From the NCBI GenBank assembly GCA_016184125.1, contig JACPDG010000043.1, positions 15,882 through 79,881 of the forward strand: a DNA stretch of 64,000 bases. The letters run 5' to 3'. Under the pieces are notes generated by a model. The model worked only from the letters and a program-made list of their open reading frames with translations. It was not told the origin of the DNA and did not search any database. Positions 1 to 64,000 of the stretch are shown piece by piece. This DNA comes from Candidatus Rokuibacteriota bacterium (GTDB lineage: Bacteria > Methylomirabilota > Methylomirabilia > Rokubacteriales > CSP1-6). Made by a program: the position numbers and the translations under genes. Within the stretch, counting starts at the first letter, position 1, and every line of letters begins with the position of its first letter.

Positions 1-506
1 AGCGACTTCGTGAGCTGCACCAGGCCGCCCTTGGAGGCGCCGTACGGGGCGGCGAACGACGCACCGAAGATGGACATCATCGAGCCGACATTGATGATCT
101 TGCCGCCGCCGGCGATCTTCATCGGCTCGTACGCGGCACGCGAGCACAGGAACGCGCTCGTCAGGTTCGTGTCGAGGACCCGATGCCACTCCTCGGCCGC
201 GTACGTCTGCGGCGGCTTCCGGATGTTGGTCCCGGCATTGTTGACCAGGATGTCGAGGCGCCCACACCGCGCGACGGTCTCGCGGGCGAGCGACTGCACC
301 GACTGCTCGTCCGCGACGTCGACCGCGATGACCACCGGCTCGCTGCCGTACCGGGCCAGCTCCTCGGCCGCCGCGCGACTCTTCTCGGCGTTGCGCGCCG
401 CCACCACGACCCGTGCCCCTGCGGACGCGAGTCCGCGAGCCATGCCCAGCCCGATCCCGCCATTCCCACCCGTCACGAGCGCGACCTTGCCCTTCAGATC
501 GAACAC
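1..506 (-). CDS. short-chain dehydrogenase/reductase (SDR), partial; runs off the window edge
   Basis: My minus-strand translation gives VFDLKGKVALVTGGNGGIGLGMARGLASAGARVVVAARN...NAG...YGASKGG (Rossmann TGxxxGxG, NNAG, YxxxK motifs). GTG start at 504-506 with an AAGGGGG Shine-Dalgarno upstream. Not in the ORF track because it is open at the edge. Confidence 0.8.
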   Translation of the reverse strand, partial: MFDLKGKVALVTGGNGGIGLGMARGLASAGARVVVAARNAEKSRAAAEELARYGSEPVVIAVDVADEQSVQSLARETVARCGRLDILVNNAGTNIRKPPQTYAAEEWHRVLDTNLTSAFLCSRAAYEPMKIAGGGKIINVGSMMSIFGASFAAPYGASKGGLVQLTKS

Positions 507-653
507 CGTGGCCCCCTTTCGTTGTGAGAGTTACATCCGGGGTCCGAATTGAACCGCTTACAATCGCCGGCTCCTCCGTAACCTAGCGTCCTTACGGACT
601 TCGGGCAATGGCGATCCCTTGGCACATCCATCGCACGTCGAGACATCGCGACG

Positions 654-1571
654 ATGAACAACCAGATCGCGGTGCAGCTTCCGCCCGCAGGCCGACGAGG
701 CGAGACCCGAACCGCCTCCCTCCGGTACCTCTGGGGGATCGTCGTCCGGGGCGCCGGCGAAGAGGCACGACGTCACTATAGCTCGACCGTGCCGCGCGGC
801 CGCGAGGGGCGCCGCTCGCGCTCCGCCGTTCGTTTTCGCCGCACGCTCGACCGGGTCGGGCGGCTGATTCCTCCCGAGCGCCTGCTCGCCGTGCTCGTTC
901 GCGACGAGACGGCCCTGTTCACGGAGGATCTCCGCATCGTCGGCGCGCAGCGCGTCGTTCAGCCGGCGTGGCGCGGCAGCGCCGCGGAGCTGTTCCTCGC
1001 CACGCTGACGATCGCCCGTGAAGAACCCCACGCGACCGTCGCCCTGCTCCCGTCGGAGCACCTCACGGGGCACGAGGGCACCTTCATGGACTACGTCCGT
1101 CGGGCCGCGAGGGCCGTGGAGATCCGTCCTGACCTCGCCGTCGTGATCGGGGCACCCGCGTGCCGCGGCGGGCGCCCCCCCGCGTGGATCGAGCCCGGTG
1201 CCGCCGTCGAGGGCCTGGAGGGCTCCGCGATCCGATCGGTCGCGCGCTTCGTTCGCGACCCGTCACGCGCGGAGGTGTCGAGGCTGCTCGATGCGGGTGC
1301 GCTGGTCGCGACGCGGGTGATCGTGTCGAAGGTGTCGACGCTGCTGGCGCTCGGGCGCGCGCGCCTGCCGGACGTGCTCGAGACCCTCGAGCCGCTCCAG
1401 GATGCGGGGTCCGGCGCCGAGGAGGACCTCCTGCGCGAGGCCGTCTACGAGTGCATGCCGCGGGCGGACATCACGAGCGCGATTCCGCCGCGCGGTGACG
1501 GCTTCGCGGTCCTGCCGTTCCCGGAATTCCTCGAGCTCGAGGACGGCTCGCGCCTGCCGCTGGCGTCTTAA
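654..1571 (+). CDS. sugar-phosphate nucleotidyltransferase-like protein (degenerate ManC-like paralog)
   Basis: The central and C-terminal parts align with the intact mannose-1-phosphate guanylyltransferase-like gene at 26487-27431 (LLPSEHL...VVIG...WIEPG). The N-terminal G-x-G-x-R nucleotide-binding motif is degraded and low-complexity. Confidence 0.5.
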   Translation: MNNQIAVQLPPAGRRGETRTASLRYLWGIVVRGAGEEARRHYSSTVPRGREGRRSRSAVRFRRTLDRVGRLIPPERLLAVLVRDETALFTEDLRIVGAQRVVQPAWRGSAAELFLATLTIAREEPHATVALLPSEHLTGHEGTFMDYVRRAARAVEIRPDLAVVIGAPACRGGRPPAWIEPGAAVEGLEGSAIRSVARFVRDPSRAEVSRLLDAGALVATRVIVSKVSTLLALGRARLPDVLETLEPLQDAGSGAEEDLLREAVYECMPRADITSAIPPRGDGFAVLPFPEFLELEDGSRLPLAS

Positions 1572-1650
1572 TCAGAATGGGGGCCCCGAAATGGCCCCCA
1601 TACCCCCCGACGCTCGGACACGCCCCGGGAAACCCGGGGCGCGCCTCGAT
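1571..1650 (+). repeat. family A GC-rich dispersed repeat, copy A1
   Basis: ATGGGGGCCCCGAAATGGCCCCCATACCCCCC...CGCTCGG...CCCCGGGAAACCCGGGG...CTCGA; G-run/C-run hairpin plus CCCGGG-GAAA-CCCGGG hairpin. Sits immediately after the stop of the 654-1571 gene. Confidence 0.8.
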
Positions 1651-1681
1651 CCCGGTCGGCGCGAGCCCCGACATGGCGTTT

Positions 1682-2326
1682 CTACTCGGCGGCGGGAATC
1701 AGGAGCGTCGCCTGGGCGCCGGCGCCGGGTGCCGTGAACCGCAGCCGGCCGCCGTGTAACCTCGCGATCCGTTCGGCCGTCACGAGCCCCACGCCCTGAT
1801 GGCCCGGCCGCGCCGAGGGCCGCAGGCGGACGAGCACCTTCGGGTTGGTGCTGCGAAAGCCGGCGCCGTGGTCCCTGACGACGAGGGCGGCCATGCCATC
1901 CGGCTCGCGCTGCGCGCTGACCTCCGGCGGCGGCGTCCCCTGGCCCGCCGCCTGCGTGGCGTCGATGGCGTTCCGGAGCAGCTCGGCGGTGGCGCGCGTG
2001 AGCAGCGTCGGGTCCCCCACGACGTCGGGCCACTCGTCGCGTGCAGCAAGCACGACGTCCGTGAGCCGCGCGTCGGCGACGGCCCGCTCGACCACCGCGC
2101 GCAGGCTCACCCGCAGGCTCTCGCGGCGCTCGATCGCCACGACGTGCATCGCGGCGGCGAGCATCTCCGCCAGCCGCTCGATTTCCTGCTGGATCATGCG
2201 GACGCTCTCGGCCTCGGCAGGCTCACGGACCGCGCGCTTGAGCACCTCGGCGTGCATCGCCAGCGCGTTCAGCGGGCCCCGCAAGTCGTGGAGGATCCGG
2301 TCGAGGTCCTCCGGCAGGCGGGACAT
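1682..2326 (-). CDS. sensor histidine kinase (HisKA plus HATPase only, no sensor or transmembrane domain)
   Basis: MSRLPEDLDRILHDLRGPLNAL (H-box) ...GAGF...GxGLGL-type ATPase motifs; 214 aa. Start ATG overlaps the upstream response-regulator stop (ATGA). Confidence 0.8.
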   Translation of the reverse strand: MSRLPEDLDRILHDLRGPLNALAMHAEVLKRAVREPAEAESVRMIQQEIERLAEMLAAAMHVVAIERRESLRVSLRAVVERAVADARLTDVVLAARDEWPDVVGDPTLLTRATAELLRNAIDATQAAGQGTPPPEVSAQREPDGMAALVVRDHGAGFRSTNPKVLVRLRPSARPGHQGVGLVTAERIARLHGGRLRFTAPGAGAQATLLIPAAE

Positions 2327-3726
2327 CACATGATCCGGGCCGACTTGACCGCCTGGATGCCGTACTTCGCGAGCTTGTTGTAGAGCGTCTTCAGGCTGAT
2401 GCCGAGCAGCTGGGCCGCGCGGCGCTTGTCCTGGTTCGTCTCCTCGAGGGCGCGCAGGATCGCTTCGCGCTCCATCTCGCGGATCGGCACGACGCTGGAG
2501 CGCTGCGGCGCCGGAGCCGGAGTCGCCGCATGCAGCATGGTCTCCGGCAGGTGCTCGGTGTCGATGAGTCCGGAGCCGGACAGCACCACGGCGCGCTGGA
2601 TCACGTTCCGCAGCTCGCGGACGTTGCCGGGCCAGTGGTAGCGCTCGAGCTCGCGCTCGGCCTCCGGCGTGAGGCCCCGCACCTGGCGGTTGTCCTGCCG
2701 GTTGAACTCGTCGATGAAGCTCCGCACCAGCAACGGGATGTCGTCCTTCCGTTCCCGGAGCCCCGGCAGGCGGATCGAGAACACGTTCAGCCGGTAGAAG
2801 AGGTCCTCGCGCAGCTGTCCCGCCGCGATCGCCTCGGTCGGGACGCGATTGGTCGCCGCGACGACCCGAACGTCCACCTGGATCTCGGCCTTGCCGCCGA
2901 CCCGCCGGAACGTCCCCTCCTGGAGCACGCGCAGGAGCTTGGCCTGCGTGTTGGAGTCCATCTCCGCGATCTCGTCGAGGAACAGCGTGCCGCCGTCGGC
3001 GAGCTCGAAGCAGCCGAGCCGGCGCTCCGTCGCGCCGGTGAAGGCGCCACGCTCGTGCCCGAAGAGCTCGCTCTCGATCAGGGTCTCCGGGATCGCGGCG
3101 CAGTTGATCGCCACGAACGGCTTCGCGCGGCGGTTGGACAGCTCGTGGATCGTCCGCGCGACGAGCTCCTTGCCCGTGCCGCTGTCCCCGAAGACCAGGA
3201 CGGGGGCCGTGCTCGTGGCCGCGAGCTCGATCCAGCGGTAGACCTCCTGCATGGTCTTCGACTGGCCGACGAGCTGCCCGAACGTCCCCTTCTGTCGCAG
3301 CTGGTGGCGCAGGAAGCTCACCTCGCGGGACAGCGACTCCTGCTCGATCGACTTCTCGAGCAGCACCTGGAGCCGGGTCGCGTCGACCGGCTTCGTGAGG
3401 TAATCGAACGCGCCGTGACGCATGGCCTCGACGGCCGTCTCCACGGTCGCGTGCCCGGTCACGAGCAGGACGACCGGCGGACGCCCCGTCTCGCGGAGCT
3501 TCTGAAGGAGGGTGAGTCCGTCCATCTCCGGCAGGACGAGGTCGGTCACGACGACGGCAGGATGCTGCGACTCCACGAGGGAGAGCGCTTCCTCGCCGGA
3601 GGACGCCGTTTCGACCTCGTAGCCCCACTGGCCAACCATGCGCGCGAGACCTTCGCGCTCGGCGGGCTCGTCATCGACGACGAGGACCTTGCCACTCTTC
3701 ATCTGGTCGCGTCGTGCCGGACTCAC
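2326..3726 (-). CDS. sigma-54-dependent response regulator (NtrC family: REC, AAA+ and HTH domains)
   Basis: VLVVDDEP receiver, GDSGTGKELVARTIH Walker A, GAFTGA sigma-54 contact motif, C-terminal Fis-type HTH. GTG start in the track; an alternative ATG (MKSGKV) lies 27 nt downstream. Confidence 0.9.
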   Translation of the reverse strand: MSPARRDQMKSGKVLVVDDEPAEREGLARMVGQWGYEVETASSGEEALSLVESQHPAVVVTDLVLPEMDGLTLLQKLRETGRPPVVLLVTGHATVETAVEAMRHGAFDYLTKPVDATRLQVLLEKSIEQESLSREVSFLRHQLRQKGTFGQLVGQSKTMQEVYRWIELAATSTAPVLVFGDSGTGKELVARTIHELSNRRAKPFVAINCAAIPETLIESELFGHERGAFTGATERRLGCFELADGGTLFLDEIAEMDSNTQAKLLRVLQEGTFRRVGGKAEIQVDVRVVAATNRVPTEAIAAGQLREDLFYRLNVFSIRLPGLRERKDDIPLLVRSFIDEFNRQDNRQVRGLTPEAERELERYHWPGNVRELRNVIQRAVVLSGSGLIDTEHLPETMLHAATPAPAPQRSSVVPIREMEREAILRALEETNQDKRRAAQLLGISLKTLYNKLAKYGIQAVKSARIM

Positions 3727-3889
3727 TCGTGTACGCCCCGGTCTGTCAGAGGGTCTGACGTCAGTCGGATTGTCTCACGTCAGATCGCCCGACGATTGTT
3801 GTGCGAGACGTTTGCCGTCTCGGCGTTGTCTGTCGGAAGCGCGCGGGTAGAACCGGCGGTTGCGCCGATCCTCGCCCCGCGAGTCGCCG

Positions 3890-4201
3890 CTACCGCGTCC
3901 GAACCTGCAAGTTGTTGACGACGCTCTTGACGCCGTTGGCCTGCCACGCGAGCTGCTCGGCGCGGGCCTTCTGCTCGGTCGACTCGACCGAGCCGTTAAG
4001 GTAAACAGTGCCGCGATTCGTGTCAACGTCGACCCGTATCAGGTTGGCCGCCTTGTCCGCGACCAGCTTCGACTTCACGGCCGCGGTGATGGTCGCGTCG
4101 TCGATATTCTCGCCAGCGGTCTTGCCCGTCAGGGTCCGGCATCCCGCCGTGACCGGCAGGATCATCAGGAGCACCACGAACAGCTTGAATCCCCGGGCCA
4201 T
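3890..4201 (-). CDS. BON-domain (OsmY-like) lipoprotein
   Basis: MARGFKLFVVLLMILPVTAGC lipobox, then a BON domain (DDATITAAVKSKLVAD...VDVDTNRGTVYLNGSVES). Confidence 0.75.
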   Translation of the reverse strand: MARGFKLFVVLLMILPVTAGCRTLTGKTAGENIDDATITAAVKSKLVADKAANLIRVDVDTNRGTVYLNGSVESTEQKARAEQLAWQANGVKSVVNNLQVRTR

Positions 4202-4525
4202 ATCCGTCTCCTCGTCGTTCCGCCCGCCATGGGGCTCGCGCCCAGTCAAACGGTCAACCCTCGACCACGCAGCCTACGTGCCAACGAGGTGACGTCGAAA
4301 CTTTCCACGACGGATTCCCGCCATTTCCTGCGGCGTTCGGCCGCGTCGGCGGCGCAGCACGGAGGGAGACATTGCAACTTCTACACCCCAAATCGTGGAG
4401 AAGTTTTCAATGGGCTGGTCGGCGCCGAGGCACACGAGCGTGCAACCACGCGGACCTGCGGCACGTCGATCCGCTGGCACATCCACTGCACACTCGTGAC
4501 ACAATTCGGTCGACCTGGAGGGACC

Positions 4526-4684
4526 ATGCCGAACATCAAGCCGCCCGATCCGAGCGAGCTTCGGGACAAGCTGTTCAAGGAAGACCGACCACGCCCGATC
4601 GACCGCTACATCGATTTCTTCGGAACCGGCGACGGGGACCGCGATCGCGGGACGCACCCGTTCGAGGACCGGCGGGAGCGATGA
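4526..4684 (+). CDS. small hypothetical protein (52 aa), translationally coupled to the M48 peptidase
   Basis: GGAGGG ribosome-binding site 5 nt upstream of the ATG; stop overlaps the peptidase start (ATGA); charged, Asp/Arg-rich. Confidence 0.4.
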   Translation: MPNIKPPDPSELRDKLFKEDRPRPIDRYIDFFGTGDGDRDRGTHPFEDRRER

Positions 4685-5358
4685 TCCGGCCCGCCGCGGC
4701 CCTGCTCGTCCTGGCCTCGCTCGCGACTGCGTGCGCGGCGCCCACGAGCGCGCCGCGGCAGCCCCAGGCGGAGACGCGTCGCGCGCCCTCGGCCGCGCGC
4801 CCCGTCGATCCGAAGCAGGCCGAGCGCCTGCAGCGCGTGATGGTCCCCCTGATCCGGGCGGCCAGCAACCCGCGTCCGCTGAGCCAGGTCCGCGTGGGGA
4901 TCGTCGATGACGCTCACATCAACGCGGCAAGCGGCGGCAACGGCGAGTTCTACGTCACGCGCGGGTTGCTGGAGAAGGCGAACGACGAGCAACTGGCGGG
5001 CGTGCTGGCGCACGAGATCGCGCACGACGACCTGAATCACGTCGCCAAGGCGCAGGCGCTCGGCGCTGGACTGAACATCGGCATGATCATCCTCGACCAG
5101 CTGTTTCCGGGGAGCGGCGCCATCACGCCGATCGCCGGGCAGCTGATCGCCCGCAAGTACAGCCGGGACGAGGAGTACGCCGCGGACCGTCACGGCGCCG
5201 AGATCCTGCGTCGCGCCGGTCTGCCACCCGACATCATGCTCCGCACGCTGACGTGGCTGATGAACACGTCGGGCGCCGGTGGCAGGAGCGGGTTCTTCTC
5301 GACGCACCCGGCCACGACCGACCGGATCGACGCGCTCCGACGCCTGACGCAGCGCTGA
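4681..5358 (+). CDS. M48-family zinc metallopeptidase, lipoprotein
   Basis: MIRPAAALLVLASLATAC lipobox; HEIAHDDLNH (HExxH) motif. Confidence 0.85.
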   Translation: MIRPAAALLVLASLATACAAPTSAPRQPQAETRRAPSAARPVDPKQAERLQRVMVPLIRAASNPRPLSQVRVGIVDDAHINAASGGNGEFYVTRGLLEKANDEQLAGVLAHEIAHDDLNHVAKAQALGAGLNIGMIILDQLFPGSGAITPIAGQLIARKYSRDEEYAADRHGAEILRRAGLPPDIMLRTLTWLMNTSGAGGRSGFFSTHPATTDRIDALRRLTQR

Positions 5359-5412
5359 GAAACTCGGGGGCTTCGCCCGGGGTGTGGGGGCCGTTTCGGG
5401 GCCCCCACGTCC

Positions 5413-5718
5413 CTAGCCCCGCGTCGCGACCTTGCCGGCGAGGTATCCGAGCCCGATCGCGATCGCGACCGCCGCGAGCGGGTGCTGGCGCACCGCGGCA
5501 CGCGCGTCCGCGGCCCACGACTCGATCGGACGCCCGGTGAGCTCCGCCACGCGGGCGTTCGCCCTCTGGGCCATGTCCTGAGCCCGCTCCGAGACACCCG
5601 ACATGCGGGCCTGGATGTACGCCCCCGCGCGCTCGGCCACGTCCTGCGTGGAATCCACAACGCGACGCGTCGTCTCGGTCGAGGCCTCCCGCACGCGGTC
5701 CGCCGGTCGATCGTCCAT
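5413..5718 (-). CDS. DUF883 / ElaB-YqjD family membrane-anchored stress protein
   Basis: Coiled-coil N-terminus and C-terminal LAAVAIAIGLGYLAGKV anchor, typical of ElaB/YqjD. Confidence 0.7.
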   Translation of the reverse strand: MDDRPADRVREASTETTRRVVDSTQDVAERAGAYIQARMSGVSERAQDMAQRANARVAELTGRPIESWAADARAAVRQHPLAAVAIAIGLGYLAGKVATRG

Positions 5719-5787
5719 GACTCGTTCCTCCTTGTGCTCGATGTGACGTGCAGCCGTGCGACGCGCGTGCCAGAGGCGGCGCGCGCG

Positions 5788-6720
5788 TCACGCGCCCGAA
5801 CGGGCGCGCCGGACGCGACCGCTCTCGAGGAGCAGCGTGAGCGTCTGGCGCTCCCGGAAGAACGTGCGGAAGGGGTCGCCCTTCTGCGCCAGCCGCTCGC
5901 GGATGTTGCCGACGTGGAAGTCCTCGGGGTAGGTCGCGCGCTCGAGCTCGGGCCACTCGAGCGGCGCGGACACCGTGGGGGTGTGCTCGCGCACCGAGTA
6001 CGGGCTGATCATCGTCGCGCTGCGCCGGTTTCGGTGCACGTCGATGAGGATCTTGCCGCGCCGCCGCGCGCGCCGCATGTCCAGCGTGAACAGCGACGGC
6101 TCCCGCGTGCGCGCCATGCGGGTGATGGTCTCCGCGGCGAGCAGCACCTGGTCGTAGGTGTGGATCGGCTCGAGCGGCACCATGACGTGCATGCCGCTGC
6201 CCCCCGACGTCTTCACCCAGCTGCGGATCTTGAACTGCGCGAGCAGGTCGCGCACGAGCATCGCGGCGTTCCGCACCTCGCGGAACGCGATCTCGGTCGG
6301 ATCGAGGTCGAAGAGCAGCATGTCCGGCTTCTCGACGGAGTCGACCGTGCAGTTCCACGGATGGTGCGACACGCAGCCGAGGTTCACCAGATACACGAGC
6401 GCGGCGCGGTCGCTGCCGATGACGTACTCGGCGTACCCGAGCGCCGCGTGGTCCGTGCGGATACGCCGCGTGGGAATCCACGGCGGGAGGCCGGGCGGCG
6501 CCGTCTTCTGATACAGCCAGTCGGTCGCCGATGCCGCCTCGGCGCTCCTGAGCAGGCTCAGCGGCCGGTTCACCAGGAAGGGCATGAGATGGCCGTCCGC
6601 CACGTCGAGGTAGTACTCCATGAGGTCGCCCTTCGTGAATCGCGCCTCGGGCCACAACGCCTTGTCGAGGTCGGACAGGATCAGACGGCGACCATCGATC
6701 TCGCTCAGTCGGGTCGACAT
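5788..6720 (-). CDS. stand-alone LigD polymerase/primase domain (NHEJ PolDom)
   Basis: LLFDLDP...KTSGGSGMHVMVPL motifs characteristic of the archaeo-eukaryotic-primase-like LigD polymerase domain. No ligase or phosphoesterase domain is attached. Confidence 0.8.
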   Translation of the reverse strand: MSTRLSEIDGRRLILSDLDKALWPEARFTKGDLMEYYLDVADGHLMPFLVNRPLSLLRSAEAASATDWLYQKTAPPGLPPWIPTRRIRTDHAALGYAEYVIGSDRAALVYLVNLGCVSHHPWNCTVDSVEKPDMLLFDLDPTEIAFREVRNAAMLVRDLLAQFKIRSWVKTSGGSGMHVMVPLEPIHTYDQVLLAAETITRMARTREPSLFTLDMRRARRRGKILIDVHRNRRSATMISPYSVREHTPTVSAPLEWPELERATYPEDFHVGNIRERLAQKGDPFRTFFRERQTLTLLLESGRVRRARSGA

Positions 6721-6780
6721 CGCCCGCCCGTCAGCGCGCCGCAGACCGCAACACGCTGCGCATGCTCTGCGCCATGCACG

Positions 6781-7080
6781 TCACGCCGCGCGGCGCCGGT
6801 CCGTGGCCGGCCGGTCGTGACGCGCGGCCGCGAAACGGTCCATCGCGGCGAACGCGCCGGCCAAGGCGAGCCCCGTCTGCACGGTCCGCGCGGCGGTGCT
6901 GATGAGCGTGAGCATCGGCACGCGCGAGAGCGCGAGGCCGACGGCGAAGCCGACGGCGATGGTGGCGTACGGGATCCACCAGCGATCGGGCAGGCGGCGC
7001 CCGAGAGCATCGAGCTCGCGCTCGATGAGCTGTCGCGTCAGCGCAATGTCAGCCTGGATCTCGTCTGTCCTGCGAGCCAT
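6781..7080 (-). CDS. DUF3618-like small membrane protein
   Basis: MARRTDEIQADIALTRQLIERELDALGRRL...single TM. The upstream R-rich extension of the track ORF is discarded. Confidence 0.55.
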   Translation of the reverse strand: MARRTDEIQADIALTRQLIERELDALGRRLPDRWWIPYATIAVGFAVGLALSRVPMLTLISTAARTVQTGLALAGAFAAMDRFAAARHDRPATDRRRAA

Positions 7081-7442
7081 CGCCAGGTCTCCCTGAGTGA
7101 AGCGAGCGTTTCGCGCGGCCACTCGAGGTGCGTGAGCCGGTAGGCGCTCCACGCGAGCACCGCGAGGGCGAGGAGCACGACGCCGCCGCCGGCGATGACG
7201 AGCGGCTCCCCGGGGGCATCGAACAGGGGCGCGATCGCGCCGGCGATCAGCACCACGAGCGCTGCGACGAGCGCTGCGGCCGCGACGAGGGCGATCGCGC
7301 CGGCGATCAGCGCGGCGACGGCGACCTCGCGCGTCTCCGCGAGCCCGAGCTCGAGCTCGAGCTTCGCAAGACGGCCGAGACGATCGATGACGCCCGAGGA
7401 ATCGGCGTCGCGCGGCACGTCGAGACGTCGCACGCTGGCCAT
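7038..7442 (-). CDS. phage holin family (holin-X/DUF1469-like) membrane protein
   Basis: MASVRRLDVP...GRLAKLELELGLAETREVAVAALIAGAIALVAAA...two TM helices; commonly co-located with DUF883 and DUF3618. Confidence 0.6.
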   Translation of the reverse strand: MASVRRLDVPRDADSSGVIDRLGRLAKLELELGLAETREVAVAALIAGAIALVAAAALVAALVVLIAGAIAPLFDAPGEPLVIAGGGVVLLALAVLAWSAYRLTHLEWPRETLASLRETWRWLAGQTRSRLTLR

Positions 7443-7525
7443 TGGACGACAGCCAAGCAATTCCGCTGCCGCCGATCGCCGTACGCCGGTGCGGGCGGCC
7501 GCGGCGCGCGCCGCGCATGCGGACG

Positions 7526-10500
7526 TCATCCGAAGTCGTGCGAGCGGACGGCCGGGGCGTTCACGCGGAGCGCGCGGACGCCGTCCGCGCGGATTGAAAT
7601 GACTCCATCCTGCGTTTGTAAGATCCCCTCGACCCAGAGGAACGGCGCGGCCACGAGCGTCAGGCGCTCGCGCGCGAACAGCGGCGGCTGGACGATCACG
7701 TTCGCGAGCCCCGTCTCGTCCTCGAGCGTCAGGAACACGAATCCCTTCGCGGTCCCCGGCCGCTGCCGCACGATGACGCCGCCCGCGATCGCGACGCGAG
7801 CGCCGTCGGCGAGACGGCGGAGATCGATCGCGCGGACCGCGCCGCGGCGGTCGAGCGCGTCCCGCAGCAGCGCGAGCGGGTGACGGCCGAGCGTCACGCC
7901 GGTGCCCGCGTAGTCGGCGGCGAGACGGTCGCGCGCCGCCATCTCCCGGAGCGGATGCGCGCGGGCCTCGCCGGCATCGGCGGGGTCGCGACCGTTCCCG
8001 CGCGCGCTCGCGGCGGTCCCGAACAGCGCGCCGGGCGACGGCACGGCCGCCTCCCACAGCATCGCGCGTCGCGTTCCGCCGAGCGAGGCGAGCGCGCCGA
8101 TCGCCGCGAGCTGCGTGAGCTCGTCGCGGTCGAGCCCGGTCCGGTGTGCGAGATCGTGCACGGAGGTGAACGGCCGCACGCGCCGCGCCGCGACGAGCGC
8201 CTGGCCCGCGCGCTCGCGCAGGCCCTTCACGTAGCGAAGCCCGAGCCGGACGGCGAAGCCGCCGCCGGACGCTTCGAGGGTGCAGCGCCAGTCCGATCGC
8301 GCGACGTCGACGGGCAGGATGCGCTGGCCGTGGCGCTGCGCGTCCTTCACGATCGTCGCCGGGTGGTAGAAGCCCATCGGCTGGTTGTTGAGCAGCGCCG
8401 CGTAGAACGCCGCGGGATGGCGCACCTTGAGGTAGGCGCTGGCGTACGCGAGCAGCGCGAAGCTCGACGCGTGCGCCTCGGGGAACCCGTAGAGCGCGAA
8501 CGACGTGATCGCGTGCACGATCTCGTCGGCGGCCGCGCCCTCGATCCCCTGGCGCGTGAGCCCGGCCCGCAGCTTCGTCTCGATCTCGACCATCCGCCGC
8601 TCGCTGCGCTTGAATCCGAACGCGCGCCGGAGCTCCTCCGCCTCGCTCGCGGTGAACCCGGCCGCGACCATCGCCATGCGGATGAGCTGTTCCTGGAAGA
8701 GCGGCACGCCGAGCGTGCGTTCGAGGATGGGCTGGAGCGAGGGGTGCGCGTACGTGACCGGCTCGCGGCCGCGCCGCCGCCGGATGTAGGGATGCACCAT
8801 GTTGCCGACGATCGGCCCGGGCCGGATGATCGCGACCTGCACGACGAGGTCGTAGAAGCGCTCGGGGTGCACGCGCGGGAGCGTCGCCATCTGCGCGCGG
8901 CTCTCGACCTGGAACACGCCGACCGTGTCCGCGGCCTGGAGACTGCGGTACACCTCCGGGTCGTCGGGCGGCAGGCGCGCCAGATCCACCTCCGCGCCCG
9001 TCTCGCGCACGAGCGCGAGCGCGTCCTGCAGCACGGACATCATGCCGAGCCCGAGCAGGTCGACCTTCACGATGCCGAGCGCGGCGCAGTCGTCCTTGTC
9101 CCACTGGATGACGACGCGGCCCGGCATGGTCGCGGGCTCGAGCGGCACCACGTCGTCGAGCCGCCCCGCGGCGATCACCATCCCGCCGGAGTGCTGGCCG
9201 AGATGACGCGGGAGATCCTGCACGGCGACCCAGAGGGCCGCGAACTTCCGGATGCGCGGATGGCGCGGATCGCAGCCCGCGTCGGCGAGGCGGTGGACGA
9301 GCGATGCACTCGGATCCTGGTAGCCCCAGGTGTCGACGAGCTTCGCGAGCCGGTCCTGGAGCTCCCCGGGGAGCCCGAGCGCCTTGCCGACCTCGCGCGC
9401 GGCGCTCCGACCGCGATACGTGATGACGTTCGCCGTCATGCCGGCGCCGAGACGCCCGTAGCGTCGGTAGACGTACTGGATCACGGCCTCTCGCCGCTCG
9501 CCGCTCGGCAGGTCGAGATCGATGTCCGGCCACTCGCCGCGCGCCTCGGACAGGAACCGCTCGAAGAGGAGATCCATGCCGACGGGATCGACGGCCGTGA
9601 TGCCGAGCGCGTAGCAGACGGCACTGTTGGCCGCCGATCCCCGCCCCTGCACGAGGATGTCGTTCGCGCGGCAGAAGTCGACGACGTCCCGCACGATGAG
9701 GAAGTACCCGGCGAGGTCGAGCCGGCCGATGATCGCGAGCTCGTGCTCGACCTGCCGGCGCGCGCGCGCCGCCAGCGGCCCGTGGCCGTACCGCTCGCGG
9801 ACGCCGCGCTCGACGAGCTCGGAGAGGTGTGCGAGCGGTGTCGAGCCCGGCGGCAGCGGGTAGTCCGGGAAGCGAGAGCCGAGGTCCTTGAGCGTGAACC
9901 CGAGCCGCATCGCGAGCTCCCCGGTCGCGTGGACGGCGTCCGGGAGGTCGGCGAAGATGCGGGTCATGTCCTCGCCGTTCCGCAGCCCGCGCTCCTCGTT
10001 CGCGAGGAGCGCGCGTCCTGCGTGGTCGAGGTCCGTCTTCTCGCGGATGCACGTGAACACGTCGGTCACCGCGCGCCCGGCCGGCCGCGCGTAGAGCGGC
10101 TGGTTGGCGGCGACGAGGCCGACGCCGGCGTCGCGCGCGAGCGTGACGAGGCGCTCGAGGCGCTTCTCCTGCTCGCGGTCGAACTGTCGCTGGACCTCGA
10201 CGAAGCACGAGGAGCGCCCGAAGATGCCGACGAGACGATCGAGCGTGGCGCGCGCGGCGGCGCGGTCGCCGGCCGCGACGGCGCGCGCGAGCGGTCCGTG
10301 CGCGCCGCCGGTGAGACAGACGAGTCCCGACGCGTACGCCTCGACGTCGTCCAGCGTGACGGCCGCCTGCCCCTTCGGCGCGGCGAGCTTGGCGCGCGTC
10401 AGGAGCCGGCACAGGTTCCGGTAGCCCTCCCGGTCCTCGACGAGCAGCGGCAGGCGCGAGCCGTCCGCGAGCGTCACCTCGCTGCCGACGAGCGCCTTGA

Positions 10501-10672
10501 GCCCCGCGTTCGCGGCGGCGCGATAGAACCGCGGCGCGCCGTACACGCCATCACGGTCGACGAGCGCGATCGCCGGCATCTCGAGACGCGCGGCCTCGGC
10601 GACGAGCGTCTCGGGCAGGTCGGCGGCCGCGAGAAACGAGAACGCGGACTGCGCGTGCAGCTCGATGAACAT
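7526..10672 (-). CDS. dnaE2: error-prone DNA polymerase DnaE2 (ImuC)
   Basis: MFIELHAQSAFSFL start, PHP domain and pol III alpha catalytic core; 1048 aa. Confidence 0.95.
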   Translation of the reverse strand: MFIELHAQSAFSFLAAADLPETLVAEAARLEMPAIALVDRDGVYGAPRFYRAAANAGLKALVGSEVTLADGSRLPLLVEDREGYRNLCRLLTRAKLAAPKGQAAVTLDDVEAYASGLVCLTGGAHGPLARAVAAGDRAAARATLDRLVGIFGRSSCFVEVQRQFDREQEKRLERLVTLARDAGVGLVAANQPLYARPAGRAVTDVFTCIREKTDLDHAGRALLANEERGLRNGEDMTRIFADLPDAVHATGELAMRLGFTLKDLGSRFPDYPLPPGSTPLAHLSELVERGVRERYGHGPLAARARRQVEHELAIIGRLDLAGYFLIVRDVVDFCRANDILVQGRGSAANSAVCYALGITAVDPVGMDLLFERFLSEARGEWPDIDLDLPSGERREAVIQYVYRRYGRLGAGMTANVITYRGRSAAREVGKALGLPGELQDRLAKLVDTWGYQDPSASLVHRLADAGCDPRHPRIRKFAALWVAVQDLPRHLGQHSGGMVIAAGRLDDVVPLEPATMPGRVVIQWDKDDCAALGIVKVDLLGLGMMSVLQDALALVRETGAEVDLARLPPDDPEVYRSLQAADTVGVFQVESRAQMATLPRVHPERFYDLVVQVAIIRPGPIVGNMVHPYIRRRRGREPVTYAHPSLQPILERTLGVPLFQEQLIRMAMVAAGFTASEAEELRRAFGFKRSERRMVEIETKLRAGLTRQGIEGAAADEIVHAITSFALYGFPEAHASSFALLAYASAYLKVRHPAAFYAALLNNQPMGFYHPATIVKDAQRHGQRILPVDVARSDWRCTLEASGGGFAVRLGLRYVKGLRERAGQALVAARRVRPFTSVHDLAHRTGLDRDELTQLAAIGALASLGGTRRAMLWEAAVPSPGALFGTAASARGNGRDPADAGEARAHPLREMAARDRLAADYAGTGVTLGRHPLALLRDALDRRGAVRAIDLRRLADGARVAIAGGVIVRQRPGTAKGFVFLTLEDETGLANVIVQPPLFARERLTLVAAPFLWVEGILQTQDGVISIRADGVRALRVNAPAVRSHDFG

Positions 10673-10674
10673 CT

Positions 10675-10752
10675 GATCATGGGGGGACTACCGAAGCCCC
10701 CCATACCCCCCGGCGCTCGGAGCGCCCCGGCCCAGCCGTGGCGCTCCTCGAC
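10675..10752 (+). repeat. family A repeat, copy A2, in the 100-bp gap between imuB and dnaE2
   Basis: TCATGGGGGGACTACCGAAGCCCCCCATACCCCCC...CGCTCGG...CTCCTCGA. Confidence 0.8.
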
Positions 10753-10774
10753 GACACGCTTCGTTCACGGGCCC

Positions 10775-12565
10775 TCAGTCGTACGCTCCGTCGAGATACC
10801 ACTCGCCGGTCATCCGGTCGCGCGCGAGACGGCACAGCATGCCGTCCGCGAGCGCGACGTCCCACTCCTCGCGCGCCCACCCGTTCGTCGTCCACCACTC
10901 GCCCGACGTGCGCCACGGCCCTGCGCTCGCGACGATCGCTTGCGGGCGTGACACACCACCGAGCGCGTCGTGGAACGCCACCTGCACCGGCGCGTCATCC
11001 ACGAGCGTGACGTCGACCCGGCGCGGCGGCCGAACACGCCGGAACGCGAGCGGCATGGTCGGCAGCGACCGCGGCGCGCCCGCATCAGCGTCCGCCCCGG
11101 ACGTCGATGGCACCGTGGCGTCACCGTCGCCGTCCCACACCGGCACCTCGCCGTCGTCGCCGTCCCGCCACGCGTCGTCGTCCGAGAGTTCGAGCAACAA
11201 TCGACCGCCGGGCGGTCGATTGTTGGCTCGAACTGAGTCGGCGACGCGCGGCGGCGCGAACGGCACGAGCGTCACCGGATCGGCGCGATGCGAGTCGAGG
11301 ATCACCGGCGAGCCGACGTTGTCGCGGCCGACGAGCGTCGCGAGCCGGACCAGCGTCTCGGTCAGGTCGCGCAGCGCGGGACCGGGACGTTCGCCGAGCC
11401 TCGCCTGCGCCGCCTCCGCGCGGACGGCGCGCGCGCTCACCGCGACGCGGGTGACCGGCGCCGAGGGTGGACGCGCCTCGAGCTCGAGCGCGACGAGGAC
11501 CAGCATCGGCCGTGGATCGCACGACGGCGACGCGAGCGCCACCGTGCGCACATCGTGGGCGCCGCTCGCGAGCGCGAGCTCGAGCCGCAGCGTGTCGGCC
11601 GACACGTGCCCGGCGGCAAGACGCGCCGTGAGCCGCTCGAGCAGCTGCCGGAGCATCGGCTCGAGCCCGCTCCACGTGTCGACCTCCCAGTCGAGCCCCT
11701 GCGCTTCCTGCCAGAACGGCGGCGGCGACCACGGCCGGAACGCTGTCCGGTCGTGGCCGAGCGCCTCGTCCTGCGCGTCGAGCCCTGCCCGGCCGAGCCG
11801 CGTTCCGAGGCCGTCACGAGGCAGCGCCGCGAGCTCGCCGAGCGTCACGACGCCCCAGCGCGCGAACGTCTCGGCGAGCGGCGGCGCCAGATCGAGGACG
11901 GCGAGCGGCACCGCGCCGAGCGCGTCGCGCTCACATCCAGGCGGGACGACGTGGCAGCGGGACGCGATGGACGTCTCCGCAGGCTCAGGGCCCGTGAACG
12001 CATCCGCGGATCGAGCCGCACGCAAACCCGAGGAGCGCCGCGGGTCCCCCGCGGCGCTTCCGAGCGCGGGGGGTTTGGGGGGCTTCGTTAGTCCCCCCAT
12101 GATGGAGAGTCCGGCGATGCGCGCGGCCGTCCGGGTCCCCGCCACGCCGACGGTCGCGTCGAGCCCGACGCCGCGCGCGGCGCGCACGAGCCGCTCCGCG
12201 ATGCGCCCGTCGTCTCCGAGCAATCGCGCGAGCCCGGCGAGGTCGACGGAGACGATCCCTGGCCCGCCGTCTTCCACGCGTGGCGACACCCCGAGCGCGG
12301 CTTCGAGCAGCGCGTGCTGCGCGAGCGTGGCGCGCTCGTCGGACACGGCGCGGACCGCGAGCGCGACGCAGCGGGCGCGTGCTTCGGTCTCCGTCATCCC
12401 CGGCACGACACCCGCGGCGCGAGCAGCATCGCTCGCCTCGACGATGCGCCGCGCGGGCGGCGTCCCCGTCACCACCGCCAGGGGTCGATCCCGCAGGTCC
12501 GGCTCGCACCGCGCGTGCGCGGCCGCGGCGAAGTGGTCGACGAGCAGGCAGCCGAAGCGGTTCAT
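10775..12565 (-). CDS. imuB: ImuB (Y-family polymerase-like mutasome subunit), carrying two in-frame repeat-derived insertions
   Basis: MNRFGCLLVDHFAAAA...UmuC-like N-terminal domain. ATGA overlap with the imuA stop. The ORF remains open through a family A copy (12039-12103) and a family B palindrome (11186-11236). Confidence 0.8.
   Translation of the reverse strand: MNRFGCLLVDHFAAAAHARCEPDLRDRPLAVVTGTPPARRIVEASDAARAAGVVPGMTETEARARCVALAVRAVSDERATLAQHALLEAALGVSPRVEDGGPGIVSVDLAGLARLLGDDGRIAERLVRAARGVGLDATVGVAGTRTAARIAGLSIMGGLTKPPKPPALGSAAGDPRRSSGLRAARSADAFTGPEPAETSIASRCHVVPPGCERDALGAVPLAVLDLAPPLAETFARWGVVTLGELAALPRDGLGTRLGRAGLDAQDEALGHDRTAFRPWSPPPFWQEAQGLDWEVDTWSGLEPMLRQLLERLTARLAAGHVSADTLRLELALASGAHDVRTVALASPSCDPRPMLVLVALELEARPPSAPVTRVAVSARAVRAEAAQARLGERPGPALRDLTETLVRLATLVGRDNVGSPVILDSHRADPVTLVPFAPPRVADSVRANNRPPGGRLLLELSDDDAWRDGDDGEVPVWDGDGDATVPSTSGADADAGAPRSLPTMPLAFRRVRPPRRVDVTLVDDAPVQVAFHDALGGVSRPQAIVASAGPWRTSGEWWTTNGWAREEWDVALADGMLCRLARDRMTGEWYLDGAYD
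11186..11236. repeat. family B 50-bp palindrome, copy B1, inside imuB
   Basis: GAGTTCGAGCAACAATCGACCGCC-GG-GCGGTCGATTGTTGGCTCGAACT; encodes ...ANNRPPGGRLLLE... in frame. Confidence 0.8.
12039..12103 (-). repeat. family A repeat, copy A3 (reverse orientation), inside imuB
   Basis: Reverse complement reads CCATCATGGGGGGACTAACGAAGCCCCCCAAACCCCCCGCGCTCGGAAGCGCC; encodes ...SIMGGLTKPPKPPALGSAAG... in frame. Confidence 0.75.
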
Positions 12566-13146
12566 GCGCTGAACCGCGCGGCTCCGGGCCACGCGCGGGC
12601 ACGCGGATGGCGTGCCGCGTGCGGCCGCAGGAGGTGCAGCCGCGTGCGCATGGCGGCGAGTCGCGTCGCTCGCGTCCCCGGCCCGGTCCACTCGAGCGCG
12701 TCCTGCACGGTCTCGATCACGAGCGCGGCGCCGGAGCCGGCGACATGACGGCGGCCGAGCAGGACCAGGGCTGCGCGCGTGCGTCGCACCGCGAGCTTGA
12801 GCCGGAACGCGGTCTCGAGCGAGAGCCGCGGCGGCACGTCTCCCGTGTCGAGCGCGACGAGCGCGAACCCGGGGCGACGGACGAGCACGTCGGTCGCGCG
12901 CAGCGCGACCGACCGGCGTCCGGCGCACCGCACCCACAGCAGGCGCCGGAGGTCGACGCCCGCACGCGCGGCCGCGGCGGGATCGAACGCCTCGTCGGTG
13001 TCGACGAGCCCCGCCACGCCGCCGTTCGCGGTGGCGCGCGCAAGCCACGCGAACAGGAGACTCGTGCGGCCGGAGGAGAGCCGGCCGACGATCTCGGTGA
13101 TCTCCGAGAGAGGCGGAAACTCGGGATACATCGCATTTACCTGCAC
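12562..13146 (-). CDS. imuA: ImuA (RecA-fold SOS mutasome component)
   Basis: GRLSSGRTSLLFAWLARATANGGVAGLVDTDEAFDP is a RecA/SulA-like P-loop-degenerate core. Sits upstream of imuB-dnaE2. Confidence 0.8.
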   Translation of the reverse strand: MQVNAMYPEFPPLSEITEIVGRLSSGRTSLLFAWLARATANGGVAGLVDTDEAFDPAAAARAGVDLRRLLWVRCAGRRSVALRATDVLVRRPGFALVALDTGDVPPRLSLETAFRLKLAVRRTRAALVLLGRRHVAGSGAALVIETVQDALEWTGPGTRATRLAAMRTRLHLLRPHAARHPRARAWPGAARFSA

Positions 13147-13183
13147 GCAGCGCGCGGCGCAGCCACATAGCGTCGTGCATGCC

Positions 13184-13203
13184 CGTGATCTATCCTTATC
13201 ACG
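13184..13203. promoter_or_regulatory. palindrome CGTGAT-N8-ATCACG, 38 bp upstream of imuA; candidate SOS (LexA-type) operator
   Basis: Perfect 6-bp inverted arms in the divergent imuA/oxidoreductase promoter region. It does not match any LexA consensus I can name, so this is inference only. Confidence 0.3.
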
Positions 13204-13384
13204 TGTTGAGTGTTGCGCAAGACCGCAGATATCGGGGCGTGGTTCCGGCGTGCCGCTACATCCTGTGTTCCTGGCGCATCGGGTGATCTCGGCCCCGGGG
13301 TAGCGTCACCGTGCGCTGTCGCACGACCACTGGCCTTCGCCTTGCAGTCCTGATGAAAAAAACACGTTCGTGGGAAGCAAGGAG

Positions 13385-14467
13385 ATGCCGAAGCAGCTTG
13401 GGTATGCCGTGGTCGGCCTCGGCGATATCGCCCTCCGGGCGGTGCTGCCTGCGTTCGCAGGTGCCGCCGAGAACTCGAAGCTCGTGGCCGTCGTGTCCGG
13501 AGATCGCGCCAAGGCGCAGGCGCTCGCCCAGGAGTTCCGCGCGACGCCCTACCACTACGACGAGTTCCGCCAGTGCATCACGCGCGACGACGTCAACGCG
13601 GTCTACATCGCGCTCCCGAACTCGATGCACTGCGACTACACCGTCGAGGCGGCGCGCGCCGGCGTCCACGTGCTCTGCGAGAAGCCGATGGCGGTCACCG
13701 CCGACGAGTGCCGCCGCATGCTCCGGACCTGCCAGACGAACCGCGCCAAGTTGATGATCGCCTACCGGCTGCACTTCCAGCCGGCGAACCTCCGCGCCAT
13801 CGAGCTCGTGCGCACCGGGCAGATCGGCCTGCCGAAGACCTTCAGCTCGGACTTCAGCATCAAGGTGGACGACCCGGACGACATCCGCCTGCAGCGCCGG
13901 CTCGGCGGCGGCACGGTGTACGACCTCGGCGTCTCCTGCATCAACACCGCGCGGAACCTCTTTGCCGCCGAGCCGGCGCAGGTGATGGCCATGACCGGGC
14001 GCACGACGCGCCGCTACGGCGGCGACGTCGACGAGGGCACGGTGGCGCTCATCCGGTTCCCCGACGAGCGGCTCGCGCATTTCCACACGAGCTTCGGTGA
14101 GGAGAAGAAGTCCGAGTTCACCATCTTCGGCGAGGACGGGTTCATCCGGCTCCTCGACGCGTACCCTCCCCACGCGCCGATGACGCTCGAGCTCGTGCGG
14201 GGCGGGCACGTCGAGACGATGCACTTCGAGGCCACGGACCAGTTCGCGGCGGAGATCAGTTATTTCTCCGATTGCATCCAGAAGGATCGCCAACCCGAAC
14301 CCTCGGGGGTCGAGGGACTCCAGGACGTCCGCCTCGTCGAGGCGATCTATCGGTCGGCGCGCGATGGCCGGCCGGTGACCCTGCCGCGACTCCAGCGCGT
14401 CGACGCGGCCCCCACGCCGGATCAGGAGATCCGCAAGCGGGCGGTCGAGCGACGCCACGCGAGCTGA
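13385..14467 (+). CDS. Gfo/Idh/MocA family NAD(P)-dependent oxidoreductase
   Basis: LGYAVVGLGDIA Rossmann N-terminus...EKPMA motif; AAGGAG ribosome-binding site before the ATG at 13385. Confidence 0.9.
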   Translation: MPKQLGYAVVGLGDIALRAVLPAFAGAAENSKLVAVVSGDRAKAQALAQEFRATPYHYDEFRQCITRDDVNAVYIALPNSMHCDYTVEAARAGVHVLCEKPMAVTADECRRMLRTCQTNRAKLMIAYRLHFQPANLRAIELVRTGQIGLPKTFSSDFSIKVDDPDDIRLQRRLGGGTVYDLGVSCINTARNLFAAEPAQVMAMTGRTTRRYGGDVDEGTVALIRFPDERLAHFHTSFGEEKKSEFTIFGEDGFIRLLDAYPPHAPMTLELVRGGHVETMHFEATDQFAAEISYFSDCIQKDRQPEPSGVEGLQDVRLVEAIYRSARDGRPVTLPRLQRVDAAPTPDQEIRKRAVERRHAS

Positions 14468-14553
14468 CGCGGCGAGCGGCGCGCGCGCCGGGGGCCGGAC
14501 GGGCGCGCGCGTCGCAAGCAGTCACGTTACCGGCCAAGGGAGGAACCAGACCC

Positions 14554-15102
14554 ATGGAGTCATGGAAGCGCATCACCACCCTCACCGTGGCGGTCCTGCT
14601 CGTCGCAGGGCCGGCGTGGGCGCAGGGCACGAGCACCTCGGGCGAGAAGGCGAAGCCCGGTACGTCCGCCTCCGGGCCCGCTGCGTCGGGCACGACGGAC
14701 AAGGCCGACAAGGGCGGCACCGCGGGAACGATGGACAAGGCCGAGAAGCGCGGCGAGATGGCCAAGGGCGACCGCGACGGCAAGGGTGGCACCGCCAGGG
14801 GAGGCCAGAACCAGGAGCAGATCAAGGCCGTTCAGGAGGCGCTCAAGGACAAGGGCCACGATCCCGGCGAGATCGACGGGCTGATGGGCCCCAAGACGAA
14901 GGCCGCCCTGCGTGACTTCCAGCAGAAGGAAGGCCTGAAGGAGTCCGGGCGGCTCGACAAGGAGACGATGGCGAAGCTCGGTGTCGAGATGAAGGCCGGT
15001 GCCGCGGACACGTCGAGCCCCGCGGCCTCGCCGGGGACCGGTGACAAGTCCGGCGCGGCCCCAGGAAGCGCGCCGAGCACGGGCGGCGCGCAGAAGAAGT
15101 AG
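14554..15102 (+). CDS. secreted peptidoglycan-binding (PG_binding_1) domain protein
   Basis: Signal peptide MESWKRITTLTVAVLLVAGPAWA; low-complexity Gly/Lys region; C-terminal QEALKDKGHDPGEIDGLMGPKTKAALRDFQ PG-binding motif. AAGGGAGG ribosome-binding site. Confidence 0.7.
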   Translation: MESWKRITTLTVAVLLVAGPAWAQGTSTSGEKAKPGTSASGPAASGTTDKADKGGTAGTMDKAEKRGEMAKGDRDGKGGTARGGQNQEQIKAVQEALKDKGHDPGEIDGLMGPKTKAALRDFQQKEGLKESGRLDKETMAKLGVEMKAGAADTSSPAASPGTGDKSGAAPGSAPSTGGAQKK

Positions 15103-15224
15103 CGCGCCGGGCGCTGCCAGCACGGAGGCCGGGAGGATGCCTTCCGGCCTCCGTCACGTCCCGGGACGGCGCCTGATCGCACCGCCGACGTCCGCGATCC
15201 GCGGCCCGAACCAGAAGGAGACGC

Positions 15225-16478
15225 ATGCCGAGGTCCCGCTGTCCCGTCGTGGTGCTCACCGCGCTGCTGCTGGCGGTGACGGGCTGCGCGCGCGTCCATC
15301 CCCATCTCGCGCTGCCCGCGATGGCCCTCGGCGAACCATCGTTCTTCCCGACGATCGAGGCGTACACCGCGGCGCCGATCGTCGGCGGCAACACCGTCGA
15401 GGTGCTCCTGAACGGCGAGGAGATCTTCCCGGCGGTCATCGACGCGGTGCGCGCCGCCCGGCGCACGATCACGTACGCGCAGTACTACTGGGAGGACGGC
15501 CCGGTGGCGGGCGAGCTCGCCGAGGCGATCGCCGAGCGCTGCCGCGCCGGTGTCGGCGGCAACATCCTGCTCGACTCGTTCGGGACCCTCGCAATGCCCA
15601 CGGAGCACGTCGACCTGATGAAGCGCGCCGGCTGTCACGTCGCGTTCTTCCGGCCGCTGACCCGCACGATCTTCGGCCGAGCGAACAACCGCAATCACCG
15701 GCGCGTCCTCGTCGTCGACGGGCGGGTCGGGTTCATCGGCGGCTCGGGCGTGAGCCGCAAGTGGATGGGCAATGGCCGCATCGCCGACCACTGGCGCGAC
15801 ACCGACGTGCGCCTGGAGGGGCCGGTCGTCGAGTACCTGCAGGGCGCCTTCGCCGAGAACTGGCTCGAGGCCACCGGCGTGGTGCTTGGCGGTGAGGCAT
15901 ACTTCCCCCGCCCGCTCGCCCCGCGCGGATCCGTCTACGCGCAGATCGTGCGCAGCTCGCCCGCCGGCGGCAGCTTCGCGATGTACACGACGTTCCTGCT
16001 CGCCATGGCGTCGGCGCGGCGCTCGGTCTACATCACGAACCCGTACTTCGTGCTCGACGAGGCGATGGCGAACGCGCTGCTGAGCGCCGTGCGCCGTGGC
16101 GCGCGCGTCGTGGTCCTCGTGCCCGGCGCGATCGACCACAACATCGTCCGGCAGGCCAGCCGCGGGCAGTTCGGGCGGATGTTGCGAGGCGGCGTCGAGA
16201 TCTACGAGTATCGGGCGGGGCTGCTGCACGCCAAGACCATGGTGATCGACGGCGTCTGGTCGACGGTGGGCAGCACCAACCTCGACAACCGGTCGTTCGC
16301 CCTGAACGAGGAGCTGAACGTCGTGATCTACAGCGCCACGGTGGCGCGGCGATTCGAGGCGATCTTCCTGGACGACCTCGCCCACTCGGGGAAGGTCGAG
16401 TACCGGGACTGGCGCAAGCGCGGACTCGGGGACCGCGTGCTGGAGCTCCTGTCGTGGCCCATCCGCGACTGGCTCTGA
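15225..16478 (+). CDS. cardiolipin synthase / phospholipase D family lipoprotein
   Basis: Two HKD motifs (HRRVLVVDG..., LHAKTMVIDG...); lipobox LLLAVTGC. Confidence 0.9.
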   Translation: MPRSRCPVVVLTALLLAVTGCARVHPHLALPAMALGEPSFFPTIEAYTAAPIVGGNTVEVLLNGEEIFPAVIDAVRAARRTITYAQYYWEDGPVAGELAEAIAERCRAGVGGNILLDSFGTLAMPTEHVDLMKRAGCHVAFFRPLTRTIFGRANNRNHRRVLVVDGRVGFIGGSGVSRKWMGNGRIADHWRDTDVRLEGPVVEYLQGAFAENWLEATGVVLGGEAYFPRPLAPRGSVYAQIVRSSPAGGSFAMYTTFLLAMASARRSVYITNPYFVLDEAMANALLSAVRRGARVVVLVPGAIDHNIVRQASRGQFGRMLRGGVEIYEYRAGLLHAKTMVIDGVWSTVGSTNLDNRSFALNEELNVVIYSATVARRFEAIFLDDLAHSGKVEYRDWRKRGLGDRVLELLSWPIRDWL

Positions 16479-16535
16479 GAACACGGCGAGGGGGACGGCG
16501 CCCGGGATGGCCCCCCGCCGCCCGACCGTTCGCCG

Positions 16536-16793
16536 TTACACGCGATAGCGTCCCGGCGCCACGAGGCGGTAGAGCGCGAGGATGACGATCGCGCCCACCA
16601 CCGCCATCAGAAAGCCTGCCGCCTCGCCTTCCCGGTAGAACCCGAGCACCCGGCCCAGCCAGCCCCCGAGCATCGCGCCGACGATCCCGAGGATGATGGT
16701 CAGGATGATCCCGCCCGGATCGCGGCCCGGCATGATGAACTTCGCCACGATCCCGACGACGAGTCCGAACACGATCCACAACAGGATGTCCAT
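16536..16793 (-). CDS. GlsB/YeaQ/YmgE family (transglycosylase-associated) membrane protein
   Basis: MDILLWIVFGLVVGIVAKFIMPGRDPGGIILTIILGIVGAMLGGWLG; ~85 aa. Confidence 0.7.
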   Translation of the reverse strand: MDILLWIVFGLVVGIVAKFIMPGRDPGGIILTIILGIVGAMLGGWLGRVLGFYREGEAAGFLMAVVGAIVILALYRLVAPGRYRV

Positions 16794-16896
16794 CCCCTGC
16801 CACTCCTTTCGCCGGAAGGCCTCTCCGGCTCGCTGGGATGGACGAGGTTGCACACCGGGTGCCAGCGGCGAGCGACGGGTAAGCCTACGGTAAGCC

Positions 16897-17085
16897 TTAC
16901 TTGTCGCGGTCGGTGAACGTGCCGACCACGCGGCTGGCGCCGAGCGCGGTCAGCCCGATCAGCGGCACGCTGAGAACAGCGGGAAGCAGGGCATCCTCGA
17001 ACGGCAAGGTCATCGCGGCCTTGAAGACTTCGACGCCCACGATGTTACAGAACAGGAAAAATACGACCCAGGACCACCGACGCAT
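16897..17085 (-). CDS. small hypothetical membrane protein (62 aa)
   Basis: MRRWSWVVFFLFCNIVGVEVF...two hydrophobic segments; no homology recognised. Confidence 0.3.
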   Translation of the reverse strand: MRRWSWVVFFLFCNIVGVEVFKAAMTLPFEDALLPAVLSVPLIGLTALGASRVVGTFTDRDK

Positions 17086-17197
17086 CGGACCTCCCCGCGA
17101 CCCGAAACTGCGCGAACCCTTCGGACTGTACGCGAAGATGCGAAGCGGGCCAAGCACCCCGCGAGGCCTGGCACGTGGTTCGCACCCTGCGAGAGGC

Positions 17198-17398
17198 ATG
17201 AGCCTGTGCGCATCGTGTGGACTCCAGCTCTCCGGTGATGCCGCGCTGTGCCCCCATCATCATTGCGTGTACGGCGATGACTGGGCCGTGGCGAACCGTA
17301 TCATGTGCGACTTCTTCCACCGGAAGAAGGTTCCGCCACGGCTCGCGAAGTCCGAGCGCGACGATGAGTTCTGGGCGCACACCGGGGAAGCCGCCTGA
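17198..17398 (+). CDS. small Cys-rich hypothetical protein (66 aa), possible zinc ribbon
   Basis: CASCG...CPHHHC motif; ends at the start of family A copy A4. Confidence 0.3.
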   Translation: MSLCASCGLQLSGDAALCPHHHCVYGDDWAVANRIMCDFFHRKKVPPRLAKSERDDEFWAHTGEAA

Positions 17399-17407
17399 GC
17401 GTCCATA

Positions 17408-17487
17408 GAAGTGGGGGGCCCCGAAATGGCCCCCCACACCCCCCCGCGCTCGGAAGCGGCCCGGGAAACCCGGGCCGCTCCTCGACG
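17408..17487 (+). repeat. family A repeat, copy A4
   Basis: GTGGGGGGCCCCGAAATGGCCCCCCACACCCCCCCGCGCTCGGAAGCGGCCCGGGAAACCCGGGCCGCTCCTCGAC. Confidence 0.85.
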
Positions 17488-17489
17488 TC

Positions 17490-17570
17490 CCGCTCGGCTC
17501 GGGTGCCGACATCCCCCGCGCGGAAGCGGCCCGGGCACGGCTCGGGTGCCGACATCCCCCGCGCGGGCGT
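17490..17570 (+). repeat. tandem direct repeat (2 x ~44 bp) GCTCGGGTGCCGACATCCCCCGCGCGG
   Basis: Two near-identical units at 17496-17522 and 17540-17566, immediately following A4. Confidence 0.7.
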
Positions 17571-17587
17571 CGGCGGAGCTCCGGGAA

Positions 17588-17605
17588 GGAAGCGAAGCCG
17601 CTTCC
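17588..17605 (-). terminator. hairpin GGAAGCG-aagc-CGCTTCC just 3' of the radical SAM gene; candidate intrinsic terminator
   Basis: 7-bp perfect stem 8 nt downstream of the TAG stop at 17613-17615; no clear U-tract. Confidence 0.3.
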
Positions 17606-17612
17606 GGGGCGG

Positions 17613-19205
17613 CTAGACTGCCGCCGCCGTTTCGGCAGTCGGTGTCACGGGTGAGTAGAAGGAAGACTCACCCCCACCTCTGAGGCAGTCCCGGGTGAAC
17701 TCGATCAGATGGTGGCTGACGACCGCCACGTGGATGAGCGGCTCGATGTCACCGCGCTTGAGCGCGGGCCACGCGAGCCGCCAGAACGTGCGCCGGTAGT
17801 CGCCGACGACGCCGATCCGCCAGAGCACCCGCCCGAGGATCGCCAGGCCCATCCGCACGTTCGACCAGGACGCGCGCCGCGGATTGGACGGGTACGCCTT
17901 CCGGCGACGGAACGTGTGCCCGACCTGCCAGGCGAACCGCTCGTAGAGGGCCTCCGGCTCGTACGCGGCGGTGATGCACCGCCGCCACATCGCCATGACG
18001 GTCTCGTACGGGATCCGGAAGGCCACGTTCGATTCCCGGTCACCGTCGGGCAGGAGCCGACCCTCGCTCTCGAGCCGCCGCCACAGCGGCGTCTTGGGCA
18101 GCGCGTACAGGATGTTGATCGTGAGGAGCGGGATGCGCGACGCCCGGATGAACGCGATGATGCGCTCCGTGGTCTCCGGGGTGTCGGTGTCCAGGCCCAG
18201 GATCATGCCGGACACGACCTCCATCCCGTAGCTGTTGATCCGCTCCACCGCCTCCAGCAGCGGCATGCGGAGGTTCTGGTCCTTCGACATCGAGTGGAGG
18301 GCGTGCGGCTCGGGTGTCTCGATACCGCAGAACACGGTGACGAACCCCGCCTCGCGCATGAGCGCGAGCACGCGCTCGTTCTTCGCGATGTTGAGCGTCG
18401 CCTCGCACGCGAAGCGCAGGGGGTAGCGATGCTCCTCCTGCCAGGCGACCAGCCGTGGCAGCAGATCGAGCGCCGCCTTCTGGTTGCCGATGAAGTTGTC
18501 GTCGACGAAGTACACGCTCGTCGCTCCGGCCGCCGCGATGCGATCGAGCTCGGCCAGCACCTGCTCCGGCGACTTCAGCCGCGGGTTGCGCCCGTAGAGT
18601 GCCGGAATGTCGCAGAACTCGCACGAGTACGGGCAGCCGCTCGAGTACTGGACGTTCGCGATGAAGTATTGACGGAGCGGGATCAGGTCGTAGGCCGGGA
18701 TCGGGAAGTCGGCCAGGGACAGCCGGTCGCGTGTCTCGAAGCGGAGCTGCGCGGGCGGGCGGGCGGCGGCGCCGTCGATCCACTCGATGAGGCGGTCGGT
18801 CGCGTCCCCGAGCTCGCCGATGTGAAGCACGTCGGCGTCGACGTAGTACTCGGGACACGCCGAGACGGACGGGCCGCCGACGACCACGGGCCGGTCGAGC
18901 AAGTGCGCACGCCGCGTGATCTCGTGGATCTGCGCCCGCTGGATGTGCATGCCGGACGTGAGCACGACGTCCGCCCACCGGAGGTCGGCATCCGTCGCGG
19001 CGCCCGCGTTCTCGTCGATGAAGCGCACCTCCCACGACCCGGGGAGGTAGCTCGCCACGACGAGCAGGCCCTGCGGCGGCATGAACGCGCGCACCCGCTT
19101 GCCGAAGAGCGGGTAGGCGTGCTGGAACGTTCCGAAGCTCTTGGCGTAGCGAGGGAAGACGCAGAGGACTCGCCGGCGTGAGCTGGGATGGTAGGGCGTC
19201 CGCAT
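17613..19205 (-). CDS. B12-binding radical SAM protein with C-terminal DUF4070 domain (class B radical SAM methyltransferase-like, HpnJ/HpnR-like)
   Basis: N-terminal cobalamin-binding fold; CPYSCEFC radical SAM cluster motif; DUF4070-like C-terminus (GDYRRTFWRLAW...). Confidence 0.9.
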   Translation of the reverse strand: MRTPYHPSSRRRVLCVFPRYAKSFGTFQHAYPLFGKRVRAFMPPQGLLVVASYLPGSWEVRFIDENAGAATDADLRWADVVLTSGMHIQRAQIHEITRRAHLLDRPVVVGGPSVSACPEYYVDADVLHIGELGDATDRLIEWIDGAAARPPAQLRFETRDRLSLADFPIPAYDLIPLRQYFIANVQYSSGCPYSCEFCDIPALYGRNPRLKSPEQVLAELDRIAAAGATSVYFVDDNFIGNQKAALDLLPRLVAWQEEHRYPLRFACEATLNIAKNERVLALMREAGFVTVFCGIETPEPHALHSMSKDQNLRMPLLEAVERINSYGMEVVSGMILGLDTDTPETTERIIAFIRASRIPLLTINILYALPKTPLWRRLESEGRLLPDGDRESNVAFRIPYETVMAMWRRCITAAYEPEALYERFAWQVGHTFRRRKAYPSNPRRASWSNVRMGLAILGRVLWRIGVVGDYRRTFWRLAWPALKRGDIEPLIHVAVVSHHLIEFTRDCLRGGGESSFYSPVTPTAETAAAV

Positions 19206-19418
19206 GGCCGGTGGTTGAGAGGATACCCGTCGCTCGCCGCCTTCGCGAGCCCACGCGAATGGGGAAAATGTTTTCCTCCTGCCGTGGGCTACAATCGCCG
19301 CTCGAGGTCGTGGTTGCGGCGCCGCGGAGAACCGAGGAGCGGCCCCGGGTTTCGCGGGTGCGTCCGCGCACCACGGGTGCGTCCGCGCACCCCCCCCGGG
19401 CCGCTTCCGAGCCGATCA

Positions 19419-19433
19419 CATGACGGCGTCATG
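19419..19433. promoter_or_regulatory. perfect 15-bp palindrome CATGACG-G-CGTCATG in the divergent promoter region
   Basis: Seen directly in the sequence; candidate operator. Confidence 0.3.
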
Positions 19434-19446
19434 AGGCTGCCGTCCA

Positions 19447-19473
19447 GAAACTGGTCACAGAATGACCAGTTTC
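19447..19473. promoter_or_regulatory. perfect palindrome GAAACTGGTCA-cagaa-TGACCAGTTTC (11-bp arms); candidate repressor operator upstream of the SDR gene
   Basis: Lies in a locally AT-richer stretch ~70 bp upstream of the ATG at 19541, between divergent genes. Confidence 0.4.
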
Positions 19474-19483
19474 CTAGGAGCGT

Positions 19484-19533
19484 TGGGGGGCTGGGGGGCA
19501 TCGATAGGCATCGATCGTCCCCCCGGGAAAGGA
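19484..19533 (-). repeat. family A repeat, partial copy A5 (reverse)
   Basis: TTGGGGGGCTGGGGGGCATCGATAGGCATCGATCGTCCCCCCGGG. Confidence 0.6.
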
Positions 19534-19540
19534 GGTACTG

Positions 19541-20308
19541 ATGGAGCTCGCATCGGTCAAGGCCGTGATCACGGGCGGCGCGTCGGGACTCGGGCGCGCG
19601 ACGGCGGAGCTCGTGGCGGCCGCAGGTGGGCGGGTGGCGTTACTGGATCGTCCGGCATCGGCGGGCGCCGACGTCGCGAAGGCCATCGGCGCCGCCGCGC
19701 GGTTCATGCCGGCGGACGTCACCAGCGAGGACGAGGTGGCGGCAGCGCTCGAGGCCGCCAATGCGCATCTCGGCGGGATCAACGTGCTCGTGAACTGCGC
19801 GGGCATCGGGACCGCGATGAAGACGCTCGGCCGCTCCGGCCCGGCGAAGCTCGCCGACTTCACGCGGGTCATCCAGGTGAACCTGATCGGCACGTTCAAC
19901 GGCATCCGGCTCACGGCGCCCTACATGGCGAAGAACGCCCCGACGGCGGACGGCGAGCGCGGTGTCATCGTCAACACGGCATCGGTGGCGGCGTTCGACG
20001 GTCAGATCGGACAGGCGGCCTACTCGGCGTCGAAGGGGGGGATCGTCGGCATGACGCTCCCGATCGCGCGCGACCTCGCCGAGCACGGCATCCGTGTCGT
20101 CACGATCGCGCCGGGGATCTTCGACACGCCGCTGCTGGGAACGCTGTCGGAGCCGGTGCGCGCCTCGCTCGCGAAGCAGGTGCCGTTCCCGCAGCGGCTC
20201 GGCCAGCCGTACGAGTACGCGGCGCTCGTGAGCCACATCGTGACCAACGGCATGCTGAACGGCGAGACGATCCGGCTCGACGGCGCGATCCGGATGCAGC
20301 CGCGCTGA
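19541..20308 (+). CDS. SDR-family 3-hydroxyacyl-CoA dehydrogenase type-2-like oxidoreductase
   Basis: [16 protein letters not shown]...NCAG...YSASKGG; ~255 aa; AGGAGG ribosome-binding site. Confidence 0.9.
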
Positions 20309-20370
20309 CTTCCCCGGAGGGGGCTGCGCCCCCCGTCCGGAACTCAGAGAGTCAGTGAACGAATCCGGTC

Positions 20371-20467
20371 TCGAGCCGCGCCCCGGGTCCACGGGTGCGT
20401 CCGCGCACCCCCCCGGGGCGCGCGCGAGCGCGGGGGGCTTGGGGGGCATCGATAGTCCCCCCATGAA
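20371..20467 (-). repeat. family A repeat, copy A6 (reverse), with an extra palindromic insert GGGTGCGTCCGCGCACCC
   Basis: Reverse complement reads GTTCATGGGGGGGACTATCGATGCCCCCCAAGCCCCCCGCGCTCG...CCCGGG. The same GGGTGCGTCCGCGCACC module recurs at 19357-19400 and 42580-42605. Confidence 0.75.
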
Positions 20468-21164
20468 CTCGGTGAAGCGCACGCGCACGGTGTTCGAGAC
20501 GCGCTCGGAGGTGTCGGGGCGGATCCGCGTGCTCGACGACGGGCGGCTGCGGCGCCTCATCGTCGCCGGGGACACGCTATCGACCTATCCGCTCGACGGG
20601 GACTGGTCGAGGCTCGCGCGCGAATACTGGTGGAAGGCCGTCGAGGGCGTCCACGTGCCGCCGCGTCCGACGGTGCTGATGGTCGGACTCGGCGGCGGCA
20701 CGCAGATCCACCTGGTGCGCCGCATCGCACGGCCGCGCCGGATCACCGTGATCGAGCGCGATCCGGTGATCGTCGACGTGGCGCGCGTGTGGTTCGGCCT
20801 CGATGCCATGCCGGGGCTCGAGGTGTGCTGCGGGGACGCGGCGGACATCCTTCCGGGCCTGGCGCGGCTCGGACGCCACTTCGACTTCATCATGGAGGAC
20901 GCCGCCTACGGTCTCGAGGTCGAGGGCGCGATCGATCTCGCTCGCGCGCTCGCGGGCCTCGTGAGCCCGCGAGGCACGCTCGTGCTCAACCGGCACTGGC
21001 GGCGGGACGCGACGCAGGTGCGCGACACGCTCGTGCCGTTCTTCCGCAAGGTGTGGATGCGCCGGGTCAAGCGCGAGGGCGAGAACGTGCTGATCTTCTG
21101 CGCCCGCCCCCGCGGCGGGGCATCGAGGAGCGCCCCGGGTCCCCCGGGGCGCTTCCGAGCGTAG
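20463..21164 (+). CDS. spermidine-synthase-like class I methyltransferase-fold protein
   Basis: VLMVGLGGGT...ITVIERDP...D(A)AD motifs of the spermine/spermidine synthase fold. The C-terminal ~15 aa are encoded by family A copy A7. Confidence 0.7.
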   Translation: MNSVKRTRTVFETRSEVSGRIRVLDDGRLRRLIVAGDTLSTYPLDGDWSRLAREYWWKAVEGVHVPPRPTVLMVGLGGGTQIHLVRRIARPRRITVIERDPVIVDVARVWFGLDAMPGLEVCCGDAADILPGLARLGRHFDFIMEDAAYGLEVEGAIDLARALAGLVSPRGTLVLNRHWRRDATQVRDTLVPFFRKVWMRRVKREGENVLIFCARPRGGASRSAPGPPGRFRA

Positions 21165-21196
21165 GGGGTTTGGGGGCCATGTCGGGGCCCCCATGA
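21121..21196 (-). repeat. family A repeat, copy A7 (reverse), wedged between convergent genes
   Basis: Reverse complement reads GATTTCATGGGGGCCCCGACATGGCCCCCAAACCCCCTACGCTCGGAAGCGCCCCGGGGGACCCGGGGCGCTCCTCGATG. Abuts the ettA stop codon. Confidence 0.85.
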
Positions 21197-21198
21197 AA

Positions 21199-22872
21199 TC
21201 AACCCAAGCGTTTGTAGCGCAGGCGGTGCGGCCGGTCCGCCTCGGCACCGAGGCGGCGCCGCCGATCGGCCTCGTAGTCCTGGTAGTTGCCCTCGAACCA
21301 GACGGTCCGGCCCTCGTCCTCGAGCGCCAGCATGTGCGTCGCGATGCGGTCGAGGAACCACCGGTCGTGGCTGATCACGACGACGCAGCCCGCGAAGTCG
21401 AGCAGCGCGTCCTCGAGCGCGCGCAGGGTGTCGACGTCGAGATCGTTCGTCGGCTCGTCGAGCAGGAGGAGATTCGCGCCGCTCCTGAGCGTCTTCGCGA
21501 GGTTGAGCCGGTTGCGCTCGCCGCCGGAGAGCTCGCCCACGCGCTTCTGCTGGTCGGTGCCGCGGAATCCGAACGAGGCGACGTACGCGCGCGACTGCAT
21601 GCTCCGGCCACCGACGGTGAACGTGTCGTGCCCGCCCGAGGTCTCCTCCCACACCGTGCGCGCCGCGTCCAGCGACTCACGCGTCTGGTCGACGTACCCG
21701 ATCTTCACGGAGGCGCCCACGCGCAGCGCGCCGCCGTCCGGCGGTTCCTGGCCCACGATCATCCGGAACAGGGTCGTCTTGCCGGCGCCGTTCGGACCGA
21801 TGACGCCGACGATGCCGCCGCGCGGGAGCTTGAACGTGAGGTCGTCGATGAGCACGCGGTCGCCATAGCCCTTCACGAGGTGATCAGCCTCGACGACGAC
21901 GTCGCCGAGCCGCGGCCCGGGCGGGATGGAGATCTCGAGTCCCGTCTCGCGCTTCTCGGTCCCCTCGGACAGGAGCGTGTCGTAGGCCTGCAGCCGCGCC
22001 TTCGACTTGGCCTGCCGGGCGCGCGGCGCCATGCGCACCCACTCGAGCTCGCGCTCGAGCGTGCGCCGGCGCGCGAGGTCGGCCTTTTCCTCCCGCGCGA
22101 GCCTCTGGCGCTTCTGGTCGAGCCAGGACGAGTAATTCCCCTCCCACGGGATGCCGTACCCGCGGTCGAGCTCCAGGATCCAGCCGGCGACGTTGTCGAG
22201 GAAGTAGCGGTCGTGGGTCACCGCGACGACGGTGCCCGGATACTCCTTGAGGAACCGCTCGAGCCAGGCCACGCTCTCCGCATCGAGGTGGTTCGTCGGC
22301 TCGTCGAGCAGCAGCATGTCCGGGCGCGAGAGCAGCAGCCGGCACAGTGCGACGCGCCGCCGCTCGCCGCCCGAGATCGTCGCGACCTCGGCGTCACCGG
22401 GCGGCACGCGCAGCGCGTCCATGGCGAGCTCGACGGTGCGATCCACCTCCCAGCCGTTCACCGCCTCGATCCGGTCCTGCAGTCGCGCCTGCTCCTCGAG
22501 CAGCTTGTCCATGTCCGTATCGGACATCTCCTCGGCGAAGCGCGCGCTGACGTCTTCGAAGCGCTGGAGCAGCGCCCGCGTCTCGGCGACGCCTTCCTCG
22601 ATGTTGCCGCGCACGTCCTTCGCGGGATCGAGCGCCGGTTCCTGGGGCAGGAAGCCGACCCGCAGGCCCTTCGCCGGAAACGCCTCGCCGAGGAAGTCCC
22701 GGTCGGCACCGGCCATGATCCGCAGCAGCGACGACTTCCCCGCCCCGTTCGCGCCGAGCACGCCGATCTTGGCGCCGTGGAAGAACGACAGGTAGATGCC
22801 GCGCAGGATCTCGCGCTTCGGCGGGACGACCTTGCGAAGGTCCTTCATGACGAACGCGTACTCGCCGGCCAT
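21199..22872 (-). CDS. ettA: energy-dependent translational throttle protein EttA (ABC-F ATPase)
   Basis: [23 protein letters not shown]...two ABC cassettes (GANGAGKS / [13 protein letters not shown] signatures) with the arm insertion; 557 aa. Confidence 0.95.
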
Positions 22873-23017
22873 CGGCTCAGGCTCCCATTGCGTCCCATGT
22901 ACCAGCGTACAGGTGCTCATCGGCTGACTCACCGAAGCCCCAGTAGCTGTTGGCCTTGAAGCGGAGCTTCAGCGCCTCAGACGATAGCGGTTGGCGGTGT
23001 GCCGGCACGAGATCGCT

Positions 23018-23218
23018 TCAGAGCGCGACTTCAAGCGGCCGGTCGCGAAGTGCGCTGACCCTCATGACGGAAAACCCGAGCAGATTTCCGTCCGCGTCGA
23101 CCTTCTCCATCACGTGGTCGCTTGGCGTTTCCCGGAAATACCCGGGTCGTGTGTCGAAGACGACCTCCAGGAAGTCCCCTTCGGCGTCGTACCAGATCTT
23201 TACGCGCTTTGCGGCCAT
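23018..23218 (-). CDS. DUF2283-domain protein (putative antitoxin partner)
   Basis: IWYDAEGDFLEVVF...KVDADGNLLGFSV matches the DUF2283 signature; 66 aa. Confidence 0.6.
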   Translation of the reverse strand: MAAKRVKIWYDAEGDFLEVVFDTRPGYFRETPSDHVMEKVDADGNLLGFSVMRVSALRDRPLEVAL

Positions 23219-23514
23219 ATCGTGTCTCCCCGCTTGACCTTGTCCGTGAGATACGCCGTCAGCAGAAACGTGTCAGCTACACGATCCTTCACCACGACAC
23301 AGAGGTACTTGTCGCCGACAGGTGTCTCACGCAGGAGCCGATAGTAGAGCCTTGCTTCGGGATCCGCGAGCGATTGCACGACCCGCTCTGGACGGACGAG
23401 CGTCGCCTCCATTTCCTGTTCGAGACCGACCATCTCTGGATGCTCCAGGATGTGCGCCAGTCGTTCATCGGTGATTCGAACCGCAACTTCACGGTAGTCG
23501 CGGACGATCTTCAT
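23200..23514 (-). CDS. DUF4258-domain protein (putative toxin partner)
   Basis: MKIVRDYREVAVRITDERLAHILEHPEM...VVVKDRVADTFLLTAYLTDK; overlaps the downstream DUF2283 gene by 19 nt. Confidence 0.6.
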   Translation of the reverse strand: MKIVRDYREVAVRITDERLAHILEHPEMVGLEQEMEATLVRPERVVQSLADPEARLYYRLLRETPVGDKYLCVVVKDRVADTFLLTAYLTDKVKRGDTIWPQSA

Positions 23515-23526
23515 CGAGTCGCGAGC

Positions 23527-23979
23527 TCAGGCTCCGATCAGACGGCGGTGGTCGGGCATCATGCAGCGGTCCTGCACGACCCGGATGCCCGCGCGCGCGA
23601 GCGGCTCGGCGGCCGCATCGTTCCTGATCCCGAGCTGGAACCAGACGACCTGCGGCCGCCACGGCAGCGCGAGAATCTCGCGCGCGTGCCCGGGCAGGTA
23701 CTCCGGACGCCGGAACACGTCGATGACGTCCACGGGCCCGGGCAGCTCCGAGAGTGTGCCCACAATGGTCGCGCCGAACAGCTCTTGCCCCGCGAAGGTG
23801 GGATTCACCGGCAAGATCCGGTAGCCGCGGCCGTCGAGATAGGCGGGGACGTAGTACGCGGGCGCCGCGCGATCGATCTTCGCGCCGAGCACCGCCACGG
23901 TGCGGTTCTCGCGGAAGATCCGCCTGAGACCGTCCTCATCGTCGATCAGGTTCGCTCGCCAGTCGATCATGGACCCCAT
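23527..23979 (-). CDS. CoA-binding domain protein (YccU-like)
   Basis: RTVAVLGAKIDRAAPAYYVPAYL...ILPVNP...VDVIDVFRRPEY...VWFQLG. Confidence 0.75.
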   Translation of the reverse strand: MGSMIDWRANLIDDEDGLRRIFRENRTVAVLGAKIDRAAPAYYVPAYLDGRGYRILPVNPTFAGQELFGATIVGTLSELPGPVDVIDVFRRPEYLPGHAREILALPWRPQVVWFQLGIRNDAAAEPLARAGIRVVQDRCMMPDHRRLIGA

Positions 23980-23992
23980 GGTACCGCCTGGA

Positions 23993-24068
23993 GTGGGGGG
24001 CCCCGACATGGCCCCCCACACCCCCCAGCGCTCGGCAGCGCCCCGGGAAACCCGGGGCGCTCCTCGAC
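23993..24068 (+). repeat. family A repeat, copy A8
   Basis: GTGGGGGGCCCCGACATGGCCCCCCACACCCCCCAGCGCTCGGCAGCGCCCCGGGAAACCCGGGGCGCTCCTCGAC. Confidence 0.85.
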
Positions 24069-24078
24069 TTCCGTCTAG

Positions 24079-25185
24079 CTAACCGCCGCGCGAAGGGCTG
24101 TGCGCGCTCTCGAGCACGGCGAGGAGCTCGTGACCGAACGTCTCCACGCGCCAGCGCCTGAGCCCCTCCACGCCCTCGAGCGCGGCTCGCGTGCGAGGCG
24201 CCGTCTCCGCGAGCTGCGCGATGAGCCGGTTGGGCAGCAGGGCGCCGGGATCGAGGTCGTAGCGCTCCGCCGCTTGCGTGCGCCAGCGCTTGAGCAGCTC
24301 GCTCCGCCGGGCCAACGCCGCCGACCCCGCAGGACGGCGCGGACGGTCGCGGACCGGCAGGCTGGATTCGGGCAGCGCACGCCCGCGCGCGATGGCGTCG
24401 AGCAGCGCCCCACCCCACCGTCCCACGACGCGCGGCGTGCAGCCCGGGACGCCGCCGAGCTGCTCGAGGTCCCCGGGCATGGTCAGCGCGATGCGGAGGA
24501 GCGCCTCGTCTCCCAGCACCTTGAACGGCGGGCGGTCGGCCGCGCGCGCCAGTCGCTCCCGGGTCTCGTGGAGCTCGCGCAGGATGGCGAGGATGCGCGG
24601 CGGCAGGTCGCGGGCGCCCTTCACGCGGAGGAAGGCGTTCGGGTCCGGCGACCGGTCGGGCGGCGGCTGCGCCGCCAGCGCCGCGCACTCCTCTTCGACC
24701 CACGCGAGCCGTCCCCGGCCCACGAGCTCCTCCGTGAGCCGTGCCCTGAGCGCGAACAGATGTTGGACGTCGGCGGCGGCGTACGTCTCCTGCTCGGGCG
24801 AGAGCGGGCGCGCCGACCAGTCGTCCTTCTGCCGCGATGGCGGCAGAAGGACGCCGAGCCACGACGTCAGCAGGGCGTCGAGCCCGAGCGTGCGCACGCC
24901 GAGGAACCTTGCCGCGATCGCGGTGTCGAACACCGACGCGAAGGTGAATCCGTAGCGGGCCTTGAACTCCGCGAGGTCGTTGTCGCCGGCGTGGAGCACG
25001 AGCACGACGCCGGGGTCGGCGAAGACGCGCCCGAGCGGCGCCAGGTCGACGGCGAGCGGATCGACGAGGGTGACCTCGCCGCTCGGCTCGGCGACCTGCA
25101 CGAGCGCGAGCCGTGCCGGATAGTGATGCAGGCTGTCGCCCTCGGTATCGACCGCGATCTCGGGCGCGACCGCGAGGCGGCGCAC
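24079..25185 (-). CDS. rnd: ribonuclease D (DEDDy 3'-5' exonuclease plus HRDC domain)
   Basis: IAVDTEGDSLHHYPARLALVQVA...YAAADVQHL...HRDC-like C-terminus. The true start may lie slightly upstream of 25185. Confidence 0.85.
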   Translation of the reverse strand: MRRLAVAPEIAVDTEGDSLHHYPARLALVQVAEPSGEVTLVDPLAVDLAPLGRVFADPGVVLVLHAGDNDLAEFKARYGFTFASVFDTAIAARFLGVRTLGLDALLTSWLGVLLPPSRQKDDWSARPLSPEQETYAAADVQHLFALRARLTEELVGRGRLAWVEEECAALAAQPPPDRSPDPNAFLRVKGARDLPPRILAILRELHETRERLARAADRPPFKVLGDEALLRIALTMPGDLEQLGGVPGCTPRVVGRWGGALLDAIARGRALPESSLPVRDRPRRPAGSAALARRSELLKRWRTQAAERYDLDPGALLPNRLIAQLAETAPRTRAALEGVEGLRRWRVETFGHELLAVLESAHSPSRGG

Positions 25186-25242
25186 GAGCGCCTCGAGGGC
25201 GGCCTCCGTGGTGACCCGGCGGATCGACGTCGTCGGACCCGG

Positions 25243-26064
25243 CTAGGAGCGGGCGTCGGACACGGCGCGCTCGAGGCGCTCGAACCGCCGGCGCAGGGGC
25301 TCGAGACCTTCCTCGTGCGTGATCACGTAGAGACGGTTCGCGCGGATCGCCGCGAGCACCATGCCGGCGACCGCGTCGGGTACCAGCGTCCGGCCGATCA
25401 GCTGCACCGGTTCGCTGACCGGCTCGCGATCGTTCTTCAGGTGCTCGGGTCGGTTCCGCGCGGACTGCCGGATCCGCGTCGCCACCCCCATCGGGCACAG
25501 GACCGTCACGCCGATGTTGTACGGCCGCAGATCCTTCGCGAGCGTTTCGGACAGGCCGACCACCGCGTACTTCGACGTGTTGTAGACGCCGAGCCCCTGC
25601 GTCGCGATCAGCCCCGCCATCGAGGCGGTGTTGACGATGTGTCCGGGCTCGCGGCCGGCGATCATGCGCGGCAGGAACGCCTCGAGCCCGTGGATGACGC
25701 CCCAGAGATTGACGCCGAGCACCCACTGCCAGTCGCGGTGGGTCATGGCTTCGAGCCCGCCCCAGACGGAGACGCCGGCGTTGTTGCAGAGCACGTGGAC
25801 CGCGCCGAACGCCGCGTAGGCCCGCTCGGCGAGCGCCTCCACCTGCTTGAGGTCGCTCACGTCGGTGGCCACGCCGACCGCGCGGCCACCACCGGCCGTC
25901 ACACCGGCCGCAACCTCGTTCGCGGCGCGCTCGTCGATGTCCGCCACGACGACCTTCGCGCCCTGCCGAGCCATGGCCTCGACCAGCGCCCTCCCGATAC
26001 CGCTGCCGCCTCCGGTGACGACGGCCACACGTCCATCGAACGAGTCCACGTCCCCTCCCGGCAC
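25243..26064 (-). CDS. SDR-family oxidoreductase
   Basis: VAVVTGGGSGIGRA...NNAG...YNTSKYA. Confidence 0.85.
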   Translation of the reverse strand: MPGGDVDSFDGRVAVVTGGGSGIGRALVEAMARQGAKVVVADIDERAANEVAAGVTAGGGRAVGVATDVSDLKQVEALAERAYAAFGAVHVLCNNAGVSVWGGLEAMTHRDWQWVLGVNLWGVIHGLEAFLPRMIAGREPGHIVNTASMAGLIATQGLGVYNTSKYAVVGLSETLAKDLRPYNIGVTVLCPMGVATRIRQSARNRPEHLKNDREPVSEPVQLIGRTLVPDAVAGMVLAAIRANRLYVITHEEGLEPLRRRFERLERAVSDARS

Positions 26065-26077
26065 GCCGCCGGCCCGG

Positions 26078-26482
26078 TCACGCTCCGCTCTCGGTCTCGA
26101 GAAGCGGACGCAGGACCGCTTCCAGCCGGTCCATGTCTGCGGGCTTGCGGAGGAAGGCTGCGAAGCCAGCCGCCTCGGCCCTCAACAAGGTATCCGGGCT
26201 CAGGTCCCCGGTCAACGCGACGATCGCGCAGCTGGTGACCCCGGCACGCCGCAGCCGCTCGGCGAACTCGAACCCGCCGATGCCGCCCAGCCGGATGTCG
26301 AGGAGGACCACCGTCGGGCTCGTGCGCAGCGCCAGTTCCAGTCCGGCCTCGCCGGACTCGCTCACGAGGACGCGGGCATGCGGGAAGGCCGTGGCCACGT
26401 ACTCGCCGAGCGCGAGCCTCGTGTCCCTGTCGTCCTCGACGACGAGCACGATGCGCGTGTCCGGCGGCTTCACGGCCGCCAT
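26078..26482 (-). CDS. single-domain response regulator (REC only, CheY-like)
   Basis: RIVLVVEDDRDTR...VLLDIRL...ALTGD; no output domain. Confidence 0.8.
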   Translation of the reverse strand: MAAVKPPDTRIVLVVEDDRDTRLALGEYVATAFPHARVLVSESGEAGLELALRTSPTVVLLDIRLGGIGGFEFAERLRRAGVTSCAIVALTGDLSPDTLLRAEAAGFAAFLRKPADMDRLEAVLRPLLETESGA

Positions 26483-26486
26483 CACA

Positions 26487-27431
26487 CTACGCGATGGACG
26501 CAAGCTCCACGCGACGGAGCCACGCGGGCTCGCGTCCCGTCCGCTTCAGCGAGGCGAGCACCCGCGCCGGATGCCCCCAGTCGCTCCACTCGACGCTCTT
26601 GACCCGCACCGTCGCGAGGCGCTCGACCCCCCGGGCGAGAACACAGTCCGAGAAGGACAGCGTGGGAAGGCCGGCGTAGAGCGCCTCGATCGCGTGCCGC
26701 TCGCCCGGCGACCCGAGCGCTGCGCGCACGGATGCGAAGGCCGTGTAGAGATCGGGCGCGGTCACGCGGACGAGATCCAGGAAGGCGGTCACCCGACCGA
26801 CCATCACGAAGCTGTTCCAGAGGCAGCCTCGCCGCCACAGGTGCTGGGCGAGTCGCGGCGACGGCTTCTCCCAGAAGCGCCTGATGGGGAACGCCGGTTC
26901 GCCGTCCACCGGAAGCGGGGCCTCGGCGGGACCGATCCAGCCGTACTCGGTCTCCGGGCGGTCAGCCTGCACGCCGAGGAGGATCACGAGGTCCGGCCGA
27001 TGCGCGACGACGTCGCCGGCCGCGACGACGTAGCTCACGAACGCGGGCTCGTCCCCGACGTAGTGATCGGACGGGAAGACGGCCACGGTCGGATCGCCCG
27101 CGAGCTCGCGGATGCGCAGCATCGGGTAGAGGATTCCCGGCGCCGTTCCCCGGTTGTGCGGCTGCACGACGAGGCGGCCTGGCGCGAGATCCGCGGCGAG
27201 GCCACGATAGTATGGCTCGTGCGGGCGGCTGACCACGACGACGTTCCGGTCGAAGCGGGCCACGAGATCGGCGCGACGGCGCGTCCGGTCGAGCAGTGTC
27301 TCGCCATCGAGGAGCGCACAGAACTGCTTCGGCCGCGCATCGCCGGCGATCTGCGTCGTCAGCGGCCGGAGGCGAACACCGTCACCTCCGGCGAGGATGA
27401 GCGCCCACGTCGAGCTCGAACCGGTCGCCAT
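26487..27431 (-). CDS. mannose-1-phosphate guanylyltransferase-like sugar nucleotidyltransferase
   Basis: ALILAGGDGVRLRPLT nucleotide-binding motif...ETEYGWI; 314 aa. Confidence 0.8.
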   Translation of the reverse strand: MATGSSSTWALILAGGDGVRLRPLTTQIAGDARPKQFCALLDGETLLDRTRRRADLVARFDRNVVVVSRPHEPYYRGLAADLAPGRLVVQPHNRGTAPGILYPMLRIRELAGDPTVAVFPSDHYVGDEPAFVSYVVAAGDVVAHRPDLVILLGVQADRPETEYGWIGPAEAPLPVDGEPAFPIRRFWEKPSPRLAQHLWRRGCLWNSFVMVGRVTAFLDLVRVTAPDLYTAFASVRAALGSPGERHAIEALYAGLPTLSFSDCVLARGVERLATVRVKSVEWSDWGHPARVLASLKRTGREPAWLRRVELASIA

Positions 27432-27618
27432 CGTTCCCTCCCACCATCCCTTCGTCGCTGCGCGTCAACAAGCTCCGTTACGTGAAGCGACCGGAGGGCA
27501 CAGCAACAACGATGCCCGCGCACCTCGGTTCGTGCGCCGCGGCGCGCGTCGCGTTTTGAACGACGGGGATGACGCGGGGGGAAGATTGTTCCCCAAGCTG
27601 GAGAGAAAACGCGTTGTC

Positions 27619-29292
27619 TCACTCCTCCACCGGCATCGTGACAGGTTCCCCGGCCCCGTAGAAGTAAGCGCCGCGTCCCGCCGCACCGCCGACGACGGCG
27701 AGCTGGAAGCACCCGGGGTCCTCGACGACCGGGATCGGGACGTCGGGATGGTCGCGCAGCCAGCCGAGCTCGGGATGCGCCGCAGCCATCGCCTTCGGCT
27801 CCTTGTTGAGCGCCAGCGTGCGGAACGGCACGCGGGCCGCCCGGTACATCGCCTGCTGGATCTCGGCCCGGCCCCAGCCTGCGCGCGCGAAGATCTGCGC
27901 GTGCTCGGGGCAGACGAAGAGCGTGTTCTGTTCCTTCTCCTCCGTCCTGGAGCGCGGATCCGCGCGTCGGCCGATGAGCCAGAGCCCCGTGCCGACCTGC
28001 GCCACGTTCGTCGCCGCCGTCGCGTAGACCTGGACCAGGTCCTCGGGCGCGGTCGAGCGGAAGTCGTAGAGCTCGCACATCCCGTAGGCGAAGTGCACCG
28101 TCACCGTGCTCGCGTCCCGTGCGAAGCCCCGCGTGACGTGGTATGGCTCCCACGGGCTCCCGGCCTCGTTCTCGGCGCAGCAGAGGCTGTACTTGAGCGG
28201 CGAGCCGATCGTGTCCATGTCGGACACGCCGACGTACGTGTGTCCGACGTTCATCATCGTGAGCCGCACGGCGCGCCCGAGCACCGTGTTCGACGCCGAG
28301 GGCGCGCCGGGACCGAGCGCGCACAGGCCCGCATTGAGACGGGCGGCGCGGGCACGCGGGCCGTTGGCGAGCACGAGCGGCGCGTGCGGGCCGGTCGACA
28401 TCGCCTTGTTCCTGAGATACATCTTCGGCTCGGCGAGGCAGCGGACCGCGGCGATGAGCAGCGGCAGGTGCTCCGGACCGCAGCCGGCCATGACCGCGCT
28501 GATCGCGAGCTTCTCGACGGTCGCGACACCGAAACCCGGCTCGAGCACGGCGATGGTCTCGCCGGGCGCCCGCTTCGTCCCGGCGAGCATCGCATCCACG
28601 GCACGGCGCGTCGGCGGCACGATGGGAAAGCCGTCCGACCAGCCGCGCGCCAGGAGCTCGCGCTGCATGCGGTCCAGAGCCTCCAGGACATCGTCTCCCT
28701 CGAACGAGAGCACGTCGGGCAGCACCGGGCACACGGGCTCCGAGCGCTCGACCTCGACCGGTCGCGTCAACCCGGCGACGACCTGCTCGACGGCGCCGTC
28801 GACCATCCGGTGAACGTCTTCGGGACGCTGGTTCGTGAACGGCAGCGGGACGACCGCGAGCGGCAGCCCCGGGAGTCCGAAGCTCGCCGCGCTGCGCTCG
28901 GCGTCGTGGACGAACGTCGCGGACGTGAACAGCACGGTCGGGCGGCCGCGCCGCTCGAGCTCGACCATGTCGTGGGCACCCCACGACGTGCACGAGCCTC
29001 AGTCGGCTGTCGTCCCGACGACCGCGTCGACCTCGGCGGCGATCCGGTCGGCGTCTTCCGGCGTGGCGTGCCGCATGATGAATCCGACCGACCCGGTGTA
29101 CCGGCGGAACGTCGTGTCCGGGAACCGCTCGCGCAGGAGCGCTTCGGTGCGGTCGAGCGCCGCGTCGCCGCCGCCCTTCATGTTCCAGTAGAGCCCGACC
29201 GTGAGGCCACGGAGGTCTCGCGGGCGCGGCGCGGGCTTCACCGAGCGCTCGACGGTCGTGGCCACGGGATTCAGGATCTCGACGCGTGCCAT
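27619..29292 (-). CDS. UGSC-family selenoprotein fused in-frame to a ~450-aa C-terminal domain; in-frame TGA (Sec) at 28999-29001
   Basis: Track ORFs 28999-29331 and 27619-28968 share one frame and are separated only by a TGA. Minus-strand read: ...VVGTTAD-TGA-GGC-TCG-TGC = U-G-S-C. AGGAGG ribosome-binding site before the ATG at 29292. SECIS-like hairpin downstream. Confidence 0.7.
28969..28987 (-). promoter_or_regulatory. bacterial SECIS-like hairpin GUCGUGGG-GUG-CCCACGAC, 11 nt downstream of the UGA
   Basis: 8-bp perfect stem, G/U-containing apical loop, spacing typical of bSECIS. Confidence 0.5.
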
Positions 29293-29302
29293 GCGGACCT
29301 CC

Positions 29303-29378
29303 TTCATGGGGGGACTATCGAAGCCCCCCAATCCCCCCGCGCTCGGAGCCCCCCGGCAAAGCCGTGGCGCTCCTCGAC
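29303..29378 (+). repeat. family A repeat, copy A9
   Basis: TTCATGGGGGGACTATCGAAGCCCCCCAATCCCCCCGCGCTCGGAGCCCCCCGGCAAAGCCGTGGCGCTCCTCGACC. Confidence 0.85.
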
Positions 29379-29408
29379 CACCGCCTTCGGTTCACGGGCT
29401 CTCACCCC

Positions 29409-29484
29409 CTTCATGGGGGGACTATCGAAGCCCCCCAATCCCCCCGCGCTCGCACACGCCCCGGGGAACCCGGGGCGTGGCTCG
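29409..29484 (+). repeat. family A repeat, copy A10 (tandem with A9)
   Basis: TTCATGGGGGGACTATCGAAGCCCCCCAATCCCCCCGCGCTCGCACACGCCCCGGGGAACCCGGGGCGTGGCTCGA. Confidence 0.85.
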
Positions 29485-29485
29485 A

Positions 29486-30685
29486 TTACACCACAGCCTT
29501 CTTCGCCCGGAGCGAAGCGATGTCGGCGTCCGAGTAGCCGAGCTCCGCGAGGACCTCGTCGGTGTGCTCGCCGCGCATCGGCGCGTGCCGGCGGATGTCC
29601 GGGTCGATCTCCGAGAACGACACGGGGAATCCGACGACCGGGATGTCGCCGAGCTTGGGGTGCGCCATCCGGCGGATGACGGCGCGGCCCTGCGTCTGCG
29701 GATCCGACAGCGCCTGGCCGACGCTGTTGACCGGCGTGGCGGGCACGCCCGCATCGTCGAGGAGCTTGATGAGCGCGTCGCGGTCGTACCCCGCGATCGC
29801 GTCGCCGACGAGCTGCTCCAGCTCCGTGCGGTGCTTCACGCGCTCGATGTTGACCGCGAAGCGCGGGTCGTCGGCCATCCACTCGAGCCCGAGCGCCGTG
29901 GCGAGGCGCCGCCACAACCGGTCGTTCGCGCCCGCGATGAAGACCCACTGGCCGTCGGCGCAGCGGAAGTTGCGGTACGGAGACAGGGCCGGGTGCGCGG
30001 AGCCGAGCGCCTGGGGGACTTTTCCGACCAGCAGGTAGCCTTCGGCCTGGAAGTTCATGAGCCCGACGGCGGTCTCGAGCAGCGAGCCGTCCACGCGCTG
30101 GCCGCGGCCCGTCTGCGCGCGGTGGTGCAGCGCGGACACGACGCCGAGCGCGCACAGGATCCCGGTCGTGAGGTCCAGGAACGACACGCCGCACCGCACC
30201 GGTGGACCGCCCGGCTCACCGGTGATCGACATGATCCCGCTGAACGCCTGCATGAGCGCCTCGTACCCGGCACCCGCGGCGCGGGGCCCGGTGCGCCCGA
30301 AGGCCGAGACCGAGCAGTAGATCAACCGCGGGTTCATCGCCGAGAGCGCGTCGTACCCGAGACCGAACTCCTCCATGGTCCCCGTGCGGAAGTTCTCGAT
30401 CAGCACGTCGGCGTCCCGGGCGAGCTTCCGGACGATCTCGACGCCTTCCGGCGTCTTCAGGTCGACCGAGATGCCGCGCTTGTTGCGATTGTTCACGAGG
30501 TACCCCGCCGCCTCGCCGTCCTTGTGGGGCGGCCAGGTGCGGGACTCGTCGCCGACCGTGGGGTCCTCGATCTTGATGACGTCGGCGCCGAGATCGCCGA
30601 GGAGCGCGCCGCAGAACGGGCCGGCGAGGACGCGGGAGCAGTCGATGACGCGGAGACCGGCGAGAGGCGGGCGGTTCGTGGCCAT
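29486..30685 (-). CDS. family III CoA-transferase (CaiB/BaiF/Frc-like)
   Basis: MATNRPPLAGLRVIDCSRVLAGPFCGALLGDLGADVIKIE...; 399 aa. Confidence 0.9.
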   Translation of the reverse strand: MATNRPPLAGLRVIDCSRVLAGPFCGALLGDLGADVIKIEDPTVGDESRTWPPHKDGEAAGYLVNNRNKRGISVDLKTPEGVEIVRKLARDADVLIENFRTGTMEEFGLGYDALSAMNPRLIYCSVSAFGRTGPRAAGAGYEALMQAFSGIMSITGEPGGPPVRCGVSFLDLTTGILCALGVVSALHHRAQTGRGQRVDGSLLETAVGLMNFQAEGYLLVGKVPQALGSAHPALSPYRNFRCADGQWVFIAGANDRLWRRLATALGLEWMADDPRFAVNIERVKHRTELEQLVGDAIAGYDRDALIKLLDDAGVPATPVNSVGQALSDPQTQGRAVIRRMAHPKLGDIPVVGFPVSFSEIDPDIRRHAPMRGEHTDEVLAELGYSDADIASLRAKKAVV

Positions 30686-30721
30686 GGGCGCTACTATAGC
30701 GTTTCCGGTTACTATGAGCAC

Positions 30722-34137
<3,416 letters not shown>

Positions 34138-34138
<1 letters not shown>

Positions 34139-36174
34139 TGCTGACGGGACGCGGCGCCACGCGGCGCGGCAGCTTCCTGATCGCCGTCGGCGTGTGCGCC
34201 CTGATGGGCACGGTGTGGTTCCTCGCGCCGGCGATGCTCACGCAGGCCGACTTCGCGCTGTACGACCAGCATTTCCGCTGGCGCGGCGCCCGGCCGGGTC
34301 ACCCGCAGGTCGCGATCGTCGCCATCGACGAGCCGAGCCTGCGCGCCATCGGGCGATGGCCCTGGCCGCGCACGGTGCTCGCCGAGCTCATCCGGCGCCT
34401 CGACGAGGCGGGCGCGGCGGCGATCGGCGTCGACGTGATCCTGAACGAGCCGGAGCGGAGCGGCGAGCTCGAGGCGGCGACGCGGCTGCGCGAGCGCCTG
34501 CGGGCGGTGGGCGCGCCGGCCGCCGTGCTGCGCGAGGTCGACGCGACGATCCAGGCCGCTGATCACGACCGGATGCTGGCCGACGCGATCGCCGCGAGCG
34601 GCCGCGTCGTCCTTCCGAGCCTGTTCAACGTCAGTATTGAGCCGCCCAAGCAGGCGCCGGAACGCGTTGGCCAGCCGTTCAAGTCCGCGCTCGTGCGGTT
34701 CAAGCAGTACGACGACCGCGGCCTGTTCCCACCGGTCAACGCGGACAGCGTCGGCCTGCCGATCCCACCGCTGCTGGCTGCGGCCCAGGGAGTCGGCCAC
34801 GTCTACATGCTCGCCGACTCGGACGGCACGACGCGGTGGGAGGCGCTCGCCATCGAGTACCGCGGGCACTACTATCCCAGCCTTGCGGTGGAGACGGTGC
34901 GCGTCGCCGCCGGGCTCGAGCCCACCGCCCTGACGCTCGACTTCGGCACCGCGCTCGTGCTCGGCGATCTCGAGATCCCCATCGACGCGCGGGCACGAGT
35001 GCTCATCGGATACGCCGGCCCCGTGCACTCCTTCCCGCACCATTCCGCCGCGGATGTCCTGGCCGGCCGCGTCCCGCCCGAGCGCCTCCGCGATCGCATC
35101 GTGTTCGTCGGCGCGACGGCGGAAGGCACGTACGACCTGCGAGTCACGCCGTTCTCGCCCGTCCTCCCCGGCGTCGAGAAGCACGCGAACGTCGCGGCCA
35201 ACATCCTCGACGGGCGCTTCCTCGTGCGGCCGCCGCTGGTCGAGCTCTTCGAGGTGCTGGCCGCCGTGGCGCTGCCGTTCCTGCTCGCCTGGCTGCTCCC
35301 GCGCCTGCGTCCGATCCCGAGCGTCGGGGTGACGCTCGTCCTCGGCGCCGCGGTCCTCGGCGGGGCGCACCTGGCCTTCCGGCAGGGCCTCTGGCTGCCC
35401 GCGGTCTACCCGGCGGTCGCGATCGCCGTCACGTTCGTCGGCGTGACCGTCTTTCGGTTCTTCACCGAGGAGCGCCAGCGGCTCTGGACGAAGCGCGCGT
35501 TCCAGCAGTACGTCAGCCCCGAGGTCGTCGACCGGATCGTCGAGGATCCCGCCGCGCTCCAGTTCGGGGGCGAGGTGCGGAACCTGACCGTCCTCTTCGT
35601 CGACATCCGCGACTTCACGGGCTTCACCGAGCGGCACGATCCCCACGAGGTCGTGGCGATGCTGCGCGAGCACTTCACGCGCCTCACGAACCGCGTCCTC
35701 GAGGAGGGCGGCACGCTCGACAAGTACATCGGGGACGCGATCATGGCGATCTTCGGTGCGCCGGTCCCGGCCGCGGACCACGCGGAGCGGGCGTGCCGCG
35801 CCGCGTGGAGAATGGTCGAGGAGGCGGAACGCCTGCGAGACAAGTGGCAGGGCGAGGGGCGCGAGCCGTTCCGGATCGGTGTCGGGATCAACACGGGCGA
35901 CATGGTCGTCGGCAACCTCGGCTCCGAGCAGCTCTTCACGTACACCGTCGTCGGCGACGAGGTGAACCTCGGCGCACGGATCGAGACGCTCAACAAGGAG
36001 CACGCGACGACGCGCCCGATCATCATCAGCGAGTCGACGTACGAGGCCGCGCGTAACGCGATCGAGGCGCGGGTGCTCGGGGAGGTCAAGGTGCGCGGCA
36101 AGACGCGGCCCGTCGTGATCTACGAGCTCACCGGTCTTCGGTCGCCGACGCCCGAGCCGCAGGTCCCCGCGTAA
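34138..36174 (+). CDS. CHASE2 sensor domain plus class III adenylate/guanylate cyclase
   Basis: N-terminal CHASE2 (periplasmic) with TM helices, then a cyclase homology domain (VLFVDIRDFTGFTE...GDAIMAIFG...GINTGDMVVGNLGS). ATG overlaps the metH TGA (ATGA). Confidence 0.9.
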
Positions 36175-36180
36175 CGCGCG

Positions 36181-36313
36181 GGGGCGGGGGACGGGGCGGG
36201 GGCCCCTCGGAAATCCGCGCGCGGACCACGGCCGGCGTCCCACAACAGCCGGACTTCGAGGTCGACCTTAGCCCAACGGATTTCCGAGGGGCCCCCGCCC
36301 CGTCCCCCGCCCG
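36181..36313. repeat. TIR-bearing MITE-like element E1 (37-bp terminal inverted repeats GGGGCGGGGGACGGGGCGGGGGCCCCTCGGAAATCCG)
   Basis: Perfect inverted termini flank a ~60-bp core; starts 7 nt after the cyclase stop. Confidence 0.7.
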
Positions 36314-36422
36314 GGCGCTTCCCGCGCACCCGCCGTCATCCGCCCGCCGCGCTGAGTCCGTCCACTCACCGACCGCGACCGGCCGTGTGACGCGCTGGCT
36401 TCGGCAACCCGCGTACTTCCCC

Positions 36423-36576
36423 ACGCGGTTCAGCAACCGCGCTCGGTGGCGTCCACCTCGGTGCTTCGGATTCTTTTTCTCGAAAAGGTCCCCCGCCCCC
36501 GCGGGCGGTTCAGCGGCTCGGCGACGTCAATTCCGCTTCGGATTCGTGATTCTCGAAAGGCCCCCCGGCCCCACGC
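36423..36576 (+). repeat. tandem direct repeat (2 x ~75 bp), units ending CTTCGGATTC...TTCTCGAAA(A)GG(T)CCCCCG(C)CCCC
   Basis: Units at 36423-36503 and 36505-36576 share CGGTTCAGC...GCTTCGGATTC-N-TTCTCGAAAGG-CCCCC blocks. Confidence 0.6.
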
Positions 36577-36692
36577 TCCCGCCGTCAGAAGACCGCCGTG
36601 CGACAAGGTCGCTCCGAATCGGCCAGAACCGACACAGTGGTGCGGTTCGATGTTCGAACTCGACGCTGCGCGCCGCCACGCGTGTTGAGATT

Positions 36693-36820
36693 GGCGGGCG
36701 GCGGGAGGGGACTCCCTCAGAAATCCGTTGGCCTAAGGTTGACCTCGGAGTGCGCGCGTTGTGCGACTCCCGGCGTGGTACGGGCGCGGATTTCTGAGGG
36801 AGTCCCCTCCCGCCGCCCGC
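36693..36820. repeat. TIR-bearing MITE-like element E2 (35-bp TIRs GGCGGGCGGCGGGAGGGGACTCCCTCAGAAATCCG); diverged copy of E1 in opposite orientation
   Basis: Core is ~75% reverse-complementary to the E1 core (shared ACCACGCCGG...CACAAC...GAGGTCAACCTTAGGCCAA); ends 12 nt before the cytochrome c stop. Confidence 0.7.
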
Positions 36821-36831
36821 CGGCCTCGCGC

Positions 36832-37797
36832 TCAGTGGTGGCAGGCGACGCAGTCGAGCGGAGCGTTGCGGTCAGGCTTCGTGTTCTCGCGCCGGTGGCA
36901 GTCCAGGCACCAGCCCATCGTCAAGGGGCGCGGATCCGGTCGCAGACCGACGAGATGGAGAATGTCGCTGGCCAGCTGCGGGCCGACGTCGGCGCCCACG
37001 ACCCGCATCCGCTCGATCGGGCCGTGACACGTCTGGCACTCGACACGCGCCCGCACGTGGGCCTTGTGGGGGAAGTACGTGAACTCCGGCATCTTGAAGA
37101 TCCGGATCCACGGGATCGGCTCCTGCCGCGCCCAGTAGTCGTGGACCTTGCGGATCTCGGGGTTGTCCGTCGCCCCGATGATCTTGTGGCAGCCCATGCA
37201 CCGCTCGACCGACGGCAGCCCCGCGTACTCGGAGCGTCGCGCCTCCGTGTGGCAGTACTGGCAGGCGATGTGGAACGAGCCGGCGTGCACGACGTGACTG
37301 AAGAAGATGGGCTGTCGCGGCGCGTTCGGCGGCGTGACGATCGGCTTGGCCGCGGCCGCCACGAACGGCGGGTCGGCGAGCGTCCGGATGTACCGGATCA
37401 CGCGGCGCACCTGGCCGTCTCCGAGGTACGCGGCGAACGCCGGCATCGTCGGTGCGAGCCCCTCGGCGGTGCCGCCGTTCAGGATCACGTTCGCCAGGAA
37501 CTCGTCCGGCAGCGGATTCATGATGCGGCCGTCGGTCAGATCCGCGGGCTTCGTGGCCAGAGCACCGGCCGAAGGCCCATCGCCGCGACCGCCTTCACCG
37601 TGGCAGGGGAGGCAATACTGCGCGTAGATCGCGCGGTCGGCCGGATCCCGAGCGGCCGGAGGCGCGGCGCTCACGCGCGCGCCGAGCAGACCACCGGCAA
37701 GAACCCCCAGCGCCAGCAGCCCGAGCGCCCACGCGCGTCGGGACGCGACGAACGCGCTACTGCTTGATGAGGTTCCGCCGGCGTTCGAGGTACGCAT
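36832..37797 (-). CDS. multiheme c-type cytochrome (6 CxxCH motifs; monoheme module plus pentaheme NrfB/ActA-like module)
   Basis: CLPCH, CQYCH, CMGCH, CQTCH, CLDCH and CVACH; signal peptide. Confidence 0.85.
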   Translation of the reverse strand: MRTSNAGGTSSSSSAFVASRRAWALGLLALGVLAGGLLGARVSAAPPAARDPADRAIYAQYCLPCHGEGGRGDGPSAGALATKPADLTDGRIMNPLPDEFLANVILNGGTAEGLAPTMPAFAAYLGDGQVRRVIRYIRTLADPPFVAAAAKPIVTPPNAPRQPIFFSHVVHAGSFHIACQYCHTEARRSEYAGLPSVERCMGCHKIIGATDNPEIRKVHDYWARQEPIPWIRIFKMPEFTYFPHKAHVRARVECQTCHGPIERMRVVGADVGPQLASDILHLVGLRPDPRPLTMGWCLDCHRRENTKPDRNAPLDCVACHH

Positions 37798-38866
37798 GGC
37801 GGACAGCGCTGTACATGTCGATCACCGTTTCCTCGAAGCCCTGGAAGAGCTCGAGGTTCAGCGACCGCTCGTTGACAGTGTCCGTCACCTTGACCGCGAT
37901 GCGCTCGATGATTCCGATCGGGACGAACCACCCGAGCGGATCGAACAGCGAGTCGACGCCCCGGCCGATGCCGTCCCGCACCGTCATCGGCTCCATCAGC
38001 GGCAGCACGAGATAGGGCCCGGGCCGCGCTCCGTACACACCGAGGGTCTGACCGAAGTCCTCGCGGCTCTTCTCGATCTCGGCGCTCCTGCCGACGTCGA
38101 ACAGGCCGCCGATACCGACGGTCGAGTTCAGCACGAACCGGCCCAGTTCACGCCCCGCGCCGTCCCACTTCGCCTGGAGCAGGCTGTTCACCATGCGCTT
38201 GATCGCGCCGAGGTTGTCGAACGCGTTGCCGATCATTCGCTGGATCTCGTCGTGCACGACCCGGTCGTACGCCTTCGCCACCGGCTTCAGGACGTACCGG
38301 TCGAGCTTGCGGTTGAACTCGAACATCCTCTCGTTGAACGGCTCCCACGGATCGTACACCTCGACGTCGTACTCGTCGTCCTCGGCACTCCGCCTGGACT
38401 GCGCGACGATCATGGGAGCCGCGCCGGCGGCAGCCGGTGCGGTCAGCGCGGATGCGGCACTTTCGTCTGCGGGTCCCGGCCCGCCCTCCGCGACCGCGGA
38501 CGGAGCGTCGACCGCCGCGGGCGCAGCCTCGGCGACGAGCGCAGCGTCGACCGGAGGCTCACCGTCGCCCGTGGGGGGTGCGACGACCCGCGGCGCCTCG
38601 TCCACCGCGCCCGTCGCGCTCACCGCCGGCGCCGACTCGTCGCCGCTCAGGCGTGTGAGAACGTCAACGGATCCCGTCGACCGTGTCGTCTCGAGCCGTG
38701 GGCGTACCTCGGTGCGCGCGACGGCGGCGGGCGCCGCCGCGGGCACCGACATCGACCACGGCCCGTCAGCGCGGGCGACCGATGTCGCACGAAGTCCGTT
38801 ACCGACGGTGCCACATCCGGTGAGGGCAGCGAGCGTGAGGAGGACGACGACGAGAACCGGCAGCAT
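37757..38866 (-). CDS. MlaA/VacJ-family outer-membrane lipoprotein (phospholipid transport)
   Basis: MLPVLVVVLLTLAALTGC lipobox; long Ala/Pro-rich linker; C-terminal VacJ domain (DPWEPFNERMFEFNRKLDRYVLKPVAKAY...). Confidence 0.85.
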   Translation of the reverse strand: MLPVLVVVLLTLAALTGCGTVGNGLRATSVARADGPWSMSVPAAAPAAVARTEVRPRLETTRSTGSVDVLTRLSGDESAPAVSATGAVDEAPRVVAPPTGDGEPPVDAALVAEAAPAAVDAPSAVAEGGPGPADESAASALTAPAAAGAAPMIVAQSRRSAEDDEYDVEVYDPWEPFNERMFEFNRKLDRYVLKPVAKAYDRVVHDEIQRMIGNAFDNLGAIKRMVNSLLQAKWDGAGRELGRFVLNSTVGIGGLFDVGRSAEIEKSREDFGQTLGVYGARPGPYLVLPLMEPMTVRDGIGRGVDSLFDPLGWFVPIGIIERIAVKVTDTVNERSLNLELFQGFEETVIDMYSAVRHAYLERRRNLIKQ

Positions 38867-39084
38867 CGAGCCGCGACGCGAATCAGTCGACGAGCGCACC
38901 TGGCCCTCCGTGGGTAACGTCCCTGAGAAGTTCAGGGCACATGAGGTCGAGGGCTCACTATATCTGAATCGATCGCCGTTGTCTCGGCCGGTCCGACGGC
39001 GTATGGTAAGAGATGTGCATGGGCCGGGTGCTGCGCCGTCCGGTCACGAAGGTTAACGCTTTGGCGCAACACGAAGGAGAACGG

Positions 39085-39321
39085 ATGGCTCGGAGTCGTT
39101 GGCGTGAGTACTGGTGCGACGTGGTGTCGGAGGGTGTCGAGATCCGGCTCCGCCGTCCCGGGGGTTTCGGGCAGCCGCGCGGATACTTCGTGCAGTGCAA
39201 CCAGAGCGAGTGTCAGTACGTCGAGGACAACAAGCCGCCATGCCCGCTGCACATCGGGATGTTCAGCGATGAGATCCGCGCGCTCGAGGAGACTCGCTCG
39301 CAGCGCGTCAGCGGCGACTGA
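39085..39321 (+). CDS. small hypothetical Cys-containing protein (78 aa)
   Basis: AAGGAG ribosome-binding site; YWCD...CNQSECQY...CPLH pattern; no family recognised. Confidence 0.4.
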   Translation: MARSRWREYWCDVVSEGVEIRLRRPGGFGQPRGYFVQCNQSECQYVEDNKPPCPLHIGMFSDEIRALEETRSQRVSGD

Positions 39322-39323
39322 GA

Positions 39324-39410
39324 ACATCGGGGGGCCGCGACGGCCCCCCGAACTCCCCCCACGCTCGCACACGGCCCGGCGGAGCCGGGCCGCGGCTCGG
39401 GAACCGGATT
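39324..39410 (+). repeat. family A repeat, copy A11 (diverged)
   Basis: CATCGGGGGGCCGCGACGGCCCCCCGAACTCCCCCCACGCTCGCACACGGCCCGGCGGAGCCGGGCCGCGGCTCGGGAA. Confidence 0.7.
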
Positions 39411-39427
39411 GCTTCACGGGCTCTGAG

Positions 39428-39495
39428 ATCATGGGGGGCCCGAGATGCCCCCCCAACGCTCGCCGGGTCCGGGGTGAACCCGGGCCCGCCTCGAT
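39428..39495 (+). repeat. family A repeat, copy A12
   Basis: ATCATGGGGGGCCCGAGATGCCCCCCCAACGCTCGCCGGGTCCGGGGTGAACCCGGGCCCGCCTCGA; abuts the stop of the downstream minus-strand gene. Confidence 0.75.
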
Positions 39496-39710
39496 CACCG
39501 CTTCTTCGTCGCGTCGTAGATCGTACCAGCCGCCGCACCAACGCCCGTACCGATGAGCGCCCCCTTGCCGGCGCCCGCGCCTGTCCCGGCCCCGATCGCC
39601 GCACCCGCGCCGGCACCGACGGCCGCGCCCGTGAGCGTGCCGCAGGCGGCCGTGACGAGCGCGAGCAGCGTGACGCCGACGATCGGTGCGAGGATTCGCT
39701 TCGTGGCCAT
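39495..39710 (-). CDS. glycine-zipper small lipoprotein
   Basis: LLALVTAAC lipobox followed by GAAVGAGAGAAIGAGTGAGAG glycine-zipper TM-like repeats. Confidence 0.55.
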   Translation of the reverse strand: MATKRILAPIVGVTLLALVTAACGTLTGAAVGAGAGAAIGAGTGAGAGKGALIGTGVGAAAGTIYDATKKR

Positions 39711-39786
39711 CTGAGACCTCCTGTCGCAGGGTTCTGGGAGTCAGACGGCCCGCGACCAGACGCTATTCGGCACCGCGCGCCGCGGC

Positions 39787-41121
39787 TCAGCGCCGGGGCG
39801 GTCGCAGGACCAGCGTCGTCGGCCGCACGAGGTAGCGCTGCGCGACGCGCTGCACGTCAGCGGCGGTGACGTTCTCGACGGCCCGCCGATAGCGTTCGGG
39901 GAAGTCCGCGCCGGCGCCCGCCAGCGCGTAGTACGCGAGGTACCACGCCTGGCGCTCGTTCGTGCGGCGGTCCATCGCGTACCGGCCGAGCAGGTAGCCC
40001 TTCGCGCGCGCGAGCTCGTCGCCGACGCGCTCGGCGGTGATGCGCGCGATCTCGGCGGCCAGCGCCTGCTCCGCCCGCGCGGCGTTCTGCGGCGCGGTCC
40101 CGAGGTAGAGGATCAGCGCGCCCGGCTCGCGCATCGGGTCGTAGTACGCGCTGGCGGTGTACGCGAGACCGCGCTTGTCGCGGAGCTCGACGAAGAGCCG
40201 CCCCGCCATGCCACCGCCGAGGATCGTCGCGAGGACCTTGACGGGTGCGTGGTCGGCGTGATCCATCGCCGGAGCGATCGCTCCGACGAGGATCTGTGTC
40301 TGCTGGGCGGGTTGCTCGACCTCGACCCGGCGCCCGGACGCCGCAGGCGCGGGAATCGCGGGCTCCGTCATCGCCGCGTGCCGGGGCATCCCACCGAAGA
40401 GACGCCGCGCCTCGCTGAGGACCTCCGGCGCCGACACCTGGCCGCTGACCGCGAGCACCATCCGGTCCGGCCGGTAGAAGGCACGGTAGTGCGCGACCAC
40501 GGCGGCATGATCGAATCGCCGCAGCGACTCCGGGGTGCCGAGCGTCGGCAGGGCGTAGGGATGCGCACCGTAGAGCGCGGCGTACAGCTCGTCGAACGCC
40601 CGGGACGCGGCGTTGTCGCGGCGCCGCTGCACGCGACTCAGGATGAACCGCCGCTCGTCCTCCACGTCGTCCGGCGCGAGTTTCGGCTCGAGCGCCAGCT
40701 CGGCCGTCAGCCCGAGCAGGTCGCGCCAGAACCGCGCGAGCGCGGTGCCGCGGATCTCGGAGTAGTCGGTGTCGCCCGACGCCGACATCTTGCCGCCGAG
40801 GGCCGCGATCGTCTCCGCGATGGCGGCGCCGCTGCGCTTCCTCGTGCCCTTGACCATCACCGCGTGCACGAAGTTCGAGAGGCCCGCGGTCTCCGGACGC
40901 TCCCAGCGGGTCCCCATCGCGACGAGGAGCGAGACCGCGACCACGGGCGCGAGCGGATTCTCGCGCACGATGACCCTGAAGCCGTTCGGCAGGCGCTCGC
41001 GCTCCACGCGGCCGGCCTCGCGCGCATCGGCGCCACCTGCTGCGAGCGCGGCGACGATCAGCACCGCGACCAGCAGCATCGCGACCGCCGGCCTCGCGCG
41101 CGTGCCGCGGTGACGGATCAC
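39787..41121 (-). CDS. M16-family peptidase, non-catalytic subunit
   Basis: M16 fold (LSNFVHAVMVKGT) lacking the HxxEH zinc motif; signal peptide. ATGA overlap with the upstream active subunit. Confidence 0.8.
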   Translation of the reverse strand: MIRHRGTRARPAVAMLLVAVLIVAALAAGGADAREAGRVERERLPNGFRVIVRENPLAPVVAVSLLVAMGTRWERPETAGLSNFVHAVMVKGTRKRSGAAIAETIAALGGKMSASGDTDYSEIRGTALARFWRDLLGLTAELALEPKLAPDDVEDERRFILSRVQRRRDNAASRAFDELYAALYGAHPYALPTLGTPESLRRFDHAAVVAHYRAFYRPDRMVLAVSGQVSAPEVLSEARRLFGGMPRHAAMTEPAIPAPAASGRRVEVEQPAQQTQILVGAIAPAMDHADHAPVKVLATILGGGMAGRLFVELRDKRGLAYTASAYYDPMREPGALILYLGTAPQNAARAEQALAAEIARITAERVGDELARAKGYLLGRYAMDRRTNERQAWYLAYYALAGAGADFPERYRRAVENVTAADVQRVAQRYLVRPTTLVLRPPRR

Positions 41122-42485
41122 CGCGGACGCTCCGGCACGAACCGCACGCGCGCGTAACTGTCGTCGCCGAAGTACTTCCGCGCGGCGGCCTGGATCTCGC
41201 TCGCGGTCACCTCACGCAGCCTCGCGAGATACGCGAGCTCCTTCTCGAGCGACCACGCCGTCTCCGCCTGACCGTAGGACCTGGCGAGGCCTTCGGCCGT
41301 CTCGATGTCGAATGCGTAGCTCGACTCCGCCGTGACGATTGCACGCTGGCGCTCGGCCTCGGTCACGCCCTCGGCCGTCACGCGGCGGATCACGTCGAGG
41401 ATCGAGCGCTCCGCGGCCTCGATGTTCTTCGGCTCGAGCCGCGCCGTGACGGTCACGAGCCCGCCCTTCTCCCACGCGCCATAGCCGGACTCGATCGTGT
41501 ACACGAGCCGGTCACGCTCTCGCACCGCCTGGTTCAGGCGCGAGCTCGGAGAGTCGCCGAGGATGTACGTCAGCAGATCGACGGCGAAGAGGTCGTCGCC
41601 TCCGATCGGCGCGGCCTTCCAGCCGAGGCCGAGATACGCCTGCTGCTCGGGGCGGCGCACCTCCGCGCGCGGCGGCGTGGAGAATGGCGCGGCCACTGAC
41701 ACGGGCGGACGCGCGGCGCCGGCGCGAGGCAACCGGCCGAACGTCGCGTCCACCACGGGGCGCACGCGGTCCGGCGCGACGGCGCCGACGATCACCAGCG
41801 TCATGTGCGGCGGAACGTAGTGCTTCCTGTAGTAGCGAGCGAGCGCGGCGCGCGTGAGGGCCTGGATCCTGTCGCGGGTCCCCAGGATCGGCCGGCCGTA
41901 CGGGTGATCGGCGTAGGCCACCTCGTACAGCCGGCGGACGAGGAACTTCTCCGGATCGTCCTGGAGCAGGCGCATCTCCTCGAAGACGACCTGGCGCTCA
42001 CCGTCGATCTCCTCCTGGGGGAAGCTCGCGTTCACGCCGATGTCCGCGAGGAGCTCGACGCCCTCGCGCAGTCGCTCCGCGGGCAGGACGAGGTCGTAGT
42101 GCGTGTAGTCGTACGAGGTGAACGCGTTCGACGTGCCGCCGAAGCCTTCGATCATCCGGTCGATCGAGCCCGGCGGCCGCGTCGCCGTGCCCTTGAAGAG
42201 CATGTGCTCGAGGTAGTGCGAGAGCCCGAGCTCCTCGGGGGCTTCGTCACGCCCTCCGGCGCGGAGCCAGAGCTGGAGCGCGACGACGTCACTGGCCCGA
42301 TGCTCCTGCACGATGAGCACGACGCCGTTCGGGAGCACGTCGCGGCTGGGCGTCGGCACGACGGCCGTCGCACGACCGCCACCCGTCGCACACGCGCCGA
42401 GCGCGACCAGCGCCACGGCGAGCGTGACGATGCGCGACGCACGCAGCCAGGTGGGACGTGGGCGCACGGCGGGCTGGGCCGGCAT
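41118..42485 (-). CDS. M16-family zinc peptidase, catalytic subunit
   Basis: HYLEHMLFKGT (HxxEH) motif; signal peptide MPAQPAVRP...LAVALVALGACA. Confidence 0.85.
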   Translation of the reverse strand: MPAQPAVRPRPTWLRASRIVTLAVALVALGACATGGGRATAVVPTPSRDVLPNGVVLIVQEHRASDVVALQLWLRAGGRDEAPEELGLSHYLEHMLFKGTATRPPGSIDRMIEGFGGTSNAFTSYDYTHYDLVLPAERLREGVELLADIGVNASFPQEEIDGERQVVFEEMRLLQDDPEKFLVRRLYEVAYADHPYGRPILGTRDRIQALTRAALARYYRKHYVPPHMTLVIVGAVAPDRVRPVVDATFGRLPRAGAARPPVSVAAPFSTPPRAEVRRPEQQAYLGLGWKAAPIGGDDLFAVDLLTYILGDSPSSRLNQAVRERDRLVYTIESGYGAWEKGGLVTVTARLEPKNIEAAERSILDVIRRVTAEGVTEAERQRAIVTAESSYAFDIETAEGLARSYGQAETAWSLEKELAYLARLREVTASEIQAAARKYFGDDSYARVRFVPERPR

Positions 42486-42537
42486 GCGCCGTGAGCCTAG
42501 CAGATCTCGCGGCGACACGGAAGCCGTGCAGCTCAGC

Positions 42538-43383
42538 TCAGCGCCCCTGAACGAATCGCGCCCTCGAGGGCCGTCCCGGGTTCCGCGGGTGCGTCCGCGC
42601 ACCCCCCGGGACGGCTCCGAGCGCTGGGGGCCGGGGGAGTCCGAGGGGGGCGTCAGCCCCCTTCGTGCGATGGTCGGGGGCCATGTCGGGGCCCCCCATG
42701 ATCTCAGTTCGAGCGACAATCGACCGCCGCGGCGGTCGATTGTCGCTCGAACTCTCAGACGTCACCCCGGCCCGCGTCCCACGACGGCGCACGCGGAACG
42801 CGCGCACCGCGCCGGCCAGGCGCACGCCGAGCAGCACGGCGAGGATGGCCGCGTACACGTACGGCTCGATGCGCCCGACCTTGGCGAGCCACATGAAGTG
42901 CAGCACGCCCAGCACGGCCGCGACGTACACGATGCGGTGGAGCCGGCGCCATGCCCGCGCGCCGAGACGCTTCACCATCCCGGACGTCGACGTCGCGGCG
43001 AGGAGGACGAGCAGCGCGAGCGCCGAGACGCCGACCGTGATGTACGGCCGCTTCACGATGTCCGCGCCCATCTGCGCCCACGCGAAGAAGTGGTCGAGCA
43101 CGACCCAGACGAGGAAGTGCAGCGACACGTAGAAGAACGCGAACAGCCCGAGGAGGCGGCGGAGGATCAGCGGCCAGCCGATGCCGAGCACGAGACGCAG
43201 CGGTGTGAGGGCGAGGCTCGCGAGCAGCATCCGCATGCCCCAGCGACCCAGCGTGTCGGTGACGAAGTCGATGGGGTTCGCGGTCAGGTCGCCCGTCCAC
43301 GCGCGCCAGGCCAGCAGCGCGAGCGGTACCAGGCAAGCGCCCCAGACCAGGGTCTTCAGCAGGATTCGCCCGCGTCGCGTCAC
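42538..43383 (-). CDS. msrQ: MsrQ (heme-binding membrane subunit of the MsrPQ methionine sulfoxide reductase), with ~70-aa repeat-encoded C-terminal extension
   Basis: Six-TM ferric-reductase-like core (FFYVSLHFLVWVVLD...HRIVYVAAVLGVLHFMWL). The ORF stays open through B2 and A13 to a stop at 42538. Confidence 0.75.
   Translation of the reverse strand: MTRRGRILLKTLVWGACLVPLALLAWRAWTGDLTANPIDFVTDTLGRWGMRMLLASLALTPLRLVLGIGWPLILRRLLGLFAFFYVSLHFLVWVVLDHFFAWAQMGADIVKRPYITVGVSALALLVLLAATSTSGMVKRLGARAWRRLHRIVYVAAVLGVLHFMWLAKVGRIEPYVYAAILAVLLGVRLAGAVRAFRVRRRGTRAGVTSESSSDNRPPRRSIVARTEIMGGPDMAPDHRTKGADAPLGLPRPPALGAVPGGARTHPRNPGRPSRARFVQGR
42560..42702 (-). repeat. family A repeat-derived block A13 (two partial reverse copies including the GGGTGCGTCCGCGCACC module)
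   Basis: CCCGGGTTCCGCGGGTGCGTCCGCGCACCCCCCGGG...GGGGGCCATGTCGGGGCCCCCCATGATCTC. Confidence 0.65.
42707..42754. repeat. family B palindrome, copy B2
   Basis: AGTTCGAGCGACAATCGACCGCC-GC-GGCGGTCGATTGTCGCTCGAACT; carries a compensatory C-G change relative to B1 and B4. Confidence 0.8.
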
Positions 43384-43404
43384 GGCTCAGAGCCCGTAAA
43401 GCAA

Positions 43405-44379
43405 TCAGTAGTTCTTCTTGAGATCCATGCCTGCATAGAGCGAGGCCACCTGGTCCGCGTACCCGTTGAACATCAGCGTCTGCCGGCGGCGAAACTCGCC
43501 GATCCGCCGCTCCGTTGCCTGGCTCCACCGGGGGTGGTCCACCGACGGGTGCACGTTCGAGTAGAAGCCGTACTCCCGGGGTTGCGCCTTCGCCCACGCC
43601 GTCTGCGGCTGCTCGCTCACGAGCCGAATCCTGACGATCGACTTCGCGCTCTTGAAGCCGTACTTCCACGGCACCACGACGCGCACGGGCGCGCCGTTCT
43701 GATTCGGCAACACCTTGCCGTACATGCCGACGGTGAGCAGCGCCAGCGGGTGCATCGCCTCGTCGAGCCGGAGCCCCTCGACGTACGGCCAGTCGAGGCC
43801 CGACATGCTGAAGCCGAAGACCCCCTTCTTCTGCGCCGGGAACTGTTCCGGGTCGAGGAGCGTCTGGAACTCCACGAACTTCGCCTGGCCGGTCGGCGCC
43901 ACGCGCTTCAGGAGAGCGGACAGCGGGTAGCCGATCCACGGGATCACCATCGACCAGGCCTCGACGCAGCGGAGCGCGTACACGCGCTCCTCGAGCGGCG
44001 CCAGCCGGAGCAGCTCCTCGATGTCGAACGTCCCGGGCTTCGCGACGTGTCCCTCGACCACGACCTGCCAGGGCCGCGGCTTCAGCGTGCCGGCGAGCCG
44101 CGCGGGATCTTCCTTTTCGACGCCGAACTCGTAGAAGTTGTTGTACGTCGTCGCGGACTCGATCTTCGTCGGCGAATCGGCATGCCGGTACCTCGGGTTC
44201 GGCGCGGCCGGGAGGGCCGCGAGCTGCGACACGGGCGGCGGCGGACCGGCCTCCGCGCGCCCGGGGAACAGCGCGAGCGCGGCGGCGCCGGCGATCAGCT
44301 CGCGCCGGTTGAGATAGAGCCTCTCGTCCGTGACCTCCGACCATCGGAAGCGCGGCGCCTGGCGAATCAGCATCGACAA
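43405..44379 (-). CDS. msrP: MsrP (molybdopterin-dependent protein-methionine sulfoxide reductase catalytic subunit, YedY-like)
   Basis: Tat-type leader ([14 protein letters not shown]); sulfite-oxidase-fold Mo-binding core (YNNFYEFG...[14 protein letters not shown]). Confidence 0.9.
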
Positions 44380-44402
44380 CCTCCTGCTCTCGTCAGCTTC
44401 TC

Positions 44403-44450
44403 AGTTCGAGCAACCATCGACCGCCGCGGCGGTCGATGGTTGCTCGAGTT
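44403..44450. repeat. family B palindrome, copy B3
   Basis: TTCGAGCAACCATCGACCGCC-GCG-GCGGTCGATGGTTGCTCGAG, with a compensatory CC-GG pair. Lies between the response-regulator stop and the msrP start. Confidence 0.75.
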
Positions 44451-44451
44451 C

Positions 44452-45129
44452 TCACACGGCGAAACGGTAGCCCTGCGCGTGGACCGTCTGGATCCACACG
44501 GGATGATCGGGATCGGTCTCGAGCTTCTTCCGGAGCCTGAGCACGTGCGTGTCGACCGTCCGGGTCGTCGGGAACCGCTCGTACCCCCACACCTCGTCGA
44601 GCAGGCGCTCGCGCGTCAGCACGTCGCCACGGTGCTCGACGAGGTGGACGAGGAGATCGAATTCCTTGCGCGTCATCGCGAGCTCGCGTCCCGCCTTGAA
44701 CACGCGGCGAGCGCGCCGGTGGATCCGCACGTCGCCGAACTCCAGGTCCTGCGACTTCTCGCGCGGACCCGGCCGGCGCAGGACGGCGCGCACCCGCGCC
44801 AGCAGCTCCCGCAGGGAGAACGGCTTCGTGACGTAGTCATCGGCGCCGAGCTCGAGGCCCAGCACCCGGTCCATCTCCTCGCCGCGCGCCGAGAGCATGA
44901 TGACGGGCACCTCGATGCCCTTCTTCCTGAGCTCCCGGCACACGTCCCAGCCGCTCATGACGGGCATCATGATGTCGAGGACGACGAGATCCGGCGCCGC
45001 GCTCGCCGCGAGCGCCAGGGCGTCGGCGCCGTTCGTCGCGGTCAGTGTCTCGTATCCCTCGAAGCGCAGATTGTCCTCGAGGCCCCGCACGATCTCCGGC
45101 TCGTCGTCGACGATGAGGATGCGTGGCAT
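44452..45129 (-). CDS. OmpR-family response regulator
   Basis: MPRILIVDDEPEIV...winged-helix C-terminus (YRFAV). Confidence 0.9.
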   Translation of the reverse strand: MPRILIVDDEPEIVRGLEDNLRFEGYETLTATNGADALALAASAAPDLVVLDIMMPVMSGWDVCRELRKKGIEVPVIMLSARGEEMDRVLGLELGADDYVTKPFSLRELLARVRAVLRRPGPREKSQDLEFGDVRIHRRARRVFKAGRELAMTRKEFDLLVHLVEHRGDVLTRERLLDEVWGYERFPTTRTVDTHVLRLRKKLETDPDHPVWIQTVHAQGYRFAV

Positions 45130-45133
45130 CCGG

Positions 45134-46696
45134 CTACCCGTCGGGCTCGGTGTCATCGGAGGCCGGCACGACCGGCGTCGCGGGGAGCCAGAGCGTGAAG
45201 CGGCTGCCGCGTCCCGGCTCGCTCTTCACGGTCACGCGCCCGCCGTGCGCCTCCGCGACGTGGCGGACCAGCGCCAGGCCGACGCCGCTGCCGCGCCGGC
45301 CCTGCGTGTCGCTGCGTCCCACGCGATAGAACTTCTCGAAGATCCGGGACTGCTCCGCCGGCGCGACGCCGATGCCCTCATCCTCCACGCCGATCGCGAG
45401 ATGGTCGCCGACGATCGCGGCCTCGACGTGCAGCACGCGCCGGTCGGCCGAGTACTTGATCGCGTTGTCCACGAGGTTCGCGAGCGCCTGGCGGACGGCG
45501 TCGGCGTCCATCGTCACCTCGCCGAGCTCGGCCGCGACGCGCACGTCGACCTTGAAGCCGCCCTGCGCCAGCGGGTACGCGAACGCCTCGACGGTCTCCC
45601 GGACGAGCGGCTCCACGACCGTGGGCGCCATGTCGTAGCGCCGCCGCCCGCCCTCGATGCGCGAGAAATCGAGCACGTTGTCGATCAGGCGGGACAGGCG
45701 CTCCGTCTCGCGCGTGATCACGCGATAGTACTCCTGGCGCTGGGTCTCGCTGGTGAGCCGGCCCATCTCGAGCGTCTCGCCGAACATGCGGATCACGGAC
45801 AGCGGCGTCTTGAGGTCGTGCGACACGTTCGCGACGAAGTCGGCCTTGAGGCGGGCCATCTCGGTCTCGCGCCGCATGAGCCGCCACGTCGCCGCGATGC
45901 CCGCGACGAGGATCGCCACGAGCACGCCGAACGCGGCCGTGAAGATCGTGACCTGCCGGCGGATCGCGTCGCGCGGCGACCGCCCGGGCTCGGCGTACAT
46001 CGCGACCCGCCAGCGCGGCAGCTCGTCGCCGAACGCGACCGTGGCCACGGGCTCGGCGCCGGTCACCGCCGTGCGCGCGTACACGGTGCGATCCCGGTGG
46101 TCGAGCACGGCGGCGATCGTCGGCGCTTCCAGCCCGCCGAGCGTCTTCGCGAGGACCTCGCGCCGGAGCGCCTCGACGTTGCGGAAAAGCCCCGCGAGCA
46201 CGGGTGCGCCGTCGCGGAGCCGGAGGACCGCGGCCACGAGCACCCGGTCCCCGACGATGATCTGGCGCCGGCCCCCGCGCTCCCACAGCGCGCTCGGCAC
46301 CTCGGCTCGCAGCGTGCCGAACACGCGGGCGTCGTCGTCCCGCCACGCCCCCGGGTAGAGCAGCGCGCCGCCACGGTCGCACACGTAGAGACGGTCGACG
46401 AGCGGCGAGCCGGCGACCAGCGCGTCGAGCGCGGCCGGGTCGCCGGCCGCGGCCCCCACATGCTGCGCGAGCTGCTGGAACAGGTCGTCCTCGGCGTGCC
46501 GCAGCATCATGACGACCTTCTCGGCCGCCATCGACGCCATGTCGCGCGCCTGCTCGCGAAAGAGCAGCTCCGCGGAGCGCTCCCACTGGCGGAGCGACAC
46601 GTACCCGAGCACCGCCACGATCGCGGCCGGGACGGCGATCGCGAGCAGCGCGAACGTCGAGAATCGCCCGAGCGACGCCGCCATGCGCAGGGTCAT
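45134..46696 (-). CDS. sensor histidine kinase with a periplasmic sensor domain
   Basis: Two TM helices flank a ~270-aa extracytoplasmic region; HisKA (ANVSHDLKTPL) plus HATPase_c. ATGA overlap with the upstream redoxin gene. Confidence 0.85.
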   Translation of the reverse strand: MTLRMAASLGRFSTFALLAIAVPAAIVAVLGYVSLRQWERSAELLFREQARDMASMAAEKVVMMLRHAEDDLFQQLAQHVGAAAGDPAALDALVAGSPLVDRLYVCDRGGALLYPGAWRDDDARVFGTLRAEVPSALWERGGRRQIIVGDRVLVAAVLRLRDGAPVLAGLFRNVEALRREVLAKTLGGLEAPTIAAVLDHRDRTVYARTAVTGAEPVATVAFGDELPRWRVAMYAEPGRSPRDAIRRQVTIFTAAFGVLVAILVAGIAATWRLMRRETEMARLKADFVANVSHDLKTPLSVIRMFGETLEMGRLTSETQRQEYYRVITRETERLSRLIDNVLDFSRIEGGRRRYDMAPTVVEPLVRETVEAFAYPLAQGGFKVDVRVAAELGEVTMDADAVRQALANLVDNAIKYSADRRVLHVEAAIVGDHLAIGVEDEGIGVAPAEQSRIFEKFYRVGRSDTQGRRGSGVGLALVRHVAEAHGGRVTVKSEPGRGSRFTLWLPATPVVPASDDTEPDG

Positions 46697-47217
46697 CCGG
46701 ACTCCGCGAGCAGCGTCGTGATCATCGCTTCGGTGTCGGCGTACGCGCCCTCGCCGACGTGCCGATACCGCACCACGCCCCGCTTGTCGACGAGGACGAG
46801 CGTCGGCCACGCCCAGACGCCGTAGCGCTTCCACACGGTGTGGTCGTTGTCCTGCAGCACCGGGTACGGGATCCCGAGCCGCTGGCGCGCGTCGGCGACC
46901 TTGTCCGCCGGCTTCTCCCAGAAGAACTCCGGCGTGTGCACCCCGATGATCGTCAGGCCTCGGCTCGTGTACCGCTCGTGCCAGCCCCGCAACTGCGGGA
47001 TCACGTTTCGACAGTTGATTCACCCGTATGTCCAGAACTCGAGCAGCACCACGCGCCCGCGCATCGCGGCGAGCGTCATGGGCGGCCCCCCGATCCATGG
47101 CCCGGCGGTCAGCTCGGGCGCGACGGCGCCCGGTCGAATCGTCTCTCCGCCGACCACGCCGGGACCGCTCGCGACCCACACGAGCCCGGCGACGGCGGCC
47201 ATCACGATCAGGCGCAT
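46693..47217 (-). CDS. secreted thioredoxin-fold redoxin (TlpA/AhpC-TSA-like) selenoprotein candidate; in-frame TGA at 47020-47022 gives a U-x-x-C redox motif
   Basis: Track ORFs 47020-47217 and 46693-47004 share one frame. Minus-strand read: ...RVVLLEFWTYG-TGA-INCRNVIPQLRGWHERYTSRGLTIIGVHTPEF... Signal peptide at the N-terminus. Confidence 0.7.
46986..46999 (-). promoter_or_regulatory. SECIS-like hairpin CCCGC-AGUU-GCGGG, 20 nt downstream of the UGA (possibly part of a larger CGUG...CACG structure)
   Basis: Short stem with G/U in the loop; weaker than the other two. Confidence 0.35.
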
Positions 47218-47366
47218 GGCCCCGCGCTCCGCTCACGCATCGTGTCGCTCCTGCCCCTCCGTGCGCCGAGTCGCCGCTGGTCGCGCCCGGCCAAGACGGC
47301 GCCTGCGCGAGCCGCGCATCAGGTCACGGTCGAGCAGCCGACGTCGCGCGATCGTCATTCGCCGGG

Positions 47367-48035
47367 TCATCCCGCCACGCCGCTCGTCGTCATCGCGCGC
47401 AGGTGTTCGACGAGCATGCGCAACCGATCCGGCGCGGTGCGCCGCAGCGCCTCGACCCGTGACGCGAGCGCGTCGGTCGTCCGAGCGAGATTCCTCGCCA
47501 CCGACTCCGGTGTGCCGAACGTCGCTCCGAGCGATCCCGGATCGACCCGGCTCGTGTAGGCGATGAGCGCGCCGTCGCCAAGCGGCGTGACTCGGAGCGC
47601 GCCCTCCAGCCGCCGCGCGTATCGAGCGGTCAGCAGCGCCCACCGCGCCACCCAGCCGCCGCTCTCGCGCGTAACCGTCAGGGTCACCGTGTAGCGCTCG
47701 TTCGGCCCGGCGATCTCGTACTCGTAGAAGACCCGGAACACGTCGGGCGCCTCGCGTCGGAGCACGCGGCTGACCACCAGGTCAGGAACCCACTCCCGCT
47801 GGCGGGCGACGTCGGCGTAGAGCGCCATGACCTCCGCCGGCGTCGCCGCCGTGCGCCGGTACGCGATGATCTCCGGCCATGGGAAGCCGGGCACCGCCCG
47901 GCGCTCGATCACCGTCTCGCCTCGTTCGACCCGGTGCCGGACGTCGGCGTCGAGCATCGCGTCGGTGTCGGCGCTCGACGCGCCCGCACCCGTCGCCATG
48001 ACGGCGACGAGCGCGAGCGCAGCGAGCGCGTGGTG
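47367..48035 (-). CDS. SRPBCC-superfamily (polyketide cyclase/START-like) protein
   Basis: ...FPWPEIIAYRRTAATPAEVMALYADVARQREWVPDLVVSRVL...YEYEIAGPNERYTVTLTV... Start uncertain (TTG at 48033 or an internal ATG). Confidence 0.55.
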   Translation of the reverse strand, partial: HHALAALALVAVMATGAGASSADTDAMLDADVRHRVERGETVIERRAVPGFPWPEIIAYRRTAATPAEVMALYADVARQREWVPDLVVSRVLRREAPDVFRVFYEYEIAGPNERYTVTLTVTRESGGWVARWALLTARYARRLEGALRVTPLGDGALIAYTSRVDPGSLGATFGTPESVARNLARTTDALASRVEALRRTAPDRLRMLVEHLRAMTTSGVAG

Positions 48036-48048
48036 GAGCAAGACGGCC

Positions 48049-48579
48049 TCAGCTCGCGAATCCCTGCGGGGCGAGCTGGAACGCCTTCGCGAACTTGCTC
48101 GCGAAGGTCTGGTACCCCACGATGAACGTGAGCTCGAGGATCTCCGCCTCCGAGAAGTGCTCGCGGACCCTCGCGTAGCACGCGTCCGACACGTCGCGGT
48201 CGTCCCGCACGATCTCGGTCGCGAACGACAGGGCCGCCCGCTCGCGCTCGGCGAACGCCTCGCTCGTCTCGAACGCGTCGAGCGCGGCGAGCTTCTCGAC
48301 CGGGACACCGGCCTTCACGCCGACGGCGTGACGGATGTCCATTCAGTACGCGGCCCGGTAGAGGCTCGCGACGTGCAGCTGGAGCATCGCGCGGAGCTCG
48401 CGGTCGATCCTGCCGAACCACTCGATCGAGCCCCAGAGCCCGCCGATGCCGAGCATCAGCGGCACGCGGTGGGCCATGATCTTCTCGGGTGTCGGCACGG
48501 CGCCGAAGAGCCGCTCGCCCACCCTGTAGAACGCCCTCACGGCCAGGCCCGGTCGGTCGATCTCGGAGATGCGCTGCAT
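48049..48579 (-). CDS. AhpD-like / carboxymuconolactone decarboxylase (CMD) family selenoprotein candidate; in-frame TGA at 48343-48345
   Basis: Track ORFs 48343-48579 and 48049-48342 are contiguous in one frame. Read: ...LHVASLYRAAY-TGA-MDIRHAVG... aligns with the CMD redox motif (second Cys of CxxC replaced by U, His four residues downstream). C-terminal FSEAEILELTFIVGYQTF is typical of the CMD family. Confidence 0.7.
48316..48330 (-). promoter_or_regulatory. SECIS-like hairpin CACGCC-GUC-GGCGUG, 12 nt downstream of the UGA
   Basis: Perfect 6-bp stem, GUC loop. Confidence 0.45.
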
Positions 48580-48589
48580 GCTGGACCTC

Positions 48590-48805
48590 CTATTTCTTGT
48601 CCATGCCGCCCTTGTCCATCATCGCCTTGTCCTTCTCCATCGTGGTCTTGTCGCCCGGCATCATCCCCTTCTCGCCCTTCATGGTCCCCGCGTCGGACTT
48701 CATCTCCTTCTGCATCATGGCCTCGCCAGACATCGTGCCAGCACATCCGCCGACCGCAACCGCCAGCGCGACACCCGCCACCGCTGCCGTCCATCGCTTC
48801 GTCAT
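48590..48805 (-). CDS. small Met/Lys-rich lipoprotein (71 aa)
   Basis: MTKRWTAAVAGVALAVAVGGC lipobox, then M-x-K/G-rich repeats (EAMMQKEMKSDAGTMKGEKGMMPGDKTTMEKDKAMMDKGGMDKK). Confidence 0.45.
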   Translation of the reverse strand: MTKRWTAAVAGVALAVAVGGCAGTMSGEAMMQKEMKSDAGTMKGEKGMMPGDKTTMEKDKAMMDKGGMDKK

Positions 48806-48968
48806 CGCGTGTCCCTCCGGTTCGTTCGTTTGGACGCCACGGGCGGGTCCGAAGATCCGCCGGCATCGCAGACGAGTGTGCCGGCGCACGCGAGCGGTCG
48901 TGTCACGGCCGTGTGAACTGTTTGTGACGGTTGCTGGAAGTGACGGGGAAGAGGGATCCGGCGTGCGG

Positions 48969-49667
48969 CTACAGCACGACCTCGTCCTGGCGCGAGAGCG
49001 TCTCGCCGAAGCGGGACAGCGCCGGCGGCGGCAGCTCCTGGTAGACCTCCACGAGCCGGCGATTCACCTCGCGGTTCGCGAGCGCGAAGAGGCTCCGTCC
49101 CTCGCGGTCTCCCTCGACCAGGAACGGCCCGATGCGGTCGACCTCGAGCACCCAGAGCGCCTGGGCGATGCCGAGCTCCCTGAGCCAGTGGACCTCGAGG
49201 ACCCGGCTGATCGACCGGCCATACGTCGCACCAAGCCCGTAGCCGACGGTGGTGAGGTAGACCGCGCCGTGCGGCACGAACCACTCGCGGTACGCGGTCT
49301 CCGTGAGGCCGGCCTTGCCGACGATCACGCGCGCACCGGAGCGCTCGAACCACCGGCTCATGGACTTGCCGAAGCGGAAGCTCGCCGTGGCAGTCACCGC
49401 CTCCACGGCGTAGCTGCCGTCGGGCTTCACGGTCGCCGCCGGCGAGCAGTGGAAGTTCACGTTGGTGAGCTGCGCCACGGTCCCGGGCAGACCGCGTCCC
49501 TCGCCGACGACTTTGCGATACACGCCTTCACGCGCCGTGTAGAGCACGCCGCTCACGTACACGACGTCGCCGAGCTTCAGCCGCGCGATGTCCTCATCGG
49601 ACACAGGCGTCGTGAGATGCACCTCGTCCATCGTCACGTCGTCGAGCCGCTCGACCGCCGCGGTCAT
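48969..49667 (-). CDS. class I fumarate hydratase / tartrate dehydratase beta subunit (Fe-S hydro-lyase C-terminal domain)
   Basis: ...GDVVYVSGVLYTAREGVYRKVV...VIVGKAGL; split alpha/beta arrangement. Confidence 0.85.
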   Translation of the reverse strand: MTAAVERLDDVTMDEVHLTTPVSDEDIARLKLGDVVYVSGVLYTAREGVYRKVVGEGRGLPGTVAQLTNVNFHCSPAATVKPDGSYAVEAVTATASFRFGKSMSRWFERSGARVIVGKAGLTETAYREWFVPHGAVYLTTVGYGLGATYGRSISRVLEVHWLRELGIAQALWVLEVDRIGPFLVEGDREGRSLFALANREVNRRLVEVYQELPPPALSRFGETLSRQDEVVL

Positions 49668-49704
49668 GCGAGCCGCCGCTCGGTCCCGTCAGCCGGCACG
49701 CGCG

Positions 49705-50643
49705 TCACTCCACACCCTCGCGCCGGTAATAGTCCGTGAACCACTCGGGATCCGTCCGGAACTCGACACGCCCGTCCGGGTGGATGCGCGCGGTCGCCCG
49801 GCGCGACGACAGGCAGAACTGGTGGATGCCGACGGGCATCCCGCCCGTGTGCGTGAACGCCACCTCGACGTGCGTCGCGACCACCATCGACGTGCCGGCG
49901 AACCCCATCGCGCCGAGCCCGATGTAGTTGCCGAGAGCCGTGAGCTCGTCCTCCAGCCGCGCGATCTCCGGATCGGGGTTCCGGCTGCCGACGACGCGCA
50001 GGCAGGCCGCCTCCTTGCCGAGCCTGACGCAGGTGTCCTTCGCGCCCCCGATGCCCAGGCCGACGATCGCGGGCTGGCACGCGAGGCCCCGCTTGCCGAA
50101 CTGCACGAGCGCGTCGACGAAGAACCGCCTGATCCCCGGAATCCCGTCGGACGGGAAGAGCATCCGGTAGTCGCTGCCGAAGAGCCCACCCTTGTGGACC
50201 GTCGTCACGTCGAGGAAGTCCCGGCCGGGCTCGAACGCGTACGTGATCTCCGGCGCGTGGATGCCCACGTTGTTGTTGCGGTCCACGCGGGAGAGCGGGT
50301 GGACGCGGTTCGGCCGCAGCGGGACCGAGGCGGTCGCGTCGGCCGTCGCCTTGCGCAGCGCGCGCTCGAGCGCCACGAATCCGCCCTCGATCACCGCCTC
50401 GTTGCCGGCCCGCACGTAGTACCGCGGCAGCCCGGTGTCCGCGCACATCGGCCGGCGCTCGCCGGTCGCGATCTCCCAGTTGCGCAGCATCTCGTCGAGG
50501 ACGAAACGAGGGAGGCGGCTGCGCTCGCGGTCCCGCGCGCCCTCGACGCCGCGCCGGAAGTCGGGCGGGATGTCGATGGCGGCGCGCGCCGTGAGCTCGC
50601 GCGCGGTGTCCTCGATCAGCTTCGCCGAGATCGCCCGCGCCAT
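49705..50643 (-). CDS. class I fumarate hydratase / tartrate dehydratase alpha subunit (Fe-S hydro-lyase)
   Basis: MARAISAKLIEDTARELTARAAIDIPPDF...CADTGLP...; 313 aa. Confidence 0.85.
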   Translation of the reverse strand: MARAISAKLIEDTARELTARAAIDIPPDFRRGVEGARDRERSRLPRFVLDEMLRNWEIATGERRPMCADTGLPRYYVRAGNEAVIEGGFVALERALRKATADATASVPLRPNRVHPLSRVDRNNNVGIHAPEITYAFEPGRDFLDVTTVHKGGLFGSDYRMLFPSDGIPGIRRFFVDALVQFGKRGLACQPAIVGLGIGGAKDTCVRLGKEAACLRVVGSRNPDPEIARLEDELTALGNYIGLGAMGFAGTSMVVATHVEVAFTHTGGMPVGIHQFCLSSRRATARIHPDGRVEFRTDPEWFTDYYRREGVE

Positions 50644-51145
50644 CGCACCGCCACGGTAGCCAGCAAACGGGGGGCGGTCAAGCGCCGGCCAGCGGCGGCC
50701 GGCAATGCGCCCACGGCCGCGCCGCCTCGAGCTGCGCGGCCAGCCGCAAGAGCGTCGCCTCGTCACCGAACCGCGCCATGAACTGGACGCCGATCGGCAC
50801 ACCGTCGGTGTTCCGGGAGAGCGGCACGGACATCGCAGGCTGGCCCGTCACGTTGGCGAACGCACGACCAGCTCGCTGTGCTCACTCGGCACGAAGTCCG
50901 CGAGGAAGTCGCTCGCCTCCGTGAGCGGAACCCCGGCGTACTCGGCGAGGAGGTCCTTCAGCAGGAACGGTACGCCGGCGAACGGCGCGTCCACGACCGG
51001 CCCCGCCGCCGCCCGGCGCGCGAGGTCGTACATCGGCGTGACGACGGCGTTGAGCGAGGGGTTCACCCGCTCGATCCGGGCGATCGTCGCCTCGAGCAGC
51101 TCGATCGCGCGGATCTCCTTCCGGCGGACTCATCGAGTCCCGGTC

Positions 51146-52378
51146 TCATCGCGCGGCGACGACGCGAGCCGGCCGATCGCTCGGCAACGTCCACGCGCAC
51201 GCCGTCGCGGCCGCGCCGCCCAGCCCGAGCGTCATGAACGCCCAGCCCCACAGGGTCCTCACGCCGCCGGGGTTGGTGAGGTCGAGCACCGCGCCGAACA
51301 CGAGCGGAGCGACGGCGCCCGCGCCGAACCCGAGCAGCGACCGGAGCGCGAGGCCGGACCCGAGATACGCGGGAGTCACCACCTCCGTGAAGGCCGTCGA
51401 CAGCACCGGCGAGTCGCCGAGGGCGGCAAAGCCGTACACGGCGCCGACGGCGAAGATCACGGCTGCAGGCGCGCCGATGAGCCAGCCGAACGTGAACGAG
51501 CAGACGGTGGCGATCGCCGCGAGGCCGAGCAGCACCGCTCGCCGTCCGAGCCGATCCGAGAGCGCGCCCATCGACGACGACGCGATCAGGCCCATCAGGT
51601 GGAACGTCGCGCTCAGGTACGAGCCGAGCTCGACGGCGCGTCCCGAGCCGTGGCCGCCGACGGCGAGCGACGCGGCGACGAACGTCGGCGTCCAGGCCCA
51701 CATCCCGAGCAGCTCCCACGAATGGAACGTGTACCCGCCCATGAGCCGCCTCGCCTGCGGGTTGCCGAGCACCGCCGACCCGAAGTGGAGCCCCGTGCCG
51801 CGCCGATGCACGACCGTGGGCGTGTCGCGAAGGGCGAACCAGGACAGGCCGAGCGCGATCACGGGGCCGGCGCTCGTGGCCGCGAACGCGAGCGGATACC
51901 CGCCGAGTCGGAGGGCGACGCCGGACAGCAGGAGCGACAGCGCATAGCCGAGGGACGAGGCGGCGATGAGCCACCCCACGGCGGTGCCCCGGCGCGCCGG
52001 AGGATACCGGTCCGCGAAGAGCATGATCGCGGTGGTGTAGGTGCCGCCCTGCGACACCGCCACGAACGTGTAGAGCACGAGGCCCGTCAGGTACGAGCGC
52101 GCGAACGCCGCGAACGCGACAGCTGCGAGGGCGCTGAGCACCGCGGACCACATGAACACCCGCCGCGCACCGAGGCGGTCGGCGAGCCACGAGAAGACCA
52201 TGAGCGAGACGGCGTACCCGGCCTGGAACGCCGTGGAGATCGAGCCGGCCGCCGTGCCGGTGAGGTGCCACGCGTCGAGCAGGACCGGCAGCGCCGCGGC
52301 GTACGTCATGAAGACGGACGTCCCGAACGTGCGGGACGCGCAGATCGACACGAGCCAGCGATCGCGCGTCGCGATCAC
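51146..52378 (-). CDS. MFS transporter
   Basis: 12 predicted TM segments with MFS signatures (SWLADRLGARRV, SDRLGRRAV). GTG start with GTGA overlap onto the upstream gene. Confidence 0.8.
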   Translation of the reverse strand: MIATRDRWLVSICASRTFGTSVFMTYAAALPVLLDAWHLTGTAAGSISTAFQAGYAVSLMVFSWLADRLGARRVFMWSAVLSALAAVAFAAFARSYLTGLVLYTFVAVSQGGTYTTAIMLFADRYPPARRGTAVGWLIAASSLGYALSLLLSGVALRLGGYPLAFAATSAGPVIALGLSWFALRDTPTVVHRRGTGLHFGSAVLGNPQARRLMGGYTFHSWELLGMWAWTPTFVAASLAVGGHGSGRAVELGSYLSATFHLMGLIASSSMGALSDRLGRRAVLLGLAAIATVCSFTFGWLIGAPAAVIFAVGAVYGFAALGDSPVLSTAFTEVVTPAYLGSGLALRSLLGFGAGAVAPLVFGAVLDLTNPGGVRTLWGWAFMTLGLGGAAATACAWTLPSDRPARVVAAR

Positions 52379-52659
52379 GGTCGCCGGAACGCACGCGCGG
52401 CGTACTCCATGAACCGGTCCTCGAGCTCGCTCGCGACCGCGTCCGCCACCTCCGCGGCCGGCCCGGGACGCTCCGCCGGCGTCGTGCGGCCCCACGCCGC
52501 CAGGTACTCCTCGGAATCCGCGAGCCCGAGCTGCATCGCGACGGAGTCGATCAACGCCTGCCACCGCTCCGAGAGCGGCCGGGTGCTCGTCTCGTGGTCG
52601 TCGCGCGCCTCGACGACGGCGGGGATCTCACGCCAGGTGATGATCTCGTAGGTCGCCAT
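52375..52659 (-). CDS. hypothetical protein (94 aa)
   Basis: MATYEIITWREIPAVVEARDD...; no family recognised; coupled to the MFS gene. Confidence 0.45.
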   Translation of the reverse strand: MATYEIITWREIPAVVEARDDHETSTRPLSERWQALIDSVAMQLGLADSEEYLAAWGRTTPAERPGPAAEVADAVASELEDRFMEYAARAFRRP

Positions 52660-52664
52660 CTCAA

Positions 52665-52741
52665 ATCATGGGGGGACTATCGAGGCCCCCCAAGCCCCCC
52701 ACGCTCGGCGGCGGCCCGGGGAACCCGGGCCGCCCCTCGGG
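52665..52741 (+). repeat. family A repeat, copy A14
   Basis: ATCATGGGGGGACTATCGAGGCCCCCCAAGCCCCCCACGCTCGGCGGCGGCCCGGGGAACCCGGGCCGCCCCTCGGGAA. Confidence 0.85.
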
Positions 52742-52767
52742 AATCCGATGCGCTCACAGGCTCTCCG

Positions 52768-52792
52768 ATCATGGGGGGACCATCGTTCACGG
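52768..52792 (+). repeat. family A repeat, truncated copy A15 (head only)
   Basis: ATCATGGGGGGACCATCGTTCACGG. Confidence 0.5.
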
Positions 52793-52798
52793 CTCTCA

Positions 52799-54469
52799 TC
52801 AAAAGAGGCCCACGATCTTGCCGCCGGCGTCGATGTCGATGCCCTCCGCCGCCGGCGCCTTCGGGAGGCCGGGCAACGTCAGGATGTCGCCGGCGTACGC
52901 GACGACGAAGCCGGCGCCGGCCGCAAGCTTGGCGTCGCGGACGATCACGCGGAACCCCCGGGGCCGTCCAAGCTTCTTGGGATCGTCCGACAGCGAGTGC
53001 TGCGTCTTCGCCATGCAGACCGGCAGCCGCCCGAAGCCGGCGGCCTCGTACTGCTGGAACCGGGCCGCAGCCGCCGGCAGCACCTCGATCCCGTCGGCGC
53101 CGTAGAGCGTCCGCGCGATCGTCTCGGCCTTCTCTCGGAGCGTCAGCTCGTCGGGGTAGAGGTGACGGAACTTGCCGTTGCCGCCGAGCGCGTCGAGGAC
53201 CGCGCGGGCGACGTCGACGCCGCCGTCGCCGCCTCGTTCCCACACTCGCGAGACCCGCGCGTCGGCGCCGAGGTCCGCGCACGCACCGAGGACCGCCTCG
53301 ACCTCGGGCGCGGTATCACCGGTGAACTCGTTGAGGGCGACCACCGCCGGCACGCCGAAGCTGCGGACGTTGTCGACGTGCGCCTCGAGGTTCGCGAGCC
53401 CGCGCCGTACGGCCGCGACGTCCGGCGTGCCGAGCCGCTCGCGCGGCACCCCGCCGTGCATCTTCAGCGCGCGCACCGTCGCCACGATGACGGCGGCCGA
53501 CGGGACGAGCCCGCCCGCGCGGCACTTGATGTCGAAGAACTTCTCGGCCCCGAGGTCGCTGCCGAAGCCGGCCTCGGTCACCGCGACCTCGCCCAGCTTG
53601 AGCGCCAGGCGCGTGGCGACCAGGCTCGAGCAGCCGTGCGCGATGTTGCCGAACGGACCGCCGTGGACGAACGCCGGCGTCCCCTCGAGCGTCTGGACGA
53701 GGTTCGGCTTCACCGCATCCTTGAGCAACACCGCGAGCGCGCCGGCGGCGCGCAGCTCGCCGGCGGTGACGAACGCGCCGGCCGGTGTCTCGCCGACCAC
53801 GACGCGTGCCAGCCGTGCCTTGAGATCCTCGAGGTCGCACGCGAGACAGAGGATCGCCATGACCTCGGACGCGGCGGTGATCTCGAACCCCCCCTCGCGC
53901 GGCACGCCGTGCCCCGGGCCGCCGAGGCCCAGCACCACGTGCCGGAGCGCCCGGTCGTTCATGTCGAGCACGCGCTGCCACGCGATCCGACGTGCGTCGA
54001 GTCCGAGCCGGTTGCCGTGGAACAGGTGGTTGTCGACCAGCGCCGCGAGCAGGTTGTGCGCCGCGGTGACGGCGTGCAGGTCGCCGGTGAAGTGGAGGTT
54101 GATGTCCTCCATCGGCACGACTTGCGCGTAGCCGCCTCCGGCGGCGCCGCCCTTCACGCCGAAGCACGGCCCCAGCGACGGCTCGCGCAGCGCCACCACC
54201 GCGCGCTTGCCGAGGCGGCGGAACGCGTCGCCCAGCCCGACCGTCGTCGTCGACTTGCCCTCGCCGGCCGGCGTCGGCGTCATCGCGGTCACGAGCACGA
54301 GCGTGCCATCGGGGCGGTCGGCCACCCGATCGAGGACGTCGAGCGGCACCTTCGCCTTGGACCGTCCGTACGGCTCGATGTCGTCGGCCGCGAGGCCGAG
54401 CCGACCGGCGATCGCCGCGATCGGCTCCAGGCGCGCGTCACGCGCGATGTCGAGGTCGGTCCTGCCCAT
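52799..54469 (-). CDS. fhs: formate--tetrahydrofolate ligase
   Basis: ...TPAGEGKSTTTVGL P-loop...; 556 aa, full-length match to the FTHFS architecture. Confidence 0.95.
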   Translation of the reverse strand: MGRTDLDIARDARLEPIAAIAGRLGLAADDIEPYGRSKAKVPLDVLDRVADRPDGTLVLVTAMTPTPAGEGKSTTTVGLGDAFRRLGKRAVVALREPSLGPCFGVKGGAAGGGYAQVVPMEDINLHFTGDLHAVTAAHNLLAALVDNHLFHGNRLGLDARRIAWQRVLDMNDRALRHVVLGLGGPGHGVPREGGFEITAASEVMAILCLACDLEDLKARLARVVVGETPAGAFVTAGELRAAGALAVLLKDAVKPNLVQTLEGTPAFVHGGPFGNIAHGCSSLVATRLALKLGEVAVTEAGFGSDLGAEKFFDIKCRAGGLVPSAAVIVATVRALKMHGGVPRERLGTPDVAAVRRGLANLEAHVDNVRSFGVPAVVALNEFTGDTAPEVEAVLGACADLGADARVSRVWERGGDGGVDVARAVLDALGGNGKFRHLYPDELTLREKAETIARTLYGADGIEVLPAAAARFQQYEAAGFGRLPVCMAKTQHSLSDDPKKLGRPRGFRVIVRDAKLAAGAGFVVAYAGDILTLPGLPKAPAAEGIDIDAGGKIVGLF

Positions 54470-54505
54470 GGCGGTGCGCGGCCGTTCGCCCCGCGCCGGG
54501 CGGCG

Positions 54506-54820
54506 TCAACCGCCCATGTACTGCGCGAGCAGCGTGATGCGGTCGCCGGACGCGAGCGGCGAGTCGAGGTCGTGCGCGATGCCGAGCACCGCGTCGTTCA
54601 CCAGCACCTCGATGTTCTCGCCGAGCTCGGGCCCGTGCCAGAGCGCGCGGTGAAGCTCGGGGAACCGCGACGACAGCCGCGTGAGCACGGACCGTACGGT
54701 GTCGCCCGGCTCGAGCGGCTCGTCGATGACGCGCCGCCCCGAGCCGTCACCACCGACGAACCTGGTCACCCACGAGGCGACCTCCACGGGGACGGTTGCG
54801 GTCACGGCGCCCCGTGTCAC
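54506..54820 (-). CDS. MoaD/ThiS-family ubiquitin-like sulfur-carrier protein
   Basis: Beta-grasp-sized protein ending ...LLAQYMGG (C-terminal Gly-Gly). Confidence 0.6.
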   Translation of the reverse strand: MTRGAVTATVPVEVASWVTRFVGGDGSGRRVIDEPLEPGDTVRSVLTRLSSRFPELHRALWHGPELGENIEVLVNDAVLGIAHDLDSPLASGDRITLLAQYMGG

Positions 54821-54857
54821 TTACCCTTCCTTGTCCTCGTAAGCACGCGGGCGGCAG

Positions 54858-55499
54858 TCACTTGGACGTGCGGCGCGGCCGGACGGCCTCCGCGCCGAGG
54901 CGTTCCCCGCGCTTGTCCTTGAGCCGGCGGACGAGCTCCTGGTACGAGGACGTGCGGATGATCTGGTCGAACTGCGCGCGGTAGTTCCCGACCAGGCTGA
55001 TGTTCTCGAGCAGCACGTCGTACATGAGCCAGCGGTCGCCCCGCTGGTGCATGCGCGCCTCGACCGGAACCTCGGTGCCCTGCTTCGTCACGACCTTCGC
55101 GCGGACGATCGCCCTGTCACCCTCGAGCGACTCGCTGACGTACTTCAGCCGCTCGCCGCCGTAGAAGTCGATCTTCGACAGGTACGTGCGCTCGAGCAGG
55201 TCGGCGAAGAGATCGACGAACTCACGGCGCTCGTCCGGCGTCCGGCCCTGCCAGTGCCGCCCGAGCGCGCGCCGCGCCGTCTCTTCCACGTCGAAGACCT
55301 GGATGGCGACCTTGCGCACGGCCGCGCGCCGCTCGTCCCGCTTGTCCTCGCCCCGCATCGCGGGGTCCTCGAGGATCTTGAGGACCTGGTCGCTGTACTG
55401 CTTCAGATGGTCGGTCGGCGGCCCGGCAAGCGCCATCCCGTGGGACAGGACGAGCCCGCCGAAGGCGAGGACCATGACGAGGCGCACGGTGACCGTCAT
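54858..55499 (-). CDS. MlaC/Ttg2D-family periplasmic phospholipid-binding protein
   Basis: Signal peptide MTVTVRLVMVLAFGGLVLSHGMALA; toluene-tolerance Ttg2D-like core (...FDVEETARRALGRHW...YLSKIDFYGGERL...). Confidence 0.75.
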   Translation of the reverse strand: MTVTVRLVMVLAFGGLVLSHGMALAGPPTDHLKQYSDQVLKILEDPAMRGEDKRDERRAAVRKVAIQVFDVEETARRALGRHWQGRTPDERREFVDLFADLLERTYLSKIDFYGGERLKYVSESLEGDRAIVRAKVVTKQGTEVPVEARMHQRGDRWLMYDVLLENISLVGNYRAQFDQIIRTSSYQELVRRLKDKRGERLGAEAVRPRRTSK

Positions 55500-55609
55500 G
55501 CGTGAGGCTCCTTGCTCGCGGCCGCGGCTCGGCCGCGTTCCCACACCTTACACCCGGCGGAACGCCCCGTTCACGGCCCCGGCCCCCTCGGCCCCGGCCT
55601 GCCGCGACG

Positions 55610-56440
55610 TCAGGCGGCGGCCGGCGCCGGGACCTTCGGGACGCCCGCCGTGTACGCGGCCCCGGTTCGGAGGCCCGAACGCCGGCCCGCGGACCCGCGG
55701 GCGAGCTGCGCGAGCGCGAGCGCGTTCCGGATCGCGAATGCGCGCCAGTCGTTGTTGAAATACACGTACACGTCGAGGCCCTGCGCGCGCCACCGCCGGA
55801 TGGCGGCGGCATCGCGCTCCAGCGCGCGGCGGGTGTACGAGCCGCGCCGCCCGTACCCGTGACGGCGAACGTACACGAAGTCCGCGGTGATCGGCCCGGT
55901 CACGGGCTGCGCCTTCGAGTCGTGGATGCAGAGCGCCACGCCCGCGCGTTCGAGCCGCTCGAGGATCGACGGCTCGAGCCACGACGGGTGCCGCACCTCC
56001 AGGACCGCACGCAGGTTCGCGACGCGCCGCTGCCGATCGAGCACGCGAAGGAAGTCGTCGAGGCGCCCGGCATTCGCGTGGAACTGGCGCGGCAGCTGGA
56101 ACAGGACCGGACCGAGCGTGGGCCCGAGGTGTCGCGCGCGAGCGAGGAACACGTCGAGCGGGCCGCGCGCGTCCTTGAGGCGCTTGAGGTGCGTGAGGAA
56201 GCGGCTGGCCTTGACGGCGAACACGTAGTCGGCGTCCACCGCCTTGCGCCACGCTCGGAACATCGCGGCGCTCGGCAGCCGGTAGAACGAGTTGTTCAGC
56301 TCGACGGTCGGAAACCGCGCCGCGTAGAACGAAAGCCACTGCCGGGCGGGCAGAGCCTGCGGGTAGAAGCGGCCGCGCCAGTCTCCGTAGACGTAACCGC
56401 TGGTGCCGATGAGGACGCGCCCGCGCTGGCCTCGCGCCAT
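55610..56440 (-). CDS. DUF72 (UPF0759) family protein
   Basis: LIGTSGYVYGDWRGRFYP...FPTVELNNSFYRLP...ALCIHDS. Confidence 0.8.
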   Translation of the reverse strand: MARGQRGRVLIGTSGYVYGDWRGRFYPQALPARQWLSFYAARFPTVELNNSFYRLPSAAMFRAWRKAVDADYVFAVKASRFLTHLKRLKDARGPLDVFLARARHLGPTLGPVLFQLPRQFHANAGRLDDFLRVLDRQRRVANLRAVLEVRHPSWLEPSILERLERAGVALCIHDSKAQPVTGPITADFVYVRRHGYGRRGSYTRRALERDAAAIRRWRAQGLDVYVYFNNDWRAFAIRNALALAQLARGSAGRRSGLRTGAAYTAGVPKVPAPAAA

Positions 56441-56467
56441 CCCGGTGACCTCCCCACCCGAGGCGCG

Positions 56468-57568
56468 TTACGAGGTCGAGCGCGACGGCAGCCGCACGCG
56501 AGCCTCGCCCACCGCGATCGTCTCGCCGCGCTGGTTCACGCCGGACACGGCGACCGTGACGACGCCGTGGCCGTCGACGACACGCGCCTCCGTGACCGAG
56601 CCGCTGCACCAGGTCGTGTCGCCGATGAGGTTGTGCCGGCGGACCTCGACGCGGAGCCGCTCGAGAAGCGCGCCCGGGCCCATCCAGTTCGTGACGAGGT
56701 GACCGAGCCACGCGACGCGCTCGGGGCCGTAGTCGTATGCGGCGGGCACGCCGACGGCGCGGGCGAACCCGTCGTCCCAGTGCACCCGCTCCGGGGGCTC
56801 CGGAACGCCGAAGGCGTTCGGGATGCCGAGCGCGGGATGGCGATCCACCATGTCGAACGCCAGGCCGTGGGCTCGCACGTAGAGGCTGCCCCAGCCCTGG
56901 ACGAACGCGATGATCGAGGTCACCGTGAGCGGGCCCTTCACGACCGGAGGCAGCCGATCGCCCACGGTGACGTCCTCGAAGGAGCGCGTCTCGGTCGTCA
57001 CCACCTCGTCGCGGTACGCCTGCCGGATGCGCGCGATCTCGTCCCGCGTGTAGCGGTGCGGCTCGATCCGTCCGTACGTCGCGCGCTCACGCGCCGTGTC
57101 GCGTTCCGTCCGGAAGCACCAGGAGTCGGCGACGCAGACAACGACGCCGTCGTCCGCGGTGAAGGTCGTGCGATACGTCTGCTGGACGGCGCGGCGGGCG
57201 AAGCGCGACGGCTTCTCGACGAGGTCGAGCAGCACGCTGTCACCGACGATGCGCGCGCCTTCACGCACGGGCCGTCGCCACCGGAAATCGGTCCCCGCGT
57301 ACATCGCGTGGATGCCCGGCAGTCCACCGACGTACCCGGAGACGATCCGGTCCATCGCGAAGAGGATCGTCGGCGGTGCGAGCCGCTCGCGCTCCCAGCG
57401 GCGGTTGCGGTCGCCGATTCCGTGCGCCCAGTGGCGGATCGCGTCGCGTGTCGCGACTTCGATGTACGGCTCGGGCCGCGGAACGGGCTGGCCGATCCGC
57501 GCGCGCAGCGACGCGAGCGCCTCGTCGGTGATCGTGGGGAAGCGTCGGGTGTCTTCGAGCGAGCTCAT
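56468..57568 (-). CDS. MaoC-like (double hot-dog) dehydratase
   Basis: Two hot-dog-fold halves; MaoC dehydratase motifs in the C-terminal half. Confidence 0.8.
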   Translation of the reverse strand: MSSLEDTRRFPTITDEALASLRARIGQPVPRPEPYIEVATRDAIRHWAHGIGDRNRRWERERLAPPTILFAMDRIVSGYVGGLPGIHAMYAGTDFRWRRPVREGARIVGDSVLLDLVEKPSRFARRAVQQTYRTTFTADDGVVVCVADSWCFRTERDTARERATYGRIEPHRYTRDEIARIRQAYRDEVVTTETRSFEDVTVGDRLPPVVKGPLTVTSIIAFVQGWGSLYVRAHGLAFDMVDRHPALGIPNAFGVPEPPERVHWDDGFARAVGVPAAYDYGPERVAWLGHLVTNWMGPGALLERLRVEVRRHNLIGDTTWCSGSVTEARVVDGHGVVTVAVSGVNQRGETIAVGEARVRLPSRSTS

Positions 57569-57696
57569 CGCCTCTCTCGTCGATCGTGCTGGGGTCAGGC
57601 CAATGGTACCGCGGAGAGCTTCGTGCTGGTTCCGGACGGATCGCCCGGGTCCGGCGCCCGCGGCGTCCGCGCGGCGCCGGTCCCGGCGGACGGAGT

Positions 57697-58032
57697 TTAC
57701 TTCGCGGCCGGCTTCTCGGTCTTGGCCTTTGCCTTCGCCGGTGCTTTCGTGCTCGGCGCTCCCTTCGCGCTCGACGCTCCCTTCGCGCTCGACGCTCCCT
57801 TCGCGCCGCCCTTCGCGCGACGGCGCGCCGCCCAGTAGGCTTTCATGCGCTGGCTGACCGCACGCCGCGCGGCCGCGCTCATGCGGGGCCTGCGGCGCGC
57901 GGGCCCGCGGCCGCCGTCCGACACGCCGCCCAGCGCGGTGCGGATCGCCGTGATCTGGCGGTCGATGCGCTGGCGCTCCACCTCCAGCCGCGAGAGCGCA
58001 GCGCGAAGGGTACTCGTGATCTCATCGGGCAT
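57697..58032 (-). CDS. histone H1-like basic protein with KGASSAKGA repeats
   Basis: Coiled-coil N-terminus; Lys/Ala-rich C-terminus (AKGGAKGASSAKGASSAKGAPSTKAPAKAKAKTEKPAAK). GAGGAGG ribosome-binding site. The upstream region 58033-58350 is locally AT-richer. Confidence 0.5.
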   Translation of the reverse strand: MPDEITSTLRAALSRLEVERQRIDRQITAIRTALGGVSDGGRGPARRRPRMSAAARRAVSQRMKAYWAARRRAKGGAKGASSAKGASSAKGAPSTKAPAKAKAKTEKPAAK

Positions 58033-58657
58033 GATGTCCTCCTCAGGGATGCGTCAAGGGATACGGCGGTTAGAGCGTACGCGAACCAATGTCACGGTAG
58101 CAATAATCCGTCCTTACGCCAAGACTATTTCGCCGCTCCTCCATCTCTTAGACCCGGCGGAAGGCGCCGGCTGGCGCGCGGGATCCTCGTTGCTACTTCA
58201 CCGGCTTACGGGGTCGTAGTCGTGATCCTACGCAGCTGTGTAACGACGATAAGAAGCCTGAACCTTTGCGTGTCTGTTTTACGTACTCGCTCACAGGACT
58301 CGTCAGTGTTCGCACGTGACGCATCACTCGCTCCTCGGCAAAAGCCCTCAACGTGTGAGTGACCATGACATCGGTGGCAGACCGCGCTTCTCTCGCCCAC
58401 GACGAGCGCCGCGGATTCTTCGAGCGATCCGCGCGTCGCACGCGGGAGAACCTCTCGCACCTCGCTCGCCCTGACACCGTGCAGCCGATGTCACACGCGG
58501 CAGCGGATCACAAGGAGGGCGCGGCAATGGCGAGCTGCGACGCGTGGCGGTCCATGGAAGCGGTCGGGTTGATGGTTGCGGCGGATCGGAAGGCGATCTC
58601 TTCTCACACGGCCGGGCGCGCGGCGTCAGCCTCGTCCGACGCCGCGCGCCGGCGACG

Positions 58658-60031
58658 CTACCGGGTGACCGGGTACCCGGCCTTGACCCAGGCCGCCATG
58701 CCGCCGGTCACGTTGTGACACGCGCCGATGCCGAGCCGCTCGAGCGCGCTGATCACCGTGCTCGACCTGAGCCCCCCGGCACAGACGAGGGCCTTCGGGC
58801 GCTCGGCCGGCACGTCGGCGGCACGAGCCACCGCCTCCATCATCGGCAGGTGCAGCGCCCCGTCGATGTGTCCGTCGAGCCACTCGAACGGCTCGCGCAC
58901 GTCGATGACGACGAGCTCCGGCCGCTCGCTCATCCACGCGGCGAGGTCGTGCACGGTGATCTGCGGCACGCTCGCGGCGGGCAGCCCCTGGCTCTTCCAG
59001 TCGATCATGCCCCACTGCAGGTAGCCGGCGATCTCGTCGACGCCGACGCGCGCGAGCGCCTGCACCCCGCGTTCGAGATCGGACGGGCTCGGCGTCACGA
59101 GGATCAGCGGCGCGCCGGCCGGCACGAACCAGCCCACGCGGTCGGCGAACTGCGGGCTCTCGATCCAGACGTTGATCGCGCCCGGCACGTGCGCCTCGCC
59201 ATACGTCGCCGGATCCCGCATGTCGACGACGCACGCGCCCTCGCGCACGGCGTCCCAGGCCTCGCGCGCGGCGTACGGCCGGGGCTTCGCGGCGTCGATC
59301 GGGATGAGCCCACGGTTCTTCCCCACGATCTTCTCGAACGACGGCGGCTTCGGCGGGATCCCCTGCATGAGCAGGTCGACGAACTCCTGCCGGCTCCTGG
59401 CGCGGAGCAGCGGGTTGAACCGCCGCTCGAAACCGACCGTCGACCCGGATTTCGCGGACATCGCGCGCCCGCAGAGCGAGCCCGAGCCGTGCGCCGGGTA
59501 CACCTCGACGCTGTCGTCGAGGGGGAGCAGCACGCGTGTGAGGCTGTCCCACAGCTGCTCGGCGGCCTGATCGCCTCCGAAGTCGGGACGACCGACCGAG
59601 CCGATGAAGAGCGTGTCGCCGGTGAGGACGAACCACGGCTCGTCGCCCCGCGAGCGGTCCGTCACGAGCAGGCAGATGCTGTCAGGCGTGTGGCCGGGCG
59701 TGTGGAGCACCTTCAGATGGACGGTGCCGACGGTGATGTCGTCGCCGTCGGCGAGACCGACGTGGTCGAACGCCGCGCCCGCCGCGCGGTGGACCATGAT
59801 GCGCGCGTCGCGCGCGGCGGCCGCGAGGTCCCGGTTGCCGGAGATGTGGTCCGCGTGGGTGTGCGTCTCCACGATGCCGGTGATCCGGAGGCCCTTCTTT
59901 CGCGCGAGCCGAACGTACTCGGCGACGCGATCGCGGCCAGGATCGACGACGACCGCCTCGCCCGCTTGCCCGCAGCCGATCAGGTACGACAGGCAGCCGG
60001 ACTCCTCGTTGAGGAGCTGCTGGAAGATCAT
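58658..60031 (-). CDS. persulfide dioxygenase (MBL fold, ETHE1-like) fused to two rhodanese domains
   Basis: HTHADH metallo-beta-lactamase motif; two C-terminal rhodanese modules (CAGGLRS active-site loop in the second). Confidence 0.9.
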   Translation of the reverse strand: MIFQQLLNEESGCLSYLIGCGQAGEAVVVDPGRDRVAEYVRLARKKGLRITGIVETHTHADHISGNRDLAAAARDARIMVHRAAGAAFDHVGLADGDDITVGTVHLKVLHTPGHTPDSICLLVTDRSRGDEPWFVLTGDTLFIGSVGRPDFGGDQAAEQLWDSLTRVLLPLDDSVEVYPAHGSGSLCGRAMSAKSGSTVGFERRFNPLLRARSRQEFVDLLMQGIPPKPPSFEKIVGKNRGLIPIDAAKPRPYAAREAWDAVREGACVVDMRDPATYGEAHVPGAINVWIESPQFADRVGWFVPAGAPLILVTPSPSDLERGVQALARVGVDEIAGYLQWGMIDWKSQGLPAASVPQITVHDLAAWMSERPELVVIDVREPFEWLDGHIDGALHLPMMEAVARAADVPAERPKALVCAGGLRSSTVISALERLGIGACHNVTGGMAAWVKAGYPVTR

Positions 60032-60053
60032 GGGCGGACCTCCCGTGTGACGG

Positions 60054-61604
60054 ATGCCCTACAATCTTAGCTCAATGGATCTGATCGCGCTTCATGCCGA
60101 GCGACAACCGGAACGTCCGGCCATCGTCGAGGGCGACCGTGTGGTCACGTGGCGTCAGTTCGTGGAGCTGAGGAACCGTCTGGCTCACGGGCTCCTGCAC
60201 CTCGGACTGCGTCAGGGCGAGCACGCGGTCGTCTACGGGCACAACTCCACCGAGGTCCTGCTCGCCGGCGCCGCGATCCGCGCCGTGGGCGCGATCGCCG
60301 TGCCGATGAACCACCGGCTCGTTCCCGACGAGGTCGCGTACATCCTCGACGACTCCGAGGCGGTCCTCGCCGTCGTCGGCGAGGAGTTCGCCGGCACCGC
60401 GGAGGCCGTCCGGGCGCGCGCGCGGACGGTGCGCCGGTGGGTCCTTGCCGGTGTGGAACGCCGGCCGTGGGCCGAGCCGCTCGCCGACCTCATCGCGTCC
60501 GGTCAGGCGGATCCAGTCGGCATCGACGTCGGCACGAACACGGGCGGATCCGTGATCTATACCGCGGGCACGTCCGGACGCCCGAAGGGCGCGCGGCGCC
60601 GAGCGGTCGACCCGAAGAGCATCATCCCGCGCCTCGAGCCGTTCGGTCTGATGGACCCGTCGCACGTGCACCTGGCCGCGGGGCCGCTGTATCACTCCGC
60701 ACCGGGCGCCTTCGCGCTCTACACGCACGTCTTCGGCGGCACCGTCGTGGTTCTGCCGCGGTTCGACGCCGAGGCGGCGCTCGCGGCCATCGCGCGGCAT
60801 CGATGCACGACGACGTTCATGGCGCCGGCGCTGCTCAAGCGGCTCGCGGACCTGCCCGCCGGCGTCCGGGCGCGCTACGACGTCTCGTCGATGCGCGTGA
60901 TCATCGTCGCGGCGGCGCCGTGTCCGATGGCCGTGAAAGAGGCGATCGTCTCGTGGTTCGGTCCGGTGCTGTGGGAGTTCTACGGCTCCACCGAGCTCGG
61001 CATCAACACCATCCTGCGGCCCGAGGACGTGCTGCGGAAGCCGGGCTCGTGCGGGCGTGCCGCGCCCGGCATCGAGCTGGCCGTCCACGACGACGCCGGC
61101 CGGCCGGTTCCGCCGGGCACGCCCGGGGAGCTCGCCGTCCGCCGCTACGACGGCGTGTTCGACGAGTACTGGAAGAACCCGGAGGCGACCCGCGAGACGA
61201 TGCGCGGGGAGTGGCTCTCCGTGGGCGACGTCGCGTGGATCGACGGCGAGGGCTTCGTCTACATCTGCGACCGCAAGCGCGACATGATCATCTCCGGTGG
61301 CGTGAACATCTACCCCGCGGAGGTCGAGGACGTGCTGCACCGCCACCCGGCCGTCGCCGACGTGGCGGTGTTCGGCGTGCCGGACGACGAGTGGGGCGAG
61401 CGCGTCCACGCGGCCGTGCAGCGCCGGCCCGGCGCCACCGCCGAGGCCGAGGAGCTGTGCGCCTTCGCGCGCGCGCAGCTCGCCGGCTTCAAGGTCCCGC
61501 GCAGCGTGTCGTTCCACGACGACTTCCCGCGGGACGCCGCCGGCAAGCTCCTCAAGCGTGTGCTGCGCGAGCCGTACTGGGCGGGCCGCGCCACGCGCGT
61601 GTAG
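60054..61604 (+). CDS. acyl-CoA synthetase (AMP-binding enzyme family)
   Basis: YTAGTSGRPKGA AMP-binding motif...GEL...YGSTE...; 516 aa. Confidence 0.9.
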   Translation: MPYNLSSMDLIALHAERQPERPAIVEGDRVVTWRQFVELRNRLAHGLLHLGLRQGEHAVVYGHNSTEVLLAGAAIRAVGAIAVPMNHRLVPDEVAYILDDSEAVLAVVGEEFAGTAEAVRARARTVRRWVLAGVERRPWAEPLADLIASGQADPVGIDVGTNTGGSVIYTAGTSGRPKGARRRAVDPKSIIPRLEPFGLMDPSHVHLAAGPLYHSAPGAFALYTHVFGGTVVVLPRFDAEAALAAIARHRCTTTFMAPALLKRLADLPAGVRARYDVSSMRVIIVAAAPCPMAVKEAIVSWFGPVLWEFYGSTELGINTILRPEDVLRKPGSCGRAAPGIELAVHDDAGRPVPPGTPGELAVRRYDGVFDEYWKNPEATRETMRGEWLSVGDVAWIDGEGFVYICDRKRDMIISGGVNIYPAEVEDVLHRHPAVADVAVFGVPDDEWGERVHAAVQRRPGATAEAEELCAFARAQLAGFKVPRSVSFHDDFPRDAAGKLLKRVLREPYWAGRATRV

Positions 61605-61620
61605 CGAGGCGTCCCTCCCA

Positions 61621-62244
61621 CTACGGGGCCTTCCACAGCATCCGTCCATCCCGGCCGGTGAGCGCGAACAGCGGCAGCCCGAACGCACGCACGGCCATGG
61701 TCGCCCGGGCGCGGCCGTCGGCGTCCATGAGCCCGAACGCCGCGAAGTCCGAGGCGTCGATGCCCAGCGTGCCTCGCACCTTCTCGTTCTTGTCGTAGAC
61801 GGCGACGGCGGGCGAGCCGTCCGCGGCGAGCTCGAGCCGCACGCGGGCCTTCCCCGCGCGGTCCGCGAGCTCGAGGCGCGGCACACCGCCGGCGTCCAGC
61901 GCGAGGTGCGCACGCACCGTCTCGTCGCGGTCGTAGAGCTTGAGGTCCGGCGCGCCCTCCGCGCTGAGCGCCAGCCACGCACGGATCTTCCCTCGCGTGT
62001 CGGCGAGCGCGAGCCCCGGCCGGTCGTCACTCCCGAGGGAGAGCGCGGCGCGCGCGCGTCCCGCACCGTCGCGCACGATGAAGGTCTCGGCCTCGACCGT
62101 GCGGGGCGGCGGCGCGGCTTGCCCGAGCACGCCGAGCGCCGCGACGAGGGTCCCCGCGGCGAGCGTCCAGACCTTCCACCGGCGGTGCGCGCGCTCGAGC
62201 CGCTCGAGCCGTTCGCTCAGCGCTTCCGTTGCTGAATCGGCCAT
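61621..62244 (-). CDS. hypothetical membrane-anchored protein with internal degenerate repeats
   Basis: MADSATEALSERLERLERAHRRWKVWTLAAGTLVAALGVL TM, then ~4 repeats of the (A/L)xLxLxDxxGKxRxxL type. Confidence 0.45.
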   Translation of the reverse strand: MADSATEALSERLERLERAHRRWKVWTLAAGTLVAALGVLGQAAPPPRTVEAETFIVRDGAGRARAALSLGSDDRPGLALADTRGKIRAWLALSAEGAPDLKLYDRDETVRAHLALDAGGVPRLELADRAGKARVRLELAADGSPAVAVYDKNEKVRGTLGIDASDFAAFGLMDADGRARATMAVRAFGLPLFALTGRDGRMLWKAP

Positions 62245-62302
62245 GCCGCCCTCCCAGTCGATGCGACTCGCGCCCACCATACACGAGGCGCGACCGACCG
62301 AT

Positions 62303-62380
62303 ATCATGGGGGGCCCCGAGATGGCCCCCCATACCCCCCACCGCTCGGAACGGCCCCGGCGCAGCCGCGGCCGTCCTCGG
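62303..62380 (+). repeat. family A repeat, copy A16
   Basis: ATCATGGGGGGCCCCGAGATGGCCCCCCATACCCCCCACCGCTCGGAACGGCCCCGGCGCAGCCGCGGCCGTCCTCGGGAA. Confidence 0.85.
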
Positions 62381-62395
62381 GAACGCGCTGCGTGC

Positions 62396-62468
62396 TCGGA
62401 GCCCCGACATGGCCCCCCATACCCCCCACCGCTCGCCGGGCCCGGGGTCAACCCGGGCCCGCCTCGAC
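62396..62468 (+). repeat. family A repeat, copy A17 (tandem with A16; lacks the CATGGGGGG head)
   Basis: GGAGCCCCGACATGGCCCCCCATACCCCCCACCGCTCGCCGGGCCCGGGGTCAACCCGGGCCCGCCTCGAC. Confidence 0.8.
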
Positions 62469-62581
62469 ACGCCGAGTCGTTCACGGGGGATCAGCCACGA
62501 CGGGGTCGCGAGCCGTTCTTCTCTCGAGCAGCTTGGAGACGCCTTCGACGACGCGCTCGAACAGCTTCCGGAGGCCGCCTC

Positions 62582-62629
62582 AGTTCGAGCCAACAATCGA
62601 CCGCCCGGCGGTCGATTGTTGCTCGAACT
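62582..62629. repeat. family B palindrome, copy B4
   Basis: AGTTCGAGCCAACAATCGACCGCC-CG-GCGGTCGATTGTTGCTCGAACT; ends 2 nt before the stop of the minus-strand lipoprotein gene. Confidence 0.8.
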
Positions 62630-62630
62630 C

Positions 62631-62927
62631 TCAGCGGCGCGCTTCCAGGCAGTCCCGGTAGATGAAGTTCCGGATGTCCCGCTCGATCTGCGCCTTGCTC
62701 GATGCCGTGGCGACCGTCCACTCCCGTGCGTCGGTCCACGGCGTCCCCGACCACGGGGCCGACGCGGTCGTTTCCTCTGGGCTCGTCGCCCGCCGAGCCG
62801 CACGGTCGCACTCGGCCGAACGATCCCCGGCCGCGAACGCCGACACGTCGGAGGTCCGATCACGCTCGATCACGGCGCACGCGCTCACGGACGCGACCAG
62901 CACGATCAGGCCGACGATTCGCTTCAT
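62631..62927 (-). CDS. small hypothetical lipoprotein
   Basis: MKRIVGLIVLVASVSAC lipobox; ~98 aa. Confidence 0.4.
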   Translation of the reverse strand: MKRIVGLIVLVASVSACAVIERDRTSDVSAFAAGDRSAECDRAARRATSPEETTASAPWSGTPWTDAREWTVATASSKAQIERDIRNFIYRDCLEARR

Positions 62928-63135
62928 GGGCGTGCCTCCTCCTCCTTGTTCGCTCGGGCCTCGACCGACAGCGCTATCGTGCGGCGCTGGCTGCAACGGC
63001 GGTGCCGCCGAGATGTCGCAATGGGCGTGCCCCCGAGAGGCGCGAACCGCCGCACCCGAGGGGTGCGAGGCTCCCGCACGAGGGACGGGGGACGGCCCGC
63101 GAGGGCTGGGCAACCGCCTCGATATAATCACGTCG

Positions 63136-64000
63136 ATGCGCGCGCAGTACCGCGAGGAGCCCTGCCGGACGGCGCTCAACCGGGTCAACGGGATGCCGTT
63201 CAACTGGTCGCTCAACCCGTACATGGGCTGCGTCCACCGGTGCACGTTCTGCTACGTCCGCGCCTTCGAGCAACGCGCGGATCGACCGTCCGACCGCCGG
63301 TACGGCACGTCGATCCGGGTGAAGGTGAACGTCGCCGAGGTCCTTCGCCGCGAGCTCGCCCGGCCGTCGTGGAAGCGCGAGACGGTCGCGCTCGGCGCCG
63401 CCACGGACCCGTACCAGCCGGCCGAGGGTCACTACCGCCTGACGCGCGCCTGCATCCAGGCGCTCGCGGGAGCGAGGACGCCGTTCGGCATCGTGACGCG
63501 GAGCCCGCTCATCGTGCGAGACGTCGACGTGCTCGCGGCCGCGTCACGCCGCGCCGAGGTCGACGTGAGCTTCTCGATCCCGACGCTGGACGCGGACGTG
63601 TGGCGGCGGACCGAGCCTGGCACCGCGCCACCACGCCAGCGACTCCGCGCGCTCCGCACGCTCGTCGACGCCGGCATCCGCGCGGGCGTCGGCATGGCGC
63701 CCATCCTGCCGGGCCTCTCGGACCGTCCCGAGCAGCTCGCCGAGGTCCTGCGCGCGGCCCGGGATGCCGGCGCGACGCACCTGTGGTGCAACGTCGTGCA
63801 CCTGCGACCGGGAACGCGCGAGTACTTCTTCGAGCACCTCGCGCGGGACTGGCCGGAGCAGCTCGCGCGCTACGAGGCGCTGTTCGCGCGCAACGCGTAC
63901 CTCGACCGCCGCGTGGCAGAACCGATTCGCGCGCGTGTCGCCGAGCTGCGTGCGCAGGTCGGCATCGCGGACCGCCGTCGCATCAAGCTCGAGCCACCGC
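63136..64000 (+). CDS. radical SAM protein, SplB-like (DNA repair photolyase family), partial at the window edge
   Basis: CRTALNRV...MPFNWSLNPYMGCVHRCTFCY matches the SplB-family CxxxCxxC context; open at the 3' edge. Confidence 0.85.
   Translation, partial: MRAQYREEPCRTALNRVNGMPFNWSLNPYMGCVHRCTFCYVRAFEQRADRPSDRRYGTSIRVKVNVAEVLRRELARPSWKRETVALGAATDPYQPAEGHYRLTRACIQALAGARTPFGIVTRSPLIVRDVDVLAAASRRAEVDVSFSIPTLDADVWRRTEPGTAPPRQRLRALRTLVDAGIRAGVGMAPILPGLSDRPEQLAEVLRAARDAGATHLWCNVVHLRPGTREYFFEHLARDWPEQLARYEALFARNAYLDRRVAEPIRARVAELRAQVGIADRRRIKLEPP

Follow-up and report, generated by a model that had tools for sequence, protein, structure and literature searches.

A two-hairpin repeat family of Candidatus Rokubacteria, probably a lineage-specific set of non-autonomous REP/BIME-like miniature elements

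What is the GC-rich repeat that recurs along this 64-kb stretch (the window) of a MAG of Candidatus Rokubacteria, an uncultured soil bacterium, and how does it come to lie at the ends of so many genes? The motif GGGGGG-N7-11-CCCCCC occurs 11 times in the window, against 0.07 matches expected from shuffles, and a repeat search picks up the same family, here called family A (D1, D2, D5, D6 and D7, and the inverted pairs I2-I14). A profile built from 7 copies gave 15 matches at E <= 1e-6, and a covariance model (CM) run with filters off returned the same 15 copies (E < 0.01) plus two remnants. By this model, the 17 copies claimed in an earlier note on this DNA comprise 15 solid ones and 2 remnants, 5364-5410(-) and 19325-19528(-). 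Both orientations occur, as claimed, with 11 units on the plus strand and 6 on the minus strand. Tandem pairs were confirmed at 29304-29485, 39325-39494 and 62304-62467, whereas the proposed pair at 52665-52792 is a full unit with a truncated stub. The earlier note extrapolated to hundreds or thousands of copies genome-wide; the density is about 1 per 4 kb in the window and only about 1 per 52 kb in related Rokubacteria (670 kb of syntenic DNA). The copies are as follows.

1568..1649 (core 1574-1649), plus strand: unit 1, CM 83.9 bits; between convergent neighbours 654-1571(+) and 1682-2329(-), the TAA of the former ending 7 nt 5' of the G-run
5364..5410, minus strand: remnant with hairpin 1 only (GGGGGCCCCGAAACGGCCCCC plus ACACCCC), CM 22.6 bits, E 0.039; nhmmer partial match
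10673..10778 (core 10677-10751 plus tail TTCACGGGCCCTCAG), plus strand: unit 3, CM 68.1 bits; fills the entire imuB-dnaE2 spacer, antisense to both genes (identified by Pfam), with the TGA stop of imuB inside the end of the tail; 4 nt past its reverse-complement end comes the ATG of dnaE2 (10672), without a Shine-Dalgarno sequence (SD)
11984..12105 (core 12028-12102 plus tail), minus strand: unit 4, CM 77.7 bits
17406..17498 (core 17409-17485), plus strand: unit 5, CM 91.1 bits, the top score in the window; convergent region, upstream of the 3' end of 17613-19205(-)
19325..19530, minus strand: disrupted unit 6, CM 23.7 bits, nhmmer partial matches; its two parts, hairpin 1/C6/ACGCTC (19478-19528) and hairpin 2 (19325-19400, including a nested GGGTGCGC..GCACCC palindrome), are split by about 80 nt bearing the palindrome GAAACTGGTCA-N5-TGACCAGTTTC; divergent region, the reverse-complement end adjoining the SD and ATG of an SDR gene (19541)
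20343..20468 (core 20371-20466 plus tail), minus strand: unit 7, CM 36.8-51 bits; hairpin 2 lengthened by a nested palindrome, GAGTTC direct repeats on its flanks; antisense to its two plus-strand neighbours, as it follows the stop of the SDR gene and precedes the start of a 233-aa gene
21116..21199 (core 21123-21196), minus strand: unit 8, CM 82.5 bits
23990..24080 (core 23991-24067), plus strand: unit 9, CM 87.7 bits; antisense to its two minus-strand neighbours, with the stop of RNase D (24079) on one side and the start of the CoA-binding gene (23979) on the other
29303..29409 (core 29304-29377 plus tail), plus strand: unit 10, first of a tandem pair, CM 69 bits; past its reverse-complement end comes the AAGGAGG-N5-ATG of a UGSC selenoprotein gene
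29410..29485, plus strand: unit 11, second of the pair, CM 74.6 bits; its CTCGA end adjoins the TAA stop (29486) of a minus-strand CoA-transferase gene (Pfam CoA_transf_3)
39322..39428 (core 39325-39400 plus tail), plus strand: unit 12, CM 61.8 bits; the TGA of 39085-39321(+) ends 7 nt 5' of the G-run
39429..39494, plus strand: unit 13, without the second C-run, CM 45.4 bits
42537..42703, minus strand: unit 14, a long variant, CM 30.1 + 19.2 bits, nhmmer 24.4 bits; an extra hairpin (GGGGGCTGACGCCCCC) and a nested palindrome inside hairpin 2; CTGAG on either flank, adjoining a family B palindrome (42702-42761)
52662..52786 (core 52666-52740 plus tail), plus strand: unit 15, CM 75.7 bits; the G6 stub of the truncated second unit follows 3' at 52767-52786; antisense, since it lies between the start of 52375-52659(-) and the stop of 52799-54469(-)
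62301..62392 (core 62304-62380), plus strand: unit 16, first of a tandem pair upstream of 61621-62280(-), CM 75.7 bits
62393..62494 (core 62393-62467 plus tail TTCACGGGGGATCAG), plus strand: unit 17, second of that pair, with a degenerate 5' G-run, CM 43.5 bits

Each unit, about 80-120 nt long, is composed of two unrelated hairpins in series. A short A/T-rich leader ending in RSAT precedes hairpin 1 (G6CC..GGC6), in which the G6:C6 stem is invariant. The conserved unpaired linker C6-GCGCTCGG (C6-RCGCTCGG) joins it to hairpin 2, an imperfect palindrome in which pairing is kept through compensatory changes, and CCTCGA and a lineage-specific tail of 15-35 nt, ending TTCACGGGCTCTSAG in the window genome, complete the 3' part. 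Several details of the first description change as a result. With the tail counted, the unit in the window genome measures about 105-120 nt instead of the proposed 80 bp; the stem of hairpin 2 is 11-13 bp and not CCCGGG; and its loop is AAA/GAA/GGAA-like, with no GNRA tetraloop. The extra palindromic module described earlier, GGGTGCGCGGACGCACCC, is a nested hairpin within the hairpin 2 loop of three copies. Family A occurs as single units, as arrays of 2-4 or as separate modules, including hairpin-2-only modules; units can amplify locally into arrays or single modules.

The structure is supported by covariation, a check proposed in the earlier note. When 110 copies were aligned on one model, 88.6% of cells were paired and 12 of the 22 pairs had changed on both sides. 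Two-sided changes filled 145 cells, compared to 45 in shuffles, and none of 500 shuffles reached 145; slid controls gave 7-25. The core is also well conserved, with a mean column identity of 83% over 60 copies from many MAGs. On folding, the two hairpins form on both strands, with energies of -52 to -74 kcal/mol for the folded segments; the z-scores range from -1.4 to -4.8 and are at or below -2.7 in six of eight folds. Hairpin 2 is not perfectly paired. At columns 62/99 of alignment A3, 44 of the 110 copies lack a standard pair, and what stands there is apparently a conserved C.T mismatch; such imperfection is typical of hairpins that are recognised by proteins. Mismatches are also skewed, A.C outnumbering G.T by 49 to 7 regardless of gene orientation, and the asymmetry is therefore a property of the element and not of the local mRNA.

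Family A units are strongly concentrated at gene ends. Convergent intergenic regions carry one in 23 of 62 cases (37%), co-directional regions in 46 of 401 (11%) and divergent regions in 4 of 58 (7%; p = 1e-7 for the contrast). Units also lie inside operons, and those in co-directional regions are antisense 41 times and sense 15 times. Units are placed with unusual precision relative to where the reading frames of ordinary genes stop and start: stop codons stand in a fixed register exactly 6 nt 5' of the G-run, the hairpin starts 3-7 nt past them, and several genes (dnaE2, ettA) start 4-9 nt past an element with no Shine-Dalgarno sequence. Both abutments singled out earlier are real, the ettA TGA (21199-21201) lying 6 nt from the G-run of unit 8 and the CCTCGA end of unit 13 adjoining the stop of the glycine-zipper gene 39495-39710(-) (Pfam Gly-zipper). 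The description "almost always intergenic" holds for most copies but not for unit 4, whose core lies in frame within imuB. The genes that flank the copies are functionally unrelated.

Comparison of the window with syntenic relatives revealed filled and empty sites at at least three junctions. The RNase D/CoA-binding junction, which holds unit 9 in the window, is empty in nearly all of about 75 syntenic metagenome loci, where the spacer is only about 15-25 nt and includes an SD. The CoA-binding/ettA junction is filled in 5 lineages and empty in others; the five copies upstream of ettA have derived characters in common and probably go back to a single old event. At the ettA 3' end a unit is present in the window and in one other locus (L090) and absent in about 40 loci, and the EttA C-terminus reads ...YKRLG* with unit 8 vs ...YKRLPR(A/S/G)* in most (>30) empty orthologs. 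Between imuB and dnaE2, locus L146 has a TGATG stop/start overlap (GACTGATGTTC) and the window a 102-nt unit, and the SDR and 233-aa genes at the unit 7 site abut or overlap in several related loci. Unit 4 is translated as ...LSIMGGLTKPPKPPALGSAAGDPRRSSGLRAARSADAFTGPEPAET... within the imuB ORF 10775-12565(-). The central ~32-37 residues of this segment are missing from 7 of 7 aligned ImuB homologs, the closest of which (P0002) retains a short related stretch at the C-terminal end. The 596-aa product has an identical counterpart among NCBI Rokubacteria proteins. In L146, a unit is likewise translated in frame at a histidine-kinase C-terminus. Because proteins of the compared genomes are only ~60-70% identical, insertion borders and the choice of gain over loss rest on parsimony; read in this way, the junctions show apparent gains of family A copies at boundaries where the two genes lie close together in relatives. 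With an identity of only 60-93% to the reference copy, the window copies do not demonstrate recent transposition.

The family matches nothing already named in the sources searched. Rfam gave no match at the gathering threshold or at E <= 1, which speaks against a known named repeat, and neither a literature search for the sequence nor a plasmid search yielded a match; the founding Rokubacteria paper (PMC5712423) does not mention the repeats. Covariation, placement, filled and empty sites and the lack of a known match support the original proposal of a REP/BIME- or MITE-like family that had not been described. In our view, family A is probably a new family of miniature elements, non-autonomous and REP/BIME-like, that is specific to the Candidatus Rokubacteria lineage (Rokuibacteriota/Methylomirabilota). 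A host-encoded enzyme probably copies the units in trans, recognising their imperfect hairpins on one DNA strand, and the obvious candidate would be an HUH/Y1 transposase of the RAYT or IS200/IS605 type. The suggested RAYT/IS200-type partner was not found: tblastn with RAYT/IS200 queries and an HUH..Y motif scan gave no match in 0.53 and 1.2 Mb, a small sample for a transposase gene that is usually single-copy. Inserted units would be co-transcribed with their neighbours and would put two very stable hairpins at 3' ends and intercistronic junctions, where, by analogy with REP/BIME, they may block 3' exonucleases, attenuate read-through or modulate translation termination or initiation of adjacent genes.

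The likeness to REP/BIME of Enterobacteria and the REP-REPIN/RAYT system of Pseudomonas (PMC3116915, PMC3337134) lies in short, GC-rich, imperfect palindromes at high copy, found 3' of genes and within operons and rarely in divergent regions, in both orientations, as arrays and module mosaics, with a lineage-specific sequence conserved across related genomes. The G-run/C-run architecture, at first thought unusual, has a counterpart in the GI REP of Pseudomonas fluorescens, whose palindromic core GGGGGCTTGCCCCC is comparable to the G5-6/C5-6 core of family A (PMC3337134). Unlike a REPIN, in which two inverted REPs make one long hairpin, family A has two unrelated serial hairpins and a conserved unpaired linker. 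It also differs from REPs in lacking a GTAG-type 5' tetranucleotide, in the fixed 6-nt register of its stop codons, in the absence of a RAYT from the 1.2 Mb searched, and in its host, an uncultured non-proteobacterial lineage.

Could family A instead be primarily a cis-acting RNA element of the host, spread by duplication or recombination with no transposase and selected locus by locus as a U-tract-independent terminator, mRNA 3'-end stabiliser or intercistronic processing site? We regard this as possible but doubtful. The strong enrichment at 3' ends and in convergent regions, hairpins that are very stable on either strand, pairing maintained by covariation and conservation of the core across many MAGs are all as such an element would have them, as is the hairpin start just past stop codons. 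E. coli REP hairpins at such stop-proximal positions reportedly affect translation termination, in work ascribed to Liang, Rudd and Deutscher in 2015. However, neither hairpin has a U-tract after it, whichever way the unit is read, and 0 of 9 copies in 10-30 kb are flagged as terminator-like. Units sit in both orientations within operons, and one even within an ORF; the wobble asymmetry is not tied to the direction of transcription; and the unpaired linker and conserved stem mismatch resemble protein-recognition features, not thermodynamic ones. Locus-by-locus selection also poorly explains insertion into gene pairs that once overlapped. Such roles are compatible with a mobile origin, as domestication of mobile repeats is common.

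Family A may possibly be IS200/IS605-PATE-like. Its imperfect hairpins are subterminal at both ends, terminal inverted repeats are absent, and target-site duplication is not significant (9 matches vs 6.1 expected, p = 0.14). The 5' end lies at a fixed distance from a short, A/T-containing YTRR motif (C/T at -10, T at -9, R at -8/-7). Family A would then be a PATE-type derivative of an IS200/IS605-family IS, with hairpin 1 as left end and hairpin 2 as right end, a reading that we find unlikely. Such an element would move as single-stranded DNA, both on excision and on insertion, and would land 3' of a short target that it does not duplicate. The strand asymmetry of the mismatches also fits this reading. 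The 41 to 15 orientation bias relative to gene direction and the 11 of 17 window units with the same strand on the C-rich strand would follow from the use of one strand on the lagging-strand template; the present data do not separate gene orientation from the direction of replication. No cognate full-length IS, TnpA or tnpA/tnpB element with family A ends was seen in the 1.2 Mb, and the putative target is degenerate: any of TGA, TAG and TAA can stand there, and the following bases are variable. Hairpins 1 and 2 are unrelated in sequence, whereas an IS usually has similar hairpins at its left and right ends.

Other repeat classes resemble family A in part. Bacterial MITEs with terminal inverted repeats (Correia/NEMIS, RUP, ERIC) are about 100 nt, dispersed, intergenic and co-transcribed, and can alter the expression of neighbours. 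Family A shares their size class, dispersal and intergenic setting but lacks terminal inverted repeats and significant target duplication, and forms two local hairpins where they form one from end to end. Rickettsia palindromic elements can lie in frame in protein-coding genes and be translated, as family A is in ImuB and the L146 histidine kinase; unlike them, family A is mostly intergenic, its insertion into ORFs is exceptional, and the sequences are unrelated. [quoted passage not shown] 1997, in the summary of PMC12548453) in units of ~50-100 bp, single or tandem, within operons of a high-GC genome, and in insertion exactly at gene boundaries, so that neighbours keep working. MIRUs have a single orientation and carry an internal ORF that overlaps the flanking genes at its ends (-4 coupling), unlike family A, which has no general internal ORF, takes both orientations and strongly forms hairpins.

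That the units are independent small-RNA genes or small-peptide ORFs (MGGP.../MGGL...) is very improbable. An ATG or GTG does stand 5' of the G-run in most copies, and units within ORFs are sometimes translated. However, copies of 73-77 nt differ in length by non-multiples of three, no promoter-like sites were found at the units, and substitutions compensate pairing and are not synonymous. Nor does the (A/G)T 5' of the G-run form a start codon: it extends the stem by pairing with the A(T/C) 3' of the C-run (pairs 3/33 and 4/32).

Beyond the window, 65 genome loci with the family A DNA pattern were collected, of which 62 are true members. An assembly or binning artefact, or a chance product of low-complexity GC-rich sequence, is effectively refuted: repeats can be collapsed or chimerised in MAG assemblies, and 3 of the 65 matches (Desulfovibrio, Acidobacteria and Polyangiaceae loci) are chance, but the unit recurs across dozens of MAGs and metagenome contigs that were assembled independently, from short reads as well as long reads, is embedded between conserved syntenic genes, and is counted far above shuffled expectation. 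The hosts, dozens of MAGs from many sites, are nearly all titled Rokubacteria, Rokuibacteriota or Methylomirabilota, and family A persists across the Rokubacteria lineage.

Family A, the dispersed structured repeat described in the earlier note, is confirmed in the window. G+C content is 69-74% throughout and GC skew is steadily negative, and the signature G6-N7-11-C6 occurs 11 times compared with 0.07 expected. A repeat search of the window recovers family A as both direct and inverted repeats. A profile HMM identified 15 copies (E <= 1e-6), and a covariance model run with filters off returned the same 15 together with two remnants, matching the 17 copies first counted; 11 are on the + strand and 6 on the - strand. 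The description of the copies as almost always intergenic also holds, with 16 of the 17 lying outside ORFs. The ImuB-like protein of the window is 100% identical to the NCBI entry 'MAG: DNA polymerase Y family protein [Candidatus Rokubacteria bacterium]'.

The family A unit has several distinct components. Its leader is short and A/T-rich, with A+T of about 40-80% (mean ~60%) over positions -11 to -4 compared with a background of ~30%, and ends in R-S-A-T, with the T at 96% and the A at 76%. Hairpin 1 has an invariant G6:C6 stem, usually lengthened by CC/GG and an (A/G)T...A(T/C) foot. It is followed by a 2-3 nt spacer, a second C6 run and a near-invariant RCGCTCGG, the last two being unpaired. 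Hairpin 2 spans 11-13 bp and closes on a loop of the AAA/GAA/GGAA type. On its 3' side are CCTCGA and a tail that varies by lineage, ...TTCACGGGCTCTSAG in the window genome and in two related loci (L032/L060) and TACTCCGACACGCTCCT-like in many other MAGs. In many copies the base after CCTCGA is T and the next is A or G, and one reading frame therefore often stops there. A nested palindrome occupies the hairpin 2 loop in three window copies, and one window copy has an extra hairpin. Hairpin 1 bears no sequence relationship to hairpin 2, and both are self-folding; arrays run head-to-tail, and the termini lack inverted repeats, as the 5' end (RSAT-G6CC) is not complementary to the 3' end (CCTCGA plus tail). 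In folding predictions the two hairpins form on both strands. Segments of ~95-133 nt reach -52 to -74 kcal/mol, and z-scores range from -1.4 to -4.8 (<= -2.7 in six of eight folds).

Conservation of this structure, raised in the earlier note, is borne out by covariation above shuffled controls in two alignments. Sixty copies, drawn from the window plus at least 25 MAGs, were trimmed by hand and independently aligned with MAFFT; six of the 11 hairpin 2 pairs show changes on both sides, in 61 cells compared with 22 after shuffling (0/500). The covariance-model alignment of 110 copies, A3, gives 12 of 22 pairs and 145 cells against 45 shuffled (0/500), with slid controls at 7-25 cells. A3 leans toward structure because it was fitted to the model; the MAFFT alignment agrees with it on the covariation of hairpin 2. 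In hairpin 1, invariance leaves covariation visible only at the foot, where columns 3/33 exchange G-C for A-U. When RNAalifold was applied to the MAFFT alignment, the second C-run became the partner of the G-run, a solution disfavored by this same covariation of columns 3/33 (G-C vs A-T). The flanking pair instead favors the first C-run as partner, and the alternative pairing may occur as a minor conformer.

The palindrome of hairpin 2 is imperfect. Columns 62/99 of A3 are non-standard in 44 of the 110 copies, apparently a conserved C.T mismatch. A.C mismatches outnumber G.T (49 vs 7), and the bias is equal in copies sense and antisense to neighboring genes. It is therefore a property of the element, reflecting its active strand or master copies, and local mRNA selection is ruled out as its source.

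Comparison of junctions with a unit (filled) and without one (empty) indicates that family A copies are insertions. At the RNase D-CoA-binding junction, nearly all of ~75 syntenic loci read TGA-GAAGGTGAAGCTCC-ATG or similar, ~15-25 nt with a Shine-Dalgarno (SD), and only the window is filled by family A. At the junction of the CoA-binding gene and ettA, 1-4 units are present in L087, L089, L092, L103/L125 and L134, while L069, L090, L138, L077/L075 and the window have a short junction with a normal SD. The five filled copies have common derived characters (CGAAC, G5) and therefore probably trace back to a single old insertion. At the 3' end of ettA, a unit is found in the window and L090, and ~40 loci are empty. 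The imuA-imuB-dnaE2 mutagenesis cassette of the window (7526-13131, - strand) is a further case. In L146, the closest relative, imuB and dnaE2 overlap as GAC-TGATG-TTC, and in the window the same bases are parted by a 102-nt unit. This comparison indicates that a family A unit split an ancestral stop-start overlap in the window lineage.

Units can also be read through as protein. The copy at 12028-12102 is in frame inside imuB, whose 596-aa product carries a ~45-aa segment. The central ~32-37 residues are missing from all seven aligned homologs, and in P0002, the closest of the ImuB homologs, the C-terminal end of the segment retains a short stretch that is related. A second in-frame insertion in ImuB derives from the family B palindrome, and these two repeat-derived insertions account for the length of the protein compared with ~490-530 aa in homologs. 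In L146, the unit at 17462-17539 is read as the last ~28 codons of a histidine-kinase ORF, which stops right after CCTCGA (CCT CGA TGA). Family A alters annotated proteins through changed ends or in-frame insertions, as in ImuB, EttA and the histidine kinase.

Family B, present in four copies in the window, consists of a 55-60 nt palindrome that is nearly perfect (CTCAGTTCGAGCGACAATCGACCGCC..GGCGGTCGATTGTCGCTCGAACTGAG).

Family B copies in the window
11183-11242, family B palindrome, in frame inside the ImuB linker
42702-42761, family B palindrome, adjoining a family A unit
44399-44458, family B palindrome
62578-62637, family B palindrome

It was not found in 1.2 Mb of other Rokubacteria DNA.

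Placement of family A relative to genes is strongly uneven. Genes were called with our own codon-usage caller and checked against Pfam where it mattered. Family A occupies 23 of 62 convergent intergenic regions (37%), 46 of 401 co-directional (11%) and 4 of 58 divergent (7%; chi-square across classes, p = 1e-7). Within co-directional regions, 41 copies are antisense and 15 sense. The genes beside units share no function (DNA polymerases, EttA, RNase D, SDR, selenoprotein, CoA-transferase, glycine-zipper protein), which rules out a riboswitch or gene-specific leader. The units do not have the form of canonical Rho-independent terminators: none of the nine units in 10-30 kb is terminator-like, and no T-run follows CCTCGA, or C6 on the other strand. 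No canonical sigma-70 promoter was found at the units. A peptide-coding role is rejected, as the lengths of the copies do not fit multiples of three and the 'ATG' belongs to a stem.

The position of units relative to stop codons is precise. Where a same-strand gene ends at the G-run side, its called stop ends exactly 6 nt before the G-run in 15 of 38 cases, a stop triplet occupies that offset in 18, and the stop lies 3-7 nt before the G-run in 28. TGA, TAG and TAA are used alike in this register, and units not facing a gene end keep no stop there. EttA illustrates the effect on the protein. Empty orthologs end in ...YKRLPR(A/S/G)*, while the filled ends are ...YKRL* in L090 and ...YKRLG* in the window. 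The final codons thus seem to have been replaced on insertion, with the stop provided by the unit; L067, the closest empty relative, is also compatible with insertion just after TGAT. On the opposite strand, a start codon lies 4-9 nt past the unit with no SD in 13 of 24 cases, including window dnaE2 and p233 (a 233-aa gene downstream of the SDR gene) and ettA in five lineages. The same genes at empty sites have an SD or a coupled overlap. In the ettA-upstream copies, an unpaired G-run before hairpin 1 is SD-like (GAAGGAGGGGGG, UAAGGGGG). It is speculation that this G-run acts as a hairpin-bridged SD, or that initiation is SD-independent and uses the A/U-rich leader.

These features could be combined in a mobile gene-boundary cassette, fitted to stop and start codons and carrying its own translation signals, a reading we consider rather unlikely. 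On the forward strand, the A/T-rich leader would set a stop 6 nt before hairpin 1; the final three native codons at the ettA 3' end would have been replaced. Read on the other strand, the displaced SD would give way to a purine/G-run (GAAGGAGGGGGG or UAAGGGGG at ettA) followed by hairpin 1 and an A/U-rich stretch of 6-9 nt, which could serve as a hairpin-bridged or SD-independent start site. Such an element could split overlapping, coupled genes such as imuB-dnaE2 without killing either. If the stop register and SD-less starts are indeed element-borne signals, family A would be a clear case of a mobile element built for operon junctions. This codon-precise placement and the apparent replacement of translation signals are the most interesting aspects of the family, and filled sites offer natural experiments in the tolerance of a 100-nt hairpin cassette between stop and start codons.

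Evidence on the mode of spread is indirect. Nine copies share the 4-mer at -10 to -7 with their 3' flank compared with 6.1 expected (p = 0.14), which does not establish target duplication. Single direct repeats of 5-6 bp that do look persuasive are seen in L037 (TTAGTT), at window 20343-20468 (GAGTTC) and in L011 (CTAGG). CTAG/CTGA-type motifs recur at both borders, and YTRR, although degenerate, is enriched at -10 to -7. Mobilization of a single DNA strand by an HUH/Y1 enzyme in the manner of REP/RAYT and IS200/IS605 is unproven but fits the imperfect hairpins, conserved unpaired motif, strand asymmetry, orientation bias and an end beside YTRR. An associated RAYT or IS200/IS605-type transposase, the partner envisaged in the earlier note, did not emerge from the 1.2 Mb scanned. 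The tblastn search for RAYT/IS200 was negative in 0.53 Mb, a weak result given the approximate query sequences, and an HUH..Y..NP motif scan of 1.2 Mb of Rokubacteria DNA gave no match. The DNA scanned (0.53 and 1.2 Mb) held no full-length IS with family A ends.

Family A is distributed across the Rokubacteria. A pattern scan, one genome per species, found at least 65 loci, and 62 of the 65 listed are true members by profile search. Among these, nearly all are titled Candidatus Rokubacteria/Rokuibacteriota/Methylomirabilota, with a few labeled 'Binatia' or 'uncultured bacterium'; loci from Desulfovibrio, Acidobacteria and Polyangiaceae proved to be chance pattern matches. Family A is a practical Rokubacteria lineage marker. 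Across 670 kb of metagenome contigs, picked solely because they carry an RNase D ortholog (61-68% identity), 13 copies were counted at eight loci, or ~1 per 52 kb, two of the 13 at or near contig ends. Compared with 1 per 4 kb in the window, this indicates either that the window genome is strongly enriched or that short-read contigs break at units; the family is a likely cause of contig breaks and of spurious 'MGGP...' ORFs. A second, related family with the same architecture, family C, was found at 13 loci including L067, L072, L077, L080, L090 and L127, with no copy in the window. It reads TAG-CTCGGA-GGGGGGCTTCGCCCCCC, ~45 nt, CCTCCCCCCAGGA and then GGATTGCGCCGGCAAAGCCGGCGCTCGAA, again has a stop codon 6 nt before the G-run, and occupies the junction of the SDR and 233-aa genes as well as other junctions. 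Uncultured and abundant in soil, Rokubacteria have unusually large genomes in which 8-17% of the DNA is non-coding (PMC5712423), and families A and C make up part of this fraction.

Family A resembles REP/BIME elements in its many, mostly extragenic copies (17 in 64 kb), its imperfect palindromes with conserved mismatches, its placement at 3' ends and within operons, and its avoidance of divergent promoter regions (37%, 11% and 7% across the convergent, co-directional and divergent classes). Mosaics, long-term lineage specificity and a GC-rich palindromic core are likewise REP-like. Enterobacterial and pseudomonad REPs carry a GTAG-like tetranucleotide at the 5' foot of the palindrome, whereas the foot of family A is R-S-A-T, with no GTAG. 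Rickettsia RPEs can insert in frame inside genes, as family A occasionally does. The closest systems are REP/BIME and REPIN-RAYT (PMC3116915, PMC3337134). The P. fluorescens GI REP core is GGGGGCTTGCCCCC, a REPIN is two inverted REPs forming one long hairpin, and the RAYT is an HUH/Y1 transposase, typically single-copy and flanked by repeats (PMC3337134). Unlike a REPIN, family A has unrelated, self-folding hairpins and head-to-tail arrays, and unlike a TIR-type MITE it has no terminal inverted repeats. Two subterminal imperfect hairpins without TIR or statistically supported TSD recall IS200/IS605 PATEs, as a resemblance only. PATEs insert directly 3' of a fixed tetra- or pentanucleotide and share their ends with a cognate full-length IS, whereas YTRR at family A is degenerate. 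According to the passage of PMC12548453 that cites Supply 1997, MIRUs land exactly at gene boundaries in a high-GC genome, as family A does, and have an internal ORF overlapping the flanking genes and a single orientation to the operon. Family A instead occurs in both orientations, antisense predominating in co-directional regions (41 to 15), and a coupling ORF is ruled out as a general feature, since no consistent ORF ends at the downstream start codon. Rfam, a comparison already proposed, gave no match at gathering score, and the sole match at E <= 1 is unrelated. The plasmid collection held no family A match, and a full-text literature search for diagnostic family A strings and Rokubacteria repeats returned nothing relevant. 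The initial reading of a REP/BIME- or MITE-like family outside those described is thus supported by REP-like placement, copies as insertions and the Rfam result. Family A is a previously undescribed member of the known class of REP-like non-autonomous repeats, phylum-wide in Rokubacteria and apparently much expanded in the window genome, and not categorically new. REP-like elements are thereby extended to a lineage far from the Proteobacteria, where they are understood.

Several other features of the window were observed. A UGSC-family selenoprotein gene lies at 27619-29291 (- strand), where two neighboring ORFs correspond to the N- and C-terminal halves of Pfam PF24696 and are joined by an in-frame TGA (28999-29001) within ...GTTAD-U-GSCTSW...; a GC-rich hairpin just 3' of the TGA could be a SECIS element. 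Two long-hairpin elements (36168-36326 and 36693-36821), ~130-160 nt and mutually inverted, have arms of 35-50 nt that are 90-100% complementary and 59-nt loops. The pair, which may be a further miniature element family, brackets ~370 nt between a CHASE2-cyclase gene and 36832-37674 (- strand). A lower-GC island of ~0.6 kb at 23018-23520 separates the CoA-binding gene from ettA, and its two small overlapping ORFs look like a toxin-antitoxin pair; in about a dozen syntenic metagenome loci the two genes are adjacent or parted only by family A. Finally, unit 6, a disrupted family A copy at 19325-19530 (- strand), contains an A/T-richer insert (19400-19478, - strand) in the divergent region between 17613-19205 (- strand) and the SDR gene (19541-20308, + strand). 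Within the insert is an operator-like palindrome, GAAACTGGTCA-TTCTG-TGACCAGTTTC.

Follow-up and report, generated by a model that had tools for sequence, protein, structure and literature searches.

The locus raises the question whether seven co-directional genes, running from imuA to a DUF883 gene, are read as one damage-inducible transcription unit, as the initial annotation had proposed, or from more than one promoter. All seven genes lie on the minus strand of the window (the whole stretch of 64,000 nucleotides that was analysed) exactly where that annotation had placed them, with the identities (confirmed by Pfam and NCBIfam), overlaps and short gaps that it had described (Table 1). A Candidatus Rokubacteria MAG was found to match the window. 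We consider it reasonably probable (about 0.65) that on this Rokubacteria chromosome they are divided into two neighbouring units with a promoter each: what looks like an error-prone DNA-repair operon, followed by what looks like a sigma-54-driven stress and end-joining operon. The first unit would be the imuA-imuB-dnaE2 translesion mutasome, transcribed from a predicted sigma-70-like promoter. The second would comprise the yqjE-like (holin-X), DUF3618, ligD-pol and DUF883 genes (with Ku ahead of ligD-pol in some relatives), transcribed from a predicted sigma-54 -24/-12 promoter in the dnaE2-holinX gap.

Table 1. Features of the locus in window coordinates (promoter, operator and enhancer entries are predictions).
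Feature	Position	Strand	Remarks
imuA	13146-12562	-	RecA-fold accessory protein; Pfam RecA E=4.6e-10
imuB	12565-10775	-	Y-family protein, 596 aa; Pfam IMS and IMS_C
dnaE2 (imuC)	10672-7526	-	Error-prone C-family polymerase; PHP, pol3-alpha, finger, HHH and OB domains (Pfam)
Phage_holin_3_6 / Holin-X (PF07332)	7442-7038	-	YqjE-like membrane protein; Pfam 34.8 bits, cut-off 28.4
DUF3618-like	7080-6781	-	Small membrane protein; Pfam 20.8 bits, below cut-off 24.9; residues 2-30
LigD_Prim-Pol	6720-5788	-	NHEJ Pol domain; Pfam E=1.6e-74; TIGR02778 216, cut-off 214.7
DUF883, ElaB/YqjD type	5718-5413	-	C-tail-anchored membrane protein; DUF883_C 24.8 bits, below cut-off 27
Candidate imuA promoter	13192..13220	-	-35 TTGCGC 13220-13215; 17-nt spacer; -10 AAGGAT 13197-13192
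18-bp imperfect dyad, halves ACTCAACAC and GTGATAAG	13211-13194	-	Candidate operator inside imuA promoter
Palindrome CGTGAT-N8-ATCACG	13184..13203	.	Left arm = 3' half of conserved dyad
AT-rich patch GGATCTTACAAACGCAGGATGGAGTCATTTCAATCC	7591..7626	-	Inside dnaE2 3' end
Sigma-54-type -24/-12 promoter cGGCAGCGGAATTGCT	7456..7471	-	14 nt upstream of holinX ATG
Second sigma-54-like promoter TGGCACGCGCGTCGCA	5757..5772	-	Upstream of DUF883; 11/12 consensus positions
Sigma-54-like promoter, small ORF, M48 peptidase	4475..5358	+	Promoter 4475-4490; 52-aa ORF 4526-4684; M48 lipoprotein peptidase 4681-5358
Inverted repeat ATTGAAAACTTCTCCAC-N9-TGTAGAAGTTGCAAT	4371..4411	-	Between two divergent sigma-54-like promoters
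Sigma-54-like promoter, BON-domain protein	1682..4283	-	Promoter 4283-4268; BON-domain protein 4249-3890
NtrC-family sigma-54 activator	3726-2326	-	GAFTGA; Response_reg, Sigma54_activat, HTH_8
Histidine kinase	2332-1682	-	Adjoins NtrC-type activator
Enhancer-like element, sigma-54-like promoter, 305-aa protein	521..1571	+	Element 521-566; promoter 620-635
REP/MITE-like repeat copy	10673..10774	.	Fills imuB-dnaE2 gap; folds as two GC-rich hairpins
imuB insertion 1	about 12020-12115		32 aa, in frame
imuB insertion 2	about 11144-11248		35 aa, in frame
Partial repeat copy, strong hairpin	5340..5412	.	Between convergent DUF883 and M48 genes

The mutasome genes are tightly packed, with a 4-nt overlap of imuA and imuB and a 102-nt gap, occupied by a repeat copy, between imuB and dnaE2. 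The ATG at 13131 is the more probable start of imuA, and the MYPEF N-terminus of ImuA is common to L133; the NCBIfam ImuA and ImuA' matches are weak, both under their cut-offs. DnaE2 shares 75-88% identity with Rokubacteria DnaE2 proteins.

The dnaE2-holinX gap is 83 nt long. In 10/10 related contigs compared (the window, L133 and L136-L143), these gaps are divergent except for one conserved block, a sigma-54 element. The block is not coding, because the distance between the promoter and the ATG varies within 14–17 nt and not by multiples of three. In the window the -24 element (CGGCAG) matches weakly, with 9/12 positions, and the start site is predicted only about 2-5 nt ahead of the holinX ATG, so that the mRNA would be near-leaderless.

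Downstream of this promoter, the holinX and DUF3618 genes overlap by 43 nt (identically in L136, L137, L138, L141, and L142), and gaps of 60 and 69 nt separate DUF3618 from ligD-pol and ligD-pol from DUF883, respectively. The polymerase carries the FDLDP and SGGSGMH motifs and, as initially described, no ligase or nuclease domain. The DUF883, DUF3618 and holin-X-like proteins are, also in agreement with the earlier description, a stress-type membrane module, the homologues of which are called YqjE by JGI. A Ku gene is found directly upstream of the LigD-Pol orthologue in L138, L139, and L143, and none is present within the window.

In total, five sigma-54-like promoters, including that of holinX, surround an NtrC-type activator and a kinase, and the other four occupy orthologous positions in the correct orientation in related loci. 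The DUF883 promoter is followed by an AAGGAGG ribosome-binding site and has equivalents in L136, L139, L141, and L143. The promoter ahead of the small ORF and the M48 gene is conserved at every locus examined. The inverted repeat at 4371..4411, a candidate activator binding site, is conserved in 8/8 aligned loci and also in L143. The 620-635 promoter precedes the gene of a 305-aa protein that matches no Pfam family, and it is likewise found ahead of the orthologue in L133, L136, L137, L138, L140, L141, and L142 (L139 and L143 stop short of this gene).

This arrangement suggests that the holinX-DUF3618-LigD-Pol-DUF883 genes (with Ku in three relatives) belong to a sigma-54 stress island and not to an SOS operon. 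They would make up one branch of a local five-promoter regulon, whose other promoters drive the BON-activator-kinase genes, the small-ORF-M48 peptidase genes and the gene of the 305-aa protein. This regulon is presumably turned on as a whole by the NtrC-type activator and the kinase that the island itself encodes. From the gene content we infer envelope, osmotic, desiccation or stationary-phase stress as the type of signal.

The final 100 nt of dnaE2 seem to hold the enhancer of the holinX promoter, and such a placement would account for the two units remaining together. The candidate is the most AT-rich stretch of dnaE2, and it may bind the activator or IHF. The only TTA (1/123 Leu) and the only CAA (1/32 Gln) codons of dnaE2 are adjacent, both within this patch, and precede the -24 element by about 140 nt. 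Of the island-bearing loci, 9/10 keep the pair (L139 is without the patch), whereas the island-less L001, L002, and L008 have CTC/GTG-CAG at this position (recorded as GC-rich synonymous codons). The heptamers ATTGAAA and CTTACAA occur twice each in the 64 kb, all four times upstream of sigma-54-like promoters, and the patch resembles the conserved inverted repeat at 4371..4411 both in carrying these rare heptamers and in its layout.

In respect to imuA, the likely repressor-binding site is the 18-bp dyad in the spacer and -10 region of its promoter. The second half of the dyad, as given in the promoter entry, reads GTGATAAGG after ACTCAACAC, and the consensus form across Rokubacteria is ACTCAACAC-GTGATwAG. 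Promoter and dyad precede imuA in 13/13 Rokubacteria-type loci examined, if only in a weakened version in some, whatever the flanking genes: they are conserved in the window, L001, L002, L063, L127, and L137-L142, and degenerate in L133 and L008. The degenerate dyad of L133, the closest relative, has a PWM score of 19.6 versus about 30. Conservation thus extends to loci with unrelated flanking genes, such as L002, with a short-chain dehydrogenase gene upstream of imuA and integrases and an IS91 transposase downstream. Across 2.07 Mb there are 4 exact copies of the 13-mer CTCAACACGTGAT, each of them ahead of imuA, and the PWM built from the dyad sites gives one site per locus. The dyad (ACTCAACACGTGATwAG) has no match among the published LexA motifs tested; it was not found elsewhere than upstream of imuA, and no regulon ties it to LexA. 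By analogy with other phyla, the repressor may be damage-responsive (LexA).

The operator proposed in the initial annotation was a different element, the palindrome CGTGAT-N8-ATCACG (CGTGATctatccttATCACG). It does exist, with exactly one occurrence, but as an operator it was rejected as a chance feature: the window contains 59 perfect inverted repeats built alike (6-nt arms, 8-nt spacer), and 89% of 244-bp segments contain at least one inverted repeat whose 6-nt arms are 0-15 nt apart. The palindrome overlaps the conserved element with its left arm only. The right arm, just downstream of the -10 element, is conserved in none of the relatives examined, and none of them has the whole palindrome ahead of imuA.

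These observations make it very improbable that all seven genes are one SOS (LexA-type) operon, expressed from the imuA promoter via the palindrome. The co-directional genes with their overlaps or short gaps would fit such an operon, as would the gene order kept in 11 contigs and the lack of a convincing terminator between dnaE2 and holinX. However, the palindrome is at chance level, the internal promoter that the initial annotation had itself named as evidence against a single unit is found (in silico) at the dnaE2-holinX gap, where it is conserved, the downstream four genes match the activator island and not imuA in promoter type and enhancer-like motifs, and other Rokubacteria have the mutasome and its promoter without these genes. 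Somewhat less unlikely, though still doubtful, is dual control, in which the sigma-54 promoter is real and read-through from the imuA promoter also passes from dnaE2 into the holinX-ligD-pol operon. Folding revealed no significant terminator-like structure in the gap in the window or six relatives, and co-transcription with the mutasome is possible because no convincing terminator follows dnaE2; the junction is retained despite variable island content (Ku and M48 present or absent, DUF883 inverted in L140), and the enhancer-like patch lies inside dnaE2. Were this true, DNA damage and the island signal would both raise the NHEJ polymerase, and the adjacency would be functionally selected. On the other hand, the entire neighbourhood of 17-20 kb is syntenic, from the GDE and glycosyltransferase genes to adh_short and PGDH, so that retention of the junction may be simple descent, and four Rokubacteria with equally similar DnaE2 are without the junction.

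It is also rather unlikely, to a similar degree, that the block upstream of imuA is a promoter only (for an alternative sigma factor or of the extended -10 type), with no operator and a mutasome that is not SOS-regulated in this phylum. The geometry of the block (-35, 17-18 nt spacer, -10), the imperfect dyad with 6-7/9 positions paired, the absence of a second PWM site in about 260 kb of Rokubacteria sequence and of any published LexA motif are consistent with it, but the best conserved bases are spacer bases, which are normally free to vary, and CTCAACACGTGAT is identical between loci with just 45% ImuA identity. Moreover, read as its reverse complement, the site still scores above background at that position, and imuA promoters of other phyla in the data set bear obvious repeat-type boxes, often with lexA adjacent.

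The linkage of the mutasome with the end-joining polymerase, noticed initially, is real and heritable, the order being repeated in 11 contigs with LigD-Pol 68-100% identical. The adjacency holds across one lineage of uncultured soil Rokubacteria; the mutasome without the island is found in four other Rokubacteria (L001, L002, L063, and L008) and in about 125 other imuABC loci.

Under the reading with two units, the parts can be compared with known systems. The LexA-regulated imuA-imuB-dnaE2 mutagenesis cassette has been described across phyla, e.g. in Verrucomicrobia (PMC4951493). The three genes, their order and tight linkage, the conserved dyad overlapping the promoter and the varied genomic contexts are alike, whereas the dyad of the window is unlike the published LexA motifs tested, no lexA is nearby, and LexA control is here putative. 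In E. coli, yqjD-yqjE-yqjK and elaB encode C-tail-anchored, ribosome-inactivating stress proteins under RpoS and OxyR (PMC6389858; bioRxiv 10.1101/2024.08.16.608256). The window shares with them a tail-anchored DUF883 protein, YqjE/DUF1469 (PF07332) and an adjacent third small membrane protein, which is, however, DUF3618-like; its module has predicted sigma-54-type and not RpoS-type promoters, and is split by the NHEJ polymerase gene (plus Ku in some relatives).

Bacterial NHEJ operons include ku-ligD in Mycobacterium and the sigma-G-dependent ykoV-ykoU in Bacillus spores, and mycobacterial PolD1/PolD2 are stand-alone. The likeness consists in a LigD-type primase-polymerase with intact catalytic motifs, in Ku overlapping the polymerase gene by 4 nt in L138 and L139 (similarly short in L143), and in what would be a tie of NHEJ to a dormancy- or stress-specific regulator. 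The window polymerase differs in standing alone, without ligase or phosphoesterase domains and with no Ku. A literature search returned no report of NHEJ control by sigma-54 and an NtrC-type activator, as predicted here. As in psp/PspF and rtc/RtcR, which are sigma-54 stress regulons each served by a dedicated activator, the locus has its own AAA+ activator with GAFTGA amid several predicted -24/-12 promoters, with conserved inverted repeats about 100-150 nt upstream of promoters. Here, in contrast, the activator belongs to the two-component response regulators and matches no equivalog, the cargo consists of membrane stress proteins, a BON-domain protein, an M48 peptidase and the NHEJ polymerase, and one enhancer-like site apparently falls within the upstream dnaE2 coding sequence.

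The repeat copy noted initially in the imuB-dnaE2 gap is present and belongs to family D2 (10696-10778); in L133 and L138 no gap separates imuB from dnaE2. Two more copies, missed in the initial annotation, lie in frame within imuB. In the alignment, ImuB of L133, L137, and L138 (494-529 aa) is without both insertions, which coincide with repeat families D5 and D3 and also with a perfect 15-nt palindrome at 11195-11225. The partial copy between DUF883 and the M48 gene folds with a z-score of -2.75 (0/200 shuffles folded as well), and is possibly a bidirectional terminator.

The seven minus-strand genes running from imuA to the DUF883 gene have the identities and coordinates proposed in the initial annotation, as confirmed with Pfam and NCBIfam. 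The imuA product has the RecA fold (Pfam RecA, E=4.6e-10), with its NCBIfam ImuA and ImuA' matches both under the cut-off. The imuB product shows an IMS match (E=1.2e-18) together with IMS_C, and its C-terminal extension can be aligned with that of ImuB in the relatives. DnaE2, encoded directly 3' of imuB, comprises the PHP, DNA_pol3_alpha, finger, HHH_6 and OB domains (Pfam) and is 75-77% identical to DnaE2 of Rokubacteria/Methylomirabilota MAGs. The imuA-imuB-dnaE2 order is found in more than 120 loci. In the window (G+C content ~70%), the seven genes are flanked by a divergent GFO/Idh/MocA oxidoreductase gene and a convergent M48 peptidase gene, both assigned by Pfam. An intein (PF14890, Intein_splicing) is present in DnaE2 of two of the homologous loci compared, L139 (2805-6389, 1194 aa) and L141 (5416-8937, 1173 aa); the DnaE2 of the window carries none.

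The LigD-type polymerase (LigD-Pol; PF21686, E=1.6e-74; TIGR02778 score over the cut-off) contains the catalytic motifs FDLDP and SGGSGMH and is indeed a stand-alone protein, with no ligase or nuclease domain detected by Pfam or NCBIfam. No Ku gene was found in the window by tblastn with the Ku of locus L138 as the query. In L138, L139 and L143, Ku is encoded between DUF3618 and LigD-Pol, the last few nucleotides of its gene being shared with the beginning of LigD-Pol. The neighbouring genes had been described as a DUF883/DUF3618/holin-like stress trio. This description stands for the holin-like member (holinX), which matches PF07332 'Holin-X' over the cut-off and whose homologues are named YqjE by JGI, and is less secure for the other two, since the DUF883_C and DUF3618 matches are weak and fall under the cut-offs. 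The combination of a tail-anchored DUF883 protein with a PF07332 (YqjE/DUF1469) membrane protein is that of the YqjD/ElaB-YqjE module. The holinX product has 100% identity to a Candidatus Rokubacteria bacterium protein at NCBI.

The linkage of the mutasome to the stand-alone LigD-Pol and the membrane protein genes is real. It was seen in none of the 131 loci (80 GTDB and 51 metagenome) fetched through DnaE2 or ImuA and compared by tblastn with all seven proteins. The possibility of an idiosyncratic fusion in the window was rejected when contexts fetched through LigD-Pol and holin-X showed the same arrangement in 11 contigs. The order imuA-imuB-dnaE2-holinX-DUF3618-(Ku)-LigDpol-DUF883, with the GFO gene divergent to imuA, is present in the window, in the contig of a close relative that carries P0001, and in L133, L136 (partial) and L137 to L143; L134 and L135 are further contigs with the same LigD-Pol protein as L133. 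Identities across the syntenic contigs are 68-95% for LigD-Pol and 76-88% for DnaE2, and synteny extends to the surrounding genes, covering 17-20 kb. The junction is absent from four Rokubacteria loci with equally similar DnaE2 (L001, L002, L063 and L008). In one of these island-less MAGs, L002, the mutasome cassette adjoins mobile DNA, with two tyrosine integrases and an IS91-family (Y2) transposase 3' of dnaE2 (12382-16360).

The gaps between dnaE2 and holinX cannot be aligned outside a single block, (c/t)GGC(a/c)n5(a/c)TTGCT, which has exactly the sigma-54 geometry of GG, ten bases and GC. The block is kept in 10/10 contigs with DNA compared and lies 14-17 nt upstream of the conserved ATG of holinX. 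As the offset to the ATG varies by non-multiples of three, the block is not coding, and its assignment to a longer holinX coding region was ruled out. The features of a sigma-54 promoter are all present (GG at -24, GC at -12, fixed spacing, a TTGCW -12 element and a gene downstream), the -24 element ahead of holinX in the window being a weak match. A scan with the pattern TGGCACG-N4-TTGCW located four further sites between the start of the window and 7.5 kb; each is intergenic, correctly oriented and at a conserved orthologous position. The same region encodes an NtrC-type activator, directly followed by a kinase gene (see the table). Scans of 4300-14500 for the sigma-70 promoter consensus (0 found) and for intrinsic terminators (only 3, a chance-level number) are uninformative at 70% GC, and no significant hairpin came out of RNA folding in the dnaE2-holinX gaps.

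Predicted sigma-54-like promoters, activator gene and REP/MITE-like repeat copies in the window
Feature	Position	Strand	Context
sigma-54-like promoter	5772-5757	-	upstream of DUF883
sigma-54-like promoter	4475-4490	+	upstream of 52-aa ORF and M48 lipoprotein
sigma-54-like promoter	4283-4268	-	upstream of BON, activator and kinase genes
sigma-54-like promoter	620-635	+	upstream of 305-aa protein
activator	3726-2326	-	Response_reg, Sigma54_activat (E=9.6e-72), HTH_8; GAFTGA motif in translation
REP/MITE-like copies	1574, 10696, 12046, 17410, 20410, 21141, 23992, 29322, 29410, 39325, 39449, 52665, 62305, 62393		

Enhancer-like elements accompany these promoters. An inverted repeat, ATTGAAAACTTCTCCAC-N9-TGTAGAAGTTGCAAT (4371-4411), lies between the divergent sigma-54-like promoters and is conserved in all aligned loci; akin to it are AT-rich patches at 7591-7626 and 521-566. 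The patch at 7591-7626 is located inside dnaE2 and precedes the -24 element of holinX by ~140 nt; it is the most AT-rich part of the 3147-nt gene. It holds the only TTA (1/123 Leu) and the only CAA (1/32 Gln) codon of dnaE2, side by side. This pair encodes a conserved 'LQ' and is present in 9/10 island-bearing loci, and the same codon positions are CTC/GTG-CAG in the island-less L001, L002 and L008. The heptamers ATTGAAA and CTTACAA occur twice each in 64 kb, and all four occurrences are less than 200 nt upstream of sigma-54-like promoters. We read the patch as a candidate activator-binding or IHF site lying within the dnaE2 3' end, and an enhancer in this position would tie the island mechanically to dnaE2.

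The palindrome upstream of imuA, CGTGAT-N8-ATCACG (13184-13203), had been put forward as a candidate LexA operator, and this assignment is not borne out. It is present as a single copy in the window, which contains 59 inverted repeats of the same geometry, and a comparable inverted repeat is found in 89% of 244-bp segments, so that its frequency is at the chance level. No relative has the palindrome upstream of imuA, the right arm is conserved at none of the orthologous promoters, and a search of the window and the fetched loci with up to 2 mismatches returned nothing relevant. What is conserved in the alignment of 11 imuA upstream regions is ...ATATCT..GG.CTTGc-N7-ACTCAACACGTGATwAG (search form ACTCAACACGTGATWAG), which reads as predicted -35 and -10 elements separated by a 17-18 nt spacer. 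Within the spacer/-10 region there is an 18-bp imperfect dyad, ACTCAACAC followed by GTGATwAGt. Its overlap with the palindrome is limited to the left arm of the latter, and conservation ceases 3' of the 'AG' of the dyad.

In 2.07 Mb of fetched sequence, the exact 13-mer CTCAACACGTGAT has four occurrences, all of them 40-80 nt upstream of imuA. With a PWM made from the dyad sites, every Rokubacteria locus yields exactly one site, at which the reverse complement scores as well. The dyad overlaps the predicted promoter and is kept across orthologous imuA promoters, as a candidate operator would be; it is degenerate in L133, the closest relative, and in L008. The motif goes with the cassette into unrelated contexts, for example in L002, with a short-chain dehydrogenase upstream and the integrases and IS91 transposase downstream. 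As the initial annotation had stated for the palindrome, no published LexA motif is matched: 12 consensus motifs (a list drawn partly from PMC4951493) are absent from the imuA upstream region at up to 1 mismatch, save for a trivial CCT-N10-AGG near-match. The mycobacterial RecA-NDp motif, at up to 1 mismatch, is likewise absent upstream of the window imuA.

Neither lexA nor recA was detected by tblastn in the window or in the fetched Rokubacteria loci. Among all loci, lexA was found only beside imuA and in non-Rokubacteria, within ~1 kb of it in more than 20 fetched loci, usually on the opposite strand. The Acidobacteria-type imuA promoters (L083, L086, L087, L059, L064, L092 and others), not necessarily of the same loci, have GGCGAA-N5-GGCGAA direct repeats (read as TTCGCC-N5-TTCGCC from the opposite strand), as would fit a LexA box of the direct-repeat type. 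These repeats, together with lexA beside imuA in many loci, indicate that the approach detects operators where they are present. A literature search on Rokubacteria with LexA found nothing relevant.

The initial annotation suggested one damage-inducible operon of seven genes; the conserved sigma-54-type block between dnaE2 and holinX, with the four further such sites, speaks against it. We infer that the four downstream genes belong to a sigma-54/NtrC-type stress island rather than to an SOS operon; promoter activity, regulators and signals of both units are predictions from sequence. The island cargo would comprise the YqjE-like, DUF3618, DUF883 (ElaB/YqjD-type) and BON-domain proteins, the M48 peptidase and LigD-Pol, with a DksA-like zinc finger in relatives and Ku in some relatives. 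NHEJ is associated with dormancy and desiccation, and this content fits the association. It also resembles E. coli stationary-phase/envelope-stress proteins (PMC6389858; bioRxiv 10.1101/2024.08.16.608256). In the literature, no report was found of sigma-54 control of NHEJ genes, of a gene cluster with both LigD and imuB, or of DUF883 in combination with DUF3618.

A broader reading, to which we give a probability of about one in four, joins these observations. NHEJ (Ku, LigD-Pol) would belong to a sigma-54/NtrC dormancy/desiccation regulon with ribosome-hibernation-type tail-anchored membrane proteins, with an enhancer in the dnaE2 coding sequence marked by its only TTA and CAA codons. The mutasome and end-joining would be physically and transcriptionally coupled in one Rokubacteria lineage, damage-driven transcription through dnaE2 would pass over the sigma-54 promoter and could modulate it or continue into it, and the mutasome promoter would carry a motif for LexA (or another repressor) that is new to the candidate phylum. 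As there is no significant terminator 3' of dnaE2, the holinX genes could also be under dual control, by read-through from dnaE2 besides their sigma-54 promoter, which we regard as unlikely. If the joint sigma-54/NHEJ reading is true, an uncultured soil phylum links double-strand-break repair to an envelope/dormancy signal instead of DNA damage, with the end-joining operon parked right behind an error-prone mutasome. Three sequence hypotheses can be tested: the 18-bp Rokubacteria mutasome operator, the five-promoter sigma-54 regulon, and the coding-region enhancer flagged by rare codons. The locus also calls for caution in reading sequence by itself, as co-directional genes with short gaps apparently do not form one operon, and a neat palindrome is noise beside the real conserved element.

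Two more sigma-54-like promoters, both strong and divergently arranged (TGGCACCCGGTGTGCA and TGGCACGTGGTTCGCA), are found at 16849-16864 (-) and 17169-17184 (+), one preceding a 256-aa minus-strand ORF and the other a ~66-aa Cys/His-rich ORF starting at 17199; sigma-54 may thus be widely used in this genome. The predicted -10/-12 elements lie 5-17 nt before the start codons of imuA (L137, L138, L001, L002 and L063) and of holinX (all island loci), and with such short distances many transcripts of the lineage may be leaderless or nearly so.

The repeat noted in the imuB-dnaE2 gap is the copy at 10696 of a REP/MITE-like family (~80-110 nt, two GC-rich hairpins) with at least 14 copies in 64 kb. 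It has no Rfam match, the scan of the window giving nothing at the gathering threshold. The imuB-dnaE2 distance is only 32 nt in the close relative carrying P0001, so the gap copy of the window is recent. The convergent DUF883 and M48 genes are separated by a partial copy (5340-5412), which forms a strong hairpin (z = -2.75). In imuB, two repeat elements are present as in-frame insertions (12020-12115 and 11144-11248, minus strand). The former, a copy 96 nt long that belongs to the abundant G/C-run family, encodes AGLSIMGGLTKPPKPPALGSAAGDPRRSSGLR directly after the IMS match of ImuB (residues 9-151), and the latter (~105 nt) includes one copy of a 60-nt palindromic family. ImuB of L133, L137 and L138 lacks both, and the reading frame and conserved C-terminus are kept despite them, which is reminiscent of the Rickettsia palindromic elements that occur within genes. 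The 60-nt family, a near-perfect palindrome (TCTCAGTTCGAGCGACAATCGACCGCC followed by GCGGCGGTCGATTGTCGCTCGAACTCTCAG), is found at 42702-42761, 44399-44458 and 62578-62637, and also at 11183-11242.

Follow-up and report, generated by a model that had tools for sequence, protein, structure and literature searches.

Four GAG-flanked palindromic repeats in a Candidatus Rokubacteria genome, probably a small mobile element of the REP/MITE kind

Introduction

Why should a near-perfect palindrome of 48 nt recur four times, mostly just behind genes, within a short stretch of a bacterial chromosome? The stretch in question (called the window hereafter) is 64 kb of DNA from a Candidatus Rokubacteria (Methylomirabilota) MAG. 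A first-pass annotation, made from the letters alone, had noticed the four copies (family B, copies B1 to B4) and had seen in them structures selected as hairpins or cruciforms, possibly recognised by transposases or acting as terminators. The answer that we favour is that family B is probably a palindromic repeat of the REP/MITE kind, small, mobile and non-autonomous. This reading rests on four copies, representing three distinct sequences, within the window.

Four copies of one palindrome

All four copies are present (Table 1). The limits first assigned to B3 and B4 were exact, while for B1 (given as 11186-11236) and B2 (given as 42707-42754) the site was right and the ends were not. A search of the window with the 23-nt arm, allowing up to 3 mismatches, yields 6 matches where 0.01 would be expected by chance. 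A profile built from the four copies finds exactly 4 matches (E ~1e-19), the next best having an E value of 0.27, and reveals no weaker or intermediate copy in the window. Moreover, the only ungapped palindromes of the window with a stem of at least 16 bp are found among the family B copies. The density of the family is thus 4 copies per 64 kb, each of 48 nt and non-coding.

B1 and B4 are the same over all 54 nt, so that the family comprises three distinct sequences and not four. Since these two copies lie in opposite orientation, 51 kb apart and within unrelated flanks, their identity indicates recent copying. No two copies form an inverted doublet. All are singletons; B2 and B3, the closest pair, are separated by 1.65 kb and oriented alike. 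An assembly or adapter artefact is ruled out by the symmetric changes that distinguish the copies, by their defined flanks and by the reading frames that are kept.

Table 1. Positions in the window of the family B copies and of the neighbouring features
Feature	Position	Strand	Remarks
B1	11184..11237	+	palindrome 11187-11234; GAG at 11184-11186 and 11235-11237
B2	42703..42756	-	perfect 48-nt palindrome 42706-42753; GAG flanks; msrQ 3' end
B3	44400..44453	-	palindrome 44403-44450; GAG flanks; between response-regulator stop and msrP start
B4	62579..62632	-	palindrome 62582-62629; GAG flanks
imuB	10775..12565	-	Y-family polymerase-like; imuA'-imuB-dnaE2 cassette; PF00817, PF11799
msrQ as annotated	42538..43383	-	281 aa; P0121
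msrP	43405..44373	-	P0123, 100% identity; B3 upstream, B2 downstream
Family A copy abutting B2	42543..42708	-	neighbouring element, not part of B
Family A copy 92 nt from B4	62396..62490	+	another at 62297-62399; not part of B

Hairpin structure and covariation

The element consists of two abutting inverted arms of 23-24 nt each, with no core between them. The description of every copy as a perfect palindrome holds for B2 only: the hairpins of B1 and B4 carry a 1-nt bulge (an extrahelical base), and in B3 two positions close to the outer end (AACTC against GAACT) fail to pair and read as A.C and C.A on the sense strand. The symmetric substitutions reported earlier, A/T to G/C in B2 and A/T to C/G in B3, are real. 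Under independent point mutation, their chance is estimated at ~4e-4, and in a shuffle control for covariation the observed value was reached in 40 of 500 trials. To call this strong evidence of selection on structure was an overstatement, as the two compensated pairs have to be set against two uncompensated positions and a bulge, in three distinct sequences. The symmetry of the arms could stem from a copying mechanism acting at the DNA level instead of from structural selection.

GAG flanks and a 51-nt unit

A feature absent from the first-pass annotation is that GAG stands on both sides of every copy (8/8 flanks), in the arrangement (T/C)GAG-palindrome-GAG. The repeated unit is therefore 48 + 3 = 51 nt. 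Read in the reverse orientation, family B is open in all three frames. The extra GAG may be a 3-bp duplication of the target, or it may be borne by the element and placed 3' of a GAG target; the two cannot be told apart because the target is always GAG. An insertion of the IS200/IS605 type beside its target would give the same flank pattern without any true duplication. Judged as a MITE would be, family B has terminal inverted repeats and a flanking direct repeat (GAG), and it is small, non-coding and present in several copies. The hairpin ends carry no unpaired GTAG or CGTC tag, the flanks being (T/C)GAG and GAG. Of the four copies, B1 and B2 alone have a CGTC close by, 1 nt upstream of the left GAG; in B3 the equivalent bases are host flank. 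Beyond the GAG, the flanks pair with each other in B1 and B4, and do not in B2 and B3.

Insertion at gene ends and within imuB

That the element was inserted is best supported by the GAG flanks, the 51-nt in-frame unit and the empty sites, taken together. The clearest empty site is at B3. Here, the TGA of the response-regulator (RR) gene, at 44454-44452, overlaps the left GAG of the element, and the msrP ATG lies downstream at 44373, with its SD at 44384-44380. Taking 51 nt out of B3 leaves GTGAG-AAGCTGA (the hyphen marks the junction), and five syntenic relatives (L081, L082, L085, L088 and L160) have an uninterrupted GTGAG-A(T/A)(A/G)(C/G)TGA with a single GAG at this site, which means that B3 is a precise insertion. 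No other empty site is resolved to single nucleotides, and MsrP identity to the relatives used is 73-84%. According to the gene tables of the two closest relatives, the RR and msrP genes overlap by 7 nt and MsrQ has 216 aa, leaving no room for B3 or B2; the gap between msrQ and the M16 peptidase gene is 50-71 nt in these two, versus 276 nt here. The RR-msrP-msrQ-M16 synteny is kept in relatives devoid of family B and, judging from this gene order, the position of msrP is ancestral and was not brought about by the repeats. A composite transposon carrying msrPQ is ruled out by this ancestral synteny.

At the other end of the pair, the annotated 281-aa msrQ reading frame runs through B2 (SSSDNRPPRRSIVART) and then into a copy of family A, a different repeat family. 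Homology of MsrQ to its orthologues, which are 211-221 aa long, stops at about residue 209, and the remainder is encoded by B2 and family A. The TGA adjoining B2 is out of the annotated msrQ frame. Near 42790-42765, msrQ has a putative frameshift, which may reflect an error of assembly. A stop of the ancestral type is found, in another frame, at 42764-42762, 6 nt before the B2 insertion site. B4 follows directly on the TGA stop (62633-62631) of a gene for a 98-aa putative lipoprotein (62927-62631). Thus, B3 and B4 begin 1 nt past a stop codon, B2 begins 6 nt past the ancestral-type msrQ stop and B1 is intragenic. The earlier placement of three copies at gene 3' ends or junctions and of one within imuB was correct.

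B1 lies antisense to imuB and is read in frame as residues S444-L460 (SVRANNRPPGGRLLLEL) of the 596-aa ImuB (P0001, 100% identity, MBI2216981.1), a 17-codon insert in a hypervariable linker of the protein. The segment is missing from 10/10 ImuB orthologues (~500 aa) and from the closest relative, P0004.

Family A is not part of the same module

It had been suggested that family B and family A form a composite module. Family A has 15 copies in the 64 kb and occurs elsewhere without B, and the spacing between a B copy and an A copy varies (~0, 92, 413 and ~1,700 nt). This variability rules out a fixed composite. A full phmmer search of the MsrQ tail made up of B2 and family A against 1.84 billion representatives returned one match, covering query residues 15-50. 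As B ends at residue 19, the match corresponds essentially to the family A part and contains no B peptide. Its accession number suggests an origin in the same MAG, on a different contig.

Searches beyond the window

In the GTDB representative genomes, a set that does not include the source genome, a 20-nt core gave 78 matches, all single-copy and none with the outer arms. Six of the 78 are long palindromes without relation to family B, having just the inner 10-mer in common with it; given the many long hairpins present in 596 Gb, we took them as due to chance. A 28-base specific pattern found 0 matches in JGI metagenomes, the 15 matches to a one-arm pattern in IMG/VR were half-matches with no full copy among them, and blastn against plasmids retrieved no family B sequence. 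The six-frame B peptides, compared with 5.8 billion proteins, matched only the MsrQ of the window itself (E = 1), in a search that is insensitive for segments of 17 aa. No full copy having been found in the databases searched, the family may be very small.

Among the ~50 ORFs of the window that were scanned, none encodes a Y1 transposase, a RAYT (PF01797) or any other transposase, and the plasmid search gave no match to a parent IS with corresponding ends. That the palindrome might be the IR-IR junction of an IS circle is ruled out, as it is flanked by host genes and not by the interior of an IS. An integron attC site is likewise ruled out: the termini AGTTCGAGC ... GCTCGAACT are arranged opposite to RYYYAAC ... 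GTTRRRY and fit the consensus poorly. A cassette reading is also at odds with the ancestral location of msrPQ in relatives without B.

A model for the spread of family B

The model that we consider probable is the following. Each insertion would bring in the 48-bp hairpin plus one extra GAG, adding 51 bp at a (T/C)GAG site. This length is divisible by 3, and in one orientation none of the three frames of the element contains a stop, for which reason insertions would persist at two types of places: just past TGA-G stop codons and within permissive coding linkers. We infer that the enzyme moving the element acts in trans; it could be a DDE transposase, for which the arms would serve as terminal inverted repeats, or an HUH/Y1 enzyme (RAYT or IS200-like) recognising the folded single strand. 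Once transcribed, a stem of 22-23 bp lacking a U-tract would be expected to block 3' exonucleases or to be a target for RNase III, and not to act as an intrinsic terminator. Any effect of the hairpin on mRNA ends is probably a side effect and not the cause of its spread.

A bolder form of this model, which we put forward as speculation with little chance of being right in full, would make family B the founding example of a third tagged REP-like kind. It would be characterised by a GAG tag, an unusually long 23-bp stem and a fixed 51-nt (17-codon) unit that, read in one orientation, is free of stops. An HUH or DDE enzyme would keep it active in Methylomirabilota, and its size and frame would have been shaped by selection for being tolerated next to stop codons and within proteins like ImuB.

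Comparison with REPs and other mobile repeats

REPs lie within 20 bp of the ends of upstream ORFs, their tags overlap stop codons, and intragenic copies are found in DNA repair genes, including dnaE2 (PMC3733652). Family B resembles the REP/REPIN-RAYT system in being a small hairpin repeat that is dispersed, tagged by a short unpaired stretch at the foot of the stem and located mostly a few bases from the 3' end of an upstream ORF (the stop overlap being TGA-G for B and G-TAG for REPs), with occasional in-frame copies in DNA repair genes, including an error-prone polymerase cassette, and with compensatory changes in the stem (PMC3733652). The question is whether it is a REP in the strict sense, that is, a single-stranded DNA hairpin moved by a RAYT (TnpA_REP) or an HUH Y1 transposase of the IS200/IS605 type, with GAG in a role of the GTAG/TTAC type. 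The hairpin-only structure with its tag, the REP-like distribution with inserts in repair genes (PMC3733652) and the extrahelical base of B1 and B4 would all fit, and insertion by a fixed short motif (YGAG) resembles target use by IS200/IS605. However, the tag is GAG on both sides instead of GTAG or CGTC, the stem (22-24 bp) and length (48 nt) exceed those of described REPs (8-15 bp and 20-40 nt), the inverted doublets that make up REPINs are missing, no RAYT or other Y1_Tnp gene is present among the window ORFs, 4 copies are known, and Methylomirabilota is not among the reported REP host phyla. In addition, a two-sided GAG agrees equally well with a DDE enzyme that duplicates 3 bp of its target. 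We consider strict membership in the REPs unlikely.

The MITEs (Correia/NEMIS, Chunjie, QMITE) are comparable in their ~23-bp terminal inverted repeats, flanking short direct repeats and lack of coding capacity, in their intergenic or 3' UTR location, stable transcript hairpin and clustering with other repeat families, and in the precise empty site found in relatives (PMC10969869). MITE and REP families are known to cluster with one another (PMC10969869). Family B differs in that it is coreless, consisting of the two inverted repeats only, and its 48 bp fall at the very bottom of the MITE size range. MITEs tend to be AT-rich, but family B, like its host genome, is rich in GC, and it has no known parent IS. 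The Rickettsia palindromic elements (RPEs) are also palindromic repeats that are found in frame in genes and add a peptide to a conserved protein (PMC10969869; PMC3733652). They are, however, ~100-150 bp long and encode a conserved peptide, as opposed to 51 bp for family B, of which only 1/4 copies is clearly intragenic, in a hypervariable linker, and whose host is a free-living GC-rich bacterium. Finally, family B shares with the subterminal hairpins of IS200/IS605 elements (IS608, ISDra2) an adjacent short fixed motif and insertion next to a specific 3-4-nt target, but those hairpins belong to elements of 1.3-2 kb that carry tnpA and whose left and right ends differ; family B is a single symmetric hairpin and tnpA is absent nearby. 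We see in family B a commonplace type of small "selfish" repeat of bacteria, the family itself being previously undescribed.

An RNA element or a protein-binding site?

A further explanation is that the hairpins are kept by the host for ending or processing transcripts, dispersal being secondary. They would be I-shaped terminators without U-tract, 3' stabilisers or RNase III sites, insulating msrPQ from the HK-RR and M16 peptidase genes. Indeed, 3/4 copies immediately follow an ORF end on the sense strand, msrPQ is bracketed by B3 and B2, two base pairs are compensated, and on either strand the RNA folds are very stable (-40 to -50 kcal/mol, z = -6.8 to -9.9); it is documented that Correia elements are cleaved by RNase III and that REP and ERIC affect mRNA (PMC10969869). 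Nevertheless, no U-tract or T-run follows any copy on either strand, and a terminator scan detected nothing at B2 or B3. A GC-rich hairpin of this sort is ruled out as an intrinsic (Rho-independent) terminator, and the factor-independent termination first envisaged has to be abandoned. Other observations weigh against an RNA element of any sort: B1 is antisense within a coding sequence, a place in which terminating or processing transcripts would do harm or have no relevance; in relatives this operon functions without hairpins, even with an overlapping RR/msrP junction; the unpaired positions of B3 are A.C and C.A on the sense strand; and the Rfam covariance models, at gathering score, have 0 matches in the whole window. 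The identical copies and the duplicated GAG point to the insertion of a preformed unit. We regard selection by the host on the RNA as improbable, even more so than a REP in the strict sense.

Double-stranded DNA bound at several chromosomal positions by a dimeric regulator, nucleoid protein or segregation factor would account for the perfect two-fold symmetry and for the joint change of both half-sites in B2 and B3, but such a coordinated change is unexpected for a fixed protein, and an operator is ruled out by 48 bp of continuous symmetry, far more than in known operators, by the location of the copies past stop codons and in a coding linker with no promoter-like site nearby in a scan, and by their absence from syntenic relatives, so that this reading is very improbable indeed.

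Significance for annotation

The significance of family B is mainly for annotation and for the genome biology of an uncultured phylum. In this MAG, the ends of genes are remodelled by family B together with family A, which is by far the more abundant of the two. MsrQ (281 aa) and ImuB (596 aa) as deposited contain repeat-encoded segments that are missing in orthologues, and should be used with caution in protein models and phylogenies. Should many copies and a cognate enzyme be found genome-wide, REP/MITE-type elements would be extended to Methylomirabilota, and family B would provide a very simple substrate (two terminal inverted repeats, 48 bp) for studying the movement of hairpin repeats. 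Besides B1, imuB also hosts an in-frame copy of family A (12013-12104); the in-frame inserts in this gene fit the published tendency of REPs toward repair and mutasome genes.

Copies and limits of family B

Family B is a 48-nt hairpin repeat present four times in the window (B1 to B4, see the table). GAG stands on both sides of each of the four copies, a feature that the first-pass annotation overlooked. In a common orientation, B1 and B4 read GAG AGTTCGAGCAACAATCGACCGCC G GGCGGTCGATTGTTgGCTCGAACT GAG, B2 reads GAG AGTTCGAGCGACAATCGACCGCC GC GGCGGTCGATTGTCGCTCGAACT GAG and B3 reads GAG AACTCGAGCAACCATCGACCGCC GC GGCGGTCGATGGTTGCTCGAACT GAG. Since B1 and B4 are exact reverse complements of each other, the distinct sequences number three and not four. 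All four palindromes reported earlier are present, with refined limits, but the description as perfect holds for B2 only: B1 and B4 carry a 1-nt bulge, and at the outer end of B3 two positions are unpaired. Every ungapped palindrome of the window with a stem of at least 16 bp is among these copies. A 23-nt arm pattern, searched with up to 3 mismatches, gave 6 matches in the window against 0.01 expected from shuffles, and an nhmmer profile of the four copies retrieved exactly these four at E ~1e-19, the next match having E = 0.27; there are therefore no degraded copies within the 64 kb. As RNA, either strand of the copies folds at -40 to -50 kcal/mol, with z values between -6.8 and -9.9.

Coordinates of the repeats and related features (window positions unless a locus fetched from another genome or metagenome, L, is named; a slash marks the junction in empty sites)
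Feature	Location	Strand	Remark
B1 palindrome	11187-11234		inside imuB, antisense to gene
B2 palindrome	42706-42753		3' end of msrQ
B3 palindrome	44403-44450		between RR stop and msrP start
B4 palindrome	62582-62629		after TGA of 98-aa putative lipoprotein gene
imuB	10775-12565	minus	hosts B1
Putative msrQ frameshift	42762-42800	minus	3' end of msrQ
Empty B3 site	L085 and L088		...GCGTGTGAG/ATAGTGACG...GGAG...ATG; then ...GTGACGAGAG in L088, ...GTGACGGCAA in L085
Empty B3 site	L081		GACGTGAG/ATGCTGA
Empty B3 site	L082		CTCGTGAG/ATGCTGA
Empty B3 site	L160		GGTGTGAG/ATGCTGG
Family A copies 1-8	1568-1659, 10673-10774, 12013-12104(-), 17402-17506, 20348-20473(-), 21116-21201(-), 23988-24080, 29302-29401
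Family A copies 9-15	29408-29502, 39317-39424, 39423-39500, 42543-42708(-), 52658-52764, 62297-62399, 62396-62490
Inner-10-mer palindromes	L033:1395-1442, L043:5978-6030, L064:3905-3956, L074:4106-4147, L032:717-757, L027:2008-2046

Evidence for insertion

B1 and B4 are identical over 54 nt, although they lie 51 kb apart, inverted, in unrelated flanks. The order RR-msrP-msrQ (RR, a response-regulator gene) is kept in metagenome loci anchored on MsrP, and in each of L081, L082, L085, L088 and L160 a single uninterrupted TGAG stands at the B3 site. Removal of 51 nt (48 + GAG) from the window at B3 yields ...GCCGTGTGAG/AAGCTGACGAGAGCAGGAGG...ATG, and the aligned sequences identify the site in the relatives as a precise empty site. 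The two closest MsrP relatives (84% identity; JGI 3300056388 and JGI 3300043331) have, according to their gene tables, a 7-nt RR/msrP overlap, an MsrQ of 216 aa and a gap of 50-71 nt to the M16 peptidase gene. The window counterparts are an RR-msrP spacer of 78 nt and a distance of 276 nt from the ancestral-type msrQ stop to the M16 ATG; B3 explains the extra length of the spacer, and B2 together with a copy of the separate repeat family A explains that of the 276-nt stretch. The B1 segment is absent from ten ImuB orthologues of ~500 aa. The nearest of them (P0004), from the same JGI sample as one of the closest MsrP relatives, has a different linker at the B1 point.

GC content is 71%, and Pfam scans of ~50 window ORFs found ordinary chromosomal genes and no transposase. 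The window ImuB, MsrP and MsrQ are 100% identical to deposited NCBI proteins from a Candidatus Rokubacteria bacterium MAG (accessions MBI2216981.1, MBI2217010.1; contig of 90,250 bp). As first proposed, one copy lies inside the imuB coding region, where it is read in frame as SVRANNRPPGGRLLLEL, and the other three occupy gene 3' ends or junctions. At B3, the RR stop TGA consists of the first three bases of the left TGAG, and 30 nt separate the end of the copy from the msrP ATG, with the Shine-Dalgarno sequence intact. B4 starts 1 nt past the lipoprotein TGA. As for B2, the deposited 281-aa MsrQ ORF runs across it and continues across a family A repeat. MsrQ orthologues end at 211-221 residues and homology in the window stops at ...GVTS(E); another frame gives ...AVVGRGPG-stop (TGA at 42764-42762), matching the end of the L160 protein, ...AVVAGPR-stop. 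Judging from this match, the long ORF is probably the product of a frameshift, be it a real mutation or an assembly indel, and on that reading B2 sits 6 nt past the ancestral msrQ stop.

The unit of 51 nt (48 + 3) equals 17 codons, so that insertion never shifts a frame. In the imuB-type orientation all three frames are open and the element never brings in a stop; in the opposite orientation, one frame has a TGA at both ends. The base before the left GAG is T in three of the four copies and C in B1 (p ~0.01 by our own calculation, given that T makes up ~14% of bases). This excess could reflect a YGAG target preference or the survival of insertions at TGA-G stops. Outside the GAGs, the host flanks of B1 (11177-11246; GTCG.CCGA and TCGGCGAC) and of B4 (62572-62639; GCCGC and GCGGC) are themselves inverted repeats, a trait not shown by B2 and B3, so that B1 and B4 may have been inserted into the middle of small palindromes already present there.

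Covariation between the arms

Over the three distinct sequences, 18 of 22 pairs are invariant. Two show a change in both partners (A-U to G-C in B2, A-U to C-G in B3), and two, both in B3, are broken; these read A.C and C.A on the gene-sense strand, where the opposite strand would have G.U and U.G. The compensatory changes described in B2 and B3 thus exist, next to two lost pairs. To call them strong evidence of structural selection was too strong: with three sequences the power is low, so that 40 of 500 shuffled controls equal the observed covariation. Two exact partner changes under independent point mutation would nevertheless have a probability of ~4e-4 (our own estimate), and therefore some symmetrising force is real. 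Possible sources are selection for hairpin formation in single-stranded DNA or RNA, repair of one arm templated by the other, and amplification from several differing, symmetric master copies.

Nature of the element

Family B is a genuine small palindromic insertion element, conventional in kind but not described before. Its anatomy, as read from the sequence, is of the REP/MITE type and non-autonomous, given the arms-only hairpin, the 3-nt direct repeat, the precise empty site and the identical copies at unrelated loci, together with the placement at ORF 3' ends and the one in-frame intragenic copy. Tagged REPs have the same habits. According to a published survey (PMC3733652), most of them sit no more than 20 bp from where the upstream ORF ends, and their tags overlap stop codons; those inside genes are found preferentially in genes for DNA synthesis and repair, dnaE2 among them. 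The gene hosting B1, imuB, belongs to the same mutasome cassette as dnaE2. Strict REPs, however, carry a GTAG or CGTC tag that B lacks and have stems of 8-15 bp against 22-24 bp in B; there are no doublets among the B copies and no RAYT was seen in the window. B has the structure of a MITE, but without a core and without a known parent IS. For these reasons it would best be described as working like a REP/MITE, without assignment to a named family. Candidates for the enzyme moving it would be of the DDE or HUH class. By analogy with Correia and REP elements, effects on the RR-msrP-msrQ mRNA, as an exonuclease block or an RNase III site, are plausible. The main practical consequence concerns annotation, since the deposited ImuB and MsrQ contain repeat-encoded segments.

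The suggested composite module of A and B does not stand: B-to-A distances vary (~0, 92, 413 and ~1,700 nt), and A, with 15 copies, also occurs without B, as in P0122. The two families simply share scarce intergenic space, as the pneumococcal BOX, RUP and SPRITE elements do (PMC10969869). Nor is B a factor-independent terminator, as had been suggested: no copy is followed by a U-tract and a terminator scan was negative. No Rfam family matches B. A composite transposon importing msrPQ is rejected because the synteny is ancestral, and an attC site because core motifs misfit and the arrangement is wrong.

Distribution

GTDB representative genomes gave 78 chance core matches, none with arms, and JGI metagenomes gave no match (the DNA collections do not index the source MAG). 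There were 15 half-matches and no further copy in IMG/VR, and no copy in plasmids, in the 21 kb of the syntenic relative L160 or in all other fetched loci; two protein-level searches yielded no further copy. Unrelated near-perfect palindromes of 39-53 nt, with the inner 10-mer ATCGACCGCC/GGCGGTCGAT in common with B and different outer arms, occur in MAGs of diverse lineages, including Acidimicrobiia, Haliangiales, Azospirillales and Xanthobacteraceae. The shared 10-mer is probably due to chance among many long GC-rich hairpins; in soil genomes of high GC content, hairpins of ~50 nt seem to be frequent.

Family A and other observations

Family A repeats measure ~80-110 nt (one copy ~165 nt) and have a G6...C6 hairpin that precedes another, GC-rich one; with 15 copies in the 64 kb, their density is ~1 per 4 kb. 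Within imuB one copy is read in frame (SIMGGLTKPPKPPALGSAAGDPRRSS...), a second supplies the C-terminal tail of the msrQ ORF, and another lies in frame, without B, in the MoaD/ThiS protein P0122 (MBI2215688.1), on another contig that appears, by accession numbering, to belong to the same MAG. No copy is present in the 21 kb of L160, whereas L079 and L081 each contain a single weak one.

The gene-poor region 34138-36832 contains two large hairpin elements (36168-36326 and 36693-36821), inverted relative to each other and ~370 nt apart. In both, a G/C-rich stem of 35-50 bp, ending ...GAAATCCG / CGGATTTC..., encloses a loop of 59 nt; the sole Rfam match nearby, to RT-19, is below threshold (E = 0.68). 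They may be a MITE-like pair or belong to a third family of repeats. Finally, the amidase gene at 50848-51129 (minus strand) is reduced to a 93-aa N-terminal fragment, probably a pseudogene or a deletion, its counterparts in syntenic relatives having 360-477 aa.
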